NCBI GenBank assembly: GCA_964016885.1
Contig: OZ024740.1
Coordinates: forward strand, 286,688,001 to 286,752,000
DNA from: Eledone cirrhosa
Taxonomy: Eukaryota
Direction of reading: 5' to 3'
Length of the DNA: 64,000 bases
Shown: piece by piece, positions 1 through 64,000 of the stretch
Position numbering within the stretch: position 1 is the first letter of the stretch
Layout: every line of letters starts with the position of its first letter
The notes under the pieces: model-generated
The model's database searches: none
The model's input: the letters and a program-made list of their open reading frames with translations, nothing else
What the model was told of the DNA's origin: nothing
Program-made: the position numbers and the translations under genes

Positions 1-1
1 G

Positions 2-712
2 ATGTTGCATGGTAGTGAGACCTGGGCGCTGAAGGTGGAAGACTTACGTAGATTAGAGAGAAACGAAGCCTGCATGCTCCGATGGATGTGTAACAGTAAT
101 ATACGTGAACGACAAAGCATAAATGAATTGAGAGAGAGACTGAGCATAAGAGGAATCAAATGCTGCGTGCAGGAGAGGCGGTTACGCTGGTATGGACATG
201 TGATGCGTATGAAGGATGACAGCTGCATAAAAAGGTGCAGAGCACTAGAAGTTGATGGAAACCGCGGAGTGGGGAGACCCAAGATGACTTGGGATGAGGT
301 GATAAGAGCCGACCTTACCCAACTACACCTCTCAAAGTCAATGACACACGACCGTGACTTCTGGCGTCACGCAGTAATACAGGGTACCCGACCTCCCATG
401 GGTACATGCTGAAGCATATAAACAATATGCCCCCCCCCCCACCGCAAGGTGGTCGTGGAGGTGCCACGGCAAAAAAGCACCCAGCCCACACTGTAAAGTG
501 GACGTGTAGGCGCCACGAAAAAGCACCCAGCACTCACTGTAAATGAGGTTGGTGTTAGGAAGGGCATCCAGCTGTAGAAATCAAGCCAGATCAGTTCCTG
601 TATGAGCAAGGCATGGTCAGCCGACCAGACACTGCCCACAACAGGACAACCCGTCTAACCCATGCTAGCGTGGAAGAACGGACGTAAAACGGTGATGATG
701 ATGATGATGATG
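2..712 (+). mobile_element. RTE-clade LINE 3' end (C-terminal ORF, 3' UTR, (GAT)n tail)
   Basis: ORF 2..412 has RTE C-terminal motifs HGSETW, MLRWM, RLRWYGHVMR and GRPKMTW. The UTR contains AAGGGCATCCAGCTGTAGAAA and ends in a (GAT)n tail at about 693-712. Confidence 0.88.
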
Positions 713-1152
713 ATATATATATGTGTGTGTGTATGCATACATATATAATTGGCCATCACCTCAATAAACAACCAAAGAATGTCTCAAAATGAGCCAGAGT
801 TTTTCTACTTTTACTTGAGTGCTATGGCTGTTTAGTGCCCAAGCCCAAAGTAGGGCCTATAATTGGAGTGGGTCAGTTAGTACATTGATCCAGGAACCCA
901 GAGAGCCAAGGAGATGCCTGTGAATATCTCATGCTCCCCACTTACCGTCTCCTAGAAAAAAATATTCTCGGTCACCTTGAATTTCAGAGGAGATTCTCCC
1001 TTTCTCCCTAGAATCCAAAAACATTTTTGTTCTGCCTTGTAAAATTTATATTTTTAGTAACCTTATGACAGATTACTAACACTTTAGTTGATAATTTAGT
1101 TTGTCAATCCTTACAACTCCCTCTTAAACGAAAACATGAGTAAACAGCACAC

Positions 1153-1198
<46 letters not shown>

Positions 1199-1539
1199 TT
1201 ATACTATGTATGGATGAATCATGTCTGATTGTGCAGAAACTGTTATATGTATATGTTATTCATATAATTTTTTATTCTTTTTTTTGTATAAAAAAATAAT
1301 AATAATTTTTACATTTGTTTAATTTCACTTTTTTTTTGCTTTGAATAATTGATGTAAATTCTATAAAAGTTATATGTAAATCAACAAATGTGAAAAAGTA
1401 CAAATTATGTTTGTTCATCCTATTTTCAGTAAAGGGTTTTTAATTTCCCTTCATAAAAATTAACTAACGAACCATCCGTATTTAACTGTTTTTATGCTGA
1501 CATTCTACTTTTCAGTATGTTATATGTTTATACATATCT

Positions 1540-1550
<11 letters not shown>

Positions 1551-1572
<22 letters not shown>

Positions 1573-2439
1573 AATTATTGTGTAAAGTGCTCAGGTACAC
1601 TACAACTCATCAAAGGTGCATCATAGAATAATATACAAATGTCAGGGAAGTGAATAGTGTATGAGTCATGATATACATGTGTATATGTGTATGGACGGGG
1701 AACATTAGGTGTAGTGTTGGCGAATCTCGGGAAGCATGGAGGTTTTAAAGGATGCAGTGTCTCAACAGCTAATAACTGATGCAGGTAGTTTGTTCCATGC
1801 TTCAGCAACTCTGAGCGTGAAAAAATATTTCCAAAAGTCATGGGAACTGTGCTGTTTTCTGACTTTGTGGGCATGCCCATGTGTGTTAGACACATGGAAA
1901 TCAAAAAGGTACTCAGGGTTGTTGTTGGCAAGATGGTTAACAATTTTGTGGGTGTTTACCAAGTCAGTTGCCAGGCGTCGGAGCTTCAATGTATCCATGC
2001 CCAGGGAAGCAAGGCGTTCAGAGTATGGTAGATGCCTGATGGAGGGTATTCACTTGGTTGCACGTCTCTGAACAGTTTCCAGGTGGTCAATGTTCTGAGC
2101 AAGATAGGGGTTCCAGACTGGTGATGCAAATTCTAAGTGTGGCCGCACCATAGCCATGTACAGCCTTAAATAGATAGCTGGAGAGCGGCTGACAAAGGTC
2201 TTGCTGAGTGATGCTAAGACACCCTCGACCCTCTTGACAATTTTAGAGACGTGCTTCATCCAACGCAAATCGCTGCTGACCGTAATGCCCAGGTCACGTT
2301 CACAAGAAGACTTCTTGATATTAGTGCTGTGGAGGGAGTATGTGGACACTGGGTTTTTACTCCCAAAATGCATGGTGGTGCACTTGTCCACAGCTAGCTT
2401 GAGTTGCCAGTCTGAGATCCATTGTTCCATTGTGTCCAT
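1551..2439 (-). mobile_element. 5'-truncated CR1-clade LINE
   Basis: Minus ORFs carry ERDLGITVSSDL, RPHLEFASPVWNP, LETVQRRATK and FFTLRVAEAWNKLP. An (ATT)n tail lies at 1551-1570. Confidence 0.85.
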
Positions 2440-2656
2440 ATGTATATATGTGTGTGTGTGTGTGTATATATATAAATATATATATAATAAAGAAAAAAAA
2501 ATTTCACTCTACATGGCTGAATACAATAAATGTAATCTGAGTTTTTCGAATATTAATAATAACATTCGATTCATTTACAATTATGCAAACAAGCCTCATT
2601 TATAAAGCCATGTCAGTAGAATGAACCTTTCATTCTTGCTCTTGTGTTGGCATGTA

Positions 2657-2710
2657 AACAGAACTGCAGACACTAATGTTTCTGGGTATCACCCTTCATC
2701 AGTACAGCTC
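2657..2710 (-). ncRNA. Type I hammerhead ribozyme (left arm)
   Basis: Minus strand reads GAGCTGTA-CTGATGA-AGGGTGATACCCA-GAAAC-ATTAGT-GTC-TGCAGTTC. Confidence 0.75.
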
Positions 2711-3191
2711 TCTGCTCACCTGCCAACTGTCAGAGCTAGTGAAAATATATGCTATTTTCTAAAATATACAGTGACTGATTGGCCTGATTTGCATATTAGC
2801 AGACTGGCTGATCAGTTAGATCTGCATATTAGCAGATCCACTGATCAGCCAGATTTGCATATCAGCAAACTGGCCAGTCAGTTTCCTGTATACAAGCAAT
2901 AAATGGCCAGCTTTGCCACATTCAAATAAATTTTTTTTTTAAATGATGAAGGGTGATACCCAGAAACTGTTTTTTTTTTTCTTCTTTATTTGAATGTGGC
3001 AAAGTCGGCCATTTATCGCTCGTATACTGACTGGCCAGTCTGCTGATATGCAAATCTGGCTGATCAGTGAATCTGCTAATATGCAGATCTGACTGATCAG
3101 CCAGTCTGCTAATATGCAAATCAAGCCGATCAGTCACTGTATATTTTAGAAAATAGCATATATTTTCACTAGCTCTGACAGTTGGCAGGTG

Positions 3192-3251
3192 AACAGGGAG
3201 CTGTACTGATGATGGGTGATACCCAGAAACATTAGTGTCTGCAGTTCTGTT
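3192..3251 (+). ncRNA. Type I hammerhead ribozyme (right arm)
   Basis: Stem I GAGCTGTA/TGCAGTTC, core CTGATGA at 3206, stem II TGGG/CCCA, GAAAC at 3226, short stem III, GTC triplet. Predicted cut after 3239. Confidence 0.85.
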
Positions 3252-3396
3252 TACATGCCAACACAAGGGCAAGAATGAAGGGTTCATTCTACTGACATGG
3301 TTTTATAAATGAGGCTTGTTTGCATAATTCCAAACAAATCGAATGTTATTATTAATATTCGAAAAACTCAGATTAAATTTATATATATATATATCA

Positions 3397-6300
3397 GCCA
3401 TGGAAAACCATCTCCAACTCTCCCACCCTACCAAGTTCCCATTTACCTCTCACTCTCCCCACCCCCCAAACTCCATAACTTCAGTCTTGGCACCATGAAA
3501 GGTAAATCTGGAGAGATCGTAGAGATGCCTGAAAGAATGAAAGTTGATGTGTGCTGTGTACAAGAGACTAGATTCCTGGTAGGCACAAAACGATGCAACA
3601 AATTTGTCTGAGTGGGAAATGACGACGGGCTTGGTGAAGTAGGGATTTTGGTAGCAGAAAAGTGGGTAAACAAAATTATTGCTGTAAATAGAGTAAATGA
3701 CTAATTAAATTTAGATTTAAACTAAACAGAACAATCATGACAATTATATCTGTCTACGCTGCTCAATCTGGACTTCAAACATACAAAAAGACAGGTTCTA
3801 TGAGTTCCTAATGCTCACTACCTCCCAAATTAATGAGAATGACTTCCTACTTATTGAAGGTGACTTCAACAGACATGTGGGACAACTCTCTGATGGCTTT
3901 GATGGGATCCACAGCGGGTACGGTCCTAGAAATGAGGAAGGATTCAGACTACTGGAATTCTGTGACACCAATAACCTATTTATCTGTAACACGAACTTCA
4001 GAAAATGAGACTGTCACCTAATCACATATAGATCAGGTAACCTCACTAGCCAAATTGATTTCATTGTTAATAGAAGATGAGACAGAGTGAGTGTTAGGAA
4101 CACAAAGTGCCTCCTCAGTGAAGAATGCACCTCCCAACATAAACTAGTAGTTAGCAACCTTATATTCAGGGCTAGAACTCGACAACAGAAGCCTATTTGG
4201 AGGAGATGAGTATGGAAGTTAAAAGACCCATCAAACAGTGACAAATTTAGAAGTATGCTGACCGACGCCTTCAACAGCAAGGAAGAACAAATAGAAACAT
4301 AATATAGAGGAGCAGTAGGAGTTCCTGAAAGCGACAGACAAAATTTGTGGTCGGAGTAGGTCCCTTGGGAGACGAAGAGTGACTTGGTGGTGGAATAGTA
4401 AAGTAGATGAGAAAATTAAGGCCAAAAGACAGGCTTGGAAAGATTGGCGTAATGGAGGTAGCAGGGAAGTTTACTAGAAGGCTAGGCGACAAGTTTACCT
4501 CGCTAGAAGGGAAGCAGAAAACGAAAAATTTAAGAATGTTTTGCAGTGTGAGGAGCAAAGAGGTGAGGTGTTCAGGATCGCTAGACAGTGTGTCAGAAAT
4601 GACTTTGGTGAACTTGCCCTCACTGACACTAAAAAGAAGGTAAGTAGCATGAAAGTGCCACTGAATGATTACTGAATGAGTAGAATTCATGGAATAAAGA
4701 CAGTCTGTCACATGTCGACCCAACAGAGGGACTGACTATACAAGTTAGCGGTAGTATAGTAAGTAAGGCAATCAAAGATATGAAGTCAGGCAGGGCAGCT
4801 GGGCCCTCAGGGATAGTTGCTAAGGTACTGAAAACTTCAGGTATGGTGGGCCACACCATAGTCTCCCACATTGTAAACCAAGTCATACAAAATGGTGTGA
4901 TACCCAATGACTGGTGTAGCAGCATCTTTGTAAACTGCTACAAGGGCAAAGGAGATGCCCTAGATAGAGAAAACTATAGAGGCATTAAGTTGGTTGTCTA
5001 GGTTATGAAGGTCACTGAAAGAGTCTTAGCTCAGTTGATTAGAGAACGTGTTAACATAGATGAGATGCAGTTTGGATTTGTCCCAGGTAAGAGTATCACA
5101 GATGCCCTCTTCCTTGTTAGACAACTGCAGGAGAGTACCTAGCTAAAAGTAAACCCCTCTACCTGGCTTTTGTCGACCTTGAAAAAGCTTTTGTCAGAGT
5201 CTCCCATTCTATTATCTGGTGGGCTCTTAGAAAACTAGGAGTTGACAAATGACTTGTGAGGGCAATTCAAGCAATGTATAGAAGAACAGCCAGTAAGGTT
5301 AGAATTAACAATGACTATAGTGAAGAATTTAGCGTGCAGGTTGGTGTCTATCAGGGGTCTGTTCTTAGCACTCTTCTGTTTATCATCGTTCTGCAGGCAA
5401 TAACGGAGGAGTTTAAGACCGGCTGCCTATAGGAACTACTGTATGCTGATGACCTAACCCTTATAGCCGAATCTAGAGATGAAATTCCAAACCTGGAAGC
5501 AAGGCCTAGAATCGAAAGGTCTTAAAGTCAACCTGGCAAAGACTAAAGTCCTAGTAAGTAGAAGGGATAACAGGAACAGATATCTTCTGGGAAATGGCCC
5601 TGCTCAGTGTGCAGAAAAGGAGTAGGTAGAAATTCCATTCTATGTACCAAATGCAAGCAATGGGTACACAAGAGATATAGTGGCATCTCAGGCAGGCTAA
5701 CAAAGAATGTAGGTTTAACTTGTGGCAGGTGCACAGAGGCAGTAAGTAGCAAGAACCCTCAAGATACAACCACCTTCAAATGCTCAGATGGCTCGGTTGA
5801 AGTGGTAGATAGTTACCATTAACTGGGTGACCAAATCAGTTGTGGAGGAGGGGGTTCCGAAAGCACATTAACCAGAACGAGATCAGGTTGGGGAAAATTG
5901 AGGGAGCTACTACCGCTACTAACTACAAAAGGGATCTGTTGTTGCATGCAGGAGAGGAGATTGCGTTGGTATGGACATGTGATGAGTATGAAGGATGACA
6001 GCTGTATAATAAGGTGCAGAGCACTCAAAGTCGATGGTAGCCGTGGTGTGGACAGGCCTAGGAAGACTTGGGACGAGGTAATAAAAGCTGACCTTGCACA
6101 ATTACACCTCTCAAAGGCAACGACACGAGACCACGACCTCTGGTGCTAAGCAGTTTTACAGAAGACCCGCCTTCTATGAGGATTATACCTAGTAGGCAAC
6201 ACCTTCCTCAATCTTCTAACTCCGCTAATTCACCTCCCTTAGCGGTAACCATACCTCTCCTACTACCCTCTCCACATTTTCCCCCAAGCTCCTCCACCCT

Positions 6301-6785
6301 CCCTAGTCCCAAGACAAAAGTGCCTAGGCCCCACTGTAAAGTGGTTGTGTCGGTGACACGACAAAGGTGCCCGGTTCACACTGTAGAGAACATCCAGCCC
6401 ACACTGTATAGTGATCATGTAGGTGTCACGACAAAATGCACCCAGCCCACACTGTAAAAGACATGGCAAAAAGCACTCAGCAAGCACTGTAAATGTGGTT
6501 GGGGTTAGGAAGGGCATCCAGCCATCGAAAACCAGCCCGAAAACACCCAGCTTGCACTGTAAAGTGAAAGTGTAAAAGATTCGGCAAAAAGCACCCAGCA
6601 CACTCTGTCAATGTTGTTGGCATTATGAAGAGCATCCAGCCGTAGAAAAACAGCCAGAAACTCTCCTGTATGAGTGAGTCACGGTCACCCGACCCAACTT
6701 GCCTCTAAATGGGACAAATCTGTCTAACCCATGCTTGTGTGGTAGATAGACGATGGTAGATAATCGATGATGATGATAATGATGA
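3397..6785 (+). mobile_element. Degenerate near-full-length RTE LINE (APE, RT, Cys-rich finger, C-terminus, repeat-rich UTR)
   Basis: APE motifs VCCVQET, GDFNRHVG and RLLEFCD. RT motifs AAGPSGI, KGKGDALDRENYRGI, FVDLEKAF and LLYADDL. RLRWYGHV and GRPRKTW-like C-terminus, (GAT)n tail, many stops and frameshifts. Confidence 0.9.
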
Positions 6786-6809
6786 ATATATGTATATATA
6801 ATATATATA

Positions 6810-7089
6810 TCTCCTTATAATATATAACCAGCAATTTCTCTGTTTGTCTGTCTGTCCGACAGTGGAAACACGTGCGCGCGTGCGAATGATTTTTGCGCAC
6901 GCGTAGAGAGAGAGTGAGAGTGAAAGAAAGAGACAGACTACAAGAGGGGGATAGAGGGAGGGAGAGAGGGGGGAATTGAGGAGTGCTACAGAAACATATA
7001 TACATTTCTGTGTGTGTGTAATATATATATACACACACAGAAATATATATATATACACACAGAAATATATATACATTTCTGTGTGTGTA

Positions 7090-7124
<35 letters not shown>

Positions 7125-7202
7125 GAAATATATATACATTTCTGTGTGTGTAATATATATATATACTAGCAGAAAGCCAGCTGGTGGGCGATTTTCTGCT
7201 AG
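6810..7202 (+). mobile_element. Non-autonomous Helitron-like element, family A
   Basis: Starts TC, has an early TGTCTGTCTG tract, and ends in the hairpin CTAGCAGAAA...TTTCTGCTAG with terminal CTAG. A similar 3' hairpin occurs at 21441-21478. Confidence 0.5.
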
Positions 7203-8232
7203 TCTATATATATAAAACAAAGAATGTCTGTGTATCTGTTTCCCTAAAACTCGAGAACTACCCAACCGTTTTTTTTCAAACTTTACACATGTAATACTTA
7301 TGGTCCTATTGAGTGTTCTGAGCAAAAAAAAATTCAAATTTTCAATGCCCTAGGGACCGCATTAGGCGATTTAGCGATCTCTTTCTCTTAGTCTTTCTCT
7401 TTTTAGATAGATACATAGATATGACGTCGCGCCTTCATAATATCTGTTTGTATGCCTGGCTGTCTGCATTACGACATTATGACGCGATCAGTGTGTGTGT
7501 ATATATATTCTTATGTCAGAGAACGTCTTCACGAACCAAAGTATCGTCTTCCTGTTTTCCATCGGTTGCAACGTTTTTCGAAATATTTACATCTGCGTTC
7601 ACAGATTGATTTTTTTTAGTTTCAGAAGATCCCGTTAAGGTTGAAAGTAGCGATTCTTTGCTTAAACATTAATATGTTATTTTAATATAGATATTCGTGT
7701 ACAGATATTTTTGCATACACAAAAACAAAATATAAACAAACAAGGCTGGCGATTACATAATCACTTGCATCACTGACAGATATTTTTGCATACACAAAAA
7801 CAAAATATAAACAAACAAGGCCAACGATTACATCAGTTAGTCTTAGTGTACTTCATACTGTTTTTAGGTAGAAGATCCCGTTAAGGGTGAAAGCAGCGAT
7901 TCATTTTCTGCGTTCACAGATTGATTTTTTTTAGTTTCAGAAGATCCCGTTAAGTGTGAAAGCAGTTGTAGCGACTAGCGCCACCTTGCCCGGGGAGAAA
8001 AAACTAATTGGAGTTACTTCCCGTTGAATTCTAGAAGATTCCTTGAACTTCCGGTCGAGGGATTATAAAGGAGGGAGAAAAGAGACATCTTGGCTTATTT
8101 GGCGACCGGCTCTCGGACAGTTCACTCACGAGCGAGTTTGTTAACCTTATTATATCTGTATCGAATTAAATTAGTGGTTGGCCTGCAGTGGCGTTTACCA
8201 AAGTAAATAACCCTGTGACCAATTCACTAAAG

Positions 8233-8250
8233 TGGTGACCCCGACGTGAT
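8233..8250 (+). promoter_or_regulatory. Primer-binding site complementary to the tRNA-Trp 3' end
   Basis: TGGTGACCCCGACGTGAT is the reverse complement of ATCACGTCGGGGTCACCA, the metazoan tRNA-Trp 3' end. It starts 1 nt after the 5' LTR. Confidence 0.85.
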
Positions 8251-8595
8251 ATGAACATCCATTTTCATACGGAATGAATCCGTCAAGGGACCTTTTACGT
8301 CACCTTATAATGGACCTTTTCGTGTGCTTTCGCACACACCAAAACACTTTACAGTGGCTGTCAACGGATATTACCTCTTTTCGACCATTGACAGCCACTG
8401 TAAAGTGTTTTGGTGTGTGCGAAAGCACACGAAAAGGTCCATTATAAGGTGACGTAAGAGGTCCCTTGACGGAATCATTCCGTATGAAAATGTGTGCCCA
8501 CGTAGAGATGTCCGATGGGACTGCAGAAGAAATAGATTGGTCACGAGGGTTCATTGGTGGAAGATCCGAGAAATACGAACGAATCCTGGTGACAT

Positions 8596-9165
8596 ATGAT
8601 GTTTTTGCCAATCGTGCTTCTTGGTTGTCGTTCTGCCATTAAGACAGATTTAGGTTTTTCTTCTGCTGAACTTCTTTATGGTACCACATTGTCTCTTCCT
8701 GGACAAATGTTAGCACCAGTGGATTCATCACATCTTGACCCAGCATCATATGTCACCAGGATTCGTTCGTATTTCTCGGATCTTCCACCAATGAACCCTC
8801 GTGACCAATCTATTTCTTCTGCTGTCCCATCGGACATCTCTACGTGGACACACATTTTCATACGGAATGATTCCGTCAAGGGACCTTTTACGTCACCTTA
8901 TAATGGACCTTTTCGTGTGCTTTCGCACACACCAAAACACTTTACAGTGGCTGTCAATGGTCGAAAAGAGGTAATATCCGTTGACAGAGCAAAGAAGGCT
9001 CTCGCTGAAAGTCTCACATCATTGCCTGACATACCTCGTAGATACACTCCCACACAAACACCTTCACCTCCACCGCAAACACCACATACCACACAACCAT
9101 ATGTCACACGAAGTGACAGGACAGTAATATGGCCACGGAAACTCTCAAAAACAATATTCGTCTAA
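8596..9165 (+). pseudogene. Gypsy integrase C-terminal fragment (GPY/F module)
   Basis: LPIVLLGCRSAIKTDLGFSSAELLYGTTLSLPG, PYNGPFRVL, VISVDRAK and YVTRS. Confidence 0.8.
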
Positions 9166-9880
9166 CCCCTAGTAGCATTAACTATTCGACTTTGAAAAAT
9201 GTTGAACTTATTTTGAGTATTATTTTCCTTGCTCCCTTGTATTGTTTTGAATTGTTCCAGTTACATTTTTCTGCATGTTTATTTTCATACTTTGCTTCTG
9301 TTACAAACCATTGTAATTTATGTACCTTTTGTTTTGCTTGCTCCTTATTCTACGGCTCCTCGCTACAATGACCTTACGGTTATTATCAACTATCGTCTGG
9401 AGGGAAGCCTTGTAGCGACTAGCGCCACCTTGCCCGGGGAGAAAAAACTAATTGAAGTTACTTCCCGTTGAATTCTAGAAGATTCCTTGAACCTCCGGTC
9501 TAGGGATTATAAAGGAGGGAGAAAAGAGACATCTTGGCTTATTTGGCGACCAGCTCTCGGACAGTTCACTCACGAGCGAGTTTGTTAACCTTATATCTGT
9601 ATCGAATTAAATTAGTGGTTGGCCTGCAGTGGCGTTTACCAAAGTAAATAACCCTGTGACCAATTCACTAAACAGTGATTCTTTGCTTAAACTTTAATCT
9701 GTTATTTTAATATATATATATATATATATAATTATATATTCGTGTACAGATATTTTTGCATAGACAATAACAAAATATAAACAAACGTATTTATTTCACG
9801 AGGCTCAATAAGGATAAATATATCTCAAATATATAAGAACCCTAGAGAAAATCCCGAGCAACGCCGGGCCATTCTGCTAG

Positions 9881-10179
9881 TATGTATCTAAAACAGAGAA
9901 TGTCTGTCTGACTCCCTAAAACTCGAGAACCATGCGACTGATTGTTTTCAAACTTTACACATGTAATACTTATGGTCCTGTGAGTGATTTGAGCAAAAAA
10001 TATTTCCAATTTTCAATGCCCTAGGCGATCTAGCGATCTCTCTATATAATTCTTAGTCTTTCTTTTTAGATGGATACATAGATATAACGTTGTACCCTTA
10101 TAATATCTGTCTGTATGTCTGGCTGTCTGCATTATGACGTCGCTATCTGTGTGTGTATATATATATGTATATATTGTGC

Positions 10180-10263
<84 letters not shown>

Positions 10264-10390
10264 AGTGTGTAACGTTTTACGAAATATTTACTTCTGCGTT
10301 CACAGAATGATTTTTTTTAGTTTCAGAAGATCCCGTTAAGGGTGAAAGCAGCGATTCTTTGCTTAAACTTTAATCTGTTATTTTAATATA
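9881..10390 (+). mobile_element. Family B Helitron, 3'-truncated tandem copy
   Basis: Begins right after the CTAG of the previous copy with the same 5' sequence (CTCCCTAAAACTCGAGAAC). Confidence 0.7.
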
Positions 10391-10392
10391 AA

Positions 10393-11319
10393 CTAGCAGA
10401 ATGGCCCGGCGTTGCTCGGGATTTGCTCTAGGGTTCTTAAATATTTAATATATATTTATCCTTATCGAGCCTCGTGAAATAAATACGTTTGTTTATATTT
10501 TGTTATTGAGTATGCAAAAATATCTGTACACGAATATATAATTATATATATATATATATATATAACAGTACAGAGAAGTACGGAACACCTCGGCCTCGGG
10601 ATGGTGTCTACATTTTGTGCTTATAAAAATAATTCGTCGTAGATTACCAGGGGTTTTTTCCGTGCGAAGAAAATCAATACTTTATGGCGAAATAAATACT
10701 TTTGTTTATATTTTGTTATTGTGTATTCAAAAATGATATATATTTATCTTTATCGAGCCTCGTGAAATAAATATGTTTGTTTATATTTTGTTATTGTGTA
10801 TGCAAAAATATCTGTACACGAATATATAATTATATATATATATATATATATAACAGTACAGAGAAGTACGGAACACCTCGGCCTCGGGATGGTGTCTACA
10901 TTTTGTGCTTATAAAAATAATTCGTCGTAGATTACCAGGGGTTTTTTCCGTGCGAAGAAAATCAATACTTTATGGCGAAATAAATACTTTTGTTTATATT
11001 TTGTTATTGTGTATTCAAAAATGATATATATTTATCTTTATCGAGCCTCGTGAAATAAATATGTTTGTTTATATTTTGTTATTGTGTATGCAAAAATATC
11101 TGTACACGAATATATAATTATATATATATATATATAACAGTACAGAGAAGTACGGAACACCTCGGCCTCGGGATGGTGTCTACATTTTGTGCTTATAAAA
11201 AAAATTTGTTGTAGATTACCAGGTTTTTTTTTCTGTGCGAAGAAAATCAATATTTTATCGCGAAATAAATACTTTTGTTTATATTTTGTTATTGTGTATG
11301 CAAACATATTTGTACACGA

Positions 11320-11390
<71 letters not shown>

Positions 11391-11630
11391 TAACAGATTA
11401 AAGTTTAAGCAAAGAATCGCTGCTTTCACCCTTAACGGGATCTTCTGAAACAAAAAAATCAATCTGTGAAGGCAGAAGTAAATATTTCGAAAAACGTTAC
11501 ACACTATATATATATATATATATATATATATTTTCAACATATTGTATTTTAAAGAGCTCAGGATTTCTTCTCCTTTGAGCACATTATTTACAGGGAATGG
11601 CGAGGGCCTATGGCTCCGTTAATTTATCGC

Positions 11631-11700
<70 letters not shown>

Positions 11701-11937
11701 CACACACACCGCGTCATAATGTCGTAATGCAGATAGCCAGACATACAGACAGATATTATAAGGGCGCGACGTTATATCTATATATCTATCTAAAAAGAGA
11801 AAGACTAAGAATTATAGAGAGCTATCGCTAAATCGCCTAATGCGGTCCCTAGGGCCATAAGTATTACATGTGTAAAGTTTGAAAACAATCGGTTGGGTGG
11901 TTCTCGAATTTTAGTGATCTGACAGACGGACATTCTC

Positions 11938-11950
<13 letters not shown>
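10393..11950 (-). mobile_element. Family B Helitron with an internal 288-bp triplication
   Basis: Reverse-complement 3' hairpin and CTAG at 10393-10420. ATCGAGCCTCGTG recurs at 10464, 10752 and 11040. The 5' end lies near 11950. Confidence 0.72.
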
Positions 11951-12011
<61 letters not shown>

Positions 12012-12040
12012 AGATCAAAAGATGGTTAAAGGAGTTCCAT

Positions 12041-12112
12041 GTATTTTATTATGCGCATTTCAAAAACAAACATCATCATGCAATAATATTTGTGTTTTCA
12101 TCAGATAAAACA
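12041..12112 (-). ncRNA. Type I hammerhead in an orphan pLTR-like fragment (about 12005-12455)
   Basis: Minus strand reads GTTTTAT-CTGATGA-[paired stem II CAAATATTATT/GATGATGTTTG]-GAAA-TGCGCA-TA-ATAAAAT. Stem III is the palindrome ATGCGCAT. Confidence 0.72.
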
Positions 12113-12453
12113 GGAGAACATGATATGAAGGCTAAAAAACACTTGTGGATAGTGCAGTTTTAAATCAACATATGAAAAGTGGTTTTAGATTGATGTGTGA
12201 TATTGGGAAAAATATTTTATTTAGAGAGGGGGGGTGGAAAGGATGAAAAGGGAAGGAGATGAGAGGGAGAGATGGGTGATAGAGAGAAAGAGATAGTTTT
12301 TATAACTGAGAGGAGATATATTGTTTTACATAGAGAGGTTGAAAACCGTTGGAAGATAATGTATAAATTAAAAATTTTGAAAATTAACGAAGGGAGAGTG
12401 CTTCTTATCCGATATCTGCATTGCTTTATTGTACTACAATAAAACTCACCTCC

Positions 12454-12484
<31 letters not shown>

Positions 12485-12486
<2 letters not shown>

Positions 12487-12620
12487 CGAAGGAAATATGG
12501 TAAAGAACCAGGTGGATCATAACGCACCAAAGTACTCAATACTTAGGGTAGTAGAGTGGGTAATAGGAACGAGTAGGACCCCGACGGCTTGAGCTCAGCC
12601 GTCGGGGTCCTACTCGTTCC

Positions 12621-12698
<78 letters not shown>

Positions 12699-12912
12699 CG
12701 AAGGAAATGTGGTAAGGAACCAGGTGGACCATAACGCACCAAAGTACTCAATACTTAGGGTAGTAGAGTGGGTAATAGGAACCAGTAAGACCCCGACGGC
12801 TGAGCTCAAGCCGTTTCGACGGCTAATTCTGGACTTTTTTTTTTTTTTTTTTAGTCCAGAATTAGCCGTCGAAACGGCTTGAGCTCAGCCGTCGGGGTCT
12901 TACTGGTTCCTA
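12485..12912. repeat. Two tandem fold-back units containing the 3' half of a hammerhead
   Basis: Palindromes at about 12563-12623 and 12776-12912. GAAAC-GGCT-TGAGCTC-AGCC-GTC at 12871-12893. Units are separated by (TA)n. Confidence 0.65.
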
Positions 12913-13063
12913 TATATATATATATATTCATTATTTCAGCAAAACAAGACCACAAATTTCACAAGGAAGACATTATTAAAAGATTGTCAACATATTTTAG
13001 TTTGATGTAAGGAATGTAGAGAATAATAATAATAATAATAATAATATTAATAATAATAATGTC

Positions 13064-13188
13064 CGTTTACAATTGTTTCGCTACTCCGTATAATATTTCT
13101 GGATCAAATGACTATGTATCATAATTGATCTGGTTCAGTTGAAAATAATTAACATATTTAAAAAAAACAGAGTGACTCATCGGAACAT
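13064..13188 (-). ncRNA. Hammerhead-like motif with variant CCGATGA core and long stem II (inverted pLTR of PLE A)
   Basis: Minus strand reads GTT-CCGATGA-GTCACTCTGT...ACGGAGTAGC-GAAA-CAATTG-TA-AAC. Confidence 0.5.
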
Positions 13189-14214
13189 AAATTAAAATAA
13201 TGTTACATAATATAATGTTCCATATATTAGTTTTTACTATGGTGCCTTGGTTTCATCAGCTGTCAGCCATAATCAAGTAATACTCATCTGTCGAGGCTGC
13301 ATTGTGTGAGATCTGCCCATGGGTAACAAGATGGCTGCCAAAGGGCATATTTACCTTACTAATTAGAGGGTGGTTTCAGGGGAAGTAACTTCTCGAGAGA
13401 TTAGAGATTGTGTGTATTTTATAGTTATGTGCTAGTATTTAAATTATTTAATTGAGAGACAATGTAGGGGAGGTAACTTATAATTATCGAGTTGTTCATA
13501 GCAATTTAACTTATTTACCACCCTTATGTACCAACAACCCCAAGGTTCTCTCTCAAGGACCACAAGCCAAAATTTATAGAGAACCCATCCATTAGACTCA
13601 TAAGCCCAACCACATCTGACCTGGGCCGCATCAGTAAGAACATCATTGATAGGATAATCCCTGGTGATATAGGATAATCCCAGGTGATATTTCTAGGTCT
13701 ATTCCTTCTAGGGGTTCTAGTGGAGTTGGTAGGGGCCTTCCTAGGGTTATTATTACCTGGGGGTTTGTTATTTGTCATCCCATTTCTCATTCCTATTCTA
13801 GGGTTGATTCTTAGTTTGCTACTAGGAGTGGGGAGCTAACCGCTGCCACCACTAAAGTTCGCTGTATAGGTGCTGTCACTGCTAAAATTCCGGCGAATCT
13901 GGCTATATGCTAAGGTATTTCTAGTTCTAGTGTTAAGTTTATTATGGTGAGTTGCTGTGTTATGGCATTTTGGTATGTAATAAATTGATTGTTTATAACC
14001 AGATTCAGAGAGAGCCTTATTATAATATTGTGCGTGATTTATAAATATCTCTTCATTTGCTGATAGCATTGAGATCCTATAGGAGATAGATTTGATTACT
14101 GCTCTGATGACTGCCGGTGGGTGGTTAGAGTGTGGGCTAATATATGTGAGTATTTCGCCTGGTTTATGGTAAAGGTTATAAAGGTTATTGTTGAGATCAA
14201 GGGTGACGTCTAGG

Positions 14215-16176
14215 AAGGTTCTCTTTCAAGGACTACAAGCCAAAATTTATAGAGAACCCATCCATTAGACTCATAAGCCCAACCACATCTGACCTGGGCC
14301 GCATCAGTAAGAACATCCTTGATAGGATAATCCCTGGGCTACGGGATGATACCACCTACAAGTTGTGGTCCAACACCAGCCAAGTCATCAGATGGTTCTC
14401 CGATCTAAGGTCCAAGCAATCTATGAGGTTCATCCAATTTGTTATAGACAGCTATTACGCGTCAATAACCCCGGAACTGCTCAACAAAGCACTAGCCCTA
14501 GCCACCACCAACTCGGACATAACCAATAATGAGATTAACATCATACTCATGGCTAGGCAGACTATCATTGAATTCAACGGAGCACTCTGGACTAGAAAAG
14601 ATAGAACAGACAACTTTGACATTACGATGGGCTCAAGTGACTCCGCGCAAATCACTGATTTGGTTGGGATTTACCTATTACGTAACATCAGAGTCGAAAT
14701 CCAACCCATGCAAGGTGGAATATACAGGGACGACGCCCTATTTGCAGTCCACAATTGCACTAATCGGGGAATCTCGATTTGCTTAAGAAACAATTTCATA
14801 GATTCTTCAAAAATAACGGTCTCTCTATCACCATCGAGCTGAACCATAAAGTAGTAAACTTCCTAGACGTTACCCTTGATTTCAACAATAACCTTTATAA
14901 CCCTTACCATAAACCAGGCGAAATACTCACATATATTAGCCCACACTCTAACCACCCACCGGTAGTCATCAGAGCAGTAATCAAATCTATCTCCTATAGG
15001 ATCTCAATGCTATCAGCAAATGAAGAGATATTTATAAATCACGCACAATATTATAATAAGGCTCTCCCTGAATCTGGTTATAAACAATCAATTTATTACA
15101 TACCAAAATGCCATAACACAGCAACTCACCATAATGAACTTAACACTAGAACTAGAAATACCTTAGCATATAGCCAGATTCGCCGGAATTTTAGCAGTAT
15201 CAGCACCTATACAGGGAACTTTAGTGGTGGCAGCGGCCTGCTCCCCACTCCCAGTAGCAAACTAAGAATCAACCCTAGAATAGGAATGAGAAATGGGATG
15301 ACAAATAACAAACCCCCAGGTAATAATAACCCTAGGAAGGCCCCTACCAACTCCACTAGAACCCCTAGAAGGAATAGACCTAGAAATATCACCTGGCTTA
15401 ACCCACCATTCTCATCTAATCTAGCCACTAATATCCCCAATCGTTTCTTCTCTATCCTATCCAAACACTTCCCCCCTAACCATAGATATTACAAACTCTT
15501 TAATAAAAACAACATTAAAATCTCATTCTCCACAACACCTAACCTAGCTAGCCACATCGCGTTCAGTAACCATCATAAGCTAAGACAGTATAACTCCCAC
15601 ACCGCGGTACCACCACCCCTATCAAATACACCACGCCACTACACTAGTGATTACTCTAGTAGCACACCTCCCCCATCTAATCCTTCTAGCACGGACCAAC
15701 TGCTTAGGTTAAATAACCCTACTCTCACTAACCGCAGAAGCAACTGCAACTGCCGGTACCCCAATGCATGCCCATTAAATGGACACTGCCTGACACCCAA
15801 CATAGTCTATAGGTGCACAGTTGAGACTGCTTCGAATACCAGCTCTTATATCGGGTCTACCTCTAACCCTTTTAAGGTACGCTATAACGCGCACTCTTTT
15901 TCCTTCCGAGACCCTAGCAACAGATGTTCGACATCGCTAGCTAGGCTCATTAAAAACCTTAAATTAAACAAAGTTCAACACTCACTAAAATGGGATATCG
16001 TAGCTAGGGCCCAACCGTTCAATGGACGAAGGAAATCTTGTGATCTCTGTGTTACGGAAGCATATTACATAACTCTATCACGACCTCTACCAATTAACGA
16101 TAGAACGGTGGTAACCATTAGCTGTCAACATCGAAGGGCTAATTCCTTCGCCAATAGAGTTTTAGACCCAACTTAG
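14215..16176 (+). pseudogene. PLE reverse transcriptase + GIY-YIG endonuclease, 5'-truncated, one frameshift near 14770-14790
   Basis: RT motifs MGSSDSAQITDLVG, GGIYRDDALF, VNFLDVTLD and SNHPP. Then ITWLNPPFS, CNCR..CPLNGHC, SYIGSTS, FKVRYNAH and CDLCVTE. Confidence 0.9.
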
Positions 16177-16543
16177 TCATGTAGCCCCATCTCTAATTGT
16201 AGCTAATAAGTTAAATTGCTATGAACAACTCGATAATTATAAGTTATCTCCCCTACATTGTCTCTCAATTAAATAATTTAAATACTAGCACATAACTATA
16301 AAATACACACAATCTCTAATCTCTCGAGAAGTTACTTCCCCTGAAACCACCCTCTAATTAGTAAGGTAAATATGCCCTTTGGCAGCCATCTTGTTACCCA
16401 TGGGCAGATCTCACACAATACAGCCTCGACAGATGAGTACTGCTTGATTATGGCTGACAGCTGATGCAACCAAGGCACCATAGTAAAAACTAATATATGG
16501 AACATTATATTATGTAACATTATTTTAATTTATATTCCTTTGA

Positions 16544-16677
16544 GTTCCGATGAGTCACTCTGTTTTTTAAATATGTTTTTTTAAATATGTTAATTATTTT
16601 CAACTGAACCAGATCAATTATGATACAGAGTCATCTGATCCAGAAATATTATACGGAGTAGCGAAATAATTGTAAAC
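16544..16677 (+). ncRNA. Hammerhead-like motif in the 3' pLTR of PLE A
   Basis: GTT-CCGATGA (16547)-GTCACTCTGT...ACGGAGTAGC-GAAA-TAATTG-TA-AAC. Confidence 0.5.
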
Positions 16678-17033
16678 GGACATTATTTTTATTAATATTA
16701 TTAATGCACTGGGTAATTACTGGCCTTGTGCCTAAAGTAGAAACAATTATTATTATTATTCTCTACATTCCTTACATCAAACTAAAATATGTTGACAATC
16801 TTTTAATAATGTCTTCCTTGTGAAATTTGTGGTCTTGTTTTGCTTAACTAATGAATATTTCCAGCTCTGCGCACCTAACCTCTGCATGAACCCAGCCACC
16901 TAGCTGCTTTCTACTGCATATTGCACATTGAGCACATGCCTTTACGTTTTGGCTTCTAACTAACTCACCAATCTTTCCTCTCATATCTCTTCTACTATCT
17001 CCATCTCTCTCTTTAAGATTGATTACTCTTGAA

Positions 17034-17087
<54 letters not shown>

Positions 17088-17329
17088 GTGTACAATCTGT
17101 GAACGTAGAAGTAAATATTTCGAAAACCGTTGCAATCGAAGGAAAACAGGAAGACGATACTTTGGTTCGTGAAGACGTTCCCTGGCAATGAACGGAAAAA
17201 AACGAAGATAATACGTCGTTATGTAGGGCGGTCAGAACAATTACACGCAAAGACAAAACCACGTTTATGGTATAAATGGAGTCATTAGACTAATATTCTA
17301 TTTAGGAAACCGAATGATTCTCGGCTTCG

Positions 17330-18024
17330 GTGTTAAAAATAATGTAAATAAATTAGTTGAACGAAAATGGTTATTAAAATCATAAAAGTAAAAATAATTA
17401 AATGTATACATACATCAATATACGTCATACACGTGCATACGCAAAAACACACGTTATGAATGCATATATCTGCACGTACGCATAAACACGCGCGTACGTA
17501 CGTCAACCGGCGCGACACATGTACCCGCACACATACGAACGTATACACCAAATACATATATAAATATGTGTGTGTGTGTGTGTGTGTGTGTATACATATA
17601 ATTATATATACATATAAAAATATATACGCATAAATGCGTATATAACGAACACACACACACATACCTACAGGTAAATACACATATGTTCACCAAACATACA
17701 TATACCAAAACCCTATGTACATATATACATGCCATACATACGTGCAATCACACATACACACTCATACATGCCCATATATACCCATATACACATATACACA
17801 CATATACATATATACATATATAAATGTACATATACATACATACGTACACGCATACATACATATACATAAACACCCACATATATATATAAATATCTATATG
17901 AATCCACACACACAATTCAAATATAACACACGTACATACACATACATGTATACCCGTACATCCACACACGCACACACCCACGCGCGCACACACACACACA
18001 CGCACACACACACACACACACACG

Positions 18025-18057
<33 letters not shown>

Positions 18058-19870
18058 TTATACACACACACACACACACATATATACAATATACACAAAA
18101 TAAACATAAATATACACAAATACATATATACACACATACACATATACACACATATACGCATACAAATATACACGCACAAACACGAAATACACATATGCAT
18201 ATAACCATATACACACATACCAGTATATATAATATATACGCCATAACATATACAAGCATATATACGTACGAGAAACTATACGTTCCTCCGCAAACATACA
18301 AGTAAGGTATACTTACCTATACAACTAAGTAATGGTATAAACATAAAATATACTTAGCTACCACATCACGACGTAAATTATCCGCGTATTGTTCGTACTA
18401 TCCGTTAGGGTATAATGTGGAGCTGTAATACAGGAAAGTTTTATGCAATTTGTGTTTACAAGCCGAAATTGCCTCAGATTTTTTGTTTAAGATGTGATCA
18501 TTGGCGTAGAGTATTTCCAGGGCTTCAGCGATGCAAATATCACATGGTCTTTTATTTCCGCTATACGATCTAGCTTTAACTAGGATCTCCCAGTGTAACT
18601 TATATTGGGTGTGGTTGTCTTTGAGACTCCAGATATAAGCTGAAAGTGATGTCATGTTCCTTCTTAAAGGGTTAAGAAAAGAATGGGTGTGCATGTAAAG
18701 ACGCTGCTTGAATCTATTGGCGGTTAACTCTATGTAGGCCCTACGGGACGTGGGTGTGTCGACCTTACATTTGTAGACAATGTTACTGGAGAGGCATTTC
18801 CCGGATAGAGGGCAGTCAACCCGATTCCTACAATTACAGTTAGTACTAGCTACAGGGTTGCACGTGTCACTACGGCTAGGTAATTTAGCTAAATTTGAAG
18901 CAGTGATGTTGTGTGGAAAGTTAGCAGTCGTGGAGTAAGATATTTTAACGGTATTACTATTAAAAATGTTATTACATTTATGTGCTGAGGGGAAATGCTT
19001 CTTAATAAGGGAGAGAAAGATTTTAGCTAATGGTGTGGCCATCTCTATATTATATGGTGGGTTATACCATATAATGCGTCGGGATCTATTTTTCCTAGGT
19101 TTATGCTCATACTTAGTATATGCTACCTTATCGACAAATCCACTCCGAGCAAGAGCTTCATTGTAATATGTAGAATGGTCCGTGAAAATATGCTCGTTTG
19201 TAGAAAGACGAGAAAGCCTCAAAGAAACGTTTCTTACCAGGTTCTTGGTTATGCTGGCAGGATGGTTAGAATGCTTACTGATGTAATTAAGCGTATCATT
19301 CGGCTTTCTATACGGGTAGTGCAAGCCATTCGACAAATTGAGGGTAATGTCGAGGTAGTTTACGACCGAAAGGTTAGCCTCAACCTGTATGGAGAGGTTG
19401 AAGCCTTTAAAGAAAGCTGTGAGTTCTTTTCTAAACCTGTCGCAAGCGCGGGGACCGCACTTTGTCATGGTCAAAGACCGTCATCGCAGTATGGGCCTCC
19501 GCCTACATTAGGGAATTCTTCCTTGATAAAGAAAAGAAGGAAAAGGCCGATAAGATCTGTAATCTCCGCTGAATCGCTAGCGCCCATACTTACGTCAAAT
19601 GGGGTACTATTAGATTTTTTTTATCCAAATAGAGTCGTTGAAATTAATCACCGACTTACGGGCATTGAGGATGACATCAACTTCGAAATCCTTAACCACC
19701 GTGAGTGTTTTAGCAAAATTGATAGCTCTAAGAAGAAGTAGTAAAGTGATGGAAGAGTAGTAATTGTTGATGTCGAATTGGATAAAACGGCAATGTTCCT
19801 TGTTGCATATGCCATTGAACCAATCAGTCACCGCGAAAGAATTATTCCACAGTGCAAGAGAGGCCAAGCT
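17330..19870 (-). mobile_element. Penelope-like element B, 5'-truncated, with TG-microsatellite 3' UTR
   Basis: Frameshifted RT pieces FIQFDINNYYSSI and PYCDDGL. ORF 18398..19474 has VNYLDITL, SNHPA, IIWYNPPY, CNCRNRVDCPLSGKC, FKQRLYMH and CDICIAE. Confidence 0.88.
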
Positions 19871-20099
19871 TCTAATTTTAGGTATAATTTAATGTAATGG
19901 TTACAGAACGAAAACACTAACAAATATAATATATACAAAGGAAAGGGAAAAGAAAAAAAGAAAGAGAAAAATACACAAGCAGGTAATACACACATCTTAG
20001 ACCACATAAAATAAAATGCAGACGAAAGAGTGGACAAACGAACCGCTACCAGAGCAAAAGATAACAATATAGCGAGAAGCACTGAGAAACCTCTCTAAT

Positions 20100-20525
20100 A
20101 ATTGTTTAGGCAAGCCAGCACGCTCGCAGAGTTACCTGGGGTGATGGTGAGGCTGAGGTGCTGGAACAACCAAGTGACCTCACGAACATCACCAGTTTGG
20201 CGAGCCGCCAGTGAAGATAAGAATCTCGCTGTCAGTAGCCCGACTCCCCCAAACGTCTCGAACGCCACAGGCTGGATAATGTAGTTAGCTGACAGAACCC
20301 GGTATTTTAAGATTTTGTTCCGTTCAGCTGCGGATGGTGTAGCTCTCGTCCTTACCTCTGCATCCAGAATGTGGGAAGAAGCAAAAGAGTAACTAACTGT
20401 GACGTCCCAGGTAAGGTACCTGCCTCTTGACCAGGAACACAGAGTAAGACCGTCAAGTCTTTTCCCATCAATTCAGGACAACCCAGGCGGTTTCAAAATT
20501 GAGGGGATGTTTGCCCGGGCCAAAC
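20100..20525 (-). mobile_element. CRE-like non-LTR retrotransposon, restriction-like endonuclease fragment
   Basis: Minus translation gives DGKRLDGLTLCSWSRGRYLTWDVTV and FQHLSLTITPGNSASVL. Homologous to 53796-54230. Confidence 0.65.
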
Positions 20526-20689
20526 CTCTTGAGTGGTAATAGGACAGTGTGTGTATGTGCGCGCACGTGAGTTTGTCTGCGTTCTTAAATTAGAGACACG
20601 TGTGTGTGTGTCACTGTTTTTAAGTTAGACATATATATGTCTGCATCCCTTTCCTTCCTTTTACACACACATGCATTCACACAAACACA

Positions 20690-21372
20690 TACGATGGACG
20701 AGTGGACAGAAGTCCCTCAAATTTATATACATGTGAATGGAGTTCTACTGAAGCAGTTAGAGAAGTTCAAGTATCTTGGAGCCCTTTTCATGAGTGATAG
20801 AATGCAGGAGGCTGAATTAAGTGCAAGAATTACAGAAGCCGATGCAGTAAAGCGCCAGCCTCAGCAATCAGATGAAGTGGGGTAGATGTAAAAGCCAAAG
20901 TCGCTGTCTTCCTGGTATTCCTGCCAACTCTTACCGAGGATCATGAATCTTGAGTAATGACCAAAAGAATACAATTGCAAATAAAAGTGGCAGAAATGGG
21001 ATTCCCCCGAAGGGTCTTTGGGGTAACGTTACTCGATAAAGTGCATAGCTCAGAGACCAGAGAGTCACTCCTGGTAGAGCCGCTACTTCTCCGAATTGAG
21101 AGATCACAACTCCGATATTATGAGCATGTGGTAAGAATGTCTCAGTAAAGAATCGCTGGACACATTTTACAGGCAAAACCAACCGGCAAGAGACCCAGAG
21201 GTAGATTCTGAGCAAGATAGTTGGATAACATCCATGAGTTTGGCTAGTCACGCTTTGGGATCCTGCTGGATAAGTTACAGATGTTTGCTACTGACAGACA
21301 CGCTGGAAGGAGTGTTTGAGAAGGACTCTTCCCCCACGATCATCTCAGAAATGAGTGGGTGAAGAAGAAGAT
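20690..21372 (+). mobile_element. RTE-clade LINE 3' fragment
   Basis: FKYLG, AEMGFPRRV and LLRIERSQLRYYEHV motifs, with a (GAA)n tail. Confidence 0.75.
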
Positions 21373-21618
21373 ATTGTCAATTTACATATATCTATATGCA
21401 TATATATTTGCGTATAATACCAATATGCACACTACATATGCTAGCAGAAAACCGCACGATGGGCGGTTTTTCTGCTAGTATATATTATATATATATATAT
21501 ATTAGGATTGGTGCTCTGAAATAGCGATGTATACATGAATGTATGCATAGTATATTTAAAACATTTTGAAGACCTTACGCTATCATTTTTAAAGTAGTCA
21601 CTACGTCACTTACTTCTT

Positions 21619-21703
21619 TTCGGCGAAAGAAGGCAGAGAAGCTAACAGTCTGTTTCATGCTGTTGGCAATCATCAGAGCTACGTACTACCCTCTTCCGCC
21701 GAA
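21619..21703 (-). ncRNA. Type I hammerhead with extended stem I
   Basis: Minus strand reads AGCT-CTGATGA-TTGC-CAACA-GCAT-GAAACAG-A-CTGTT-AGCT. Distal helix TTCGGCGGAAGA/TCTTTCGCCGAA. Confidence 0.7.
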
Positions 21704-21850
21704 ACGGTATATACTATGCATACATTCATGTATACATCGCTATTTCAGAGCACCAATCCTAATACTTAATTTTTTCTGGACCAGCAATCGCTCTGTATAA
21801 TCAGCTCCTGATTATTGCTGGAATTCTATAAGAATCCAGCTTCTATAATC

Positions 21851-21934
21851 TTCGGCGGAAGAGGGAGTACGTAGCTCTGATGATTGCCAACAGCATGAAA
21901 CAGACTGTTAGGATCTCTGGCTTCTTTCGCCGAA
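21851..21934 (+). ncRNA. Type I hammerhead with partly disrupted proximal stem I
   Basis: CTGATGA at 21877 and GAAAC at 21897. The 3' strand reads AGGAT instead of AGCT. Confidence 0.55.
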
Positions 21935-22036
21935 AAGAAGTAAGTGACATACTTTAAAAATGATAGCGTAAGGTCTTCAAAATGTTTTTAATTAAACATA
22001 CGGTATATTGCCAAATATAGTATGCATACATTCATA

Positions 22037-22374
22037 TCTATATATCTAAAACAGAGAATGTATGTCTGTCTGTCTGTCTGACTCCCTAAAACTCGAGAAC
22101 CACCCAACTGATTGTTTTCAAACTTTACACATGTAATACTTATGGTCGTGTGAGTGTTTTGAGCAAAAAGATTTTCAAATTTTCAATGTCCTAGGGATCG
22201 CATTAGACGATTTAGCAATCTCTCTATAATTCTTAGTTTTTCTTTTTAGATAGATACATAGCTACAACGTCGCGCCCTTATAATATCTGTCTGTATGTCT
22301 GGCTGTCTGCATTACGACATTATGACGCTACCTGTGTGTGTGTGTGTGTGCGTGTGTGTATGCATATATAGTGT

Positions 22375-22416
<42 letters not shown>

Positions 22417-22704
22417 TGTAACGTTTTTCGAAATATTTACTTCTGCGTTCACAGATTGATTTTTTAGTTTCAGAAGATCCCGTTAAGGGTGAAAGCAGCG
22501 ATTCTTTGCTTAAACGTTAATCTGTTATTTTAATATATATATATATATATATATAATTATATATTCGTGTACAGATATTTTTGCATACACAATAACAAAA
22601 TATAAACAAACATATTTATTTCACGAGGCTCGATAAGGATAAATATGTATCAAATATATAAGAACCCTAGAGCAAATCCCGAGCAAGCCGGGCCATTCTG
22701 CTAG
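22037..22704 (+). mobile_element. Intact non-autonomous Helitron, family B (668 bp)
   Basis: 5' TC, 3' hairpin plus CTAG, inserted between A and T with no TSD. Confidence 0.8.
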
Positions 22705-22999
22705 TATATATATATGCCACCATTGAAAGCAGGCTTTAAATGATGATATGTGTTTATATTTAACATAAAATAGTAGATAAACATGACTACTTCCCCTTAG
22801 TTTTAATGTTCATACTACTGACTATGGAAAATTCTTCAGATTGATATGATGTGAATAAAGGTTTTTCTCTTGTATTAAATGAAGTATGTTCCATGAAACT
22901 GAAAATCATAGAAAAACAGTCATATTTATCTACTATACTACAATAAATCACTGCTATATAATTACTAAATACAATCTACTAATTATTCTTACTTTTCTT

Positions 23000-23050
<51 letters not shown>

Positions 23051-23053
<3 letters not shown>

Positions 23054-23261
23054 ATATTAATAAATGGAAACTATATTTATAAAACCATAATTATTTTATT
23101 ATATATATTTCAAGGGCGACCAATTATGGTGCGCTTTCATCAGATAAAATACACATTTGTTTTATAAATATTAATATATTTTATATATTTACTCCACTAA
23201 TCTGTTGAGTGCTTTATATCTGTTATAAAAATGTTTAAGCTTGTTGAATCCCAACAACCTC

Positions 23262-23264
<3 letters not shown>
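23051..23264 (-). mobile_element. Short internally deleted copy of the PLE remnant at 25801-27583
   Basis: Both termini match 25801-27583 in reverse complement. Confidence 0.7.
23092..23151 (-). ncRNA. Type I hammerhead ribozyme
   Basis: Minus strand reads TATTTTAT-CTGATGA-AAGCGCACCATAATTGGTCGCCCTT-GAAA-TATATA-TA-ATAAAATA. Confidence 0.72.
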
Positions 23265-23320
<56 letters not shown>

Positions 23321-23325
<5 letters not shown>

Positions 23326-23655
23326 TGTATATTCAATAATATAGTGTATGTTTATTTAAAAACATTTTGAAGGCCATTCGCTATGAATTTTAAGATAGTG
23401 ATTAACGTCACATACCTAACTTCGGCAAAAGCAAAGGGGAGTAATCGACGGTCACTGTTTCTCACTTGTTAGTGGCTGTCAAGACTACATACCTCTTTGC
23501 TTTTGCCAAAAACTATAGAAGCTGGATTCTTATAGAATTCCAGTTATGTTTATGAGCTGTTGAAACTCATTTGCATATAAAGCGGTTGCCGGTCAGCATC
23601 AATTAGAAATTTGTATTGGTGCTCTGAAATAGCGGTGTATATATGAATGTACATA
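23321..23655 (-). mobile_element. Retrozyme-like monomer, 322-bp family, decayed hammerhead core
   Basis: ATGAATGTA at 23321 and 23643. Minus strand reads GTAGTC-TTGACAG-CCAC-TAACAA-GTGA-GAAAC..GTC-GATTAC (23441-23488). Distal helix GGCAAAAGCAAAG/CTTTGCTTTTGCC. Confidence 0.7.
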
Positions 23656-24039
23656 TTGTATATTATATATAATTATATCTTTATATATACAGAGTGGGCA
23701 ACCAAGACTACACCAGTGTGTATATAAACATACACATATTTAATATGTAGGCATGTAAACATGCTTGAAAATATGAATTTCCTTGTAAATTGAGAAAAAG
23801 ATAAACACCTTTAATCAATTTTCACGTGTAATTGGACCCTCATCTGAGAGCCTGTATATCTTCCAAACAACCACAAAGAAACATGTATCTGATGGAATTA
23901 CATACCCATTCACCCGTAGCATTTTTTCTGAAATGGACCCACTAATTTGCATATAATTAGCACTTATGTTGGTATGTGTGTGTGTATGTATATATATATA
24001 GAAGTAGTAACACAATAGTTAGTTCACCATACCGAAAAC

Positions 24040-25560
24040 AAGACGGATTACCCCTTGCGTATGGCTTGGACTTAGTGATAGCTTTCCATTGAATGGAGTA
24101 GTCTACACCTGAGTCTTTGAGGGACCATACATGACTCGCGAGCTTCGTGGACGATCATTTGTCTGGGTACCTAAAGGTCGACTGATGGTTCAGGAAGCAT
24201 TTCAATGGAAAGCTATCACTAAGTCCAAACCATATGCAAGAGGTGATCCGTCTTGTGGACTGTGTATTGAAGAAAGGATCAATTACGCAATAGCAATTGC
24301 CTAAATTCAAGTAATGAACTTTTCTCATGTTGTCATGTCTGTCACAACTTCCTGTGTTTTGTCCAGTGCATTTGCAATAGTAGATCAGCATTTCCACCCA
24401 TTCTCATTGTCTTTTTAGCATCCATTCATTTGTGCATTTGACTTGCCATATACATTTATGAAACCTTGTTTGACAATATTCATGTTGAATAATATGTTTT
24501 TTGGTTCATACTAGATAAACTTTACAAGTGACATTTGGTAAGATGGACTAAAAATTACAGTAAACACTAACCTTACCAATATCAATTTAATAGATATTAA
24601 CTTAGATTTAGCAGCTCGTACCTATAAACTTAGTCACAAGTTTAACGAGAAACTAACAGGGTGCTGCCATCCTCCTGTAGTCTTTAAAAACCTATTCCCC
24701 ATTATTAGTCATAGGATCTCTAACTTATCTTCTTCCAAGGAGGGATTTGATAAGGCAGCCCCTTACTGAAGCAACTTCAAGGATAACATTAAGAATATAC
24801 CCAACCCAATTCCACAAAACAAAAGTAAAAACAAAAATATGGTTCACACCTACTACTCCCTAGCAGTGAAGACTAATGTAGGTAAACAATTCTTAGAAAA
24901 TATTTAAGCATTTCCCCCCTCAACATAGATATTGTAAAATATTCAGTAGGCATTCGGTGAAAAATCAGCTATTCCTGCAGACCTTCCATGAGGTTGAAGA
25001 TAATGCACAACAACAAACCTGAAGAAAACCTAGGATGTTCATGCAGGATAAAAGACGACTGTCTGTTACAACTGAGATGCAATGTCAAATCTATATTGCA
25101 CAAAGCCACTATTACACCAGAAACAGAGCTGCGAACAATATGTGGGTATAGCGCAAGACAGCTTTAAACAATGATACTACTCATACATCGCGTCCTTTTG
25201 GACACTTGGAGAAGAAGACAGCCACAGAACTGGGAACTAAAAGATAAAGGGATACTTTACACAATTAAATGGAGTTTCCTGGATAGGTCCAGACCCTACA
25301 TCAAATAAAATAAGAAGTCTTCATTTTACGTAAACAATAAGTTCTGGATAATACAGGGTTTGAAATCCCTCAATAAATACCTAAACATTATGAACGAGAT
25401 ATTTAGCGGTTGCCTGCACCTCAATTCCCATCTTCTATCAGCATGGGAAAAACAGGCCCAGACATCCAGCATCAACACTCTGCCAATATGTACCCACCTT
25501 AATCCACTATATCAGCCTCACCACCCACACACATCACTCAATATGACAAACCATAAATAA
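24040..25560 (+). mobile_element. Old degenerate PLE remnants (GIY-YIG pieces, RT thumb)
   Basis: QWKAITKSKPYARGDPSCGLCIEE at about 24200-24280, with an inverted copy at 24042-24095. Further pieces HFPPQHRYCKIFSRH, CSCRIKDDC and YVGIAQDSFKQ are broken by stops. Confidence 0.65.
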
Positions 25561-25712
25561 TATACACATAAAGCACATTCACTCACATTCACAAAACCTT
25601 TTACCATGAGACTATAAAAGCCGCTTCTGTTTAAATCAAACTACCCCCACCCCCACACACACAATACACTAACCATCCAACAAGTCATAACGATGATAAT
25701 CAACAATATGCA

Positions 25713-25800
<88 letters not shown>

Positions 25801-25803
<3 letters not shown>

Positions 25804-27583
25804 GAGGTTATATTTAATTTGTTGGGATTCAACAAGCTTTAACAGTTTTATAACTGATATAAAGCACTCAACCATAAATGTTCCTTTACGAATATTGGTA
25901 AAAAAATCTTCAACTTCTCTATCTAACTTATTATGGGACTTAAAATCCAAGAATATTAACTATTCTTTACTTTGGAAAATTATTTCCAAAGCTCCTTCAT
26001 ACACTGCGTTATCCAAAAATTGCTCACTTTGCGTTGAAGAAATATTTTTTATACTAAAAAGTAAGAACTCTATTAATTTACGAAATAATTTATTTAGTTC
26101 CTGTAAACATCGTTTAAACTCAACTTTTAAATATATATATAAAATGTAATATATGATTTATCTCCTTTACATAATGTTTTCTATATCTATATATGATTCA
26201 TATATATTTAATTTACTTTATATTATCTCGACCTCATATATATACTATATACTTTATATTATTACACCTATCGATAGATTATAATTTTTTTTATATGACT
26301 ACTTGAAACTCCTTTAAGAAAACTTTTTCTTGAAAAACTTACGGAAGGTTTTAGAAAAAAATCTTTTTGAAAATTCCTTTGAAAGATATAGAAAAACCAT
26401 TATTTTCATACCTTCCAATATTTTTATATCTTCAAACGTTTTTAATATATATATCCAAATGTTTATATATATGTGGAAAAACATATGGTTTATATATATA
26501 TAGGGTTTTTTATATATATGTGGAATAACCTATGGTTTATGCTTTAAATATATTCTTAAGATAAATTTTTTTTTATTTTTTAACTTTATAGCAAGTAAAT
26601 TTATGGCTTCGTATAAAATAACATATGGTTCATGTTTTAATTATATTCTTAAGATAAAATTTTTTTTACTTTTTAACTTTATAGCATTTAATCCTTGGAG
26701 TCATCTGAGATCTTAAAAAATCACTTCTAACTTCCTTTACACTTCCTTACTGTTTTTATAATATAATTAAGTGGTTATTCCTTTGTAAACTCTCGTAAAT
26801 TTTTCATAAATTTAGAATTATTTGGATGTTTAAATTTTGACTTACAACTTTTAATAAAATAAACTATACTAGATTTTCTCTAATGTAAAATACTATATAT
26901 TTATTTAAATAATTTATAATCCTTAACATACACATTTAAACTAATTATTAATATTAAATTATTAAATTAAATCTTTAATATTAAGGCAAATTTTAATCTA
27001 TAATTTTTATTTCTAATTTTTAATTTTAATCTAATTTTTCAACCTATCATTATAAGTATTGTAATCAAAACGTAATGAACCCTGCATTATAAATATTATT
27101 CTTCCACGTTAATCTTATTTCTTATTTCACTTAGATATACTTACGCTGTGTATATTTATCCTTTGAAATTTATTTCTTCATGCACTCTATCTTCACTATC
27201 AATATGTATAATCGTTCTTTCTTTCCTCTTCTATCTTTCTCCTTTCTTTTTTCTTTTTTCTTTATTTTCTTTTTTTCTTTTTTCTCTCTCCCTTACATAT
27301 CATCTTCTTCCAACAGTTTAATTTAAATAAACCGTTATCTTTTCAACCTTTCGGACACTCATTTGCATACTCACTCACAACTTTATATTACCCTCAATAA
27401 ATGTATTATCTCCACTATCCAGGAAGCTCCAACCGTTAAGGTTGTCTTTTTTTCCGGGTATGTCAATATTTATTTATAAAACAAATCTGTATTTTATCTG
27501 ATGAAAGCGCACCATAATTTGCCTTGGTTGCCCTTGAAATATGTATAATAAAATAAATATAGTTTCCATTTATTAATATATTA
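25801..27583 (+). mobile_element. PLE 3' remnant: GIY-YIG C-terminus, long AT-rich UTR, pLTR with HHR
   Basis: ORF 25799..26149 (STSLSNLLWDLK, WKIISKAPSY, CSLCVEE, SSCKH). HHR at 27490-27555. (TA)n on both sides. Confidence 0.75.
27490..27555 (+). ncRNA. Type I hammerhead ribozyme
   Basis: TATTTTAT-CTGATGA-AAGCGCACCA...TGGTTGCCCTT-GAAA-TATGTA-TA-ATAAAATA. Confidence 0.7.
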
Positions 27584-27624
27584 TATATATATATGTGTGT
27601 GTGTATATATATATATATATACAA

Positions 27625-28051
27625 TTTGATTAAAATAACAGGAGGCCAGACTGGTAACGTTCCTTTAAGGTTTTATTGTTGCAAAAACACTATATATATT
27701 TCAATCGCTTGGTTACGTAAGATTCTGGCGACTAACGACATAGCAGTATCTATAACAGCAGGATGTATGTCACCACCACACACGAGCCACACCCATTTTG
27801 GTTGTGTCTACCAAATCCACAATGCTTTGCCTTAACGAGCTTGTTATTCAGAGATGGTTGCAGGCCATCTCCAAATCAATTATTTTCTATATTTTCCCTG
27901 TTTGTGTTTGCCATAATTCCTTTATTGATTAACTAATTATGCAATCTATACCTGACGATGTAACCAGGCCATTGAAATACATATAGTGTTTTTACAACAA
28001 TAAAACTGTAAAGGAACATCACCAGTCTGGCCTCCTGTTATTTTAATCAAA
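27625..28051. mobile_element. Small element with ~90-bp inverted ends and a degenerate hammerhead
   Basis: 27625-27716 is the reverse complement of 27960-28051. Plus strand 27947-27990 reads ATAC-CTGACGA-N15-GAAA-TACATA-TA-GTGT, with a weak stem II. Confidence 0.55.
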
Positions 28052-28286
28052 CCAATATTTAACTCTGTTCCTGCACCAGCCACAGGTTTCAACATCAACA
28101 GTGGATGAGTTGCGTAATGTAGAGAGAGAGTGCTTTTCTTACTATTACATGAGCGTTAACCAAACAGAATGACCAGTTCTATCCAGTGATGAACCACAAA
28201 GAATAAATCAATATATATATATAGAGAGAGAGAATAAGTAAAAGCGAAGTAGTTTCAGATGTTCAAGTCCTTTAATAATAATGCTG

Positions 28287-28365
<79 letters not shown>

Positions 28366-28955
28366 TACACATAATTAAACACAGGAATTACCCGTCTTTG
28401 ATCTCACAAAACTTCAGACAATAAAACGTCAGACATCTTATCTACTCACCCAAGGAAAAGCACTCCCAAGTTAAGACCATAATAAAATGTTATAGCCTAA
28501 CTGCGTCAAGCAGACATTAATGATATTTCTGCTCTGTTGATAACATAGAGTGCTCTTTGTTCGGAAACCCTTGATACTACATGTATATATATGTGTGTGT
28601 GTATATATACACACATATGGTATGGTATAGTCCAATAACTCCTGGTGGAGTCATAGAGGTGTCACAGTGACATACAGTGTTTCTTGGGCATTTTTTAAAA
28701 CAAAGCATTCTATCCAATGCTTTAATGATTCTGTTAATTCACTGCTATTCATATATACACACATGTATATAGTCCACCCATGCAAGCATAGGAAAATGGA
28801 TGCAAAATTACGACAGTATATAGAAGAATCTTGTCCAAAATTTCAAAATAATAACTTTGATTTTTATTTTATCTTGTCGACATGTCTTTTTCTTTTCTTT
28901 CCTTTTTTTTATATTTATTCCTTGTTTATTATATTTGTATGTGTGTGTATATATA

Positions 28956-29030
28956 CAGGGTGTTCCCACAAAATGTATACATACTTCAACACCATTCTAA
29001 TAAGTGTATACATTTTTGGGGGACACCCTG
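28956..29030. mobile_element. 75-bp Tc1/mariner-type MITE
   Basis: TIRs CAGGGTGT...ACACCCTG extend over most of its length, with TA on each side. Confidence 0.65.
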
Positions 29031-29047
29031 TATACATATATATATAA

Positions 29048-29085
<38 letters not shown>

Positions 29086-29177
29086 CGCCTACACACACAC
29101 ATACACACACATAAATATATATATATATATAGAATGGAAAACGAAAAATCAGTGATGCATCGAAACTCAATTTATTG

Positions 29178-29267
29178 CGTATTACAATTGTTTCCTCGGT
29201 GAACAGCTCGAGGTGCGATATGTGTGTGGATCGACCTGACTCTAGATTCACAGGTTCCTCAGACACG
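29178..29267 (-). ncRNA. Hammerhead with long stem II (PLE C left end)
   Basis: Minus strand reads CGTGT-CTGAGGA-[~60 nt, GTGAA/TTCAC pairing]-GAAA-CAATTG-TA-ATACG. Confidence 0.65.
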
Positions 29268-30939
29268 TCTTTTGATTTCGGAGCAGATCCTCTTTCTGGG
29301 GTTTCTGACCCTACGGGTCTATATCGTCCACCTTCATCCTCTTTGCGCGTCCTTGGCTTGGTCACTGGTTAGTGACACATACATCTACACACACACACAT
29401 ATATTCTTTTACCTGTTTCAGCCATCCGGCTGAGGCCATGCTGGGGCACCGCCCTATATATATATTTACATTTATATATTTACATTTACAATATATATAT
29501 TTACATTTTTTCCTCTACACGTGTGCATATACATACACACACACTCACACATATACTCTTACACATATATATATGTATATACATATATTTACACACACAT
29601 AAAAAATATATAAAAAATACATAAGAAAAGCATATAAAAATACACATTGGGCTGTACATGAAAAAATAGGTTAATAGCACCCTCCAAATCGGACCTGGGT
29701 CGGGCCAGTAAGAATATCATAGATAGGATACCACCGGTATTTAGGAATAAAACTAGGCTTAGCTTATAGACCTCCACCAATGAGGGAATTGACTGGTTCT
29801 TGCTATTAGATAGCAAGCAACAGGTAAATTTCATTCAGTTGGACATAGCGAATTACTACGCGTCCGTATCACCAGTAATCGTGAACAAGGCCCTCATGAG
29901 CGCCATGGCTAAGTCCAACCTCACTAGATAGGAAGCAAATATCATTATAGCGGCAAGAAAGACGTTAATTAGCTTCGACAATAAATTATGGGAGAGCAGA
30001 GACAGACCCGACAGTTTCGATATTATTATGGGGTTGAGTGATTCTGCGCAGGTGACGGACCTGGTGGGAATATACCTCCTCCAAAGGCTAGCGGAGGAGA
30101 TCCCAGGGATTGGCGGAGGAATATATAGAGATGACGCACTATTTACCTTCTGCTCCCTAAACCCCAACCAGCTGGAGCGTATGCGGAAGTGCATATCACA
30201 TTTTTTAAGCAACACGGCTTATCCGTGCTGATAGATCCTAGCACTAAAACGGTGAATTTCCTTGATGTTACTCTGGAACTGAATACAGGCATACACCAAC
30301 CATACCACAAGCCCAACGAGAACCTATAATATGAGACGCCATAGTAAAAGGGGTATCCAAACGCGTATCCACCCTGTCGGCTAACGCAGATGTGTTTAAC
30401 CAGCACGCCGACTATTATAATGAGGCACTGTGCAGGGCCAGCTACACAGAAGCCATAGTGTACACCCCAGACAGGGAAGGGCCTAGTGACGAGGCACGCG
30501 AATATGAGGATAGCAATAGTACTTCCATAGGTAGACAGTACAACTCGAACTAGCACCTAGGAATAGGAGTAGCAGTATAGATTACCGCAAGGACGCAAGA
30601 CTGACACTGGGACAGACAAAGGCACACGTGGATGGCAGACTACTCAGTACACGCAGACGGAATCCCGACATGAACACAATACACGACGCGGACACTAGAA
30701 CTAGGGACAGGGTAAAGACAGATAAGGGCATGAAACCAGGTAGAAGAAACACCCGGATCTGTACCAATGAAATAGCCCCGACAACAGCACCAGATAGCAT
30801 TAACGGGACTACCAGTAGAGCCGACAATATAGAACGAAATACTTCAGTAACTCCGACGCACACGGTAGATATATAGATAGCGGCAACATAGGGGACGAAA
30901 TAACGGGCAGACACAACCCGAAACGGACACCTGACCCAA

Positions 30940-30984
<45 letters not shown>

Positions 30985-33037
30985 ACACAGACGACGGAAT
31001 ATGACAAGGTCTAAGACCATTACATAGTTTAACGCACCGTATTCGAAGCATGTATGCAACAATGTACCAGGCCTCTTCTTCCGAGCGTTGGACGAGTGCT
31101 TCCCACCGTCGAACAGGTACCACAGGATATTCAACCGCCACACAGTGAAGTTCTCTTTCTCCACCGCACCTAACATGGCAGACTACATGGCCAAAACCAA
31201 CGCGGTGAAGTTGGGGAAACTCAACCGTCAACAGCGGCAGGCGACTGACGGTCCAACGGGGCTCAGAGGGCCCCTTGCAGACAGGGTTTCCAACTATGCT
31301 CCGGTCCCCGCAGCGGCCGCCATACCCGCGGAAGACGCTGTTTTCGAATGCCAGGCGGAACTGAATGACGGAGGGGAGCCCACCACACCGACAGAACAAC
31401 ACCCAGAGAATCGGGGGAGTGCCGTAGTAGACCAAGGGCCTAACGTTAGAAATGAACAATAACGACCGAACATGCAACTGCAGAGCGGGCACACAATGCC
31501 CTCTGCAGGGAAGATGCCTAACGAAGGGTCTAGTATATAAATGTGTGGTTAACATGCACAACACCAAGCGCACCTACATCGGCGCAACATCCACGACCTT
31601 TAAATCGAGGATGTATAATCACACAAACTCTTTCAAGGACCGGAGCAAGAGACACTCCACTAGGCTGGCGGACCTAATATGGGATTTGAAAGACAACGGC
31701 ACCCTGTATGATCTCAACTGGAGTATCGTTCAACATACAAATGCATATTCAGCTGGAAAAAGGAAGTGTAGGCTATGCTTATCCGAGGCCATGGAGATTA
31801 AAGGATGATGCGGTCAACCTGAAATCGGAGATTATTATGACGTGCAGACACCAGAGAAGGTGCACATTCTCTGCATGGACACAACCGGACAGTCCAAACT
31901 AAAGGCATGCGGGGGAAGCGGACGCCTGTCTGAGCGGCGGCGCGGGTCCAAAGGATCAGACACCATACCTTGATCAGACATCTATTACCTCCTTGGTAGA
32001 GGTCCATAAGCTAAGCCTAGTTTTATTCCTAAGTACTGGTAGTATCATATCTATGATATTCTTACAGGCCCTACCTAGGTTCGATTTGGAGGGTGCTATT
32101 AACCTAGCGGGGAGATTTGTCCTAAAGTCTAATTTGTGATCCTTAATGAATATCTGCGGTTTTCTGGGTACATAGGGTTCTGAACCATCATCTATTTCTA
32201 GCCCTATCATTATATTTTTGGTCGTGGCGTTGATGTTATCTAGGTTGTCCTGTCCTGTGGTCCTATAGTTTTTCCTAACTTCTTTCCCGATGCAGTTGTT
32301 GTACGTAAATTAGTAAAGCATGTATACATTACCGGTTTTGTCCAAGGGAACAAGTAAATCCGGGCATCTTTCCATGCTTTTGATTGTGGAGCTGAGTTTC
32401 CTGAGGTATTCATTATTGTGTGTATTATTCCTTCGGAATTTGATGTTTCGAATGATACTGACGATACGGTTTTCAAATTCTTCCAGCAGTGCGTTATGTG
32501 GTGGGTGTCGTCTTGATTTAAAGATCCGTTTGAGGCGGTGCTGAGGATTATCGTGTGCGTGCTGCTCGGCCTTTTGTCATGGTGGAATGCGCGTCATCTC
32601 ATGTGTCTAATGAAGGAGTTGGTGTGGTGGATCAATAGGCTCATGTCCGATATATATATATTTTTATATATTCTGCATACATTTTCTATATATGGTCTGG
32701 GCATACCCTTTACTACCATGAACTCCCCATATGTAGTTTTGCTTGAGGTTTCTATACATGGATTAATCCACGTTGGCAACACAATAACCACTCTGTCAGC
32801 ATGTACATCAAGGTGTATTTTTTCATGTACAGCCCAGTGTGTATCTTTATATGCTTTTCTTATGTATTTTTTATATATTTTTTTATGTGTGTGTAAATAT
32901 ATGTATATACATATATATATATGTGTAAGAGAATATGTGTGAGTGTGTGTGTATGTATATGCACACGTTTAGAATGAAAAAAAAATGTAAATATATTAGA
33001 TGTATGTGTGCATACATATGTGTGGGCGTGTGGGTAG

Positions 33038-33090
<53 letters not shown>

Positions 33091-33637
33091 AGTTAAAAGA
33101 ATGAAATAAAAATTCAAGTCATTAGGAATATACTTCACTGCTTTACGATCGTTTCTAGGTGATAATAATACATCGTACGCATATTTCGTTATCGATTTAT
33201 GTAAGGTTAGTTACAAAATATCAAATAAGGAATATATTTACCTACGTGTATATCGTCAGCCGTTGTCAAAAGCATATATATATATGTATATGTATGTGTA
33301 TATATACATATATATGTGCAGGTGTGCGTATGTGTGTATGTATGTGTATGTATGTATATTTATCTGTGTGTGTATATGTATGTATATGTACGCATGTGTA
33401 CGTGTGTGTGTATGTGTATATGTCTGTGTATGTGTGTATGTGTGTATGTGTATGTGTGTGTGTGTATATGTCTGTGTATACACACGCGCGCGTGTGTGTG
33501 TGCCTCTGTGTGTGCATGTATGCATATATTTGTGTGACTGTTTATGTGTGTGCGTATACATAGATATGTGTGTATGTTTCTGTGCGTACATGTGTGAACA
33601 TAAGCACACAAGCTACTCTGTATGTATCTGTCCGTGT

Positions 33638-33706
<69 letters not shown>

Positions 33707-33925
33707 AGTGTGAGCAGACAAACACAGCAGTAATTTTGCCAGCGGGAGAATGGGTGAGTAACAGCTCACGCCCCGATGGTCAGTGGGCTGCTACCAGTGG
33801 TCAGAATTATGATGACATCACTAACCAGTGACCAATCCAAGGACGCGCAAATGGGATGAAGGTGGACAATATAGACTCTTAGGGTCAGAAACCCCAGAAA
33901 GAGGATCTGCTCCGAAATCAATAGA

Positions 33926-34016
33926 CGTGTCTGAGGAATCTGTGAATCCAGAGTCAGGTCCGATCCACACACAGATCGCACCTCGAGCTGTTCACCAGGG
34001 AAACAATTGTAATACG
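33926..34016 (+). ncRNA. Hammerhead with long stem II (PLE C right end)
   Basis: CGTGT-CTGAGGA (33931)...GAAA-CAATTG-TA-ATACG. Stem III is the palindrome ACAATTGT. Confidence 0.65.
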
Positions 34017-34138
34017 CAATAAATTGAGTTTCGATGCATCACTGATTTTTCGTTTTCCATTCTATCATACTCTGCTCCGTAGGAGCATAGAGTGCTCAAC
34101 CGGCATACCGCCAATGGAAGCATCTTAGCTACCATTAG

Positions 34139-34184
<46 letters not shown>

Positions 34185-34419
34185 AAGGCGGGTAAAATTC
34201 CCGAGATCCATGGACGAGTTCTCTCCAGCGGTCTCTGTCCCTCATTATCGCTGCCATGTCCTGCGTCTCCAACAGACCAGTGTCTGTCCTTAGGGCATCA
34301 ACATATATATATATATATGAATATAGACATAGAATATTCGAAAATATTCTGTATGTTTATAATAAACATTTTGAAGACCTAATCGCTATAGAATAGAATA
34401 CGTCACGTATTACAATTAG

Positions 34420-35438
34420 ATTCTCGATAAAAGCAAGGGAAGTAATCTACGCGTTTCATTCTTGTTAGAATTCATCAGGACTACATATCCAGTGCTTTTA
34501 TCGAGAATGACACAGCTAGAGACTTATAGAATACTTAGCTGTGTACAGGAACTGGTTTGAAAGAGCGGTTGCCGGTCCGGCAGAAATTAGAAATTGGAAT
34601 AAATGCTCTGAAATAGCGATATATATATGAATATAGACATAGAATATTCGAAAATATTCTGTATGTTTATAATAAACATTTTGAAGACCTAATCGCTATA
34701 GAATAGAATACGTCACGTATTACAATTAGATTCTCGATAAAAGCAAGGGAAGTAATCTACGCGTTTCATTCTTGTTAGAATTCATCAGGACTACATATCC
34801 AGTGCTTTTATCGAGAATGACACAGCTAGAGACTTATAGAATACTTAGCTGTGTACAGGAACTGGTTTGAAAGAGCGGTTGCCGGTCCGGCAGAAATTAG
34901 AAATTGGAATAAATGCTCTGAAATAGCGATATATATATGAATATAGACATAGAATATTCGAAAATATTCTGTATGTTTATAATAAACATTTTGAAGACCT
35001 AATCGCTATAGAATAGAATACGTCACGTATTACAATTAGATTCTCGATAAAAGCAAGGGAAGTAATCTACGCGTTTCATTCTTGTTAGAATTCATCAGGA
35101 CTACATATCCAGTGCTTTTATCGAGAATGACACAGCTAGAGACTTATAGAATACTTAGCTGTGTACAGGAACTGGTTTGAAAGAGCGGTTGCCGGTCCGG
35201 CAGAAATTAGAAATTGGAATAAATGCTCTGAAATAGCGATATATATATGAATATAGACATAGAATATTCGAAAATATTCTGTATGTTTATAATAAACATT
35301 TTGAAGACCTAATCGCTATAGAATAGAATACGTCACGTATTACAATTAGATTCTCGATAAAAGCAAGGGAAGTAATCTACGCGTTTCATTCTTGTTAGAA
35401 TTCATCAGGACTACATATCCAGTGCTTTTATCGAGAAT
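34420..35438 (-). ncRNA. Four tandem type I hammerheads (cores 34442-34484, 34752-34794, 35062-35104, 35372-35414)
   Basis: Each is the reverse complement of GTAGTC-CTGATGA-ATTCT-AACA-AGAAT-GAAAC-GC-GTA-GATTAC. Confidence 0.88.
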
Positions 35439-35819
35439 GACACAGCTAGAGACTTATAGAATACTTAGCTGTGTACAGGAACTGGTTTGAAAGAGCGGTT
35501 GCCGGTCCGGCAGAAATTAGAAATTGGAATAAATGCTCTGAAATAGCGATATATATATGAATATAGACATAGAATATTCGAAAATATTCTGTATGTTTAT
35601 AATAAACATTTTGAAGACCTAATCGCTATAGAATAGAATACGTCACGTATTACAATTATAAACATACAGAATATTTTCGAATATTCTATGTCTATATTCA
35701 TATATATATCGCTATTTCAGAGCATTTATTCCAATTTCTAATTTCTGCCGGGCCGGCAACCGCTCTTTCAAACCAGTTCCTGTACACAGCTAAGTATTCT
35801 ATAAGTCTCTAGCTGTGTC

Positions 35820-35907
35820 ATTCTCGATAAAAGCACTGGATATGTAGTCCTGATGAATTCTAACAAGAATGAAACGCGTAGATTACTTCCCTTGCTTTTA
35901 TCGAGAA
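35820..35907 (+). ncRNA. Type I hammerhead ribozyme (array unit)
   Basis: Stem I GTAGTC/GATTAC, CTGATGA at 35850, stem II ATTCT/AGAAT, GAAAC at 35871, palindromic stem III ACGCGT. Predicted cut after 35880. 15-bp distal helix TTCTCGATAAAAGCA/TGCTTTTATCGAGAA. Confidence 0.9.
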
Positions 35908-36129
35908 TCTAATTGTAATACGTGACGTATTCTATTCTATAGCGATTAGGTCTTCAAAATGTTTATTATAAACATACAGAATATTTTCGAATATTCTATG
36001 TCTATATTCATATATATATCGCTATTTCAGAGCATTTATTCCAATTTCTAATTTCTGCCGGACCGGCAACCGCTCTTTCAAACCAGTTCCTGTACACAGC
36101 TAAGTATTCTATAAGTCTCTAGCTGTGTC

Positions 36130-36217
36130 ATTCTCGATAAAAGCACTGGATATGTAGTCCTGATGAATTCTAACAAGAATGAAACGCGTAGATTACTTCC
36201 CTTGCTTTTATCGAGAA
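36130..36217 (+). ncRNA. Type I hammerhead ribozyme (array unit)
   Basis: Identical to 35820-35907, shifted by 310 bp. Predicted cut after 36190. Confidence 0.9.
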
Positions 36218-36386
36218 TCTAATTGTAATACGTGACGTATTCTATTCTATAGCGATTAGGTCTTCAAAATGTTTATTATAAACATACAGAATATTTTCGA
36301 ATATTCTATGTCTATATTCATATATATATCGCTATTTCAGAGCATTTATTCCAATATATATATATATATATATATATACATTTTGA

Positions 36387-36426
<40 letters not shown>

Positions 36427-36944
36427 TTTGAGAATAAGCCTAGATGTGATTTTTTTATTTTACTTAAGACTTAAAAAGTACCAGTAGTTAGTGAGATGGC
36501 ATATTTTTTAAATTGGTAAATAAAAAACAAACTAAAAAATTCAGGATGTTGGAAGGTATACTATACAGAGGAAAAAAATCAAGTTTCATATATGCTAAAG
36601 ATATATTGTAGAGGTGAGAGTAGAAGCTTCTTACTTTTAAGTGTGGAACAGAGAAAGAATGATGGAGTTTTGTGCATCAGATAGTTTTTATTTCTATATT
36701 TTTAGATTTTTTTTTATCTGTTTTTACATTAATATTAGCAAATTCCTGGTGCGTAAATAGTTTTTTGTTTCAATGCTCTACCACTATAGCATATATCTAT
36801 AAATTTTTAGCTGACACCGTCAGATATATGTAATGTAAATACTTTGACATATGAAATGTCTTCATGGATAGAAAAAGAGAGACCACCCTGACTAGTTCCT
36901 GTCTGTTTGATATACTAATTGGTCTATTTGGTTTGCTTTGTCAC

Positions 36945-37140
36945 TTATAATAATTGTCTCTACTTTTAGCACAAGGTCAGCAACTATCTCAGTACATTAC
37001 TGGTACTTTATTTCATCGACCCCATAAGGATGAAAGGCAAAGTTAACCCCAGTAGGATTTGAACTCAGACTATAAACATGCGTAACTCTATGCTGCAAAG
37101 CATGGCGTCTGACCTTCTACCGATACTGCCAATCCCCCAT
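36945..37140 (-). mobile_element. tRNA-derived SINE (MetaSINE-like core)
   Basis: B-box-like GAGTTCAAATCC and core CTTTGCCTTTCATCCTT..GGGGTCGAT..AGTACCAG on the minus strand. Confidence 0.7.
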
Positions 37141-37439
37141 AATAATGGATTTATAAACAGTGTCTCTGTGGCCAGTTAAAGAGTGTACTCAACTGGTGAT
37201 GAACTTTTAGCACAGAATTGAAACCAGTCCTGTTGATCCCTCATTTGCTGTCTATTAAGATATTGTATATAAAGACAACCTATTTATATACATAATATAT
37301 ATTAATATATATTTTAGTGGAAACGGAAATTTCACAAATCGTTATCTCGGATCTTCGAACCTTTTGTTATTGATAATTGTTGTATGTATATCTATACATA
37401 TAGTGTTGGCTAAAATCTCTAGATAATAACAGTAATGAT

Positions 37440-38250
37440 AGTAATAATATGCTTAGGCATGGCAAACATATAAAGAAAAACTACTGCAACATAAACATAT
37501 TCAACAGCAGTAGTTACCAATGCAGTGGCAGCACTAATGATGACAGCTACAAAGATGTCTGGTGTGGTAATAGGGACAAGGAACAGACACACATGAAGTT
37601 CTCATTCTCAACATCACTTGACCTGGCTTACATCATAGCAATTATCAATTGCAGGAAGTATCAAAGAGATAGCAACAACAGCAACACACAGGACAACATT
37701 CACCAAGGAATGGGAATATCTTGCAATGCCCAGCAGTAGAGAAACTACAACAGCTTAATGTGCCAAGTCTCCACACAACAATGCAGGGATGAGGTTTCTG
37801 TAACCCTAGAAGATCCAATGGGCAAGACCTATAAATGTAGAAACCTTAGTGATTGCCTACTGGACAACTGCCTAACTTCTAGTATTGTGTACAGATGCAA
37901 ACTCACTATTACTAATAAGGAACACATCTACATCAGTGCAACTGGCATGATCTTCAAATCTTGCTATTAAAACCACATAAGTTCCTTCAAATATAAAAGT
38001 AAAATATCCTACACAAGCCAGGCAGAGATGGTATGGCAGCTCAAGGACAAAAACTTCAAACTGAAATGGGACATCCTTAAATGCACACTCCTCATACAAG
38101 CTCAGAAACCATTAGTGCTGACTCTGCCTAACAGAATATATGGAGATAATTAAACTTAAAAGGAACTGGTTAACATGAAATCTAAGGTTGTGATGAGCTG
38201 TAAGCACCAGCAAGCCCTCCTGTTTGCTAAGTATGACAACATTTCAACCC
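37440..38250 (+). mobile_element. Degenerate PLE GIY-YIG remnant
   Basis: KFSFSTS and CRNLSDCLLDNCLTSSIVYRC...YISATGMIFKSCY, with stops. Confidence 0.65.
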
Positions 38251-38599
38251 AATGACTACTAATGGCAACATAAGACACGGTCAATATCATGGACTCTGTA
38301 ATTATGCCATGTACGCATGTGTGTATGGCTTTTTTAATTTTAATTTTTTCTATTTATATTACATATATATGCATGTGTGTGTATGTACATGTGACTATGT
38401 CTGTGTGCATATATATTTATGGGTGTATATGTATATATTTGTACATGTGTGTGCATGTATGTGTGAATGTAGGTATATATATATGAATATATGTGTGTGT
38501 GTGTGTGTGAATATACACACACACCCTAATATCCTACCTAATTAAAGTAGCTCAATGTAGTGTGGATATGAATGTCTCATCAAAGCAAGGTGAAATTTA

Positions 38600-41500
38600 T
38601 TTTTGTGGAAAAGTGGTATTTTATTATATGTTATTCAGTATTCAAAGAAGTACAGAGTCAGAACAATGAAAACAGAGGGACGTAGTTCAGTGCTTAATTG
38701 AAGTGTAAGCATTTTCAAGCCATCTAGGATTGGAAAACAGAGCCACTGTGTTGTTTTGAATGGCCTAGATCTCATGATATGAACCATCTTCCATGTTTTC
38801 AGGCTAATCGCTGTCTGCCCCAACAGGAGTAGAACAGTTACATTTCTATAGACCTATGGAAACTGTTAGTTGGTAATTGGAACAGTATCTTAGATGCATG
38901 CTGGGTTGTGTGGGAGGCTAGCAGATAGGGCAGGAGAGTGTGAAAGCTTCACAAACCTGTTCAGACATCTCCAACTGTCTGGCAGCTGCCAAGTGGATTT
39001 CCTGAATGGGTCATCCAGATCATATCTAGATAGGATATTCTGTAGAAAAGTAGATAAGGTTTAACATAGGTTGTCCACAATTTCAAGTAGCTGACTATAC
39101 AAACCCCAAACTTGTCATGGACAGGGCATTGGTGCGCAAAGCTTACAGTGATTGGATTAGTGAATTAGTTAAGCAGGCATTGATGAGTGTAATCATTAAC
39201 AACAAATGGTTGTTTCCACTTAGAGTAGAATTGATAAAATTTAGCAAAGGTGTAGCGATATAGAAAACTAGACTTGAGGGAGAGCTAATCAGGAAGTTAG
39301 AAAAGGCATTTAGGAAAGGCATTGCAACTGACATGCTCACAATGAGATTGGCCCTCAATTAATTCTTCAACATAAAACACAAAGGTTACATTGCTTGAGA
39401 TAGGGCACATCTTCTGAAACATGAAGGGATAAAAGTCATCTAATGGGCCCAAGTGGTGGAGGTCTTTGGCTGACCAAGATGTTAATTGATCCCAAACAGT
39501 TGTGTGCAGCTTTTCAATGACACTTAACTATTTGGGAGCAGTGGCTGACCAGATCATGGGATGGACTTCCATGCTTACCTCGATGGCTGCTGCAGTTCTT
39601 GGAGACAGAGGCAGAGTGTTGCAGAAAGCTGATAACAGCTGCTGAAATATGAGAAGTGATGACTAACTGCATGAGGAGTAAATTGCCTGGTTACCATCAA
39701 TGGTCTGGTAGGGGATGCTCAGAAATGTGCCATTGTGAACAGATCCATCCATGGCAATCTCCACCATGTAATACATCATAGAGAGAGTGTCTAAGGAATT
39801 TGGCATGGGTAGGGATTTGGCATGGGTAGGGCCCTGATCAACTTAGATCAATCAAGGCAGCTGGCTTCAGAGAATGGATGACTACAATACACAGTGACAT
39901 CTGCTCAGTGGTCACAGTGAACGGACACCTATTGAAACCATTCAATATCATGTGCTCCCCCTGACAAGGTTGTCTCCTCTTATCTCTAGTGTATGTACTG
40001 ACGCTAGACCCACTGCTGCACAAACTGGATGTAAGAGATCTGTGCCAGCATATGCCAATGACATCAACATGGTGGTGTCAAGCAGTAGGAACATCAAGGT
40101 GATCAGCACTAGCCTGAGGAAGTATGAAATGGTGACAAGAGTGAAAATTAATCAAGAAAAGTTGGTGGGGGCTATGGTTCGGCACCTGGAGAAGCAAGTA
40201 TTTGCCGTCCATCAGTGTTGTTGGGCACTGGATGGATGTACCAGTTAAATTGCTTAGGATTTGGTTTGGTCCAGATGGACAAAAACTAGGACGATTTAAT
40301 GAAGAGGGGCCCCACTCACTAAAAATGTGCCGAGGAAGCAATCCCTGAAAGGTTGGGTGGGTGTTGCAACTATATATATATATCACCTCCATCATCTACT
40401 GCCACCTGACTAGCATGCCTTGCCTCAGTCCACATCTGACCACAAGGAAGTGCCTACTCTTTCACCTTTTGTGGAAGGGGTGCATTCCAATGGTCAGGCA
40501 ATCCATCTGCTGTCAACACTCACTATGTGGAGGACTGGACATGCCATGGCTGATGATGCACAAACATGTGCTGAAGATACAACATCTCTAATGCTTCATT
40601 GATGGTGAACAGGTGTGGCTGCCATTTGCTAGATAAATGTTTCCCTAGCTCATCCCCTTGATGGAGCTACAGTCCTGGATCGCGCAAAGACCAAAAGGGA
40701 GTGCTTTAAAATTGGAATGTCTTCAAGTGCTCAATTGCTATGAGTTGAGCACTGCAATCAATAAAAAATCCATTTTAGCATCCTATGGAGGACAAGTGTT
40801 AGAGAAAAGCAATGATCTTCTTGGGGATACTCTATGTATCAACTAACTGCTCTCTTCTGGAGAACTTTCTGACCAGGGTTGATGGATAACATCCAGAAAT
40901 CCCTGGCGTGGCAGTGCTACCAGAAAACATTGCCAGTTCGAGATAAGCTCCACAATCATGGAAGTACCATCAACCAAGCCTGTTCAAGATGTGTGCAAGG
41001 CGATGAAACTGTCTCGCATGCACTCATCCATTTCTAATTTGTGGGGCTATGTCAACCAGCTGCTGTAAGATGGATTTGGCTATTGGCTGAGTCCATCATG
41101 AAGATAACCCCACCATCTTCTTTTAGTCAGGAACGGCAGGCAGTTTTTATCTGCCTGGTGGACATTGCAAAAAAGGTTGTGTGATGTATATGCTTGAAAG
41201 GGTTGAGAACAGGCTCTTTCCTCTTTGGTGAAGCTCTGATTAACTTTTTAAAGTTTCACTTGAAGAGGAAAATCAGAGTGGAGAGGTAAGTGCAGTTTGT
41301 TGAAAGGTGGATGAGAGTGGCAAGCGTGGGCCGAGTGAATGGTCCTGTCCTGGATATACACCTGTAAATTAGAGAATAGCTGGAAGGAGGCACTTGTCCT
41401 AGCAATTAGGGTGGAGTGGCTTTTTGTGGGCTTTTCTTCACAAGTAACACTTAAATGGGCAATTTTCTTTGTTATAATTTTATTATCTTCCTTTTTTAGT

Positions 41501-41630
41501 TTCCCTTATACCTGTTTACCCCCCCCCCACACACACACACACACACATGCATACACTCAATGTTTTGTCCTGGGTTATCCTTAATGTTTTCTTTGTGTGA
41601 ACCCTTTGTGGGTAATAAAGAAATCGTTAT
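38600..41630 (+). mobile_element. Highly degenerate L1/Tx1-type LINE
   Basis: QGC-like and YANDINMVV RT remnants, KINQEK, a C-terminal CSRC..ETVSHALIH zinc knuckle, and AATAAA near 41614. Confidence 0.6.
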
Positions 41631-41689
41631 CATGATATTTTCAGTTTTAACTATATCAATTCAAAATTGTGGATTTGGATGACTCCATG

Positions 41690-41875
41690 GCAACCAAATA
41701 TAATTGGAATATAAGTTTACCATATAGTAGACTAGATATAATTGGATTGCAAGTTTACTATATTCCACCAGATATACATCAACTGTAAGTTTATCATATT
41801 CTGGCAGATATGTATGGACTGTAAGTTTATGATATTCCACCAGATATAATTAGACTGTAAGTTTACCATATTTAG
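41690..41875 (+). repeat. ~38-bp minisatellite, about 5 copies
   Basis: TAAGTTTA(C/T)CATATT recurs. Confidence 0.55.
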
Positions 41876-42029
41876 GGTTTTTGTAGAATGTCAGTTATAC
41901 ATAAGCATATTGTATATGGGTGCATATATGCCTTTATTCTGAATCCCACTGTGTTAGTGCTATCACTAATATAAAAACCAGGTCATCGGCATACAGAAGT
42001 TACCATGAACAACCAGTCTTAAACTCCTC

Positions 42030-42965
42030 TGTTATGGAGGAGTTTAAGACTGGTTGGAGAACTATAACAAACAGGAGTGGGCTGAAGGGTGAACCCTGAT
42101 GAACAACTACCTACACCTCGACTTTCTCACTAAACTCATTACCTACTCTCACATTACTAACAGCTCCTTTGTACATGGCTTGGACCGATCTTACAAGCCA
42201 TTCTTCTACACTTAGTTTCCTTAAGAGCCTTCAGAATACAGATCATGGTACTCTGTCAAAGTCCTTCTCCAGATCAACAAAAGCCAGATATAGTATTTTA
42301 CATTTAGTTAGGAATTTCCCTTGTAGTTGTTTCACTAAAAAAATGGCATGTGAGTGTTCCTCCCTAGCATAAAACAAAACTGCATCTCCCCAATCCCATC
42401 ATATCACCATTTTTACAATGACAGGAGGACTTGAACTCAGAACGCATAACAGTTGGAACAGTTACCACAAAGTTTCCCATTTAACAATTCAGTCAATCTA
42501 TTTCCTAAGACTGGTACTATATTTATTGAGCCTGAAAGGATGAAAGGTAAAGCTGACATCAGTAGGATTTGAATTTAAGAGCCAGAAAAAAAACTGTATC
42601 AATCCATCCATATCCAGTTTTGGTCTTTAGGGTGCTGCAGTTGTCCCGCACTCTGAGGTAGGCAACACCAGGCAATGTCTCACAGCTGCTCTCCATGAAT
42701 TTCTGTCCATAGTATCGACATCAGCCAAATTCCATTTATACAAATCACTCTTCACACACCCCAACCACGTCATCCTTGGTCTGTCGCGATCTCTAGTGCC
42801 AGCGATTGCCAAGTGAATGATGGAGTTGATGCATGACATGGCTCGCTGTACATGTCCGTACCAACGGAGATGTTGTGTGCGAAAGACAGCAGTAATCTCA
42901 TCCACACCCAGCTTCTGGTGGAGCTTGGTTGAAGGGGTCTCATATTTAATCTGATGTTCTAATAA
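42030..42965 (-). mobile_element. RTE LINE fragments
   Basis: FVDLEKDFDRV RT remnant and HLRWYGHVQR...RPRMTW C-terminus. Confidence 0.7.
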
Positions 42966-43393
42966 CTCTGACAATTCACCACCTTCAACAAGTCATTAAT
43001 TGAATAAAATGTAAATCAAATAAAAAATATTCTTAATTTATTCAACAGTTTAGATAGAATTATGTGATTAACAAATGTACAACTCCCCTAACATCACATT
43101 TCAATATCAAGTTTTTGTTGCTGATAGTAATAATTGTTTGTAATTTATGTACAAGGCCAGCAATTTAGGGCGAGGGAAAGGTCGATTAAGTTGGACGCAG
43201 TACTTAACTGGCACTTTATTTTATTGACCCCAGAAGGAGAAAGGCAAAGTTGACCTCAATGGGATTTGAACTTAGAATGTAAAGAGCCAGAACAATATAA
43301 TAGAAGCATTTTGTTCGACATTCTGGCGATGCTGATAATAAGAATATCAATATTATGAGAGATCCGTTGCATTCTGACTTTCAAAAATGGTTC

Positions 43394-43539
43394 CTAAGTG
43401 TCATCCATCTCTTTTAGAACAGCTTTCTTGTATTGCTCATAAGATCGTCTACCAACATCTTTTTCTTTGTCCACTGAACAAGCATTATTAGCCAGATGTT
43501 TGTAATATTCTCGTTCTTCCTCTTCTTCATCCTGCTCAT
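43394..43539 (-). CDS. SLC7A6OS: SLC7A6OS last coding exon
   Basis: TTTGTAG acceptor, phase-compatible, ends SYEQYKKAVLKEMDDT*. The five exons total 1032 nt (343 aa). Confidence 0.75.
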
Positions 43540-45165
43540 CTACAAATAATAAAACATAATATTGAAGACAAATCAAACAAAATTAAGTTCTTTTGTTTCT
43601 ATTACTGTTCAAGGTCTCCAAGATTAGTAGAAAAGAGGAAAGAAGGTAGCCTTAAAAATGCTTAGACTCCACCAAAGATACCTAAGGGCTAGATGGTGAT
43701 GTTAAACTGAGCAATGGATTAGGTCAACCACATAAGTAGGCCATGCCAGAATCTGAACTAACGTTGCAAAGAGACGAAACAAATATTGTAAGGCATCTCG
43801 TGTGATGCTCTAACAATTATGCCAATCCATCAACCTGGGATTGGTACTTTATTACAGTTCCTCATTAAAAGGCTTGCTCTTTATAAGAGGTTAATCACTA
43901 TATCTCTAGTGTTGTGATGATGATAATGATTCTAGCAAAGCTTAGTCCTCCATGATTTATGGATAAATTAACTTCATGTGAAACAATAAAAGTAATGGTT
44001 TCTCACCAATACTATTTCTGCACCCATACAAAAAAAATTATAATCTTCTGGTTTAGAAGTTTTCTTTGCAACTTCATGGTTTCAGGTTCAGTCCCACTGC
44101 ATGGCACTTTGGTCAAAGTGTCTCTTAAAATAGCCATGGGCTGACCAATCTTTTGTGAGTGAAATTTGATTAAAATGGAAACTGTATTGAAGCCTATTGT
44201 GTGTGTGTGTGTCTTTCAGCTTTGATACTGGTTGCGTAGTTGATAATGTTTAAGTCCTGCATAAACAATATGACCTGCAGCTCATTGGTTTAATAGAGAA
44301 AATCAGTAGAACAAGTACTATGCTTATAAATAAAATATGGATTGGCATCAGAAAAAGCATCCAGCTATAGAATATTGATTCAAAAGTCTCATCCAACTCA
44401 CGCAAGCATGATAAAGTAGGTATAAAATTGATAATGATGATATATAATTTTGTTTTTCAAAAACCTGTTCATGAAGACAAGGTTTTCATAAATTATTTAC
44501 CATCAGTTAAAAGGTATAATGACATTAAGACAATTATTTTCATAAAATATTTAACATCAGTTAAAGGGTATAATGGCCTTAAGTTTAAGATATGAATTAA
44601 TTAAGCTGTTTTTTTTTATTTCTTCTTTTGCTCACTACAAATCATTATCAGTGTCATCGTTTTTACATCCACTTTTCTATACTGATAATACTTTTTTTAG
44701 GTAGTTTTTCTATGGCTGGATACACTTCCTGACATCAACCCATACTTCTTTATTTCTAAGTATGGTATATATCACTAATGTTTGTTGAACTGTCAAGCTG
44801 AGGGACATAATCAAATGTCACTTCTTGCTTTATAAATGGTGTCAATATGGAGATTCACAAAGGGACTGTCACGCACACACAGATGGAATTTGAATTCAAA
44901 ATGTACAGGGCTGGAACAGATACCATAAAGCATACTGTCTGATGCTCTAACAAATCCACCTATCTACTACCCTGGACTGGTAATTTATCAACTCTGAAAG
45001 ACCAAGCTAACATTGGTGTGATTTGAACTCAGAGTGCAGAGAGTCAGAAAAAATATTGCAAGGCCTTTGACTTGACACTGTAATGACTTTGCCAATTCAC
45101 TTAAAAAATAGGAGATGAATTATTAACACAATTTTAATTATTTGGACTATTAGCTTCAACTTTAA

Positions 45166-45365
45166 CCCTTTAGCATTTAAACTGGCTGTATCTGGCCAGA
45201 ATTCTTTCACCTCTTTCTGTTCAAACCGGCTGTAACTGGCCACTCATGTTGTTCTCAAAATAAATAATATCAAAATCTCATAGATTCGATATTATGTGAG
45301 ATAATTGTGAGGAATTTACCATGAAAATATAATAGTAAATATAGAGCAATGTAAATGCTAAAGGG
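45166..45365. mobile_element. piggyBac-type MITE
   Basis: TIRs CCCTTTAGCATTTA with TTAA on both sides. Confidence 0.8.
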
Positions 45366-46097
45366 TTAAAGATGAAAAATAGTGTGATATTTATATCTAT
45401 AGTAAGAGTGATAGATTGGCAGAATTTTGTCACTGCAAAGTTGCAGTGGAATTGTGTCAGGGATAAATATGTTAACACTACAAAATAAAGGAAAAATAAA
45501 TATAACAATCTTTATGAGTTTTAAAATAGCTAAAATGTTACCTACACAATGTAATTGCTTCCTGGAATGATATACTAAAAATAATTCCATTTTAACAATA
45601 GTACTTACAGGTTCATAGTTAATTTCTGTAGGAAAGGGGCAGTAGTTGATAGACTTGATAATCCACTGTAGTACTGGTGCATATTTGATTGACTTCAGAG
45701 AACTTATGAGCCAATGAGGGAGGAGCAGAGGCCTCTATATGGTCACTCAACTTGCTAGAAACAGCAGCAAAATTGCCCTCAAATCACACCCTACCATCTT
45801 AAATAAGGAGAAAAAATACAATGTATAATATAATATAGTTTTAGATACTCCTAAAAAAAACAGGCTGACCTTGACTGGAATGTCTTTGGTCATAAATTTG
45901 CTTGATCACAGCAACAACTTGAAAGAACTAACAGTTAAAACTTGATTCTAGAGCAAATTTGAATTCAGATTAAAATTAGATGAAGTGAAATACTACTAGG
46001 TTCTACCTTTTGACCATTCCTTCCACTACTCTTTATTTATATACAATAATATAACCTTAATAGAAAATTAAATGGTTCAAAATACTTAATAACTTAC

Positions 46098-46190
46098 CAA
46101 GAAAACATTTTTCAATCCTGCGTGCCAACATATTCTCCAATTCATCTTCATCTGAGTCAAGTCCAAAGTTTTCATAGTTGTCGTGATCTG
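46098..46190 (-). CDS. SLC7A6OS: SLC7A6OS coding exon 4
   Basis: 93 bp, TTTTAG acceptor and GTAAGT donor. In-frame acidic DHDNYENFGLDSDEDE. Confidence 0.7.
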
Positions 46191-47256
46191 CTAAAATAAA
46201 GAAAACAATACATGTAAACTTATTTGGTTGGTTCCTTTAGCTAGCAAAGAAATAAATGAGCAAGACTATGAAGTCCTTCAAACTGCTAAAAGTAGCAGAC
46301 AACTCTGCCTCAAATCCCCTCAGATGTGAGCTGTAATAACAATAAGTTCAATTAGCATGGATTCACTGTTAACAGCCAGGCTAATGATATTTTCATCTCT
46401 ATTCAATTAACTCTGAATAAGAACTGATTTGAACAATGATGACCCATCTAATCCATACCATCACGGAAAGTAGATGTAATATGATGATGATGAAGATGCT
46501 GCATGTCTCTACCATCACAATAAAACAAATCCTGCACTGTGATATAAAGGACCCTTTAGTTGCATCAAGGACATGACAGCCTCCCTAAAGCACTCAGTAA
46601 GTACATGGTATAACGTGGTTGGTGTTATGATGGGCATCCAGCCGTAGAAATCTTGCAAATCAAGGGGTTAGGAAGACCCTTCAGTTTGTGTCAAAAGACA
46701 AATTCTCCTCTGCACTCAATATGATCATACGTAACCAGTTGACTTGTCTAGAAGGTCAGTAGCCCCACTTCAGTACTGACTTGGTCTATGGAGACCCATC
46801 CAACCCTTGCTAGTAGGAAAAGCTGATGTTAAATGATAATGATGATGGCTATTTCTACAGCAAGAGTGAAATCAACCTGTCTAGGAGGAAATTCAGTTTT
46901 TATCCATAAATAAAATATTGCAAATGTAATTGATGAAAGATATTTAGATGTTTTTAACACGGCAACAATTGAAACATGTGTTATTACAAACCTATTACAT
47001 GTTCAAGCAAAGGAAAAAGAACCAAAGAGGATGCCTCTTCATGGTCACTTGAGCTGCTAGACATAGTGGCCATATCACAAAAAAATCCCATCTTACCATT
47101 ATAAAAAATGAAGGACATATTGGATAATGTTAAAAACAAAATTAGCAGGCCATGACTGGAATGCCTTTGATCAAAGGCTTCTTCAATCAGGGTTGATTTG
47201 AGACTAAACAATAACACAGAAATTGATAGCAGGCTAGTTAAGATTTTCCAACTTAC

Positions 47257-47572
47257 CATCATCACTGCTGCGTTCATTAGGGTCATAGATGTGAGGATCT
47301 TCATCAGGGTAGTCATTCCTCCAGTTACTTTCATTGTTGCTGTCAGAATCATCATCACAGTTGTCATCAGAATCAGACAGTCTCTCGTCCATGAACATAT
47401 GGCCTTGTTCATACAATTCAACGCTTGGGGTGCTTTCAAGCCAGCGATAATCAAAGCCAGAATGGTTTATATAATATAAATCATATACATATTCTCTGTT
47501 CATGTTATCAACAGCTACTTTTTCACTTTTCATGGGGACTGAATTGCAGGTAACCACATCCTTATGTTGAAG
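47257..47572 (-). CDS. SLC7A6OS: SLC7A6OS coding exon 3 (Iwr1 domain)
   Basis: VTCNSVPM, YVYDLYY and DDSDSNNESNWRNDYPDED (Iwr1 signature). AG/GTAAGT sites, ends phase 1. Confidence 0.92.
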
Positions 47573-47674
47573 CTAGAAGAGACACAAGAAAGCTACAAAT
47601 GGCCACAAAACAAACTTCAGTTGATTAAGTACAAACTTTAACATTGGTTTACTAATTAAAATGGAATGCAGAAG

Positions 47675-48225
47675 TAAATAATTGTTTCTACTTTTAGCAC
47701 AAGGCCAGCAATTATTTCAGTGTATTACTGGTACTCTATTTTATCGACCCCGTAAGGATGAAAGGCAAAGTTAACCTCGATGGGATTTGAACTCAGACCG
47801 TAATGCATAAGTAAATAATTGTTTCTACTTTTGGCACAAGGCCACAAATACCCAGTGCATTACTGGTACTTTATTTTATCGACCCCGTAAGGATGAAAGG
47901 CAAAGTTAACCTCGGCGGCATTTGAACTCAGAATGGCAAGGGCTGTAACTCTATGCGTCAAAGCATGTCGTCTGACCCTCTACCGATATTGCATATTGCC
48001 TTGTAAGTAAATAATAAGTAAATAATTGTTTCTACTTTTGGCACAAGGCCAGCAATTATTCCAGTATATTACTGGTACTTTATTTTATCGACCCCGTAAG
48101 GATGAAAGGCAAAGTCAACCTCGGCGGGATCTGAACTCAGATCGTAAAGGAACGTAACTATGCTGGAATGCATGTCCGACACTCTACCGATACTGCCAAT
48201 TCACCGCCCTTATAATAAGTAAATA
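47675..48225 (-). mobile_element. Three tandem tRNA-derived SINE copies
   Basis: GACCCCGTAAGGATGAAAGGCAAAGT occurs three times, with AAGTAAATAA at the junctions. Confidence 0.75.
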
Positions 48226-49463
48226 ATAAAGCATAAATATGTTGGATTGTGACACAAATTAAAATATTTAAAATATTTACTATTTTATTCTTTTACTGGT
48301 TCCAGTCATTGCATTGCAGACCCAAATCTGGATCTCATGTTTTCGTTTTAATACCTGCTTTCCCTGTTAGCAAGAGTTGAACACATTATTGATCTTTATT
48401 TAGTGAATGGGTTTGTTAACCTATTTTTAGATCTCCCCTCAATAATACAATGTTATACATCTAGTGGTTGCTAGATCTGCTAGAAATAGCAGCTTAATCT
48501 CCCTCAAATTAAAATTTGTTGTCTCAAAAGAATGGTGGTTATTTGATAATCTGATGTTAGATAAATTATGTTTGGAAAAAAAAAAAAAAAAGATAAAATG
48601 TCTTTTGATCAGACAGACTTCTGCACATTTTCCATTCACCAAATTTTACTTTCAAGGCAAAAGTCAACCTACAGCTAAGGTAGACGACACTTACCCAAAG
48701 TACCACACAATGGGATTATATTGAGAACAAACGGAGTGTGAAGCAAACATTTTAATCACATAGTATTTTTCTAAACCTTCATAAGCAAAAATTGTTTTTT
48801 TTTTTTTTTTTTTTTTTTTTGTATTTTCCATTATTTAGTCAGGGAGGAAAGTGTAGTACCCATGATCCTTTTTAAGGCCTCCAAGGCTGAAGAAGGTATT
48901 CTCAGACTCAAGTCCTGACCTGAATGCTTGCAACAGAGTGAACTCTGTTAACATAACTCAAGAACCAGAGTGACTGGGTGTCTGATCATCTCCAACTTAA
49001 GTAGAGTATGGTGGGATTTGAACTGCAATAAATAACACAAATATCTAATGCTCTGACAACTCCACTAGTCAACCACCCAGGATTGGTACTTTATCAACCC
49101 CTGTTCATCTGGAGCAGCAGAGAAGGCTGGAAAGAATGGAAATGAGAATAGCTTGGTTCATGAGCTGAGTAACACTCAGAGTATGATGTGAATTGAGTCA
49201 GTGATGAATGTTATGAAGAGAAATGGAATGAGATGGCTGGGTCATATATTGAGAACGGATAAAAGTCAGTGGATGAGAAGAGTGATGGGAATGAATGTGA
49301 AAGTATAGGAAGGGGAGACCAAAAAAGACAGGGATAACTCTGATAGAAAAGGAAATGAAAGCAAAGGGGTGGATGAGGGGTAATACAGATGATAGGGCAA
49401 AATAGAGAAACTTGTCATGTAGACCACAACACTAACCCTGCTTTAGTTGGAAAATAACCTTAA

Positions 49464-49694
49464 CCCTTTAGCATTTAAACCGGCCATATCCGGCCAGAAT
49501 TCTCTCACCTCTTTCTGTTCTAACCAGCCATAATCAGCCACTTATACTGATGTTAAGGTATTGTTCTCAAAATAAATACTAACAAAATCTCATAGATTCA
49601 ATATTATGTGGAATAATTATGTGAGGTAAAGCCTTTACCATGAAAATATAAAAGTAAACAATAGTAAATATAGAGTAATGTAAATGCTAAAGGG
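49464..49694. mobile_element. piggyBac-type MITE, same family
   Basis: Same TIRs, TTAA TSD and homologous interior. Confidence 0.8.
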
Positions 49695-49789
49695 TTAAAA
49701 CACTTGTTGTTTATTGATTTCAACTAAATGTGTCATAGAATTGCTCATGCAGAATTTATAAGGTCTACTCAGCAACAACAATTTCATAA

Positions 49790-50560
49790 AGTTGATTTCT
49801 TATATTGGCACAAAGCCACAAATATGGGGTATAATTCATTATAATTGACTGGTACTTATTTTACTGATCCCAAAAGAATGAAAGGCAAAAAGGACCTTGA
49901 CAGGAATTGAACTCAGAAAGTAAAGGACTCTAACTAAATGCTGCAAAGCATTTTGCCCAATGCTTTAATAATTTTGCCTAACCAAAATAATTGATGTCTT
50001 ACAAAGACACAACAAGGTCACAATTTTTTGTGGGTGAGTATAGTTGATTAAATCAACCCCAGTACTTGATCGGTGCTTTATTTTATTTACCCTGGAAAGA
50101 TGAAAAACAGTGAAATTTGAACTCACAATGAAAAAGGGCCATAATTAAATACAGCTACTTATATTAACCCCAGTTAATTAACTTGACAAGTAAGTTATTT
50201 TATTGACCTTGAAAGAATAAAAGACAAAGTTGATCTCAGCAGAATTTGAACTTAAAAAATAAAGAGCTAGAATAAATATTTCTAGGCAATTTGTCCAATG
50301 CTCTAGCAATTCTGCCAATCCACCACCCTTATTTACTGACCATGAAGGAATGTAAAACAAAATTAACCTCGACATCATTTGATGTTTCTACTTTAGGCAC
50401 AAGGCCAGCAATTACCCAGTGCATTACTGGTACTTTATTTTATCGACCCCGTAAGGATGAAAGGCAAAGTTAACTTCGGCGGGATTTGAACTCAGACCGT
50501 AAATAATGAATTACCACAAGACAGTTTGTCCAACACTCTAAAAATGTTGCCAATTCACTG
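49790..50560 (-). mobile_element. Cluster of SINE copies of differing age
   Basis: Repeated core and B-box motifs. Confidence 0.6.
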
Positions 50561-50609
50561 CTCTCTGCTAATCCAAAATATTAAACAATAAAACTAATAA
50601 AAATCTCAC

Positions 50610-50927
50610 ATTTGCTGTAATGGCAGCCACATCTTGCTCAATATCATACAGACAATATATCTTTTCACCAACAGAATCTGTCTCACTTTCTTTGGAGGCA
50701 TCTGATGATTTTTCCAAAGTAGATTGAACAGCATCATCTACAGAATCTATTTTATCCAATTCTTGACTTCTGTATTGTGATACAACAAGGTACCGCTTGT
50801 TCTTTGATGATGTCTGACAAGTAGTTCGGCTTTTAGCAATAGGATCTCGATATGCATGACGTTTGTACTCCTTCTCAAGCTTTTCCTTCTTGATTGCTTT
50901 TCGAATGTGCTGTGAAATAGCATCTGC
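50610..50927 (-). CDS. SLC7A6OS: SLC7A6OS coding exon 2
   Basis: Acceptor TTGTAG|GCA and donor AAT|GTGAG. 318 bp open (ADAISQHIRK...YCLYDIE...TAN). Confidence 0.8.
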
Positions 50928-51074
50928 CTACAAGAAAGAAAGTAAAAAAAATTGTATAGTTTAATATGAAGCATTGTGAAAAATGTAGTTAGGATTGGCT
51001 TGGGAAAGCTAGTATAATGTAAGGACAAACAAAACAATAGTTTACACTTTTACTTTATATTTTGCATTGTCATT

Positions 51075-51690
51075 ATCACCATTTAACATCTATTTTCCAT
51101 GCTTGCATGGGTTAGATAGGCTGTCATGTTATGAAACTAGACAGGTCAGGTGATAATGTCTTGCTCATAAGATCCATTTTGGGCTTAGTTTTCTATGGCT
51201 GGGTACCCTTCATAATGCTAACCATATCACAGCATAAGAAGCTTTTTTGTAACACCACCACTAACACCTTACAGGATGAACTAAGTGCATTTTATTGTGA
51301 CACCAACACAAACACCTTACAGGGTAAACTGGGTGCCTTTTATCATGACATAAGCACAAGCACCTTACAGAGTGAACTGGGTGCTTTTTTGCTGTGGCAC
51401 TAGTACAAACCCCTTACAGGGTGAACTGGGTGCCTTTTGTCATGATACCAGTATGACCCCCCTCATATCATCATCATCATCATCATTTTACGTCCGCTTT
51501 TCCCTGCTTGCAAGGGTGGGACGGGAACTGATTCTGGCTTGATTTCTACAGCTGGATGCCCTTCCTAACACCAACCTCATTTACAGTGAGTGCTGGGTGC
51601 TTTTTTTTCCGTGGGGCTTACACGTCCACTTTACAGTGAGTGTTGGGTGCTTTTTTGCCGTGGCACCTCCACGACCACTTTGCAGTGGAA
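51075..51690 (-). mobile_element. RTE 3'-UTR-derived repeats
   Basis: 51470-51690 is the reverse complement of the 440-712 UTR with a (CAT)n tail. ~42-bp subrepeats lie at 51240-51450. Confidence 0.65.
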
Positions 51691-51926
51691 TGATAGGGAC
51701 CCCAGTCCTATCATCTCATTTCTACAGCTGAGTAAACTGGAGCAATGTGAAATAAAGTGTCTTGCTCAAGGAAACAACACATCACCCAGTCTGAGAATTG
51801 AACTCACAACCTTTCGATTGCAAAGCCAATGCTCTAACCACTAAGCCATGTGCCTCCATAGGTTTTTTAAAAAGAAATGGAGTGTGGTGGTGATGGTGGG
51901 CTGACTTCTGTGCAGATATTGAGTTG

Positions 51927-52079
51927 GAGGGGTGCTGACGTGTGCAGACTGTTTTAGTCAAAATAACCAAAAAGTTATACTTTTAAATAGTTTAAGAACA
52001 CTCATAAGGAACATACATGAATTACATGAAGCTGATTGGTTAGATTGACTAAATCAGTCTGCACATGTCAGCACCCCTC
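51927..52079. mobile_element. MITE with ~44-bp terminal inverted repeats
   Basis: GAGGGGTGCTGACGTGTGCAGACTG...CAGTCTGCACATGTCAGCACCCCTC. Confidence 0.6.
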
Positions 52080-52289
52080 TGGGTGTGACATACGTTTTTA
52101 ATTTTTTTAAAACATTTTTTGCTTACTTTTTTTTTTTTTAAACATTTTTTGCCAATGAATATATACAAACTTAGATTATCATTTTGTTTTTGTTTTTATG
52201 CGTTTTTCCATTCTTGAGATTTTTTTTTAGACCATATTTTATGGCCTGGAGTAATATTTCGTTCATCTATAAGATGTTTGGAGGGATGT

Positions 52290-53230
52290 CTTCAAGATTT
52301 GATTGTGATGCCCATTTTATTGATGGTATCTAAAAAGGATCTAAGACAGTAGTTTAGCCTTACGATGAAAAGGAATGGTGCATGTGTGTTGCTTTGCAAC
52401 ACACCTGCAGAGATGTCAAAGAATTCAGTTGGGCCATCAGTTAGTGTTTTGATAGAGTGCCCCAGTTGCTTCAGCAGGTGTGGGTGGAATGCCATACAAA
52501 GGAAGGATTTGGAAAAGGAAATCGCTATTTATGCTGTTATGAAAATCTATGAGGTCAACGTTTTCAAAATAAGTTCCTGGTATGGCTCCGTTGTAATAAC
52601 TGGCCTAAATTATATTAAAACTCGTCCTACGGACTCGAGTTGCTCTCTACCTTGGATATCTCTACCAAGTTCTTCTATACACCTGTTACTGGTGCCATGA
52701 CGAAGTTCATCCCCCAACTCACCCTGTCTAGTATTGCTTCCAGTCCGGTGTCATATTCAAGAACATCTTTCAGCGTGGTGGTTGGTCTCCCAACATGTCT
52801 GCACGCATCACTCTGCCAATAGGTTCATCGTGAAGTTTCACATGTCCTGCAAATGCGAGTCTCCTACACCTTATGATGTCAGAAAGGAGAGGGTGTGAGC
52901 CATAGAGCGATTTCTTAGCTACGTGTGTTCTCGGGGATATGTTCTGGATCTTTCTCAGCATCCGAGTGAATGTGCCATTAATCCTCTTTGTGAGTGTTTT
53001 TGTCAGTGTCTATGACTCACACCCGTTGAGAACGGACTCAACCGTTGCTTTCGGCAGCCTCATTCTTTGTGGTTCTCTTGATCGGAGACACCCACACTTT
53101 TGACAGGGAGTCGAGAGCCCTGACTTATCCTGATGTCCACATCGTGCTCCTTATTCATAAAACTGCCAAGATACAAAAAGTCATCGACTTCCTCAATCTC
53201 CGAACCGTCCAACGCATTCATTTTGTTATT
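52290..53230 (-). mobile_element. Rearranged RTE-like LINE fragments
   Basis: TEFFDISAGVLQ..APFLF and RRLAFAGHV motifs. Confidence 0.6.
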
Positions 53231-53529
53231 GTGTGTGTGTGTGTGTGTGTAAAGGACAAAATAGATTCAAAATGTCCACGCTGGATTGCTTTAAAAATGT
53301 TAAATTGGCAACACTATCGTATTGAAAGGGGAAAAGCACATTGATACACAATAATCGAGAAAATGATGAAGTGGTCATATCTGGAATGCTTTTGATCATA
53401 GTTCTGCTCAGTCAGCGCTGAGCCAGAGTTAGATAAGAATAACAACAATGCCTGACTACATCGACTGTTTATGTTTAACTCTGACGCAAGAAACGATAAA
53501 ACGATTACAAATGTTTTGAAAAATGTTAC

Positions 53530-53688
53530 CTTATCATCAACAGTCCCAGCAAACTTTAACTCTGTAGTAATGGTCTCGTCTTTAGGAGTATTCACATTTT
53601 CACTTAATCGACTCCTTTTACAGGAAACAACAATATTTTCCAAAGGTTCATCTGAAATACAACGCTTTACGCGTACAATAGCAGCCAT
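53530..53688 (-). CDS. SLC7A6OS: SLC7A6OS/Iwr1-family RNA Pol II nuclear import factor, coding exon 1
   Basis: MAAIVRVKR..EPLENIVVSCKR..FAGTV N-terminal motif. ATG at 53688, donor AAG|GTAAC, phase 0. Confidence 0.85.
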
Positions 53689-53795
53689 GATTCTGATTTT
53701 GAATAATTGACAAAGCTCTATAATTAAGGGAGATAACTCTGAATGCATTGTTGTTGTTTTTTAAATCGCGAAACTATACAATAATGTTTAGTGTT

Positions 53796-54230
53796 TTAGT
53801 GGTAAGAAGCCCCGAGGAGCGCTGGACAGCAGGTCTTCGGAGCCGACAGATCACGGTATTTCATGATTTTTTTCCGTACGGCTACGGAAGCTGTAGATCT
53901 CGCCCTAACTGCAGCATCCAGGGTGTTGGAAGAAGCAAAAGAGTCACTAACTGTGATATCCCAGATAAAACACCTGCCTCTTAACCAGGAGCACAGGATA
54001 CGACTGTCAGGTCTTTTCCCATCAATTCTGGACAATCCAGACCGGGCCAAAGCTCTCTTGATGATGAGGTTTAGTTCCGTGTGACGCGCGAAGCGACCGG
54101 AATTCAGGCGGTAAGATAGACTGTGGAGTCGACAATCTTGCCACATCGACATTTCAAACCCGCAGAGACGTCGGCTCCCACTCTGAGGGCAATGGAGACA
54201 CGAAGCTCGCACAAGCTGTGGGAAACATAT
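53796..54230 (-). mobile_element. CRE-like restriction-like endonuclease fragment just upstream of SLC7A6OS
   Basis: GRFARHTELNLIIKRAL, DGKRPDS, WDITV and KKIMKY. Confidence 0.7.
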
Positions 54231-54564
54231 CCAGGTGTGGTTGGTTGATCAGGGATGTCTTGAAAGAATTTGTCCAAGAACCTTTTTCTTCCTTGGTTTG
54301 TTTGGGCATGTTGTTAAAGGGAGCAAACCAAATCGAATTGAAATAGTTCTGTTGTAATGTTTTTATGTGATGATTTATAAAAAGGACGAATGGCACGGAG
54401 ACCCAAGTTTTGGGTGATTTTAAAAGTTGATGCAATATTTGGACAGTATTGAAGGAATATTTTCGGGAAATGTTTACATTTAAATTCACCATATTTTCCA
54501 CATCATGCAAGCGGCATTGGCGGTGCTTGAGCTTTTCGAGCCGTCTCCCGTAATCAAAGTTTGA

Positions 54565-55860
54565 CATGCTATTTCGAACAAGATGCTTTGCAGTATTTGT
54601 TCTGGCTCTTTACATTCTACGTTCAAATCTCGCCATGGTCAACTTTGCTTTTCATCTTTCCGGAGTCGATAAAATAAAGTATCAATCAAGTACTATGGTC
54701 AATATAATCGACTTACCCCTCTTCTTAAAACTGTTGACCCTGTGTCTAAATTAAAACCATTTTTATATATAATTAGCCTTTGGGCTGCTATAATTTTCGT
54801 ATGGGGAAACCACAGTGGGCCATAGTATTCAAGGTGAGACTGCGCAAAGGTAGAGAAGAAAAAATAATTGTCCCAGGATTTCTAGACTGCAAAGTTCTAA
54901 GGATCCAGGAATGCATTGTGTGGGTCGTGTCATCTTTGTTGTTAATGTCAGCACTTTAGCTTAACTTGTTATCGATAGTTATACCAAGGTATCTGGTGTT
55001 ATTTGATGCTGCGAGAGCATCAAATTGTCTAAATTCATCCTCTTTTCCAAAGTGGATTTTTCCACATTTCATAGCATATTGTTTTTTTCCAGCCTATTGA
55101 ATATCAGTGTGTAGATACAGTTATAGTCGTTCAAACTCCTACTTTGTTGATAACCTGAAGCTTAGAAACATTCATATTTTGCTGTTTGGTGATGTCTATG
55201 ATGTCATTAATGTAAATAATGAAAGTGGGTCTAAGACAGTATCTCATGGGATACCATGGATAACTTTTGCTGAACTTGATTACATTCCTGCAATCACAAC
55301 ATGCTGAGTTTTGAAAACAAAGAAACACTCAGTCCACTGTGGTAGCTTCCCACAGATTCCAATGTTGGATAGTTTTTTTTCTATGGCAGATGCACAAGAG
55401 TAGTTAACAGTGAGTGTATTCAAGAAATAAATCCTCAAATGTTCGAATGTCTCACTGGAAGTCATTGAAAGCATTTGCTATCTGGGTGACAACATTAGCA
55501 ATGGAGGTGGATGTACTAAAGGTATTGTAGCCAAAGTGAGAACAAGTTGGAAGAAGTTCAGTGAAACATTGGTCCTGATTGTAAAAGGTCTGCAACAGCT
55601 AAAAAGGAATGAAGCATGCATGCTATGCTAGATATGTATTGTTAGTGTCAGTTAAGGAGAGTTAGGCTTGACATAAGAAGAATGTAGCTTGCAAGAAAGA
55701 TGACTACATTGGCATGGTCACGTAATGCATAAAGAGAGTGAGAGTTGTATTGTAAAAAAGTGCCATGATGGAAGCTGTGCAAGAAGGAAACCTAAATGGA
55801 TATGGGACAAAGTTGTGAAGGATGACCTCAAGAAGGAGAGGACACGGAACTAGCTGACTG
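54565..55860. mobile_element. SINE (+), CR1 fragment (-) and RTE fragment (+)
   Basis: SINE core at about 54620-54695, FIIYINDI and YLGI remnants on minus, CYLGD and WHGHV remnants on plus. Confidence 0.5.
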
Positions 55861-56669
55861 GTAATATACCATAATACAAATGACACACCCATCTGTACAA
55901 GGACTGCAACACAAAAAGTAAATGTAATAAGTAACTGGAAGCTTTAGTGTTGGTGATCAAATGGAGGCAATATAGGGTTTGAGAGGATCCTTCAGTTGGG
56001 ACAAGCATACAACAACCTCTTTAGTGCTAGTGCCACAATAAAATACACCCCATACACTCTGTAAAATGTTAGCGTTTTTGTCATGAAAAAATGCACACAG
56101 TATTCCTTGTAATATGGTTGCTATTAAAAAGGGCTATATAAACAATGCCAAATATGGAAAGTATGAGCAAGAAAGGTAATTCCAACCAGTCTTATATTGG
56201 ACTATGACAACCTGTCAAACCTAACCCAATTTAGAAAGCAGACATAAAATGATGATTATACTTGTATATATAGAGTGAGAGTGGTTATGTTGTGTTAATC
56301 AATCAATAAACACTGATTTAAGCAGGATTAAGCATTCAATGTCAGTATACATTTCTTTGTATGATATGGGATCACACAGGTCTGTGTATAATGGAGTATT
56401 GGTATAGTAATACAGCAAAGAGAAATAAGGTTATACTTTACCACATTTTATATATTACATAAGAGCTTTTATATGTATTTCCATGGTATCTGTTATGTCA
56501 TTTTAAACCTTCAAATATGATTTCATCAGACAGCTCTCATCTATGAATTTTAGTGAGGTAATTTGTTGGTATATTCATCAGGAGATTTCCAGTGTTGATT
56601 TTCTAGCATTTAAAATCATAAACTGATATGATGGCAATATGTATAACAACTATTACATAATAAATAATG

Positions 56670-57115
56670 TGGGGAAGTATCAATATTAGTAGAGCGTCAG
56701 ATACCATACTTTGCAGCACAGAGTTACGGCCCTTTATCTGAGTTCAAATCCCGCTGAGGTAACTTTGCCTTTCATCCTTATGGGGTCAATAAAATAAAGC
56801 ACCAGTCATGCACTGGGTCGATTTAATCGACTTTCCCCTCCCCCAAAATTGCTGGCCTTGTGCATATATAAGAAACAATTATTATTGATATTGAGGGTGG
56901 TAAATTGGCAGTATCGGTAAGGGTCAGACGCCATGCTTTGTAGCATAGAGTTACCGACCTTTATGATCTGAGTTCAAATCCCGCCGAGGTTAACTTTGCC
57001 TTTCATCCTTACGGGGTCGATAAAATAAAGTACCAGTCACGCACTGAGGGCGATTTAATCGACTTTCCTCTCCCCAAAATTGCTGGCCTTGTGCCTATAT
57101 AAGAAACCGTTATTA
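56670..57115 (+). mobile_element. Two tandem tRNA-derived SINEs
   Basis: GAGTTCAAATCCCGC B-box and core each occur twice, with (ATT)n-like tails. Confidence 0.75.
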
Positions 57116-57554
57116 TATATATACATGCATACTCCTATTTTTCTCTGAATTAGAATCTGATTCTACTTTTATTCTTTCTACATTCTCTGTTACCTGTACC
57201 CTCTCTTCCTTCAGTGTGACTGCTGACTATTTCTCACTCTCTCTTTCTCTCTCTCCATCTCACTCTTTTAATTTCCTACCTATTTATCTATCTATTTAAT
57301 TTACCTCTCTTTATAATTACATTATTTCTCTCTTCCATCTTTTTTAGTAAAACCACTATTTGCTTCTTTCATTTACTCCTGTAACAGAAGGAGCTTTTTG
57401 TAAAAGACATTCCTTAAATAGTTTCACCAGCTTTGTTATAATCAATGGCTTAATGTGTATTGGCGATGGTTTTACTACAGAATAACATGGTCTGATATTC
57501 CCTTGCTTTAAAATATCTTAATCTAAAGACTTGTCCTGGAATTTAAATCTCATG

Positions 57555-58022
57555 AATGCGTAGACTGGAGAGAAATGAAGCAACAATGCTTCGTTGGATG
57601 TGCAATGTAAATATGAGAGAAAGGCAGAGCTTGGATGAACTGAGGGAGAAACTGGGTTTAAGTGGAATCTGAAGTGGTGTGCAAGAGAGAAGACTACATT
57701 GGTATAGACATGTGATGTGCATGGATGATGATTGCTGGGTGAAGAAGGGCCAGAAAAAACTGGGTTTAAGAGGAATCTGAGGTGGTGTCAATATTGGTAT
57801 GGGCATGTGATGTGCATGGATGATGATCACTGGGTGAAGAAGTGCAGGGAAATCCCAGTGGTGGGAAGTCGCAATAGACCAAGGAAGACCTGGGAAGAGG
57901 TGATGATAACTAATCTCAAATTGCTGAGATTCACAGAGGAGATGATGAAGGAATGCAGCAAGTAAAGAGATGCTGTGGTGTGTTCAAAATGTGGGAAAAC
58001 AGACATAAAAACGATAATGATA
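57555..58022 (+). mobile_element. RTE 3' fragment with an internal ~110-bp tandem duplication
   Basis: MLRWMC, WYGHVM and RPRKTW motifs. AAACTGGGTTTAAG..GGAATCTGA occurs twice. Confidence 0.7.
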
Positions 58023-59186
58023 AATGTCAAAATTAATTACATTCAAACAAAGCAATTCATGATTATTTTTTTACATTCAGCAACAATAACACTCACTACA
58101 CATATCCTCTGATCAGTTTCCATTAATGTATGAGACTTTCAAAAAATTTTAATTAATGATTCATCAAATTGTTTTAGTTTGAAATCAAGCTTTTCTTAAC
58201 TTTGGTTTATTCAGATCAATTATTCAGAGTTATTAAATACATTGGTCAACAACTAAAATGCTTCTGAGACCAAAGTAGCAATTTCCAAATAATTTTAGGT
58301 CGCTGATAATGAATATCACAGTTAAAACTGTTTGTTAGCTCTACTTTTCAACATACTCATACGTATAATAGCAGGCTCCAACAGGCTTGCAACAGTGAGT
58401 TTCTTACCACACTCACAATGCCACTGCCCTTCAGTGTGATTTACCTGATTTCCTTGGCTTTATGGTCAATTGCTTTCGGACGACTACATTTCAAATATAT
58501 TATTTACTATTTATTTAATATAGCATTCATAATGTATTTTTGATTTAACACTAACATTGAGTAAGTGTATTTGGGGGTGGGGGATTCTTGATTTTTTTAC
58601 AACTGATCCATTTAGTTTTATATTTCATGTATTGGTTAACCTCAAATTACCCGCTATCGAGCAGACCTATTATCAAATGCTTTCTTGTCGTGTTTATGTT
58701 TAACCTACTAACCGATACGTACTAGTAATTTTGCTGGATATTGCTTTTTGATTTACTATGGCACAGTTGAAGGAATTTCTAAATGTATTAAATTATGTTA
58801 GGGACTTTTAACGTGTATCACCGGTGTCATTTAGCGGAACATAAACTTTTAATAACACCGCTTAATTTTCTAAATTCTTTTAATGAATCTAATTATCTCA
58901 TGCTAAGCTGAACATTAATTTTTGTGTATAACATAGGACAGCCTACATGTTTCAGGGTAGTTGATACTTCATTTTCTTGGTTCAATATTTCATTTCATCA
59001 TAAATTACGTTACATTGTGAAAGACAACAACAAACACTTTCGTTGTAAGTAGAACATATATCTATATTGCATCTACATCTGTTTCCACACATATAAACAG
59101 TCCCAATGATATCTAAGACAGGAAACTGAAAATAGATTATACATAAAGATATTTTTTCAGTTTTTAAGAATTCATCAATAATTAAT

Positions 59187-60518
59187 ATGGAGAACGTTAA
59201 CCACCTGGACACATCTTCTAACACAACCGTTCTTAACGATATAGATTCTGTTTCACAGACACACAGTGGTGAGAAACCTTTACATAGTGAAGCGTTTAAT
59301 AAAAAAAGATCACTACACAGAAATATTCCTGAACATCGCTGTGAGATTTGTAGGAAAACGTTCTCTTCAGAACATGAAGTCTTCACGCACAAAGAAATAC
59401 ACAATAAGCAAAAACTCTATCACTGTGAAATATGTGGGAAATATTTTGTTTATAACAGTATTTTAATAAGACACAAAAGAATACACACTGGAGAAAGATT
59501 GTTTCAATGTGAAATATGTGGGAAATCATTTATTAATAATTCGAATCTTGTTATCCACGTACGTAGTCATACTGGAGAAAAACCGTATCATTGTGAAATA
59601 TGTGGGAAATCTTTCTCTTTTAATACTAGTCTTGTAGTTCACAAACGTCGACATACAGGGGAAAAACCGTATCATTGTGAAATATGTGGGAAATCGTTCT
59701 CTGTTAATATTAGTCTTGTACTTCACAAACGTAGACACAGTGGAGAACAGCCATATCAATGTGGAATATGTGGGAAATATTTTGTCTCTAACAGTAATTT
59801 AACAACACACACAAAAATACATGCTGGAGAAAAACCCTACCACTGTGAAATATGTGGGAAATCATTTTTAAATAACAGTAAATTAGGAACGCACAAACGA
59901 ATACACACTGGAGAACAACCTTACTGCTGTGGAATATGTGGGAAATCTTTTGTTTCTAACAGTAATTTAACAACACACAAAAAATTGCACACGGGTGAAA
60001 AACCCTATCATTGTGAAATGTGTGGTAAATCTTTTGTGAATAACAGTAAATTAACAACACACAAAAAAATACACACTGGGGAAAAACCTCATTGCTGTGG
60101 AATATGTGGAAAAACTTTTATCAGTAATAGTGATTTAAACAGACACAAAAGAATACACACTGGAGAAAACTCTTTCCATTGTGAAATATGTGGGAAATCT
60201 TTCATTGAAAGTTCTAAGCTTACAGTCCACAAACGTAGGCACACTGGAGAAAAACCATATCATTGTGAAATATGTGGGAAATCTTTTGTAAATAATGGTG
60301 ATTTAAAAAGACATGTTCGAATACACACAGGAGAAAAACCATATCACTGTGAAATATGTGGAAAATCATTCTCTGTTAATTCTCATCTTGGAGTTCACAG
60401 ACGTATACACACTGGTGAAAAACCTTGTTGCTGTGAAGTATGTGGGAAAGCTTTCCGCACTAACAGCCTATTAAAAACGCACAAAAAGATACATTCAGTA
60501 GAAAAAACTTATCCATGA
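59187..60518 (+). CDS. C2H2 zinc-finger protein, 14 tandem fingers, 443 aa, single coding exon
   Basis: 14 CxxC-x12-HxxxH repeats, mostly with TGEKPY-type linkers. No KRAB or BTB domain is apparent. A candidate splice acceptor (TTTTTTCAG) ends at 59160. Confidence 0.92.
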   Translation: MENVNHLDTSSNTTVLNDIDSVSQTHSGEKPLHSEAFNKKRSLHRNIPEHRCEICRKTFSSEHEVFTHKEIHNKQKLYHCEICGKYFVYNSILIRHKRIHTGERLFQCEICGKSFINNSNLVIHVRSHTGEKPYHCEICGKSFSFNTSLVVHKRRHTGEKPYHCEICGKSFSVNISLVLHKRRHSGEQPYQCGICGKYFVSNSNLTTHTKIHAGEKPYHCEICGKSFLNNSKLGTHKRIHTGEQPYCCGICGKSFVSNSNLTTHKKLHTGEKPYHCEMCGKSFVNNSKLTTHKKIHTGEKPHCCGICGKTFISNSDLNRHKRIHTGENSFHCEICGKSFIESSKLTVHKRRHTGEKPYHCEICGKSFVNNGDLKRHVRIHTGEKPYHCEICGKSFSVNSHLGVHRRIHTGEKPCCCEVCGKAFRTNSLLKTHKKIHSVEKTYP

Positions 60519-62289
60519 AACATGTGGCAAATGTTTTTTTTTATTACAATTAAAAATGTCTCCAGCAAGAACACACTGGAAAATCATTGTGAGACATGTG
60601 AGAAATCATTTATCTATAACAGCCACTGTGAACAAGATGCGGTTTCCTGACCCTACTTGTCTCATAATGTAATGACCCATCTAACCCATGCAAGCATTGA
60701 AAATGGACATTAACCGATGATGATGATGAGTCACTGAAAAAGGACAGAGTCAAATACATACTGTTTAATTGAAATGTAAGAAATCTTTCCCTTGCAAATC
60801 TAAACTTATAGTCTGCTAACAAGTACACATTGGTGAACATATATAATGGGAAAATATGTTTGAAATCATTCTCATCTTGTAGTCTTCAAATGTGCCCTCA
60901 TCTGAGAGAAACTCTTTTGCTAAAATATTTGGGAAATCCTTATTTGTGAATTATAAACTTGTAGTTAACAAATGAATATATACTAGACAAAAAAAAACTA
61001 TATCAATATCAAATATGCGGATAAGTATGTCTACACTGATAATCTACAGATGCATGTGTGCATGGTCCCATAAATCCTGAGTGAGTGGTAAGGCTGTTGT
61101 ATTGATATATGGTGTTTATAGGACATTTTTTAAAAAGCCAGGTCTGAATACAGCAGATTTCGTCTAGAGAAGAATAAAGTATGAGAGGAAGAATCTACCC
61201 CAGTGCTGGACTGGTACTTTTTTTTTATCAACCTTAAATGGACGAAAGGTAAAATTGACTTCTGGGCTGTTTGAACTCGGAGAGCAGAGAACTGAAACAA
61301 ATACTGCAAAGCATTCTATCCAATGTTCTAATGACTGCCAATTCACCACCTTTAATCCACAGATGAATACAAACTAAAGAAAAAAATGATGAGTGGGAAA
61401 TATATGAGTGTCATTCTCTGAGATCTTGTCTTGTAATACACCATAGAGAAAGATTTATTCACTATTATTTGTCATTAAGGTATCAGAGACACATTCTTAT
61501 TAATCATAGTTGGAAAAACAGGGTAAAACATTATAAATGTGAAATTTATTGAAAATTATTTTCATTCCAAAAGTATGTTTATACATATATGGCAGCAAAT
61601 TGGTAGAGTTGTTAGAACATCATATACAATGCTTTGCGGTATTCATTTTGCTCTTTGAACTCTCAGTTCAAATCTTGCCGAGGTCAACTTTGCCTTTCTT
61701 CCATTCAAGGTTAACAAAAAAAAAAATTACCCGTCCAGTACTGGGGTCAATTCTTCCTCTATATCTCTCTCACTCTCTATCCTTCTCTGAAAGAAATCTG
61801 ATGTAGTCATGCTTGGAGAGAGATGGGTTCCGCCAGGATGTTAAAATGTCCTTGAAAAGCTGCATGTCAATACAGCACTGCTATGACTCCATCAGGAGTT
61901 ACAGGACCATACATACATGTTTATACATGATAAAAATATTATTGAGATGATTTATTGAAAATGTTCTCTATAAATAGAAATAAAAAGAAATAATTGACAA
62001 ATTCGTATAAAATCAAATTAAAATCTTATAATTACATGTGTTGGATGATATTTTTTGTACAGTCCACATAGTGGCTCTTATATGTTGATATTCATGAGAG
62101 CTATTATATCATTCCAGTAGCTTAGTTTTAGTGACAGTGGCCAAGTGTCATCTGCATATTGTGGAGATTTCTGAAGGTTGTCCAGGTTGCTTTCTGATTT
62201 TCTTGTTAAATAAATAAAACCTTTCTATCAAATGGCAAATATAAATTTATGTTTTTATATGAATAAATTCTTTCCCTAAAACTATTTTT

Positions 62290-63810
62290 CATCATCATGC
62301 TATATCCACTTTTCCATTCTTGCATGGATTTGACAGATCTTATCTAGCAGAGTTTTCCTCCATTCATTGTATTCTTTTCTCATTTCCTCTGTGCAGTTCA
62401 GTGATTTGAGAAGATCTCTTAGCACTTCTGCCTAAGTCTTCCTCTACTACAGCTTACTTGTAGCTCTTGGCACGTGTTCAGCCAGCAATCATCTATATGC
62501 ACCACATGTCTCTACCTGTGCAGCCTTCCCTCTTGCACACTACATCTGATTTCTCATATGTCCAGTTTTTTCTCTTAACTCATTCATGATTTGTCATACA
62601 CATTAGCATTATACATCCAATGGATGATGCTCACTTCATATCTCTCCAGGTTTCACATATCCTCTGTATTTAATGTTAAACAGCCTCACACTTCACATGC
62701 AGGCACCGTACAATCTTCATTTCACTCATAGAGAGAAATCCTTATTGTCAACAGAAGCAGTAGTTCCTACAACCTTTTTCATCCTGTACTCATCTAGCTA
62801 CTATGCTTTCGGAACAACTTCCTCCACTGCTAATTAGGTCATCAAGGTAACAAAAGCTGCTAATTACTTCTATAAGCTCTTCACTTGATTGGAAAAAAGT
62901 TTATTTCACTGATGCTCTTTACTACCAACTATTCCTGTACATCTGCCACATATAAAGTCTACCTACCATCCCATTAGACCTCTTGTGTACCCATATTTTA
63001 CTTTGTGTACATTATATAAAGTGCCTATGTACTTCTTTTTTCCATATCGAGCAAGGCCACTTTACTGATTGAATCAGATTTTGTCTTCTTCCCAACCTAC
63101 TAAAACTCTACTAAGTTTACGCTGAGCACTTTTGACTCAACAAGAATTTCTTTTCTAGCTCTTTTACAGATTCAACTATAAGAACTAAGTCACCAGCTCA
63201 CAGAAGTTTCCAAGGACAGCCAGGCTTAAACCCTTCTGTTATGGCCTGGAGAACCATAATAAACGGGGGGGGGGGGGGGTTTAAGGATATTACCAGGATG
63301 AATATTTACCTGCACATTAAATTCTTCACTAATTTTACTGACAGCATGTCCATGAATAGCTTGCATTGCTCTCACAAGCCACTCATCTTTACCCAGTTTC
63401 CTGAAGGACTGCCAGATAACAGATCACAGTTCTCTGTTAAAAGCTTTTTCCAGATCTACAAAAGTTAGATATAGCAGCTTGTACTTAGCTAGGAACTTCT
63501 CTTGTAGCTGTTTCACTAAGAAAAGAACATCTATGGTACTCCTTCCTGACCAGAAGCCAAACTGCATCTCATCTAATTTCATTTTTTTTTCCTAATTACA
63601 TATACTAATACTCTTTCTGTCACTTTCATAACTTGATCCATTAGTTTTATGACTTTATAATTGCTCCTTTTTTGTATAGCATCACCTTTCTCTTGTAATA
63701 ATTATTGATTATACGGCTTCACCAATCATTGGATATGACACCATCTTGTATCATCTGAGTGACTAAATGGAGTTCTTCTTCACCAGATGATTTCAGCATG
63801 TCAGCAACTA
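62290..63810 (-). mobile_element. Degenerate RTE LINE
   Basis: Minus-strand remnants FVDLEKAFNR, QFGFWSG, FCYLDD and a Cys-finger remnant. (CAT)n lies at 62290. Confidence 0.65.
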
Positions 63811-63811
63811 T

Positions 63812-64000
63812 CTTTCGCAGCCAGTCCATACCCCTGTAAATGCCTCGTGACCTCCGCTGCCGACACTACAGACTCGTCCACTAGGATGTCATCAATGTAG
63901 GAATTAGTGGCCCTCTTCATCTTGAGGACTGCCGCCATGATCTTCGGTACAGAGCTCAGCCCGAAACCGAGCCTGGTCAGGCAATATGTCTTGCCCTTAT
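63812..64000 (-). mobile_element. Gypsy-type RT fragment running off the window edge
   Basis: Minus translation KGKTYCLTRLGFGLSSVPKIM...SYIDDILVDE. Confidence 0.75.

What the first reader, a model, noticed from the sequence alone, without database searches (positions are those of the whole stretch)
2517..36355. One polarity rule links all paired hammerhead elements to Penelope-type integration
Seen: in eight pairs (2.7/3.2 kb, 12.8/12.9, 13.1/16.6, 21.6/21.9, 23.1/27.5, 27.7/27.96, 29.2/34.0, 34.4/35.8) the left HHR or half-HHR is on minus and the right one is on plus. The 3' ends therefore point outward, and most ends abut (TA)n. This holds for RT-coding PLEs and for ORF-less elements. Known: PLE insertions often carry an inverted 5' pLTR, and pLTRs contain minimal HHRs. 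Inferred: the non-coding ribozyme elements are mobilised in trans by the neighbouring PLE RT/GIY-YIG proteins, through twin priming or fold-back at TA-repeat targets.
Basis: partly seen in the sequence, partly recalled or inferred. Interest (0 to 1): 0.75.

Follow-up and report, generated by a model that had tools for sequence, protein, structure and literature searches.

The report
Penelope insertion footprint shared by retrozymes
Seven of the eight ribozyme pairs are the two mirror-image halves of single jumping-gene insertions in TA repeats, and the protein-free ribozyme repeats carry the same two-ended footprint as the Penelope-type jumping genes, so they were likely pasted in by a Penelope-type enzyme, as already suspected but not shown in this way in the papers searched.

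Summary
The polarity is real, but it is the known anatomy of Penelope-like element (PLE) insertions. Seven of eight pairs are two arms of one insertion. Pair 23.1/27.5 is mis-paired: two separate insertions, each obeying the rule. Only three pairs are ORF-less retrozymes (2.7/3.2, 21.6/21.9, 34.4/35.8); four are ends of Hydra-clade PLEs; one is unresolved. Orientation-blind genome samples gave head-to-head:tail-to-tail 24:1, 25:5 and 9:0; control repeats gave 9:7 and 4:4. A sharper rule emerged: each family has two fixed 3' ends (short, or with a 26-182-nt tail), and two-armed insertions carry one of each (104 of 113 classifiable pairs; 18 of 18 in an orientation-blind retrozyme sample). Fold-back cannot be the general mechanism: in 22 of 52 pairs neither arm contains the other. 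Best reading: both target ends prime reverse transcription at two fixed RNA sites, and the cDNAs join. 'Neighbouring' PLEs are broken and merely share the TA target; the mobilising PLE is unidentified. Head-to-head PLE structure and the retrozyme-PLE link are in print; this footprint in retrozymes was not found in seven searches. The scan found it before on other DNA of this genome.

The parts
2486..2930 (-). Family F1 (ORF-less, about 437-bp unit): left arm with hammerhead (core 2702) and the long, tailed end
2931..3380 (+). F1 right arm (short partial unit, then 2985-3380) with hammerhead (core 3206) and the short end at (TA)n
12007..12110 (-). Unpaired hammerhead-bearing end of another family (core 12104), about 72% like F5
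12485..12625 (.).
12698..12835 (-). F2 left arm: 3' end of a Hydra-clade PLE with 77-nt tail; only the 3' half of the hammerhead is kept
12853..12913 (+). F2 right arm, short end
12924..13515 (-). F3 left arm: inverted 3' UTR/pLTR of the PLE at 14.2-17.0 kb, short end
13522..14220 (.). Rearranged direct and inverted pieces of the F3 ORF at the arm junction
14207..16176 (+). 5'-truncated, frameshifted Hydra-clade PLE ORF (RT and GIY-YIG)
16177..17039 (+). F3 right arm: 3' UTR/pLTR with atypical hammerhead and 182-nt tail, long end at (TA)n
21500..21703 (-). F4 (ORF-less, 314-bp unit) left arm with hammerhead (core 21676) and 26-nt tail
21709..22040 (+). F4 right arm (partial unit plus unit, core 21877), short end
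23050..23266 (.). Small F5 head-to-head insertion: minus arm 23050-23177 with hammerhead (core 23143, short end) joined to plus tail-only arm 23169-23266 (long end)
23299..23664 (-). Single-armed, diverged F4/F8-like copy with short end
25800..27585 (.). Separate F5 insertion: minus tail-only arm 25800-25872 (long end), then plus GIY-YIG fragment, 3' UTR and hammerhead (core 27498), short end
27625..27716 (-). F6 left arm, short end, 3' half of a hammerhead
27721..28211 (+). F6 right arm with degraded hammerhead (core 27952) and 151-nt tail; old family, parent unresolved
29129..29375 (-). F7 left arm: inverted pLTR with long-stem-II hammerhead (core 29262), short end
29668..31900 (+). Truncated, frameshifted Hydra-clade PLE ORF
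31983..32522 (-). Inverted N-terminal piece of the same ORF
33818..34141 (+). F7 right arm: pLTR with hammerhead (core 33931) and 77-nt tail, long end
34309..35658 (-). F8 (ORF-less, 310-bp unit) left arm, 4.35 units, four hammerheads, short end
35655..36355 (+). F8 right arm, 2.26 units, two hammerheads; 26-nt tail at 36330-36355, long end; 4-nt overlap with the left arm

Best explanation
Each true pair is one insertion with two head-to-head arms, one ending at a fixed short site and the other at a fixed tailed site, both in (TA)n; this was likely made by a Penelope-type RT/GIY-YIG enzyme that primes reverse transcription from both cut target ends, and the ORF-less retrozymes likely borrow that enzyme in trans. 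Shown: arm geometry, two fixed ends per family, one of each per insertion, TA target, frequent non-nested arms, shared variants between arms. Inferred steps: the enzyme cuts both strands of (TA)n; each 3' end anneals by a few bases (family ends read AT, mostly TAT or AAT) to one of two fixed internal sites on uncleaved RNA; the two cDNAs grow towards the RNA 5' end and are joined by blunt, microhomology or short-insert repair; for retrozymes the template is a circular or multimeric RNA, giving tandem arms. The helper is some active TA-targeting PLE elsewhere in the genome (Hydra- or Neptune-type), not the broken neighbours.
For: Polarity in orientation-blind lists: 24:1 within 6 kb (first 100 of 3,759 places); 25:5 (first 100 of 53,660); 9:0 strand switches within 2 kb (first 100 of 24,745). 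Control repeats 9:7, 4:4, 1:1. Direct TA-free same-family junctions: 190 head-to-head, 0 tail-to-tail (not orientation-blind). Bimodal ends in every family. One long plus one short end: 104, against 6 long/long and 3 short/short, of 154 pairs, 41 unclassifiable; ORF-less families alone 25, 1, 1 of 49; orientation-blind F4/F8 sample 18, 0, 0 among 21 two-armed of 28 insertions. Both F8 ends are seen next to TA in raw reads of other samples (36019: 283 and 237 reads; 35735: 267 reads). Non-nested arms: 22 of 52 F2 pairs, 7 of 8 F1 pairs (read). Arms share subtype in 35 of 43 F2 pairs, 17% expected; F8 arrays mostly carry a locus-specific haplotype on both arms. No PLE ORF upstream of F8 (0 of 27), F4 (0 of 30), F1 (1 of 30). 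A purified PLE cuts and extends both strands and starts at two internal RNA sites that define the tail (PMC11167929).
Against: No enzyme or RNA evidence for this organism. No autonomous partner was found, and retrozyme tails (26-27 nt) are shorter than the Hydra tails (77-182 nt) and the two Neptune tails measured (about 39 and 64 nt). 41 of 154 pairs had an end at neither site or at a locus edge. A few long/long and short/short pairs remain after inspection. 7 of 28 sampled retrozyme insertions are single-armed. In 30 of 52 F2 pairs the arms are nested or equal and so fit fold-back too. The between-arm distance was not below the nearest other locus in 3 of 11 F8 loci and 2 of 9, and one array has two haplotypes in one arm, so 'one RNA molecule' is not shown. 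TSDs cannot be read inside (TA)n. No empty allele was examined.
Confidence: 0.72

Rival explanations
1. Fold-back or self-priming: one cDNA, or an antisense RNA as proposed in PMC3846280, folds back at its end and is copied, giving the inverted arm.
For: Some junctions are near-perfect palindromes with 15-19-nt overlaps. The arms share variants. 30 of 52 F2 pairs are nested or equal. PMC3846280 reads junction palindromes as self-priming (passages).
Against: A copied-back arm must lie inside the first arm. In 22 of 52 F2 pairs and 7 of 8 F1 pairs neither arm contains the other. The tailed arm is the shorter one in 7 of 9 F8 insertions with both ends seen. The copy would also have to stop at a fixed site.
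Confidence: 0.1
2. The retrozymes move with a different enzyme (a LINE such as RTE or CR1, or another TA-targeting RT), and the likeness to PLE insertions is convergent.
For: LINE copies are present in the window and loci. No PLE parent was found for F1/F4/F8. Tail lengths differ from those of the PLEs measured.
Against: No poly(A) or simple-repeat tail. A direct repeat of 8 nt or more flanked only 1 of 25 insertions (two rows are duplicates). L1-type twin priming gives non-overlapping halves with one tail (recalled), whereas here both arms end at fixed sites. The one-sided tail is described as unique to PLEs (PMC11167929). The control repeats show no polarity.
Confidence: 0.08
3. F1/F4/F8 are not independently mobile. 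They are pLTR-only products of an autonomous PLE read in cis, amplified locally into arrays by DNA-level tandem expansion, as suggested in bioRxiv 10.64898/2026.07.22.740005.
For: F2 shows that a PLE can leave thousands of ORF-less double-ended stubs (13,869 fused mini-palindromes). The preprint finds retrozymes related to pLTRs in frogs.
Against: Units run tail-into-next-unit, with no ORF upstream in 0 of 27, 0 of 30 and 1 of 30 loci. Arrays of up to 30 units span both inverted arms with a shared haplotype and exact outer ends, which unequal crossing-over would not be expected to give across an inversion (inference).
Confidence: 0.07
4. Assembly or long-read fold-back artefact.
For: The arms at 34.3-36.4 kb are 99.7-100% identical, and no read or contig piece listed spans that junction.
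Against: Flanks are not mirrored, ends are family-fixed and unequal, old diverged families (F6, 72-85% identity) show the same layout, and both F8 ends appear in raw reads of other samples.
Confidence: 0.03

Closest known systems
Insertion units of endonuclease-bearing PLEs (Gladyshev and Arkhipova 2013, PMC3846280; Craig et al. 2021, PMC8557442, Fig. 2 legend; passages read)
   Same: [quoted passage not shown]
   Different: There the tail is 'optional' and 30-40 bp; here it is 26-182 nt and close to obligatory on exactly one arm. The inverted arm was read as self-priming; non-nested arms here argue for two priming events.
Hydra clade of PLEs (PMC8557442, section 11 read whole)
   Same: C-terminal GIY-YIG, DKT, CxCX5C linker, CxxC and CxH around E and N, no CCHH, (TA)n target, hammerhead (families F2, F3, F5, F7).
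   Different: RWK reads RWR in the intact F2 ORF; F2 has a U3-A8 hammerhead core; F3 and F7 have long stem II inserts. No phylogeny was run.
Metazoan non-LTR retrozymes (Cervera and de la Pena 2020, PMC7229834; review PMC7761336, passages; Li, Clavereau and Pollet 2026, bioRxiv 10.64898/2026.07.22.740005, parts 1-3 of 5 read)
   Same: ORF-less tandem units of 310-437 bp, one type I hammerhead each, low GC, co-occurring with PLEs, which these papers name as the likely mobilisers.
   Different: The passages read base the link on co-occurrence, shared hammerheads and pLTR homology, not on insertion anatomy; the 2020 review says no motif points to the helper. Here the retrozymes carry the PLE footprint itself. 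Expression and circles were not shown here.
PAc Poseidon element in vitro (Frangieh et al. 2024, PMC11167929, parts 1-2 of 4 read)
   Same: Both strands of AT-rich DNA cut and extended; two internal RT start sites that define the tail; uncleaved RNA is the template.
   Different: Different clade; no difference in start site between strands was seen in vitro, whereas the genomic pairs here carry one site on each end. No shared stem-loop was evident at the sites here.
Opposite-strand minimal hammerhead pairs in Schistosoma (Cervera and de la Pena 2014, PMC4209133, parts 1-2 of 4 read)
   Same: Dual hammerheads 100-700 bp apart on opposite strands; U3-A8 core variant.
   Different: Polarity and ends were not tallied in the parts read.

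Membership tests
Hydra-clade PLE (F2, F3, F5, F7) | Single ORF with RT and C-terminal GIY-YIG | tested here: met
   Intact 786-aa stop-to-stop frame in L316; window ORFs are 33-50% identical pieces. Pfam gave no hit for the Hydra-type ORFs, so domains rest on motifs.
Hydra-clade PLE (F2, F3, F5, F7) | DKT and RWK motifs | tested here: met
   DKT present and RWR for RWK in L316; this region is missing from most window copies.
Hydra-clade PLE (F2, F3, F5, F7) | CxCX5C linker, CxxC and CxH around E and N, no CCHH | tested here: met
   Alignment A1; the F5 fragment lacks the linker and the F7 fragment lacks the CxH part.
Hydra-clade PLE (F2, F3, F5, F7) | Hammerhead in the pLTR; insertion in (TA)n | tested here: met
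   the F3 core is atypical.
Hydra-clade PLE (F2, F3, F5, F7) | Phylogenetic placement with Hydra references | not tested
   No reference set was on hand.
Non-LTR retrozyme (F1, F4, F8) | ORF-less tandem unit of a few hundred bp with one type I hammerhead per unit | tested here: met
   Units of 437, 314 and 310 bp; hammerhead fold; no PLE ORF upstream.
Non-LTR retrozyme (F1, F4, F8) | Self-cleavage of the RNA | not testable with these tools
   Motif only.
Non-LTR retrozyme (F1, F4, F8) | Expressed as linear and circular monomer RNA | tested here: inconclusive
   No RNA run was available to lay; haplotype sharing is indirect.
Non-LTR retrozyme (F6) | ORF-less tandem unit | tested here: inconclusive
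   No ORF within 1.5 kb upstream in 30 loci, but copies share up to about 950 bp upstream, hardly form tandems and have a 151-nt tail; probably an old PLE end.
PLE-type insertion footprint (F1, F4, F8) | Inverted 5'-truncated copy joined head-to-head | tested here: met
   21 of 28 insertions in the orientation-blind sample; 12 of 15 F8 loci.
PLE-type insertion footprint (F1, F4, F8) | Tail on one end only | tested here: met
   18 of 18 classifiable; 25 of 27 classifiable, one a duplicate.
PLE-type insertion footprint (F1, F4, F8) | Sequence homology to the pLTR of an autonomous PLE | tested here: inconclusive
   None found in the fetched loci, including 30 GIY-YIG loci and 20 longer stretches; these are a small part of 3.0 Gb.
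LINE-mobilised SINE (RTE, CR1 or L1 type) | Poly(A) or simple-repeat tail with flanking TSD | tested here: not met
   Ends are fixed internal sites abutting (TA)n; direct repeat of 8 nt or more in 1 of 25 rows. A TSD made only of TA cannot be excluded.

The most novel reading that the evidence does not exclude
PLE integration is obligately two-ended and asymmetric: one enzyme dimer primes both broken (TA)n ends on one uncleaved RNA, one at the short site and one at the tailed site. Retrozymes exploit this as circles, so that rolling-circle reverse transcription runs from both ends and writes a head-to-head array in a single event. The one-short-one-tailed rule would then be a sequence-only test for which enzyme class moved any non-coding repeat.
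Probability: 0.4. Interest if true: 0.72.

Novelty: new member of a known kind. Interest (0 to 1): 0.45.

Why it matters
How PLEs make their inverted, tailed insertions, and which enzyme moves animal retrozymes, are both stated as open in the papers read. This genome offers tens of thousands of young insertions with two mapped priming sites per family. That turns the retrozyme-PLE hypothesis from co-occurrence into a footprint match, and gives exact RNA positions to test in the existing in vitro PLE assay. The polarity rule alone is not new.

Tried and rejected
Rfam showed no hammerhead among the 150 rows listed of 172, so a custom descriptor was used; its first version missed motifs with a palindromic stem III and was relaxed. 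My first idea, that the 12.8/12.9 palindrome is hammerhead stem II folded back, was rejected: both arms are copies of the 3' strand and differ from the natural 5' strand. A DNA search with that stretch returned nothing because its words are too common. The search for the mobilising PLE failed: upstream ORFs, 30 GIY-YIG loci and 20 longer stretches gave no pLTR matching F1/F4/F8. Mixed-family junctions as a pointer to the helper: the 6 were an artefact of a contaminated library entry; after cleaning, two chimeras remained (L221, L360), which a deletion between neighbours explains as well. No shared stem-loop at the priming sites by single-sequence folding. No RNA holder listed. Reads over the 35655 junction gave no verdict: no listed piece spans it, and the strand-change joints there reflect the inverted repeat inside the query. 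One contig from another organism holds the F8 unit as a repeat or circle, library unknown; not used. Empty alleles were not examined. PMC5850863 is not held. Supplements of the cited papers were not read; alignments there, and the closed bioRxiv supplements, may bear on whether retrozyme insertion ends were already described. Merging of overlapping loci mis-joined two F8 loci, so one F8 pair is counted twice and two rows of the TSD table are duplicates; searches use distinct loci.
Full report
Setting. The window lies on contig C1 of a 3.0-Gb, AT-rich animal genome. Bases 2.4-36.5 kb are a stack of mobile elements in TA microsatellites. I did not determine the organism.

1. Observation. Self-alignment shows each pair to be an inverted repeat of one family, left arm on minus. 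A type I hammerhead descriptor gave 12 motifs scoring 11 or more, against 0-1 in each of six local shuffles. Complete folds are at 2702/3206, 23143/27498, 33931, six units at 34.4-36.2 kb and, unpaired, 12104; 21676 scored 10. The 29262 copy keeps its core and GAAA and is 94% like 33931. F3 has a CCGAUGA core with a long stem II and F6 is degraded. At 12.8/12.9 only the 3' half is present; the family's full motif has a UUGANAA (U3-A8) core, with 3,759 exact matches in the genome, a variant described in PMC4209133. 19 of 20 outer ends are within 6 nt of (TA)5 or longer, against 6.2% of positions.

2. Corrections. Pair 23.1/27.5 is two insertions. The F5 tail, defined from other copies, lies at 23169-23266 on plus and at 25800-25872 on minus; each hammerhead arm has its own tail-only partner, and the inner ends face each other across TA tracts and unrelated elements. 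F2 is the end of a young autonomous PLE: L316 shows an inverted tailed pLTR, a direct pLTR, a 786-aa stop-to-stop frame and a short-ended pLTR. F3 and F5 have a PLE ORF upstream in 21 and 8 of 30 loci, and F7 has the ORF start just downstream in three. Their motifs match the Hydra clade as defined in PMC8557442. F1 (437 bp), F4 (314 bp) and F8 (310 bp) are ORF-less tandem units; F4 and F8 are about 69% alike. F6 is unresolved.

3. Polarity in the genome. Three pattern searches list places in genome order without regard to strand. Neighbours within 6 kb were head-to-head 24, tail-to-tail 1, same strand 2 for the full F2 hammerhead (first 100 of 3,759), and 25, 5, 2 for a shorter F2 motif (first 100 of 53,660). 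For the F4/F8 tail motif, strand switches within 2 kb were 9 to 0 (first 100 of 24,745). All three samples come from the start of one contig. F2 alone has 13,869 head-to-head fusions within 30 nt. In all fetched loci, direct TA-free junctions within a family were 190 head-to-head and 0 tail-to-tail (this set includes 15 loci picked by a head-to-head pattern; one search found one tail-to-tail joint inside a doubly inverted junction). Tail-to-tail neighbours are nearly all separated by TA, as expected of separate insertions in one tract. Two SINE-like and one Helitron-like repeat (labels by recalled resemblance) gave 9:7, 4:4 and 1:1.

4. The sharper rule. Ends that abut TA fall at two fixed positions in every family. 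The interval, the tail, is 27 (F1), 26 (F4, F8), 77 (F2, F7), about 95 (F5), 151 (F6) and 182 nt (F3). Of 154 head-to-head pairs outside F5, 104 had one long and one short end, 6 long/long, 3 short/short, and 41 had an end at neither site or at a locus edge (one long/short pair is counted twice). On inspection two long/long cases were internal pLTRs with a short end further on, and one short/short case had a partly deleted tail. F5 gave 11, 2 and 0 of 15. ORF-less families gave 25, 1, 1 of 49. In the orientation-blind F4/F8 sample, 21 of 28 insertions were two-armed, all head-to-head; 18 were long/short, none long/long or short/short, and 3 had one irregular end; 7 were single-armed. Raw reads of other samples show both F8 ends running into TA. 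A flanking direct repeat of 8 nt or more was found in 1 of 25 rows (two are duplicates), with no poly(A).

5. Mechanism. Fold-back needs the second arm to lie inside the first. Among 52 directly fused long/short F2 pairs, the short arm reached further 5' in 17, the long arm began beyond the short end in 5, the long arm reached further in 16 and 14 were equal. In F1, 7 of 8 pairs are non-nested; in F4 only 2 of 8 (read). In F8 the tailed arm is the shorter in 7 of 9. Junctions are blunt, overlap by a few bases or carry short inserts. Two priming events, one per target end, fit all of this (inference) and match the in vitro behaviour of PAc, which cuts and extends both strands and starts at two internal sites that define the tail (PMC11167929). 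The arms share their template type: 3.1% mismatch within against 9.1% between loci, and the same subtype motif in 35 of 43 pairs, 17% expected. F8 arms were closer to each other than to the average other locus in 11 of 11 loci, and closer than to the nearest other locus in 8 of 11 and 7 of 9 (the window locus is in both sets). One array has two haplotypes in one arm. This favours, but does not show, one circular or multimeric RNA. Arms include the hammerhead cleavage site, so the template was uncleaved or religated (inference).

6. Who mobilises the retrozymes. Not the neighbours: the window's PLE ORFs are truncated and frameshifted. The genome also holds Neptune-type PLEs (clade by recalled linker and CCHH motifs; Pfam RT and GIY-YIG hits) whose ends show the same two-site layout in TA, with tails of about 39 and 64 nt. 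No pLTR matching F1, F4 or F8 was found in the fetched stretches. Adjacency is best explained by a shared target.

7. What is known. [quoted passage not shown] PMC8557442 draws the inverted copy and the one-sided tail and mentions non-autonomous Chlamys elements (passages). PMC4209133 notes hammerhead pairs on opposite strands. PMC7229834 and PMC7761336 name PLEs as likely mobilisers (passages), and bioRxiv 10.64898/2026.07.22.740005 argues this from co-occurrence and pLTR homology (parts 1-3 of 5). PMC8969392 repeats the link (passages). Seven searches turned up no paper that shows the inverted, one-tailed footprint in retrozymes or a one-short-one-long rule; subscription papers and supplements were not seen. 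Earlier notes of this scan report the same layout on other DNA of this and other genomes; none lies near this window.

8. Verdict. A real and strong pattern, mostly explained by known PLE biology. The elements are new members of known kinds (Hydra-clade PLEs, non-LTR retrozymes). The added value is the counted footprint match for retrozymes and the evidence against fold-back. Interest 0.45.

Noticed in passing
G000-wide; window 12485-12913: F2 leaves 13,869 tiny head-to-head palindromes, both arms cut within about 20 nt of the same place in the 3' strand of hammerhead stem II; this truncation hot spot is unexplained.
   Followed up: partly
L221:1386-1779 and L360:1490-2056: Chimeric arms: an F2 end (L221) or an F4-like retrozyme unit (L360) is joined without TA to an inverted piece of a Neptune-type pLTR, both ending at the same pLTR position; template switch or deletion.
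   Followed up: partly
window 18401-19888, 24002-25419, 37836-38210: Further Hydra-type PLE remnants without a paired hammerhead: one fairly intact on minus, two decayed.
   Followed up: no
window 7190-7830, 9670-11950, 22040-22714: Several copies of a non-coding repeat with CTAG ends and an inner hairpin, in both orientations, Helitron-like by recalled resemblance; a 288-bp part is tandem at 10448-11307.
   Followed up: no
window 7966-9672: Element with 266-bp direct terminal repeats (7966-8231, 9410-9672; 97%), an inner inverted duplication (8260-8987) and an LTR-retrotransposon-like ORF piece at 8593-9165; label by resemblance only.
   Followed up: no
window 24038-24256, 28948-29130, 42010-42056, 51927-52079: Other short palindromes with no hammerhead motif found.
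   Followed up: no
window 59136-60518: 460-aa frame with a long C2H2 zinc-finger array.
   Followed up: no
L409:7079-9501 and about 20 other loci: Another hammerhead-bearing tandem family of about 490 bp, and a further abundant short family, both in TA tracts.
   Followed up: no
L332 and G000:C3:112.36-112.37 Mb: F8 array of at least 30 units; the minus arm changes haplotype part-way.
   Followed up: partly
run X4, laid on window 35736-36045: A 340-nt contig from another organism matches the F8 unit at 99% or more and closes on itself; library type unknown.
   Followed up: no

What the first reader, a model, noticed from the sequence alone, without database searches (positions are those of the whole stretch)
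21501..23655. Two diverged relatives (306 and 322 bp) show structural covariation with the 310-bp element
Seen: all three share the blocks CGCTATTTCAGAGCA, ATAGCG..CTTCAAAATGTTT, TTCTATAAG and ACC(G/A)GCAA(C/T)CGCT. The distal stem I helix differs in sequence but stays paired: TTCTCGATAAAAGCA/TGCTTTTATCGAGAA, TTCGGCGGAAGA/TCTTTCGCCGAA and GGCAAAAGCAAAG/CTTTGCTTTTGCC. Stem II also changes while its loop keeps AACA in all three. Inferred: selection acts on RNA structure in an old, diversified retrozyme family. The AACA loop may contact the stem I internal loop, and the conserved non-HHR blocks may be promoter or RT-recognition signals.
Basis: partly seen in the sequence, partly recalled or inferred. 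Interest (0 to 1): 0.75.

Follow-up and report, generated by a model that had tools for sequence, protein, structure and literature searches.

The report
Retrozyme subfamilies keep their ribozyme fold
These are two old, damaged copies of an abundant non-coding mobile repeat of a known kind (retrozymes); across its subfamilies, paired mutations keep a hammerhead RNA fold, including three swaps of a catalytic-core base pair, which likely means the RNA had to cut itself in order to spread (cutting untested).

Summary
The shared blocks and helices are real. The 306- and 322-bp units are decayed copies of two old subfamilies of a ~310-330-bp type I hammerhead retrozyme; one block matches 24,745 times in the genome. 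Covariation holds in a larger sample: 20 of 27 hammerhead pairs change on both sides (slid controls 2-6), and on internal branches 48 of 56 stem changes keep pairing, against 122 of 303 on terminal branches. An all-pairs test alone is not significant (best E 0.33). AACA is not the conserved unit: loop 2 is a Y-(A/U)-A-N-N-A hexaloop like the known Schistosoma loop. The top block is the Penelope-type tail at one end of two-armed insertions in (TA)n. Another block resembles the host's U1/U2/U5 promoter, with moderate support. Cleavage, RNA and the partner element were not shown. Known kind, new member. The scan already reported the young 310-bp family and snRNA-type promoters on other DNA of this genome.

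The parts
21500..21706 (-). Left arm of the subfamily A insertion: unit positions ~113-255, a short internal deletion, the unit end, then the ~25-nt tail running into (TA)n
21602..21706 (-). Hammerhead of the left arm: core CUGAUGA at 21676-21670, GAAA at 21656-21653, predicted cut after GUU between 21644 and 21643; proximal stem I intact; U-U at the base of stem II
21500..21526 (-). Terminal tail that begins with the first shared block (Penelope-type extension found at one arm end only)
21709..22045 (+). Right arm: 29 nt of unit end plus one full 306-bp unit (21738-22043), 3.3% from its subfamily majority; no tail
   Evidence: function inferred
21851..21934 (+). Type I hammerhead of the 306-bp copy: core 21877-21883, GAAA 21897-21900, predicted cut after 21909; two private changes break two pairs of proximal stem I
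23313..23663 (-). Subfamily B insertion, one arm: 29 nt of unit end plus one 322-bp unit (23634-23313) ending in (TA)n; 7.4% from the nearest subfamily majority
23424..23507 (-). Type I hammerhead of the 322-bp copy: U3-A8 core at 23482-23476 with A9G, C-A at the base of stem II, one change in stem III; likely inactive
23566..23576 (-). Octamer box in the subfamily B insert, identical to the box at -76 of one host U6 gene
34309..36355 (.). Young 310-bp family (C): minus arm 35658-34309 (4.4 units, no tail) and plus arm 35655-36355 (2.3 units, tail); reference hammerhead 36131-36217, core 36160-36166

Best explanation
The two units are decayed copies of older subfamilies of a non-autonomous retroelement (metazoan non-LTR retrozyme) whose type I hammerhead fold is kept by compensatory changes between subfamilies, most likely because self-cleavage was needed for spreading. 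Shown: homology, high copy number, at least seven subfamilies 59-98% alike, covariation, three flips of the 3-8 core pair, two-armed insertions in (TA)n with one tail. Inferred: a unit is transcribed, likely from an internal U1/U2/U5-type promoter; successive hammerheads cut out a monomer, helped by the loop 2/stem I contact; the monomer likely circularises; a Penelope-type RT/GIY-YIG enzyme likely nicks (TA)n, engages the RNA at the tail block and copies it from both sides of the break, running through the cut site. Selection acts in the few source lineages; inserted copies such as these two decay neutrally.
For: Copy number: 24,745 exact matches to the 15-nt block, 0 for the reversed control; 3,589 non-C hammerhead matches, 3 in the control; 2,528 exact C cores. 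Pair count on 23 representative copies: 20 of 27 pairs change on both sides, 92% of cells paired; slid structures 2-6 pairs and 35-50%. R-scape-like test on 149 units: 4 of 73 pairs at E<0.05 with a structure folded from three window-type rows only; 6 of 27 hammerhead pairs, against 0-1 when slid. Internal against terminal branches: pairing kept in 48 of 56 against 122 of 303 changes, double changes 17 against 9 (Fisher p about 1e-10 and 2e-9); core changes 0 against 22. Position 3/8: 69 U-A, 63 C-G, 7 mixed, 10 other of 149; three changes forced by well-supported branches, one origin rejected (AU p 3.6e-6). G-U cells 31, A-C cells 4, so the strand matters. Ends: 61 of 76 two-armed insertions have exactly one tail, 14 none, 1 two, the layout described for Penelope-like elements. 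53 of 195 non-C arms exceed one unit and 5' ends do not pile up at the cut site (6 of 185 just after, 4 just before).
Against: No pair reaches E<0.05 when all column pairs are tested (best 0.33); the signal rests on about 17 independent double changes. Two of the six significant pairs are often not Watson-Crick (42% and 66% paired). Outside the hammerhead, covariation is thin (1 of 38 pairs at E<0.05, and 4 of the 38 were mis-registered by me). Rfam gives only 23 bits against a 52-bit threshold for Hammerhead_HH9 and nothing for a subfamily F copy. The base of stem II is mismatched in A1, B and part of C, so activity may be low. No A-to-G excess on the RNA strand (78 against 76). The one Penelope-type family examined shares no sequence with these units. 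The promoter model fails in subfamily B and is weak in C (p 0.16). Many loci were found with a pattern that demands the core, which inflates core conservation.
Confidence: 0.85

Rival explanations
1. The helices are kept perfect at the DNA level by template switching or conversion between arms of near-palindromes, with no selection on RNA.
For: The distal stem I is a 12-bp near-perfect inverted repeat, where such correction can give double changes (established mechanism, recalled). No RNA was seen.
Against: It cannot explain the isolated 3-8 pair flipping three times, the unchanged core on internal branches, the conserved unpaired loop bases or the G-U over A-C bias.
Confidence: 0.05
2. The units are detached pseudo-LTRs of a series of autonomous Penelope-like elements; selection acted on those elements, and the 310-330-bp units are only truncation products.
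For: Same end anatomy as Penelope-like elements. In Xenopus, 24 of 57 retrozyme families matched known elements, nearly all of them Penelope-like, at the pLTR.
Against: Upstream of a full unit the loci carry the end of the same unit or an inverted arm; arrays of up to 25 matches show the unit itself was the template. I did not screen all loci for ORFs, and examined one Penelope-type family only.
Confidence: 0.08
3. A satellite or MITE-like DNA repeat that amplifies by recombination, with a hammerhead remnant that no longer matters.
For: Some arrays are long, and one old array of about 16 diverged units (L222) may have grown at the DNA level.
Against: Fixed 3' ends with random 5' truncation, inverted arms, (TA)n targets and lineage-level covariation.
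Confidence: 0.02

Closest known systems
Metazoan non-LTR retrozymes (Cervera and de la Pena 2020, PMC7229834; passages, sections 15 and 17 read)
   Same: Non-coding ~300-bp units, low GC, canonical type I hammerhead, tandem copies, thousands per genome. Family C has a one-pair stem III with a palindromic tetraloop like axolotl HHR_Amex1; A1 has the U-U stem II base like HHR_Amex2.
   Different: Here at least seven subfamilies form one tree with U3-A8 cores and C-A or A-A stem II bases; most old insertions are short two-armed copies; circular RNA not shown here.
Penelope-like elements and their pLTRs (Craig et al. 2021, 10.1101/2021.04.23.441226, passages and section 11; Cervera and de la Pena 2014, PMC4209133, parts 1-2 of 4; Li et al. 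2026, 10.64898/2026.07.22.740005, parts 1-3 of 5)
   Same: Partial tandems, inverted 5'-truncated copy, tail at one end only, (TA)n targets, type I hammerhead; U3-A8 variant reported in Schistosoma PLE hammerheads.
   Different: No ORF; full hammerhead with loop-loop motif instead of a minimal one; tail about 25 nt against 30-40; partner element not found.
Schistosoma mansoni type I hammerhead and Rfam Hammerhead_HH9 (PMC2632901 and PMC11875169, passages)
   Same: 4-bp stem II, hexaloop (CAAAUA in the paper, CAAAAA in HH9), GUAC-like bulge strand, U seven bases after the cut.
   Different: Position 10.1-11.1 often mismatched; subfamily D has its U shifted to 1.8; 12-bp distal helix; below the Rfam threshold.
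Newt satellite 2 (cited in PMC2220036 and PMC6765202, passages; Coats 1994 itself not held)
   Same: ~330-bp hammerhead repeat with an internal snRNA-type promoter.
   Different: Promoter here rests on sequence and spacing only, and fails in subfamily B.

Membership tests
Type I hammerhead ribozyme | Core C3/U3-U4-G5-A6-N7-G8/A8-A9, G12-A13-A14, A15.1-U16.1, H17 with stem I open | tested here: met
   Each fixed core base in 143-148 of 149 units; H17 is C, U or A in all. The 322-bp window copy has A9G.
Type I hammerhead ribozyme | Three helices supported by covariation | tested here: met
   not significant in the all-pairs test.
Type I hammerhead ribozyme | Loop 2/loop 1 tertiary motif (3' A of loop 2, U1.7, bulged pyrimidine) | tested here: inconclusive
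   Bases conserved: last A 113 of 115, third A 113 of 115; U1.7 in 99 of 107 non-D units, shifted to 1.8 in D. Invariant, so no covariation; contact not shown.
Type I hammerhead ribozyme | Rfam gathering score | tested here: not met
   23 bits against 52 for HH9.
Type I hammerhead ribozyme | Self-cleavage | not testable with these tools
   Needs an in vitro assay.
Metazoan non-LTR retrozyme | Short non-coding unit with one type I hammerhead, in tandem and dispersed high-copy arrays | tested here: met
Metazoan non-LTR retrozyme | Expressed as unit-length linear and circular RNA | not testable with these tools
   No RNA holder listed.
Penelope-mobilised element | Partial tandem plus inverted 5'-truncated copy, tail at one end, microsatellite target | tested here: met
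   61 of 76 two-armed insertions with one tail, ends in (TA)n.
Penelope-mobilised element | Sequence shared with the pLTR of an autonomous element | tested here: inconclusive
   One family examined (24 loci), no shared sequence; other Penelope-type families not searched.
snRNA-type internal promoter (newt satellite 2 kind) | Host proximal element and TATA at host spacing | tested here: inconclusive
   Two-box model picks the same site in 9 of 12 groups; p 0.005-0.02 in D and F, 0.03-0.07 in A, 0.16 in C; fails in the 3 B groups; the third host box does not match.

The most novel reading that the evidence does not exclude
The subfamilies are a natural tuning series of one ribozyme: source lineages repeatedly swapped the 3-8 core pair and weakened the base of stem II or stem III to slow cutting, and the family with the one-pair, dimer-only stem III keeps its circles uncut, so the reverse transcriptase rolls many times and lays long arrays, while families with 3-4-bp stem III give short insertions. 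Ribozyme kinetics would then set insertion length, and each unit would carry its own snRNA promoter.
Probability: 0.2. Interest if true: 0.65.

Novelty: new member of a known kind. Interest (0 to 1): 0.38.

Why it matters
Retrozyme hammerheads are assumed to matter for spreading, but some predicted ones do not cut in vitro (8 of 9 Xenopus dimers). Here the subfamily tree gives a test like dN/dS for a non-coding element: source lineages keep the fold and the core, inserted copies do not. Three flips of one catalytic pair and a graded set of stem II and stem III variants are ready-made material for measuring how much cleavage a retrozyme needs. The kind of element, the U3-A8 variant, the loop motif and the promoter type all have precedents.

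Tried and rejected
DNA search of the genome with the 310-bp unit came back empty, even for the window itself; an exact pattern gave the count. No RNA holder listed; the 340-nt single contigs in three runs equal one unit plus word overlap and arise from tandem DNA or circles alike, so they were not used. All-pairs covariation test: nothing at E<0.05. AACA as a conserved motif: rejected. Pile-up of 5' ends at the cut site, expected for linear cut monomers: not seen. A-to-G editing scars in old copies: none. Neighbouring Penelope-type family as partner: own minimal hammerhead and own tail, no shared sequence. Ungapped 16-nt matches to snRNA upstream regions: no better than shuffles; only the two-box model gave signal. 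One helix near unit positions 203-222 was mis-indexed twice and stays untested. Rows dropped: 1 unrelated hit and 35 near-identical rows of 185; overlapping loci and clusters touching a locus edge, which also removes long arrays, so arm lengths of C and non-C are not a fair comparison. Literature: 7 searches listed no paper on this family; an octopus repeat annotation has no mention of hammerheads (PMC13282606, passages). The cephalopod host assumed in those searches is my guess, not a result. Supplements were not read; those of PMC7229834 and PMC4209133 may list related motifs. Lunse 2017 and Coats 1994 were not held.

Full report
Observation. The window holds three related units: A (21738-22043, plus), B (23634-23313, minus) and the young array C (34309-36355). 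Each folds better than all 100 shuffles. A is the right arm of a two-armed insertion; the left arm has a second hammerhead and the terminal tail. Rfam finds no hammerhead at its threshold; HH9 scores 23 bits on C.

Family. The 15-nt block matches 24,745 times against 0 for the control. The exact C core occurs 2,528 times, its first 100 matches lying in 9 loci. A degenerate pattern that excludes C matches 3,589 times against 3; the B core pattern matches 81 times. From 230 loci and the window I extracted 185 units, kept 149 non-redundant ones and grouped 129 of them into 12 groups in lineages A, B, C, D and F, with a few further types ungrouped. Groups are 59-98% alike, and copies lie 3-7% from their group majority.

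Covariation. My R-scape-like test (G-test with APC, null from substitutions shuffled on the tree; not R-scape itself) finds nothing at E<0.05 over all pairs, although the two best pairs are in stem II and the 3-8 pair ranks seventh. With a structure folded from three window-type rows only, 4 of 73 pairs pass. With 27 hammerhead pairs, whose columns I fixed after seeing the alignment, 6 pass against 0-1 in slid controls. The pair-count tool on 23 representative copies gives 20 of 27 pairs with changes on both sides against 2-6 when slid, and RNAalifold finds the same helices unaided. The sharper test compares branches: on internal branches 48 of 56 stem changes keep pairing and 17 are double; on terminal branches 122 of 303 and 9; core changes are 0 against 22 (many loci were selected by a core pattern). 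G-U cells outnumber A-C cells 31 to 4. Covariation outside the hammerhead is thin.

The core pair. Position 3/8 reads U-A in 69, C-G in 63, mixed in 7 and otherwise in 10 of 149 units. In the B matches 74 of 81 are U3-A8 and none has C3 (hand count). On a tree of 42 copies with both columns masked, three changes are forced and a single origin is rejected. The variant is known in nature and active in vitro (PMC3088659, passages; PMC4209133). I saw no report of repeated flips within one retrozyme family in the searches listed under Tried and rejected.

The loop. AACA is in 47 of 115 parsed loops and 6 of 81 B loops. What is kept is a pyrimidine first, A third and A last (112, 113 and 113 of 115), a U seven bases after the cut (99 of 107 non-D units; shifted by one in D) and a G-U-R-Y strand in the stem I bulge. 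These match the Schistosoma loop CAAAUA and its internal loop, where the last A pairs with that U (PMC2632901; PMC11875169) and the HH9 model. A sequence-distant family in the flanks has the same layout. The contact itself is inferred.

The other blocks. The first block can pair with the ATAGCG block and with the segment after the ACC..CGCT block; these pairs are nearly invariant, so covariation cannot test them. It is also the start of the ~25-nt tail: of 139 insertion clusters, 76 have two outward arms, and 61 of these have exactly one tail, 14 none and 1 two; a few rows may be duplicates. This is the Penelope-type footprint and holds in old and young lineages alike. The TTCTATAAG block lies 25-26 nt after an ATCAG box, as in 12 host U1, U2 and U5 promoters; support is good in D and F, weak in A and C, absent in B, which instead carries a box identical to one at -76 of a host U6 gene. 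I reached this; earlier notes of the scan, seen afterwards, say the same of other families and are not independent support.

Mechanism. Shown: anatomy, covariation, ends. Inferred: transcription from the internal promoter, cutting by successive hammerheads, circularisation, copying by a Penelope-type enzyme from both sides of a nick in (TA)n. 5' ends show no step at the cut site and 53 of 195 non-C arms exceed one unit, so the template was a circle or an uncut multimer. The partner is not identified. Both window copies look damaged: A has two broken pairs in proximal stem I, B has A9G and a stem III change.

Verdict. Interest is moderate. What a specialist may find new is the lineage-level selection test and the thrice-flipped core pair.

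Noticed in passing
window 24023-24330: Two-armed fragment of a Penelope-type element (end of a GIY-YIG-like frame); its family has thousands of candidates, a minimal hammerhead in the 3' region, (TA)n targets and its own tail.
   Followed up: partly
L017:1047-1229, L250, L233, L252, L254 and others: A second, sequence-distant hammerhead repeat with octamer box, TATA 42 nt later, U-U stem II base, UAAUAA/UAACAA loop and palindromic stem III; octamer-TATA spacing equals that of subfamily B.
   Followed up: partly
window 12020-12130 (minus) and about 23100-23160 (minus): Another type I hammerhead with a long stem II, and what looks like a remnant of it lacking stem II.
   Followed up: no
window 22420-22710, also 7570-7965, 9670-11498: A 288-bp repeat carrying a hairpin between a GAAGA and a GAAA segment; hammerhead-like but not canonical.
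   Followed up: no
window 20720-21375: Decayed LINE-like reverse transcriptase end just upstream of the finding (family assignment recalled, not tested).
   Followed up: no
L222 (G000:C1:82389000-82396000): Old array of about 16 diverged subfamily D units, unlike the usual short two-armed D insertions.
   Followed up: no
loop 3 of subfamily D, e.g. L204 and L196: The palindromic tetraloop changes from AGCU to GGCC through GGCU and stays self-complementary, a hint of dimer folding; subfamily F (AGAU) breaks the pattern.
   Followed up: partly
window 59388-60513: Array of 84-bp units that looks like C2H2 zinc fingers (reading recalled).
   Followed up: no
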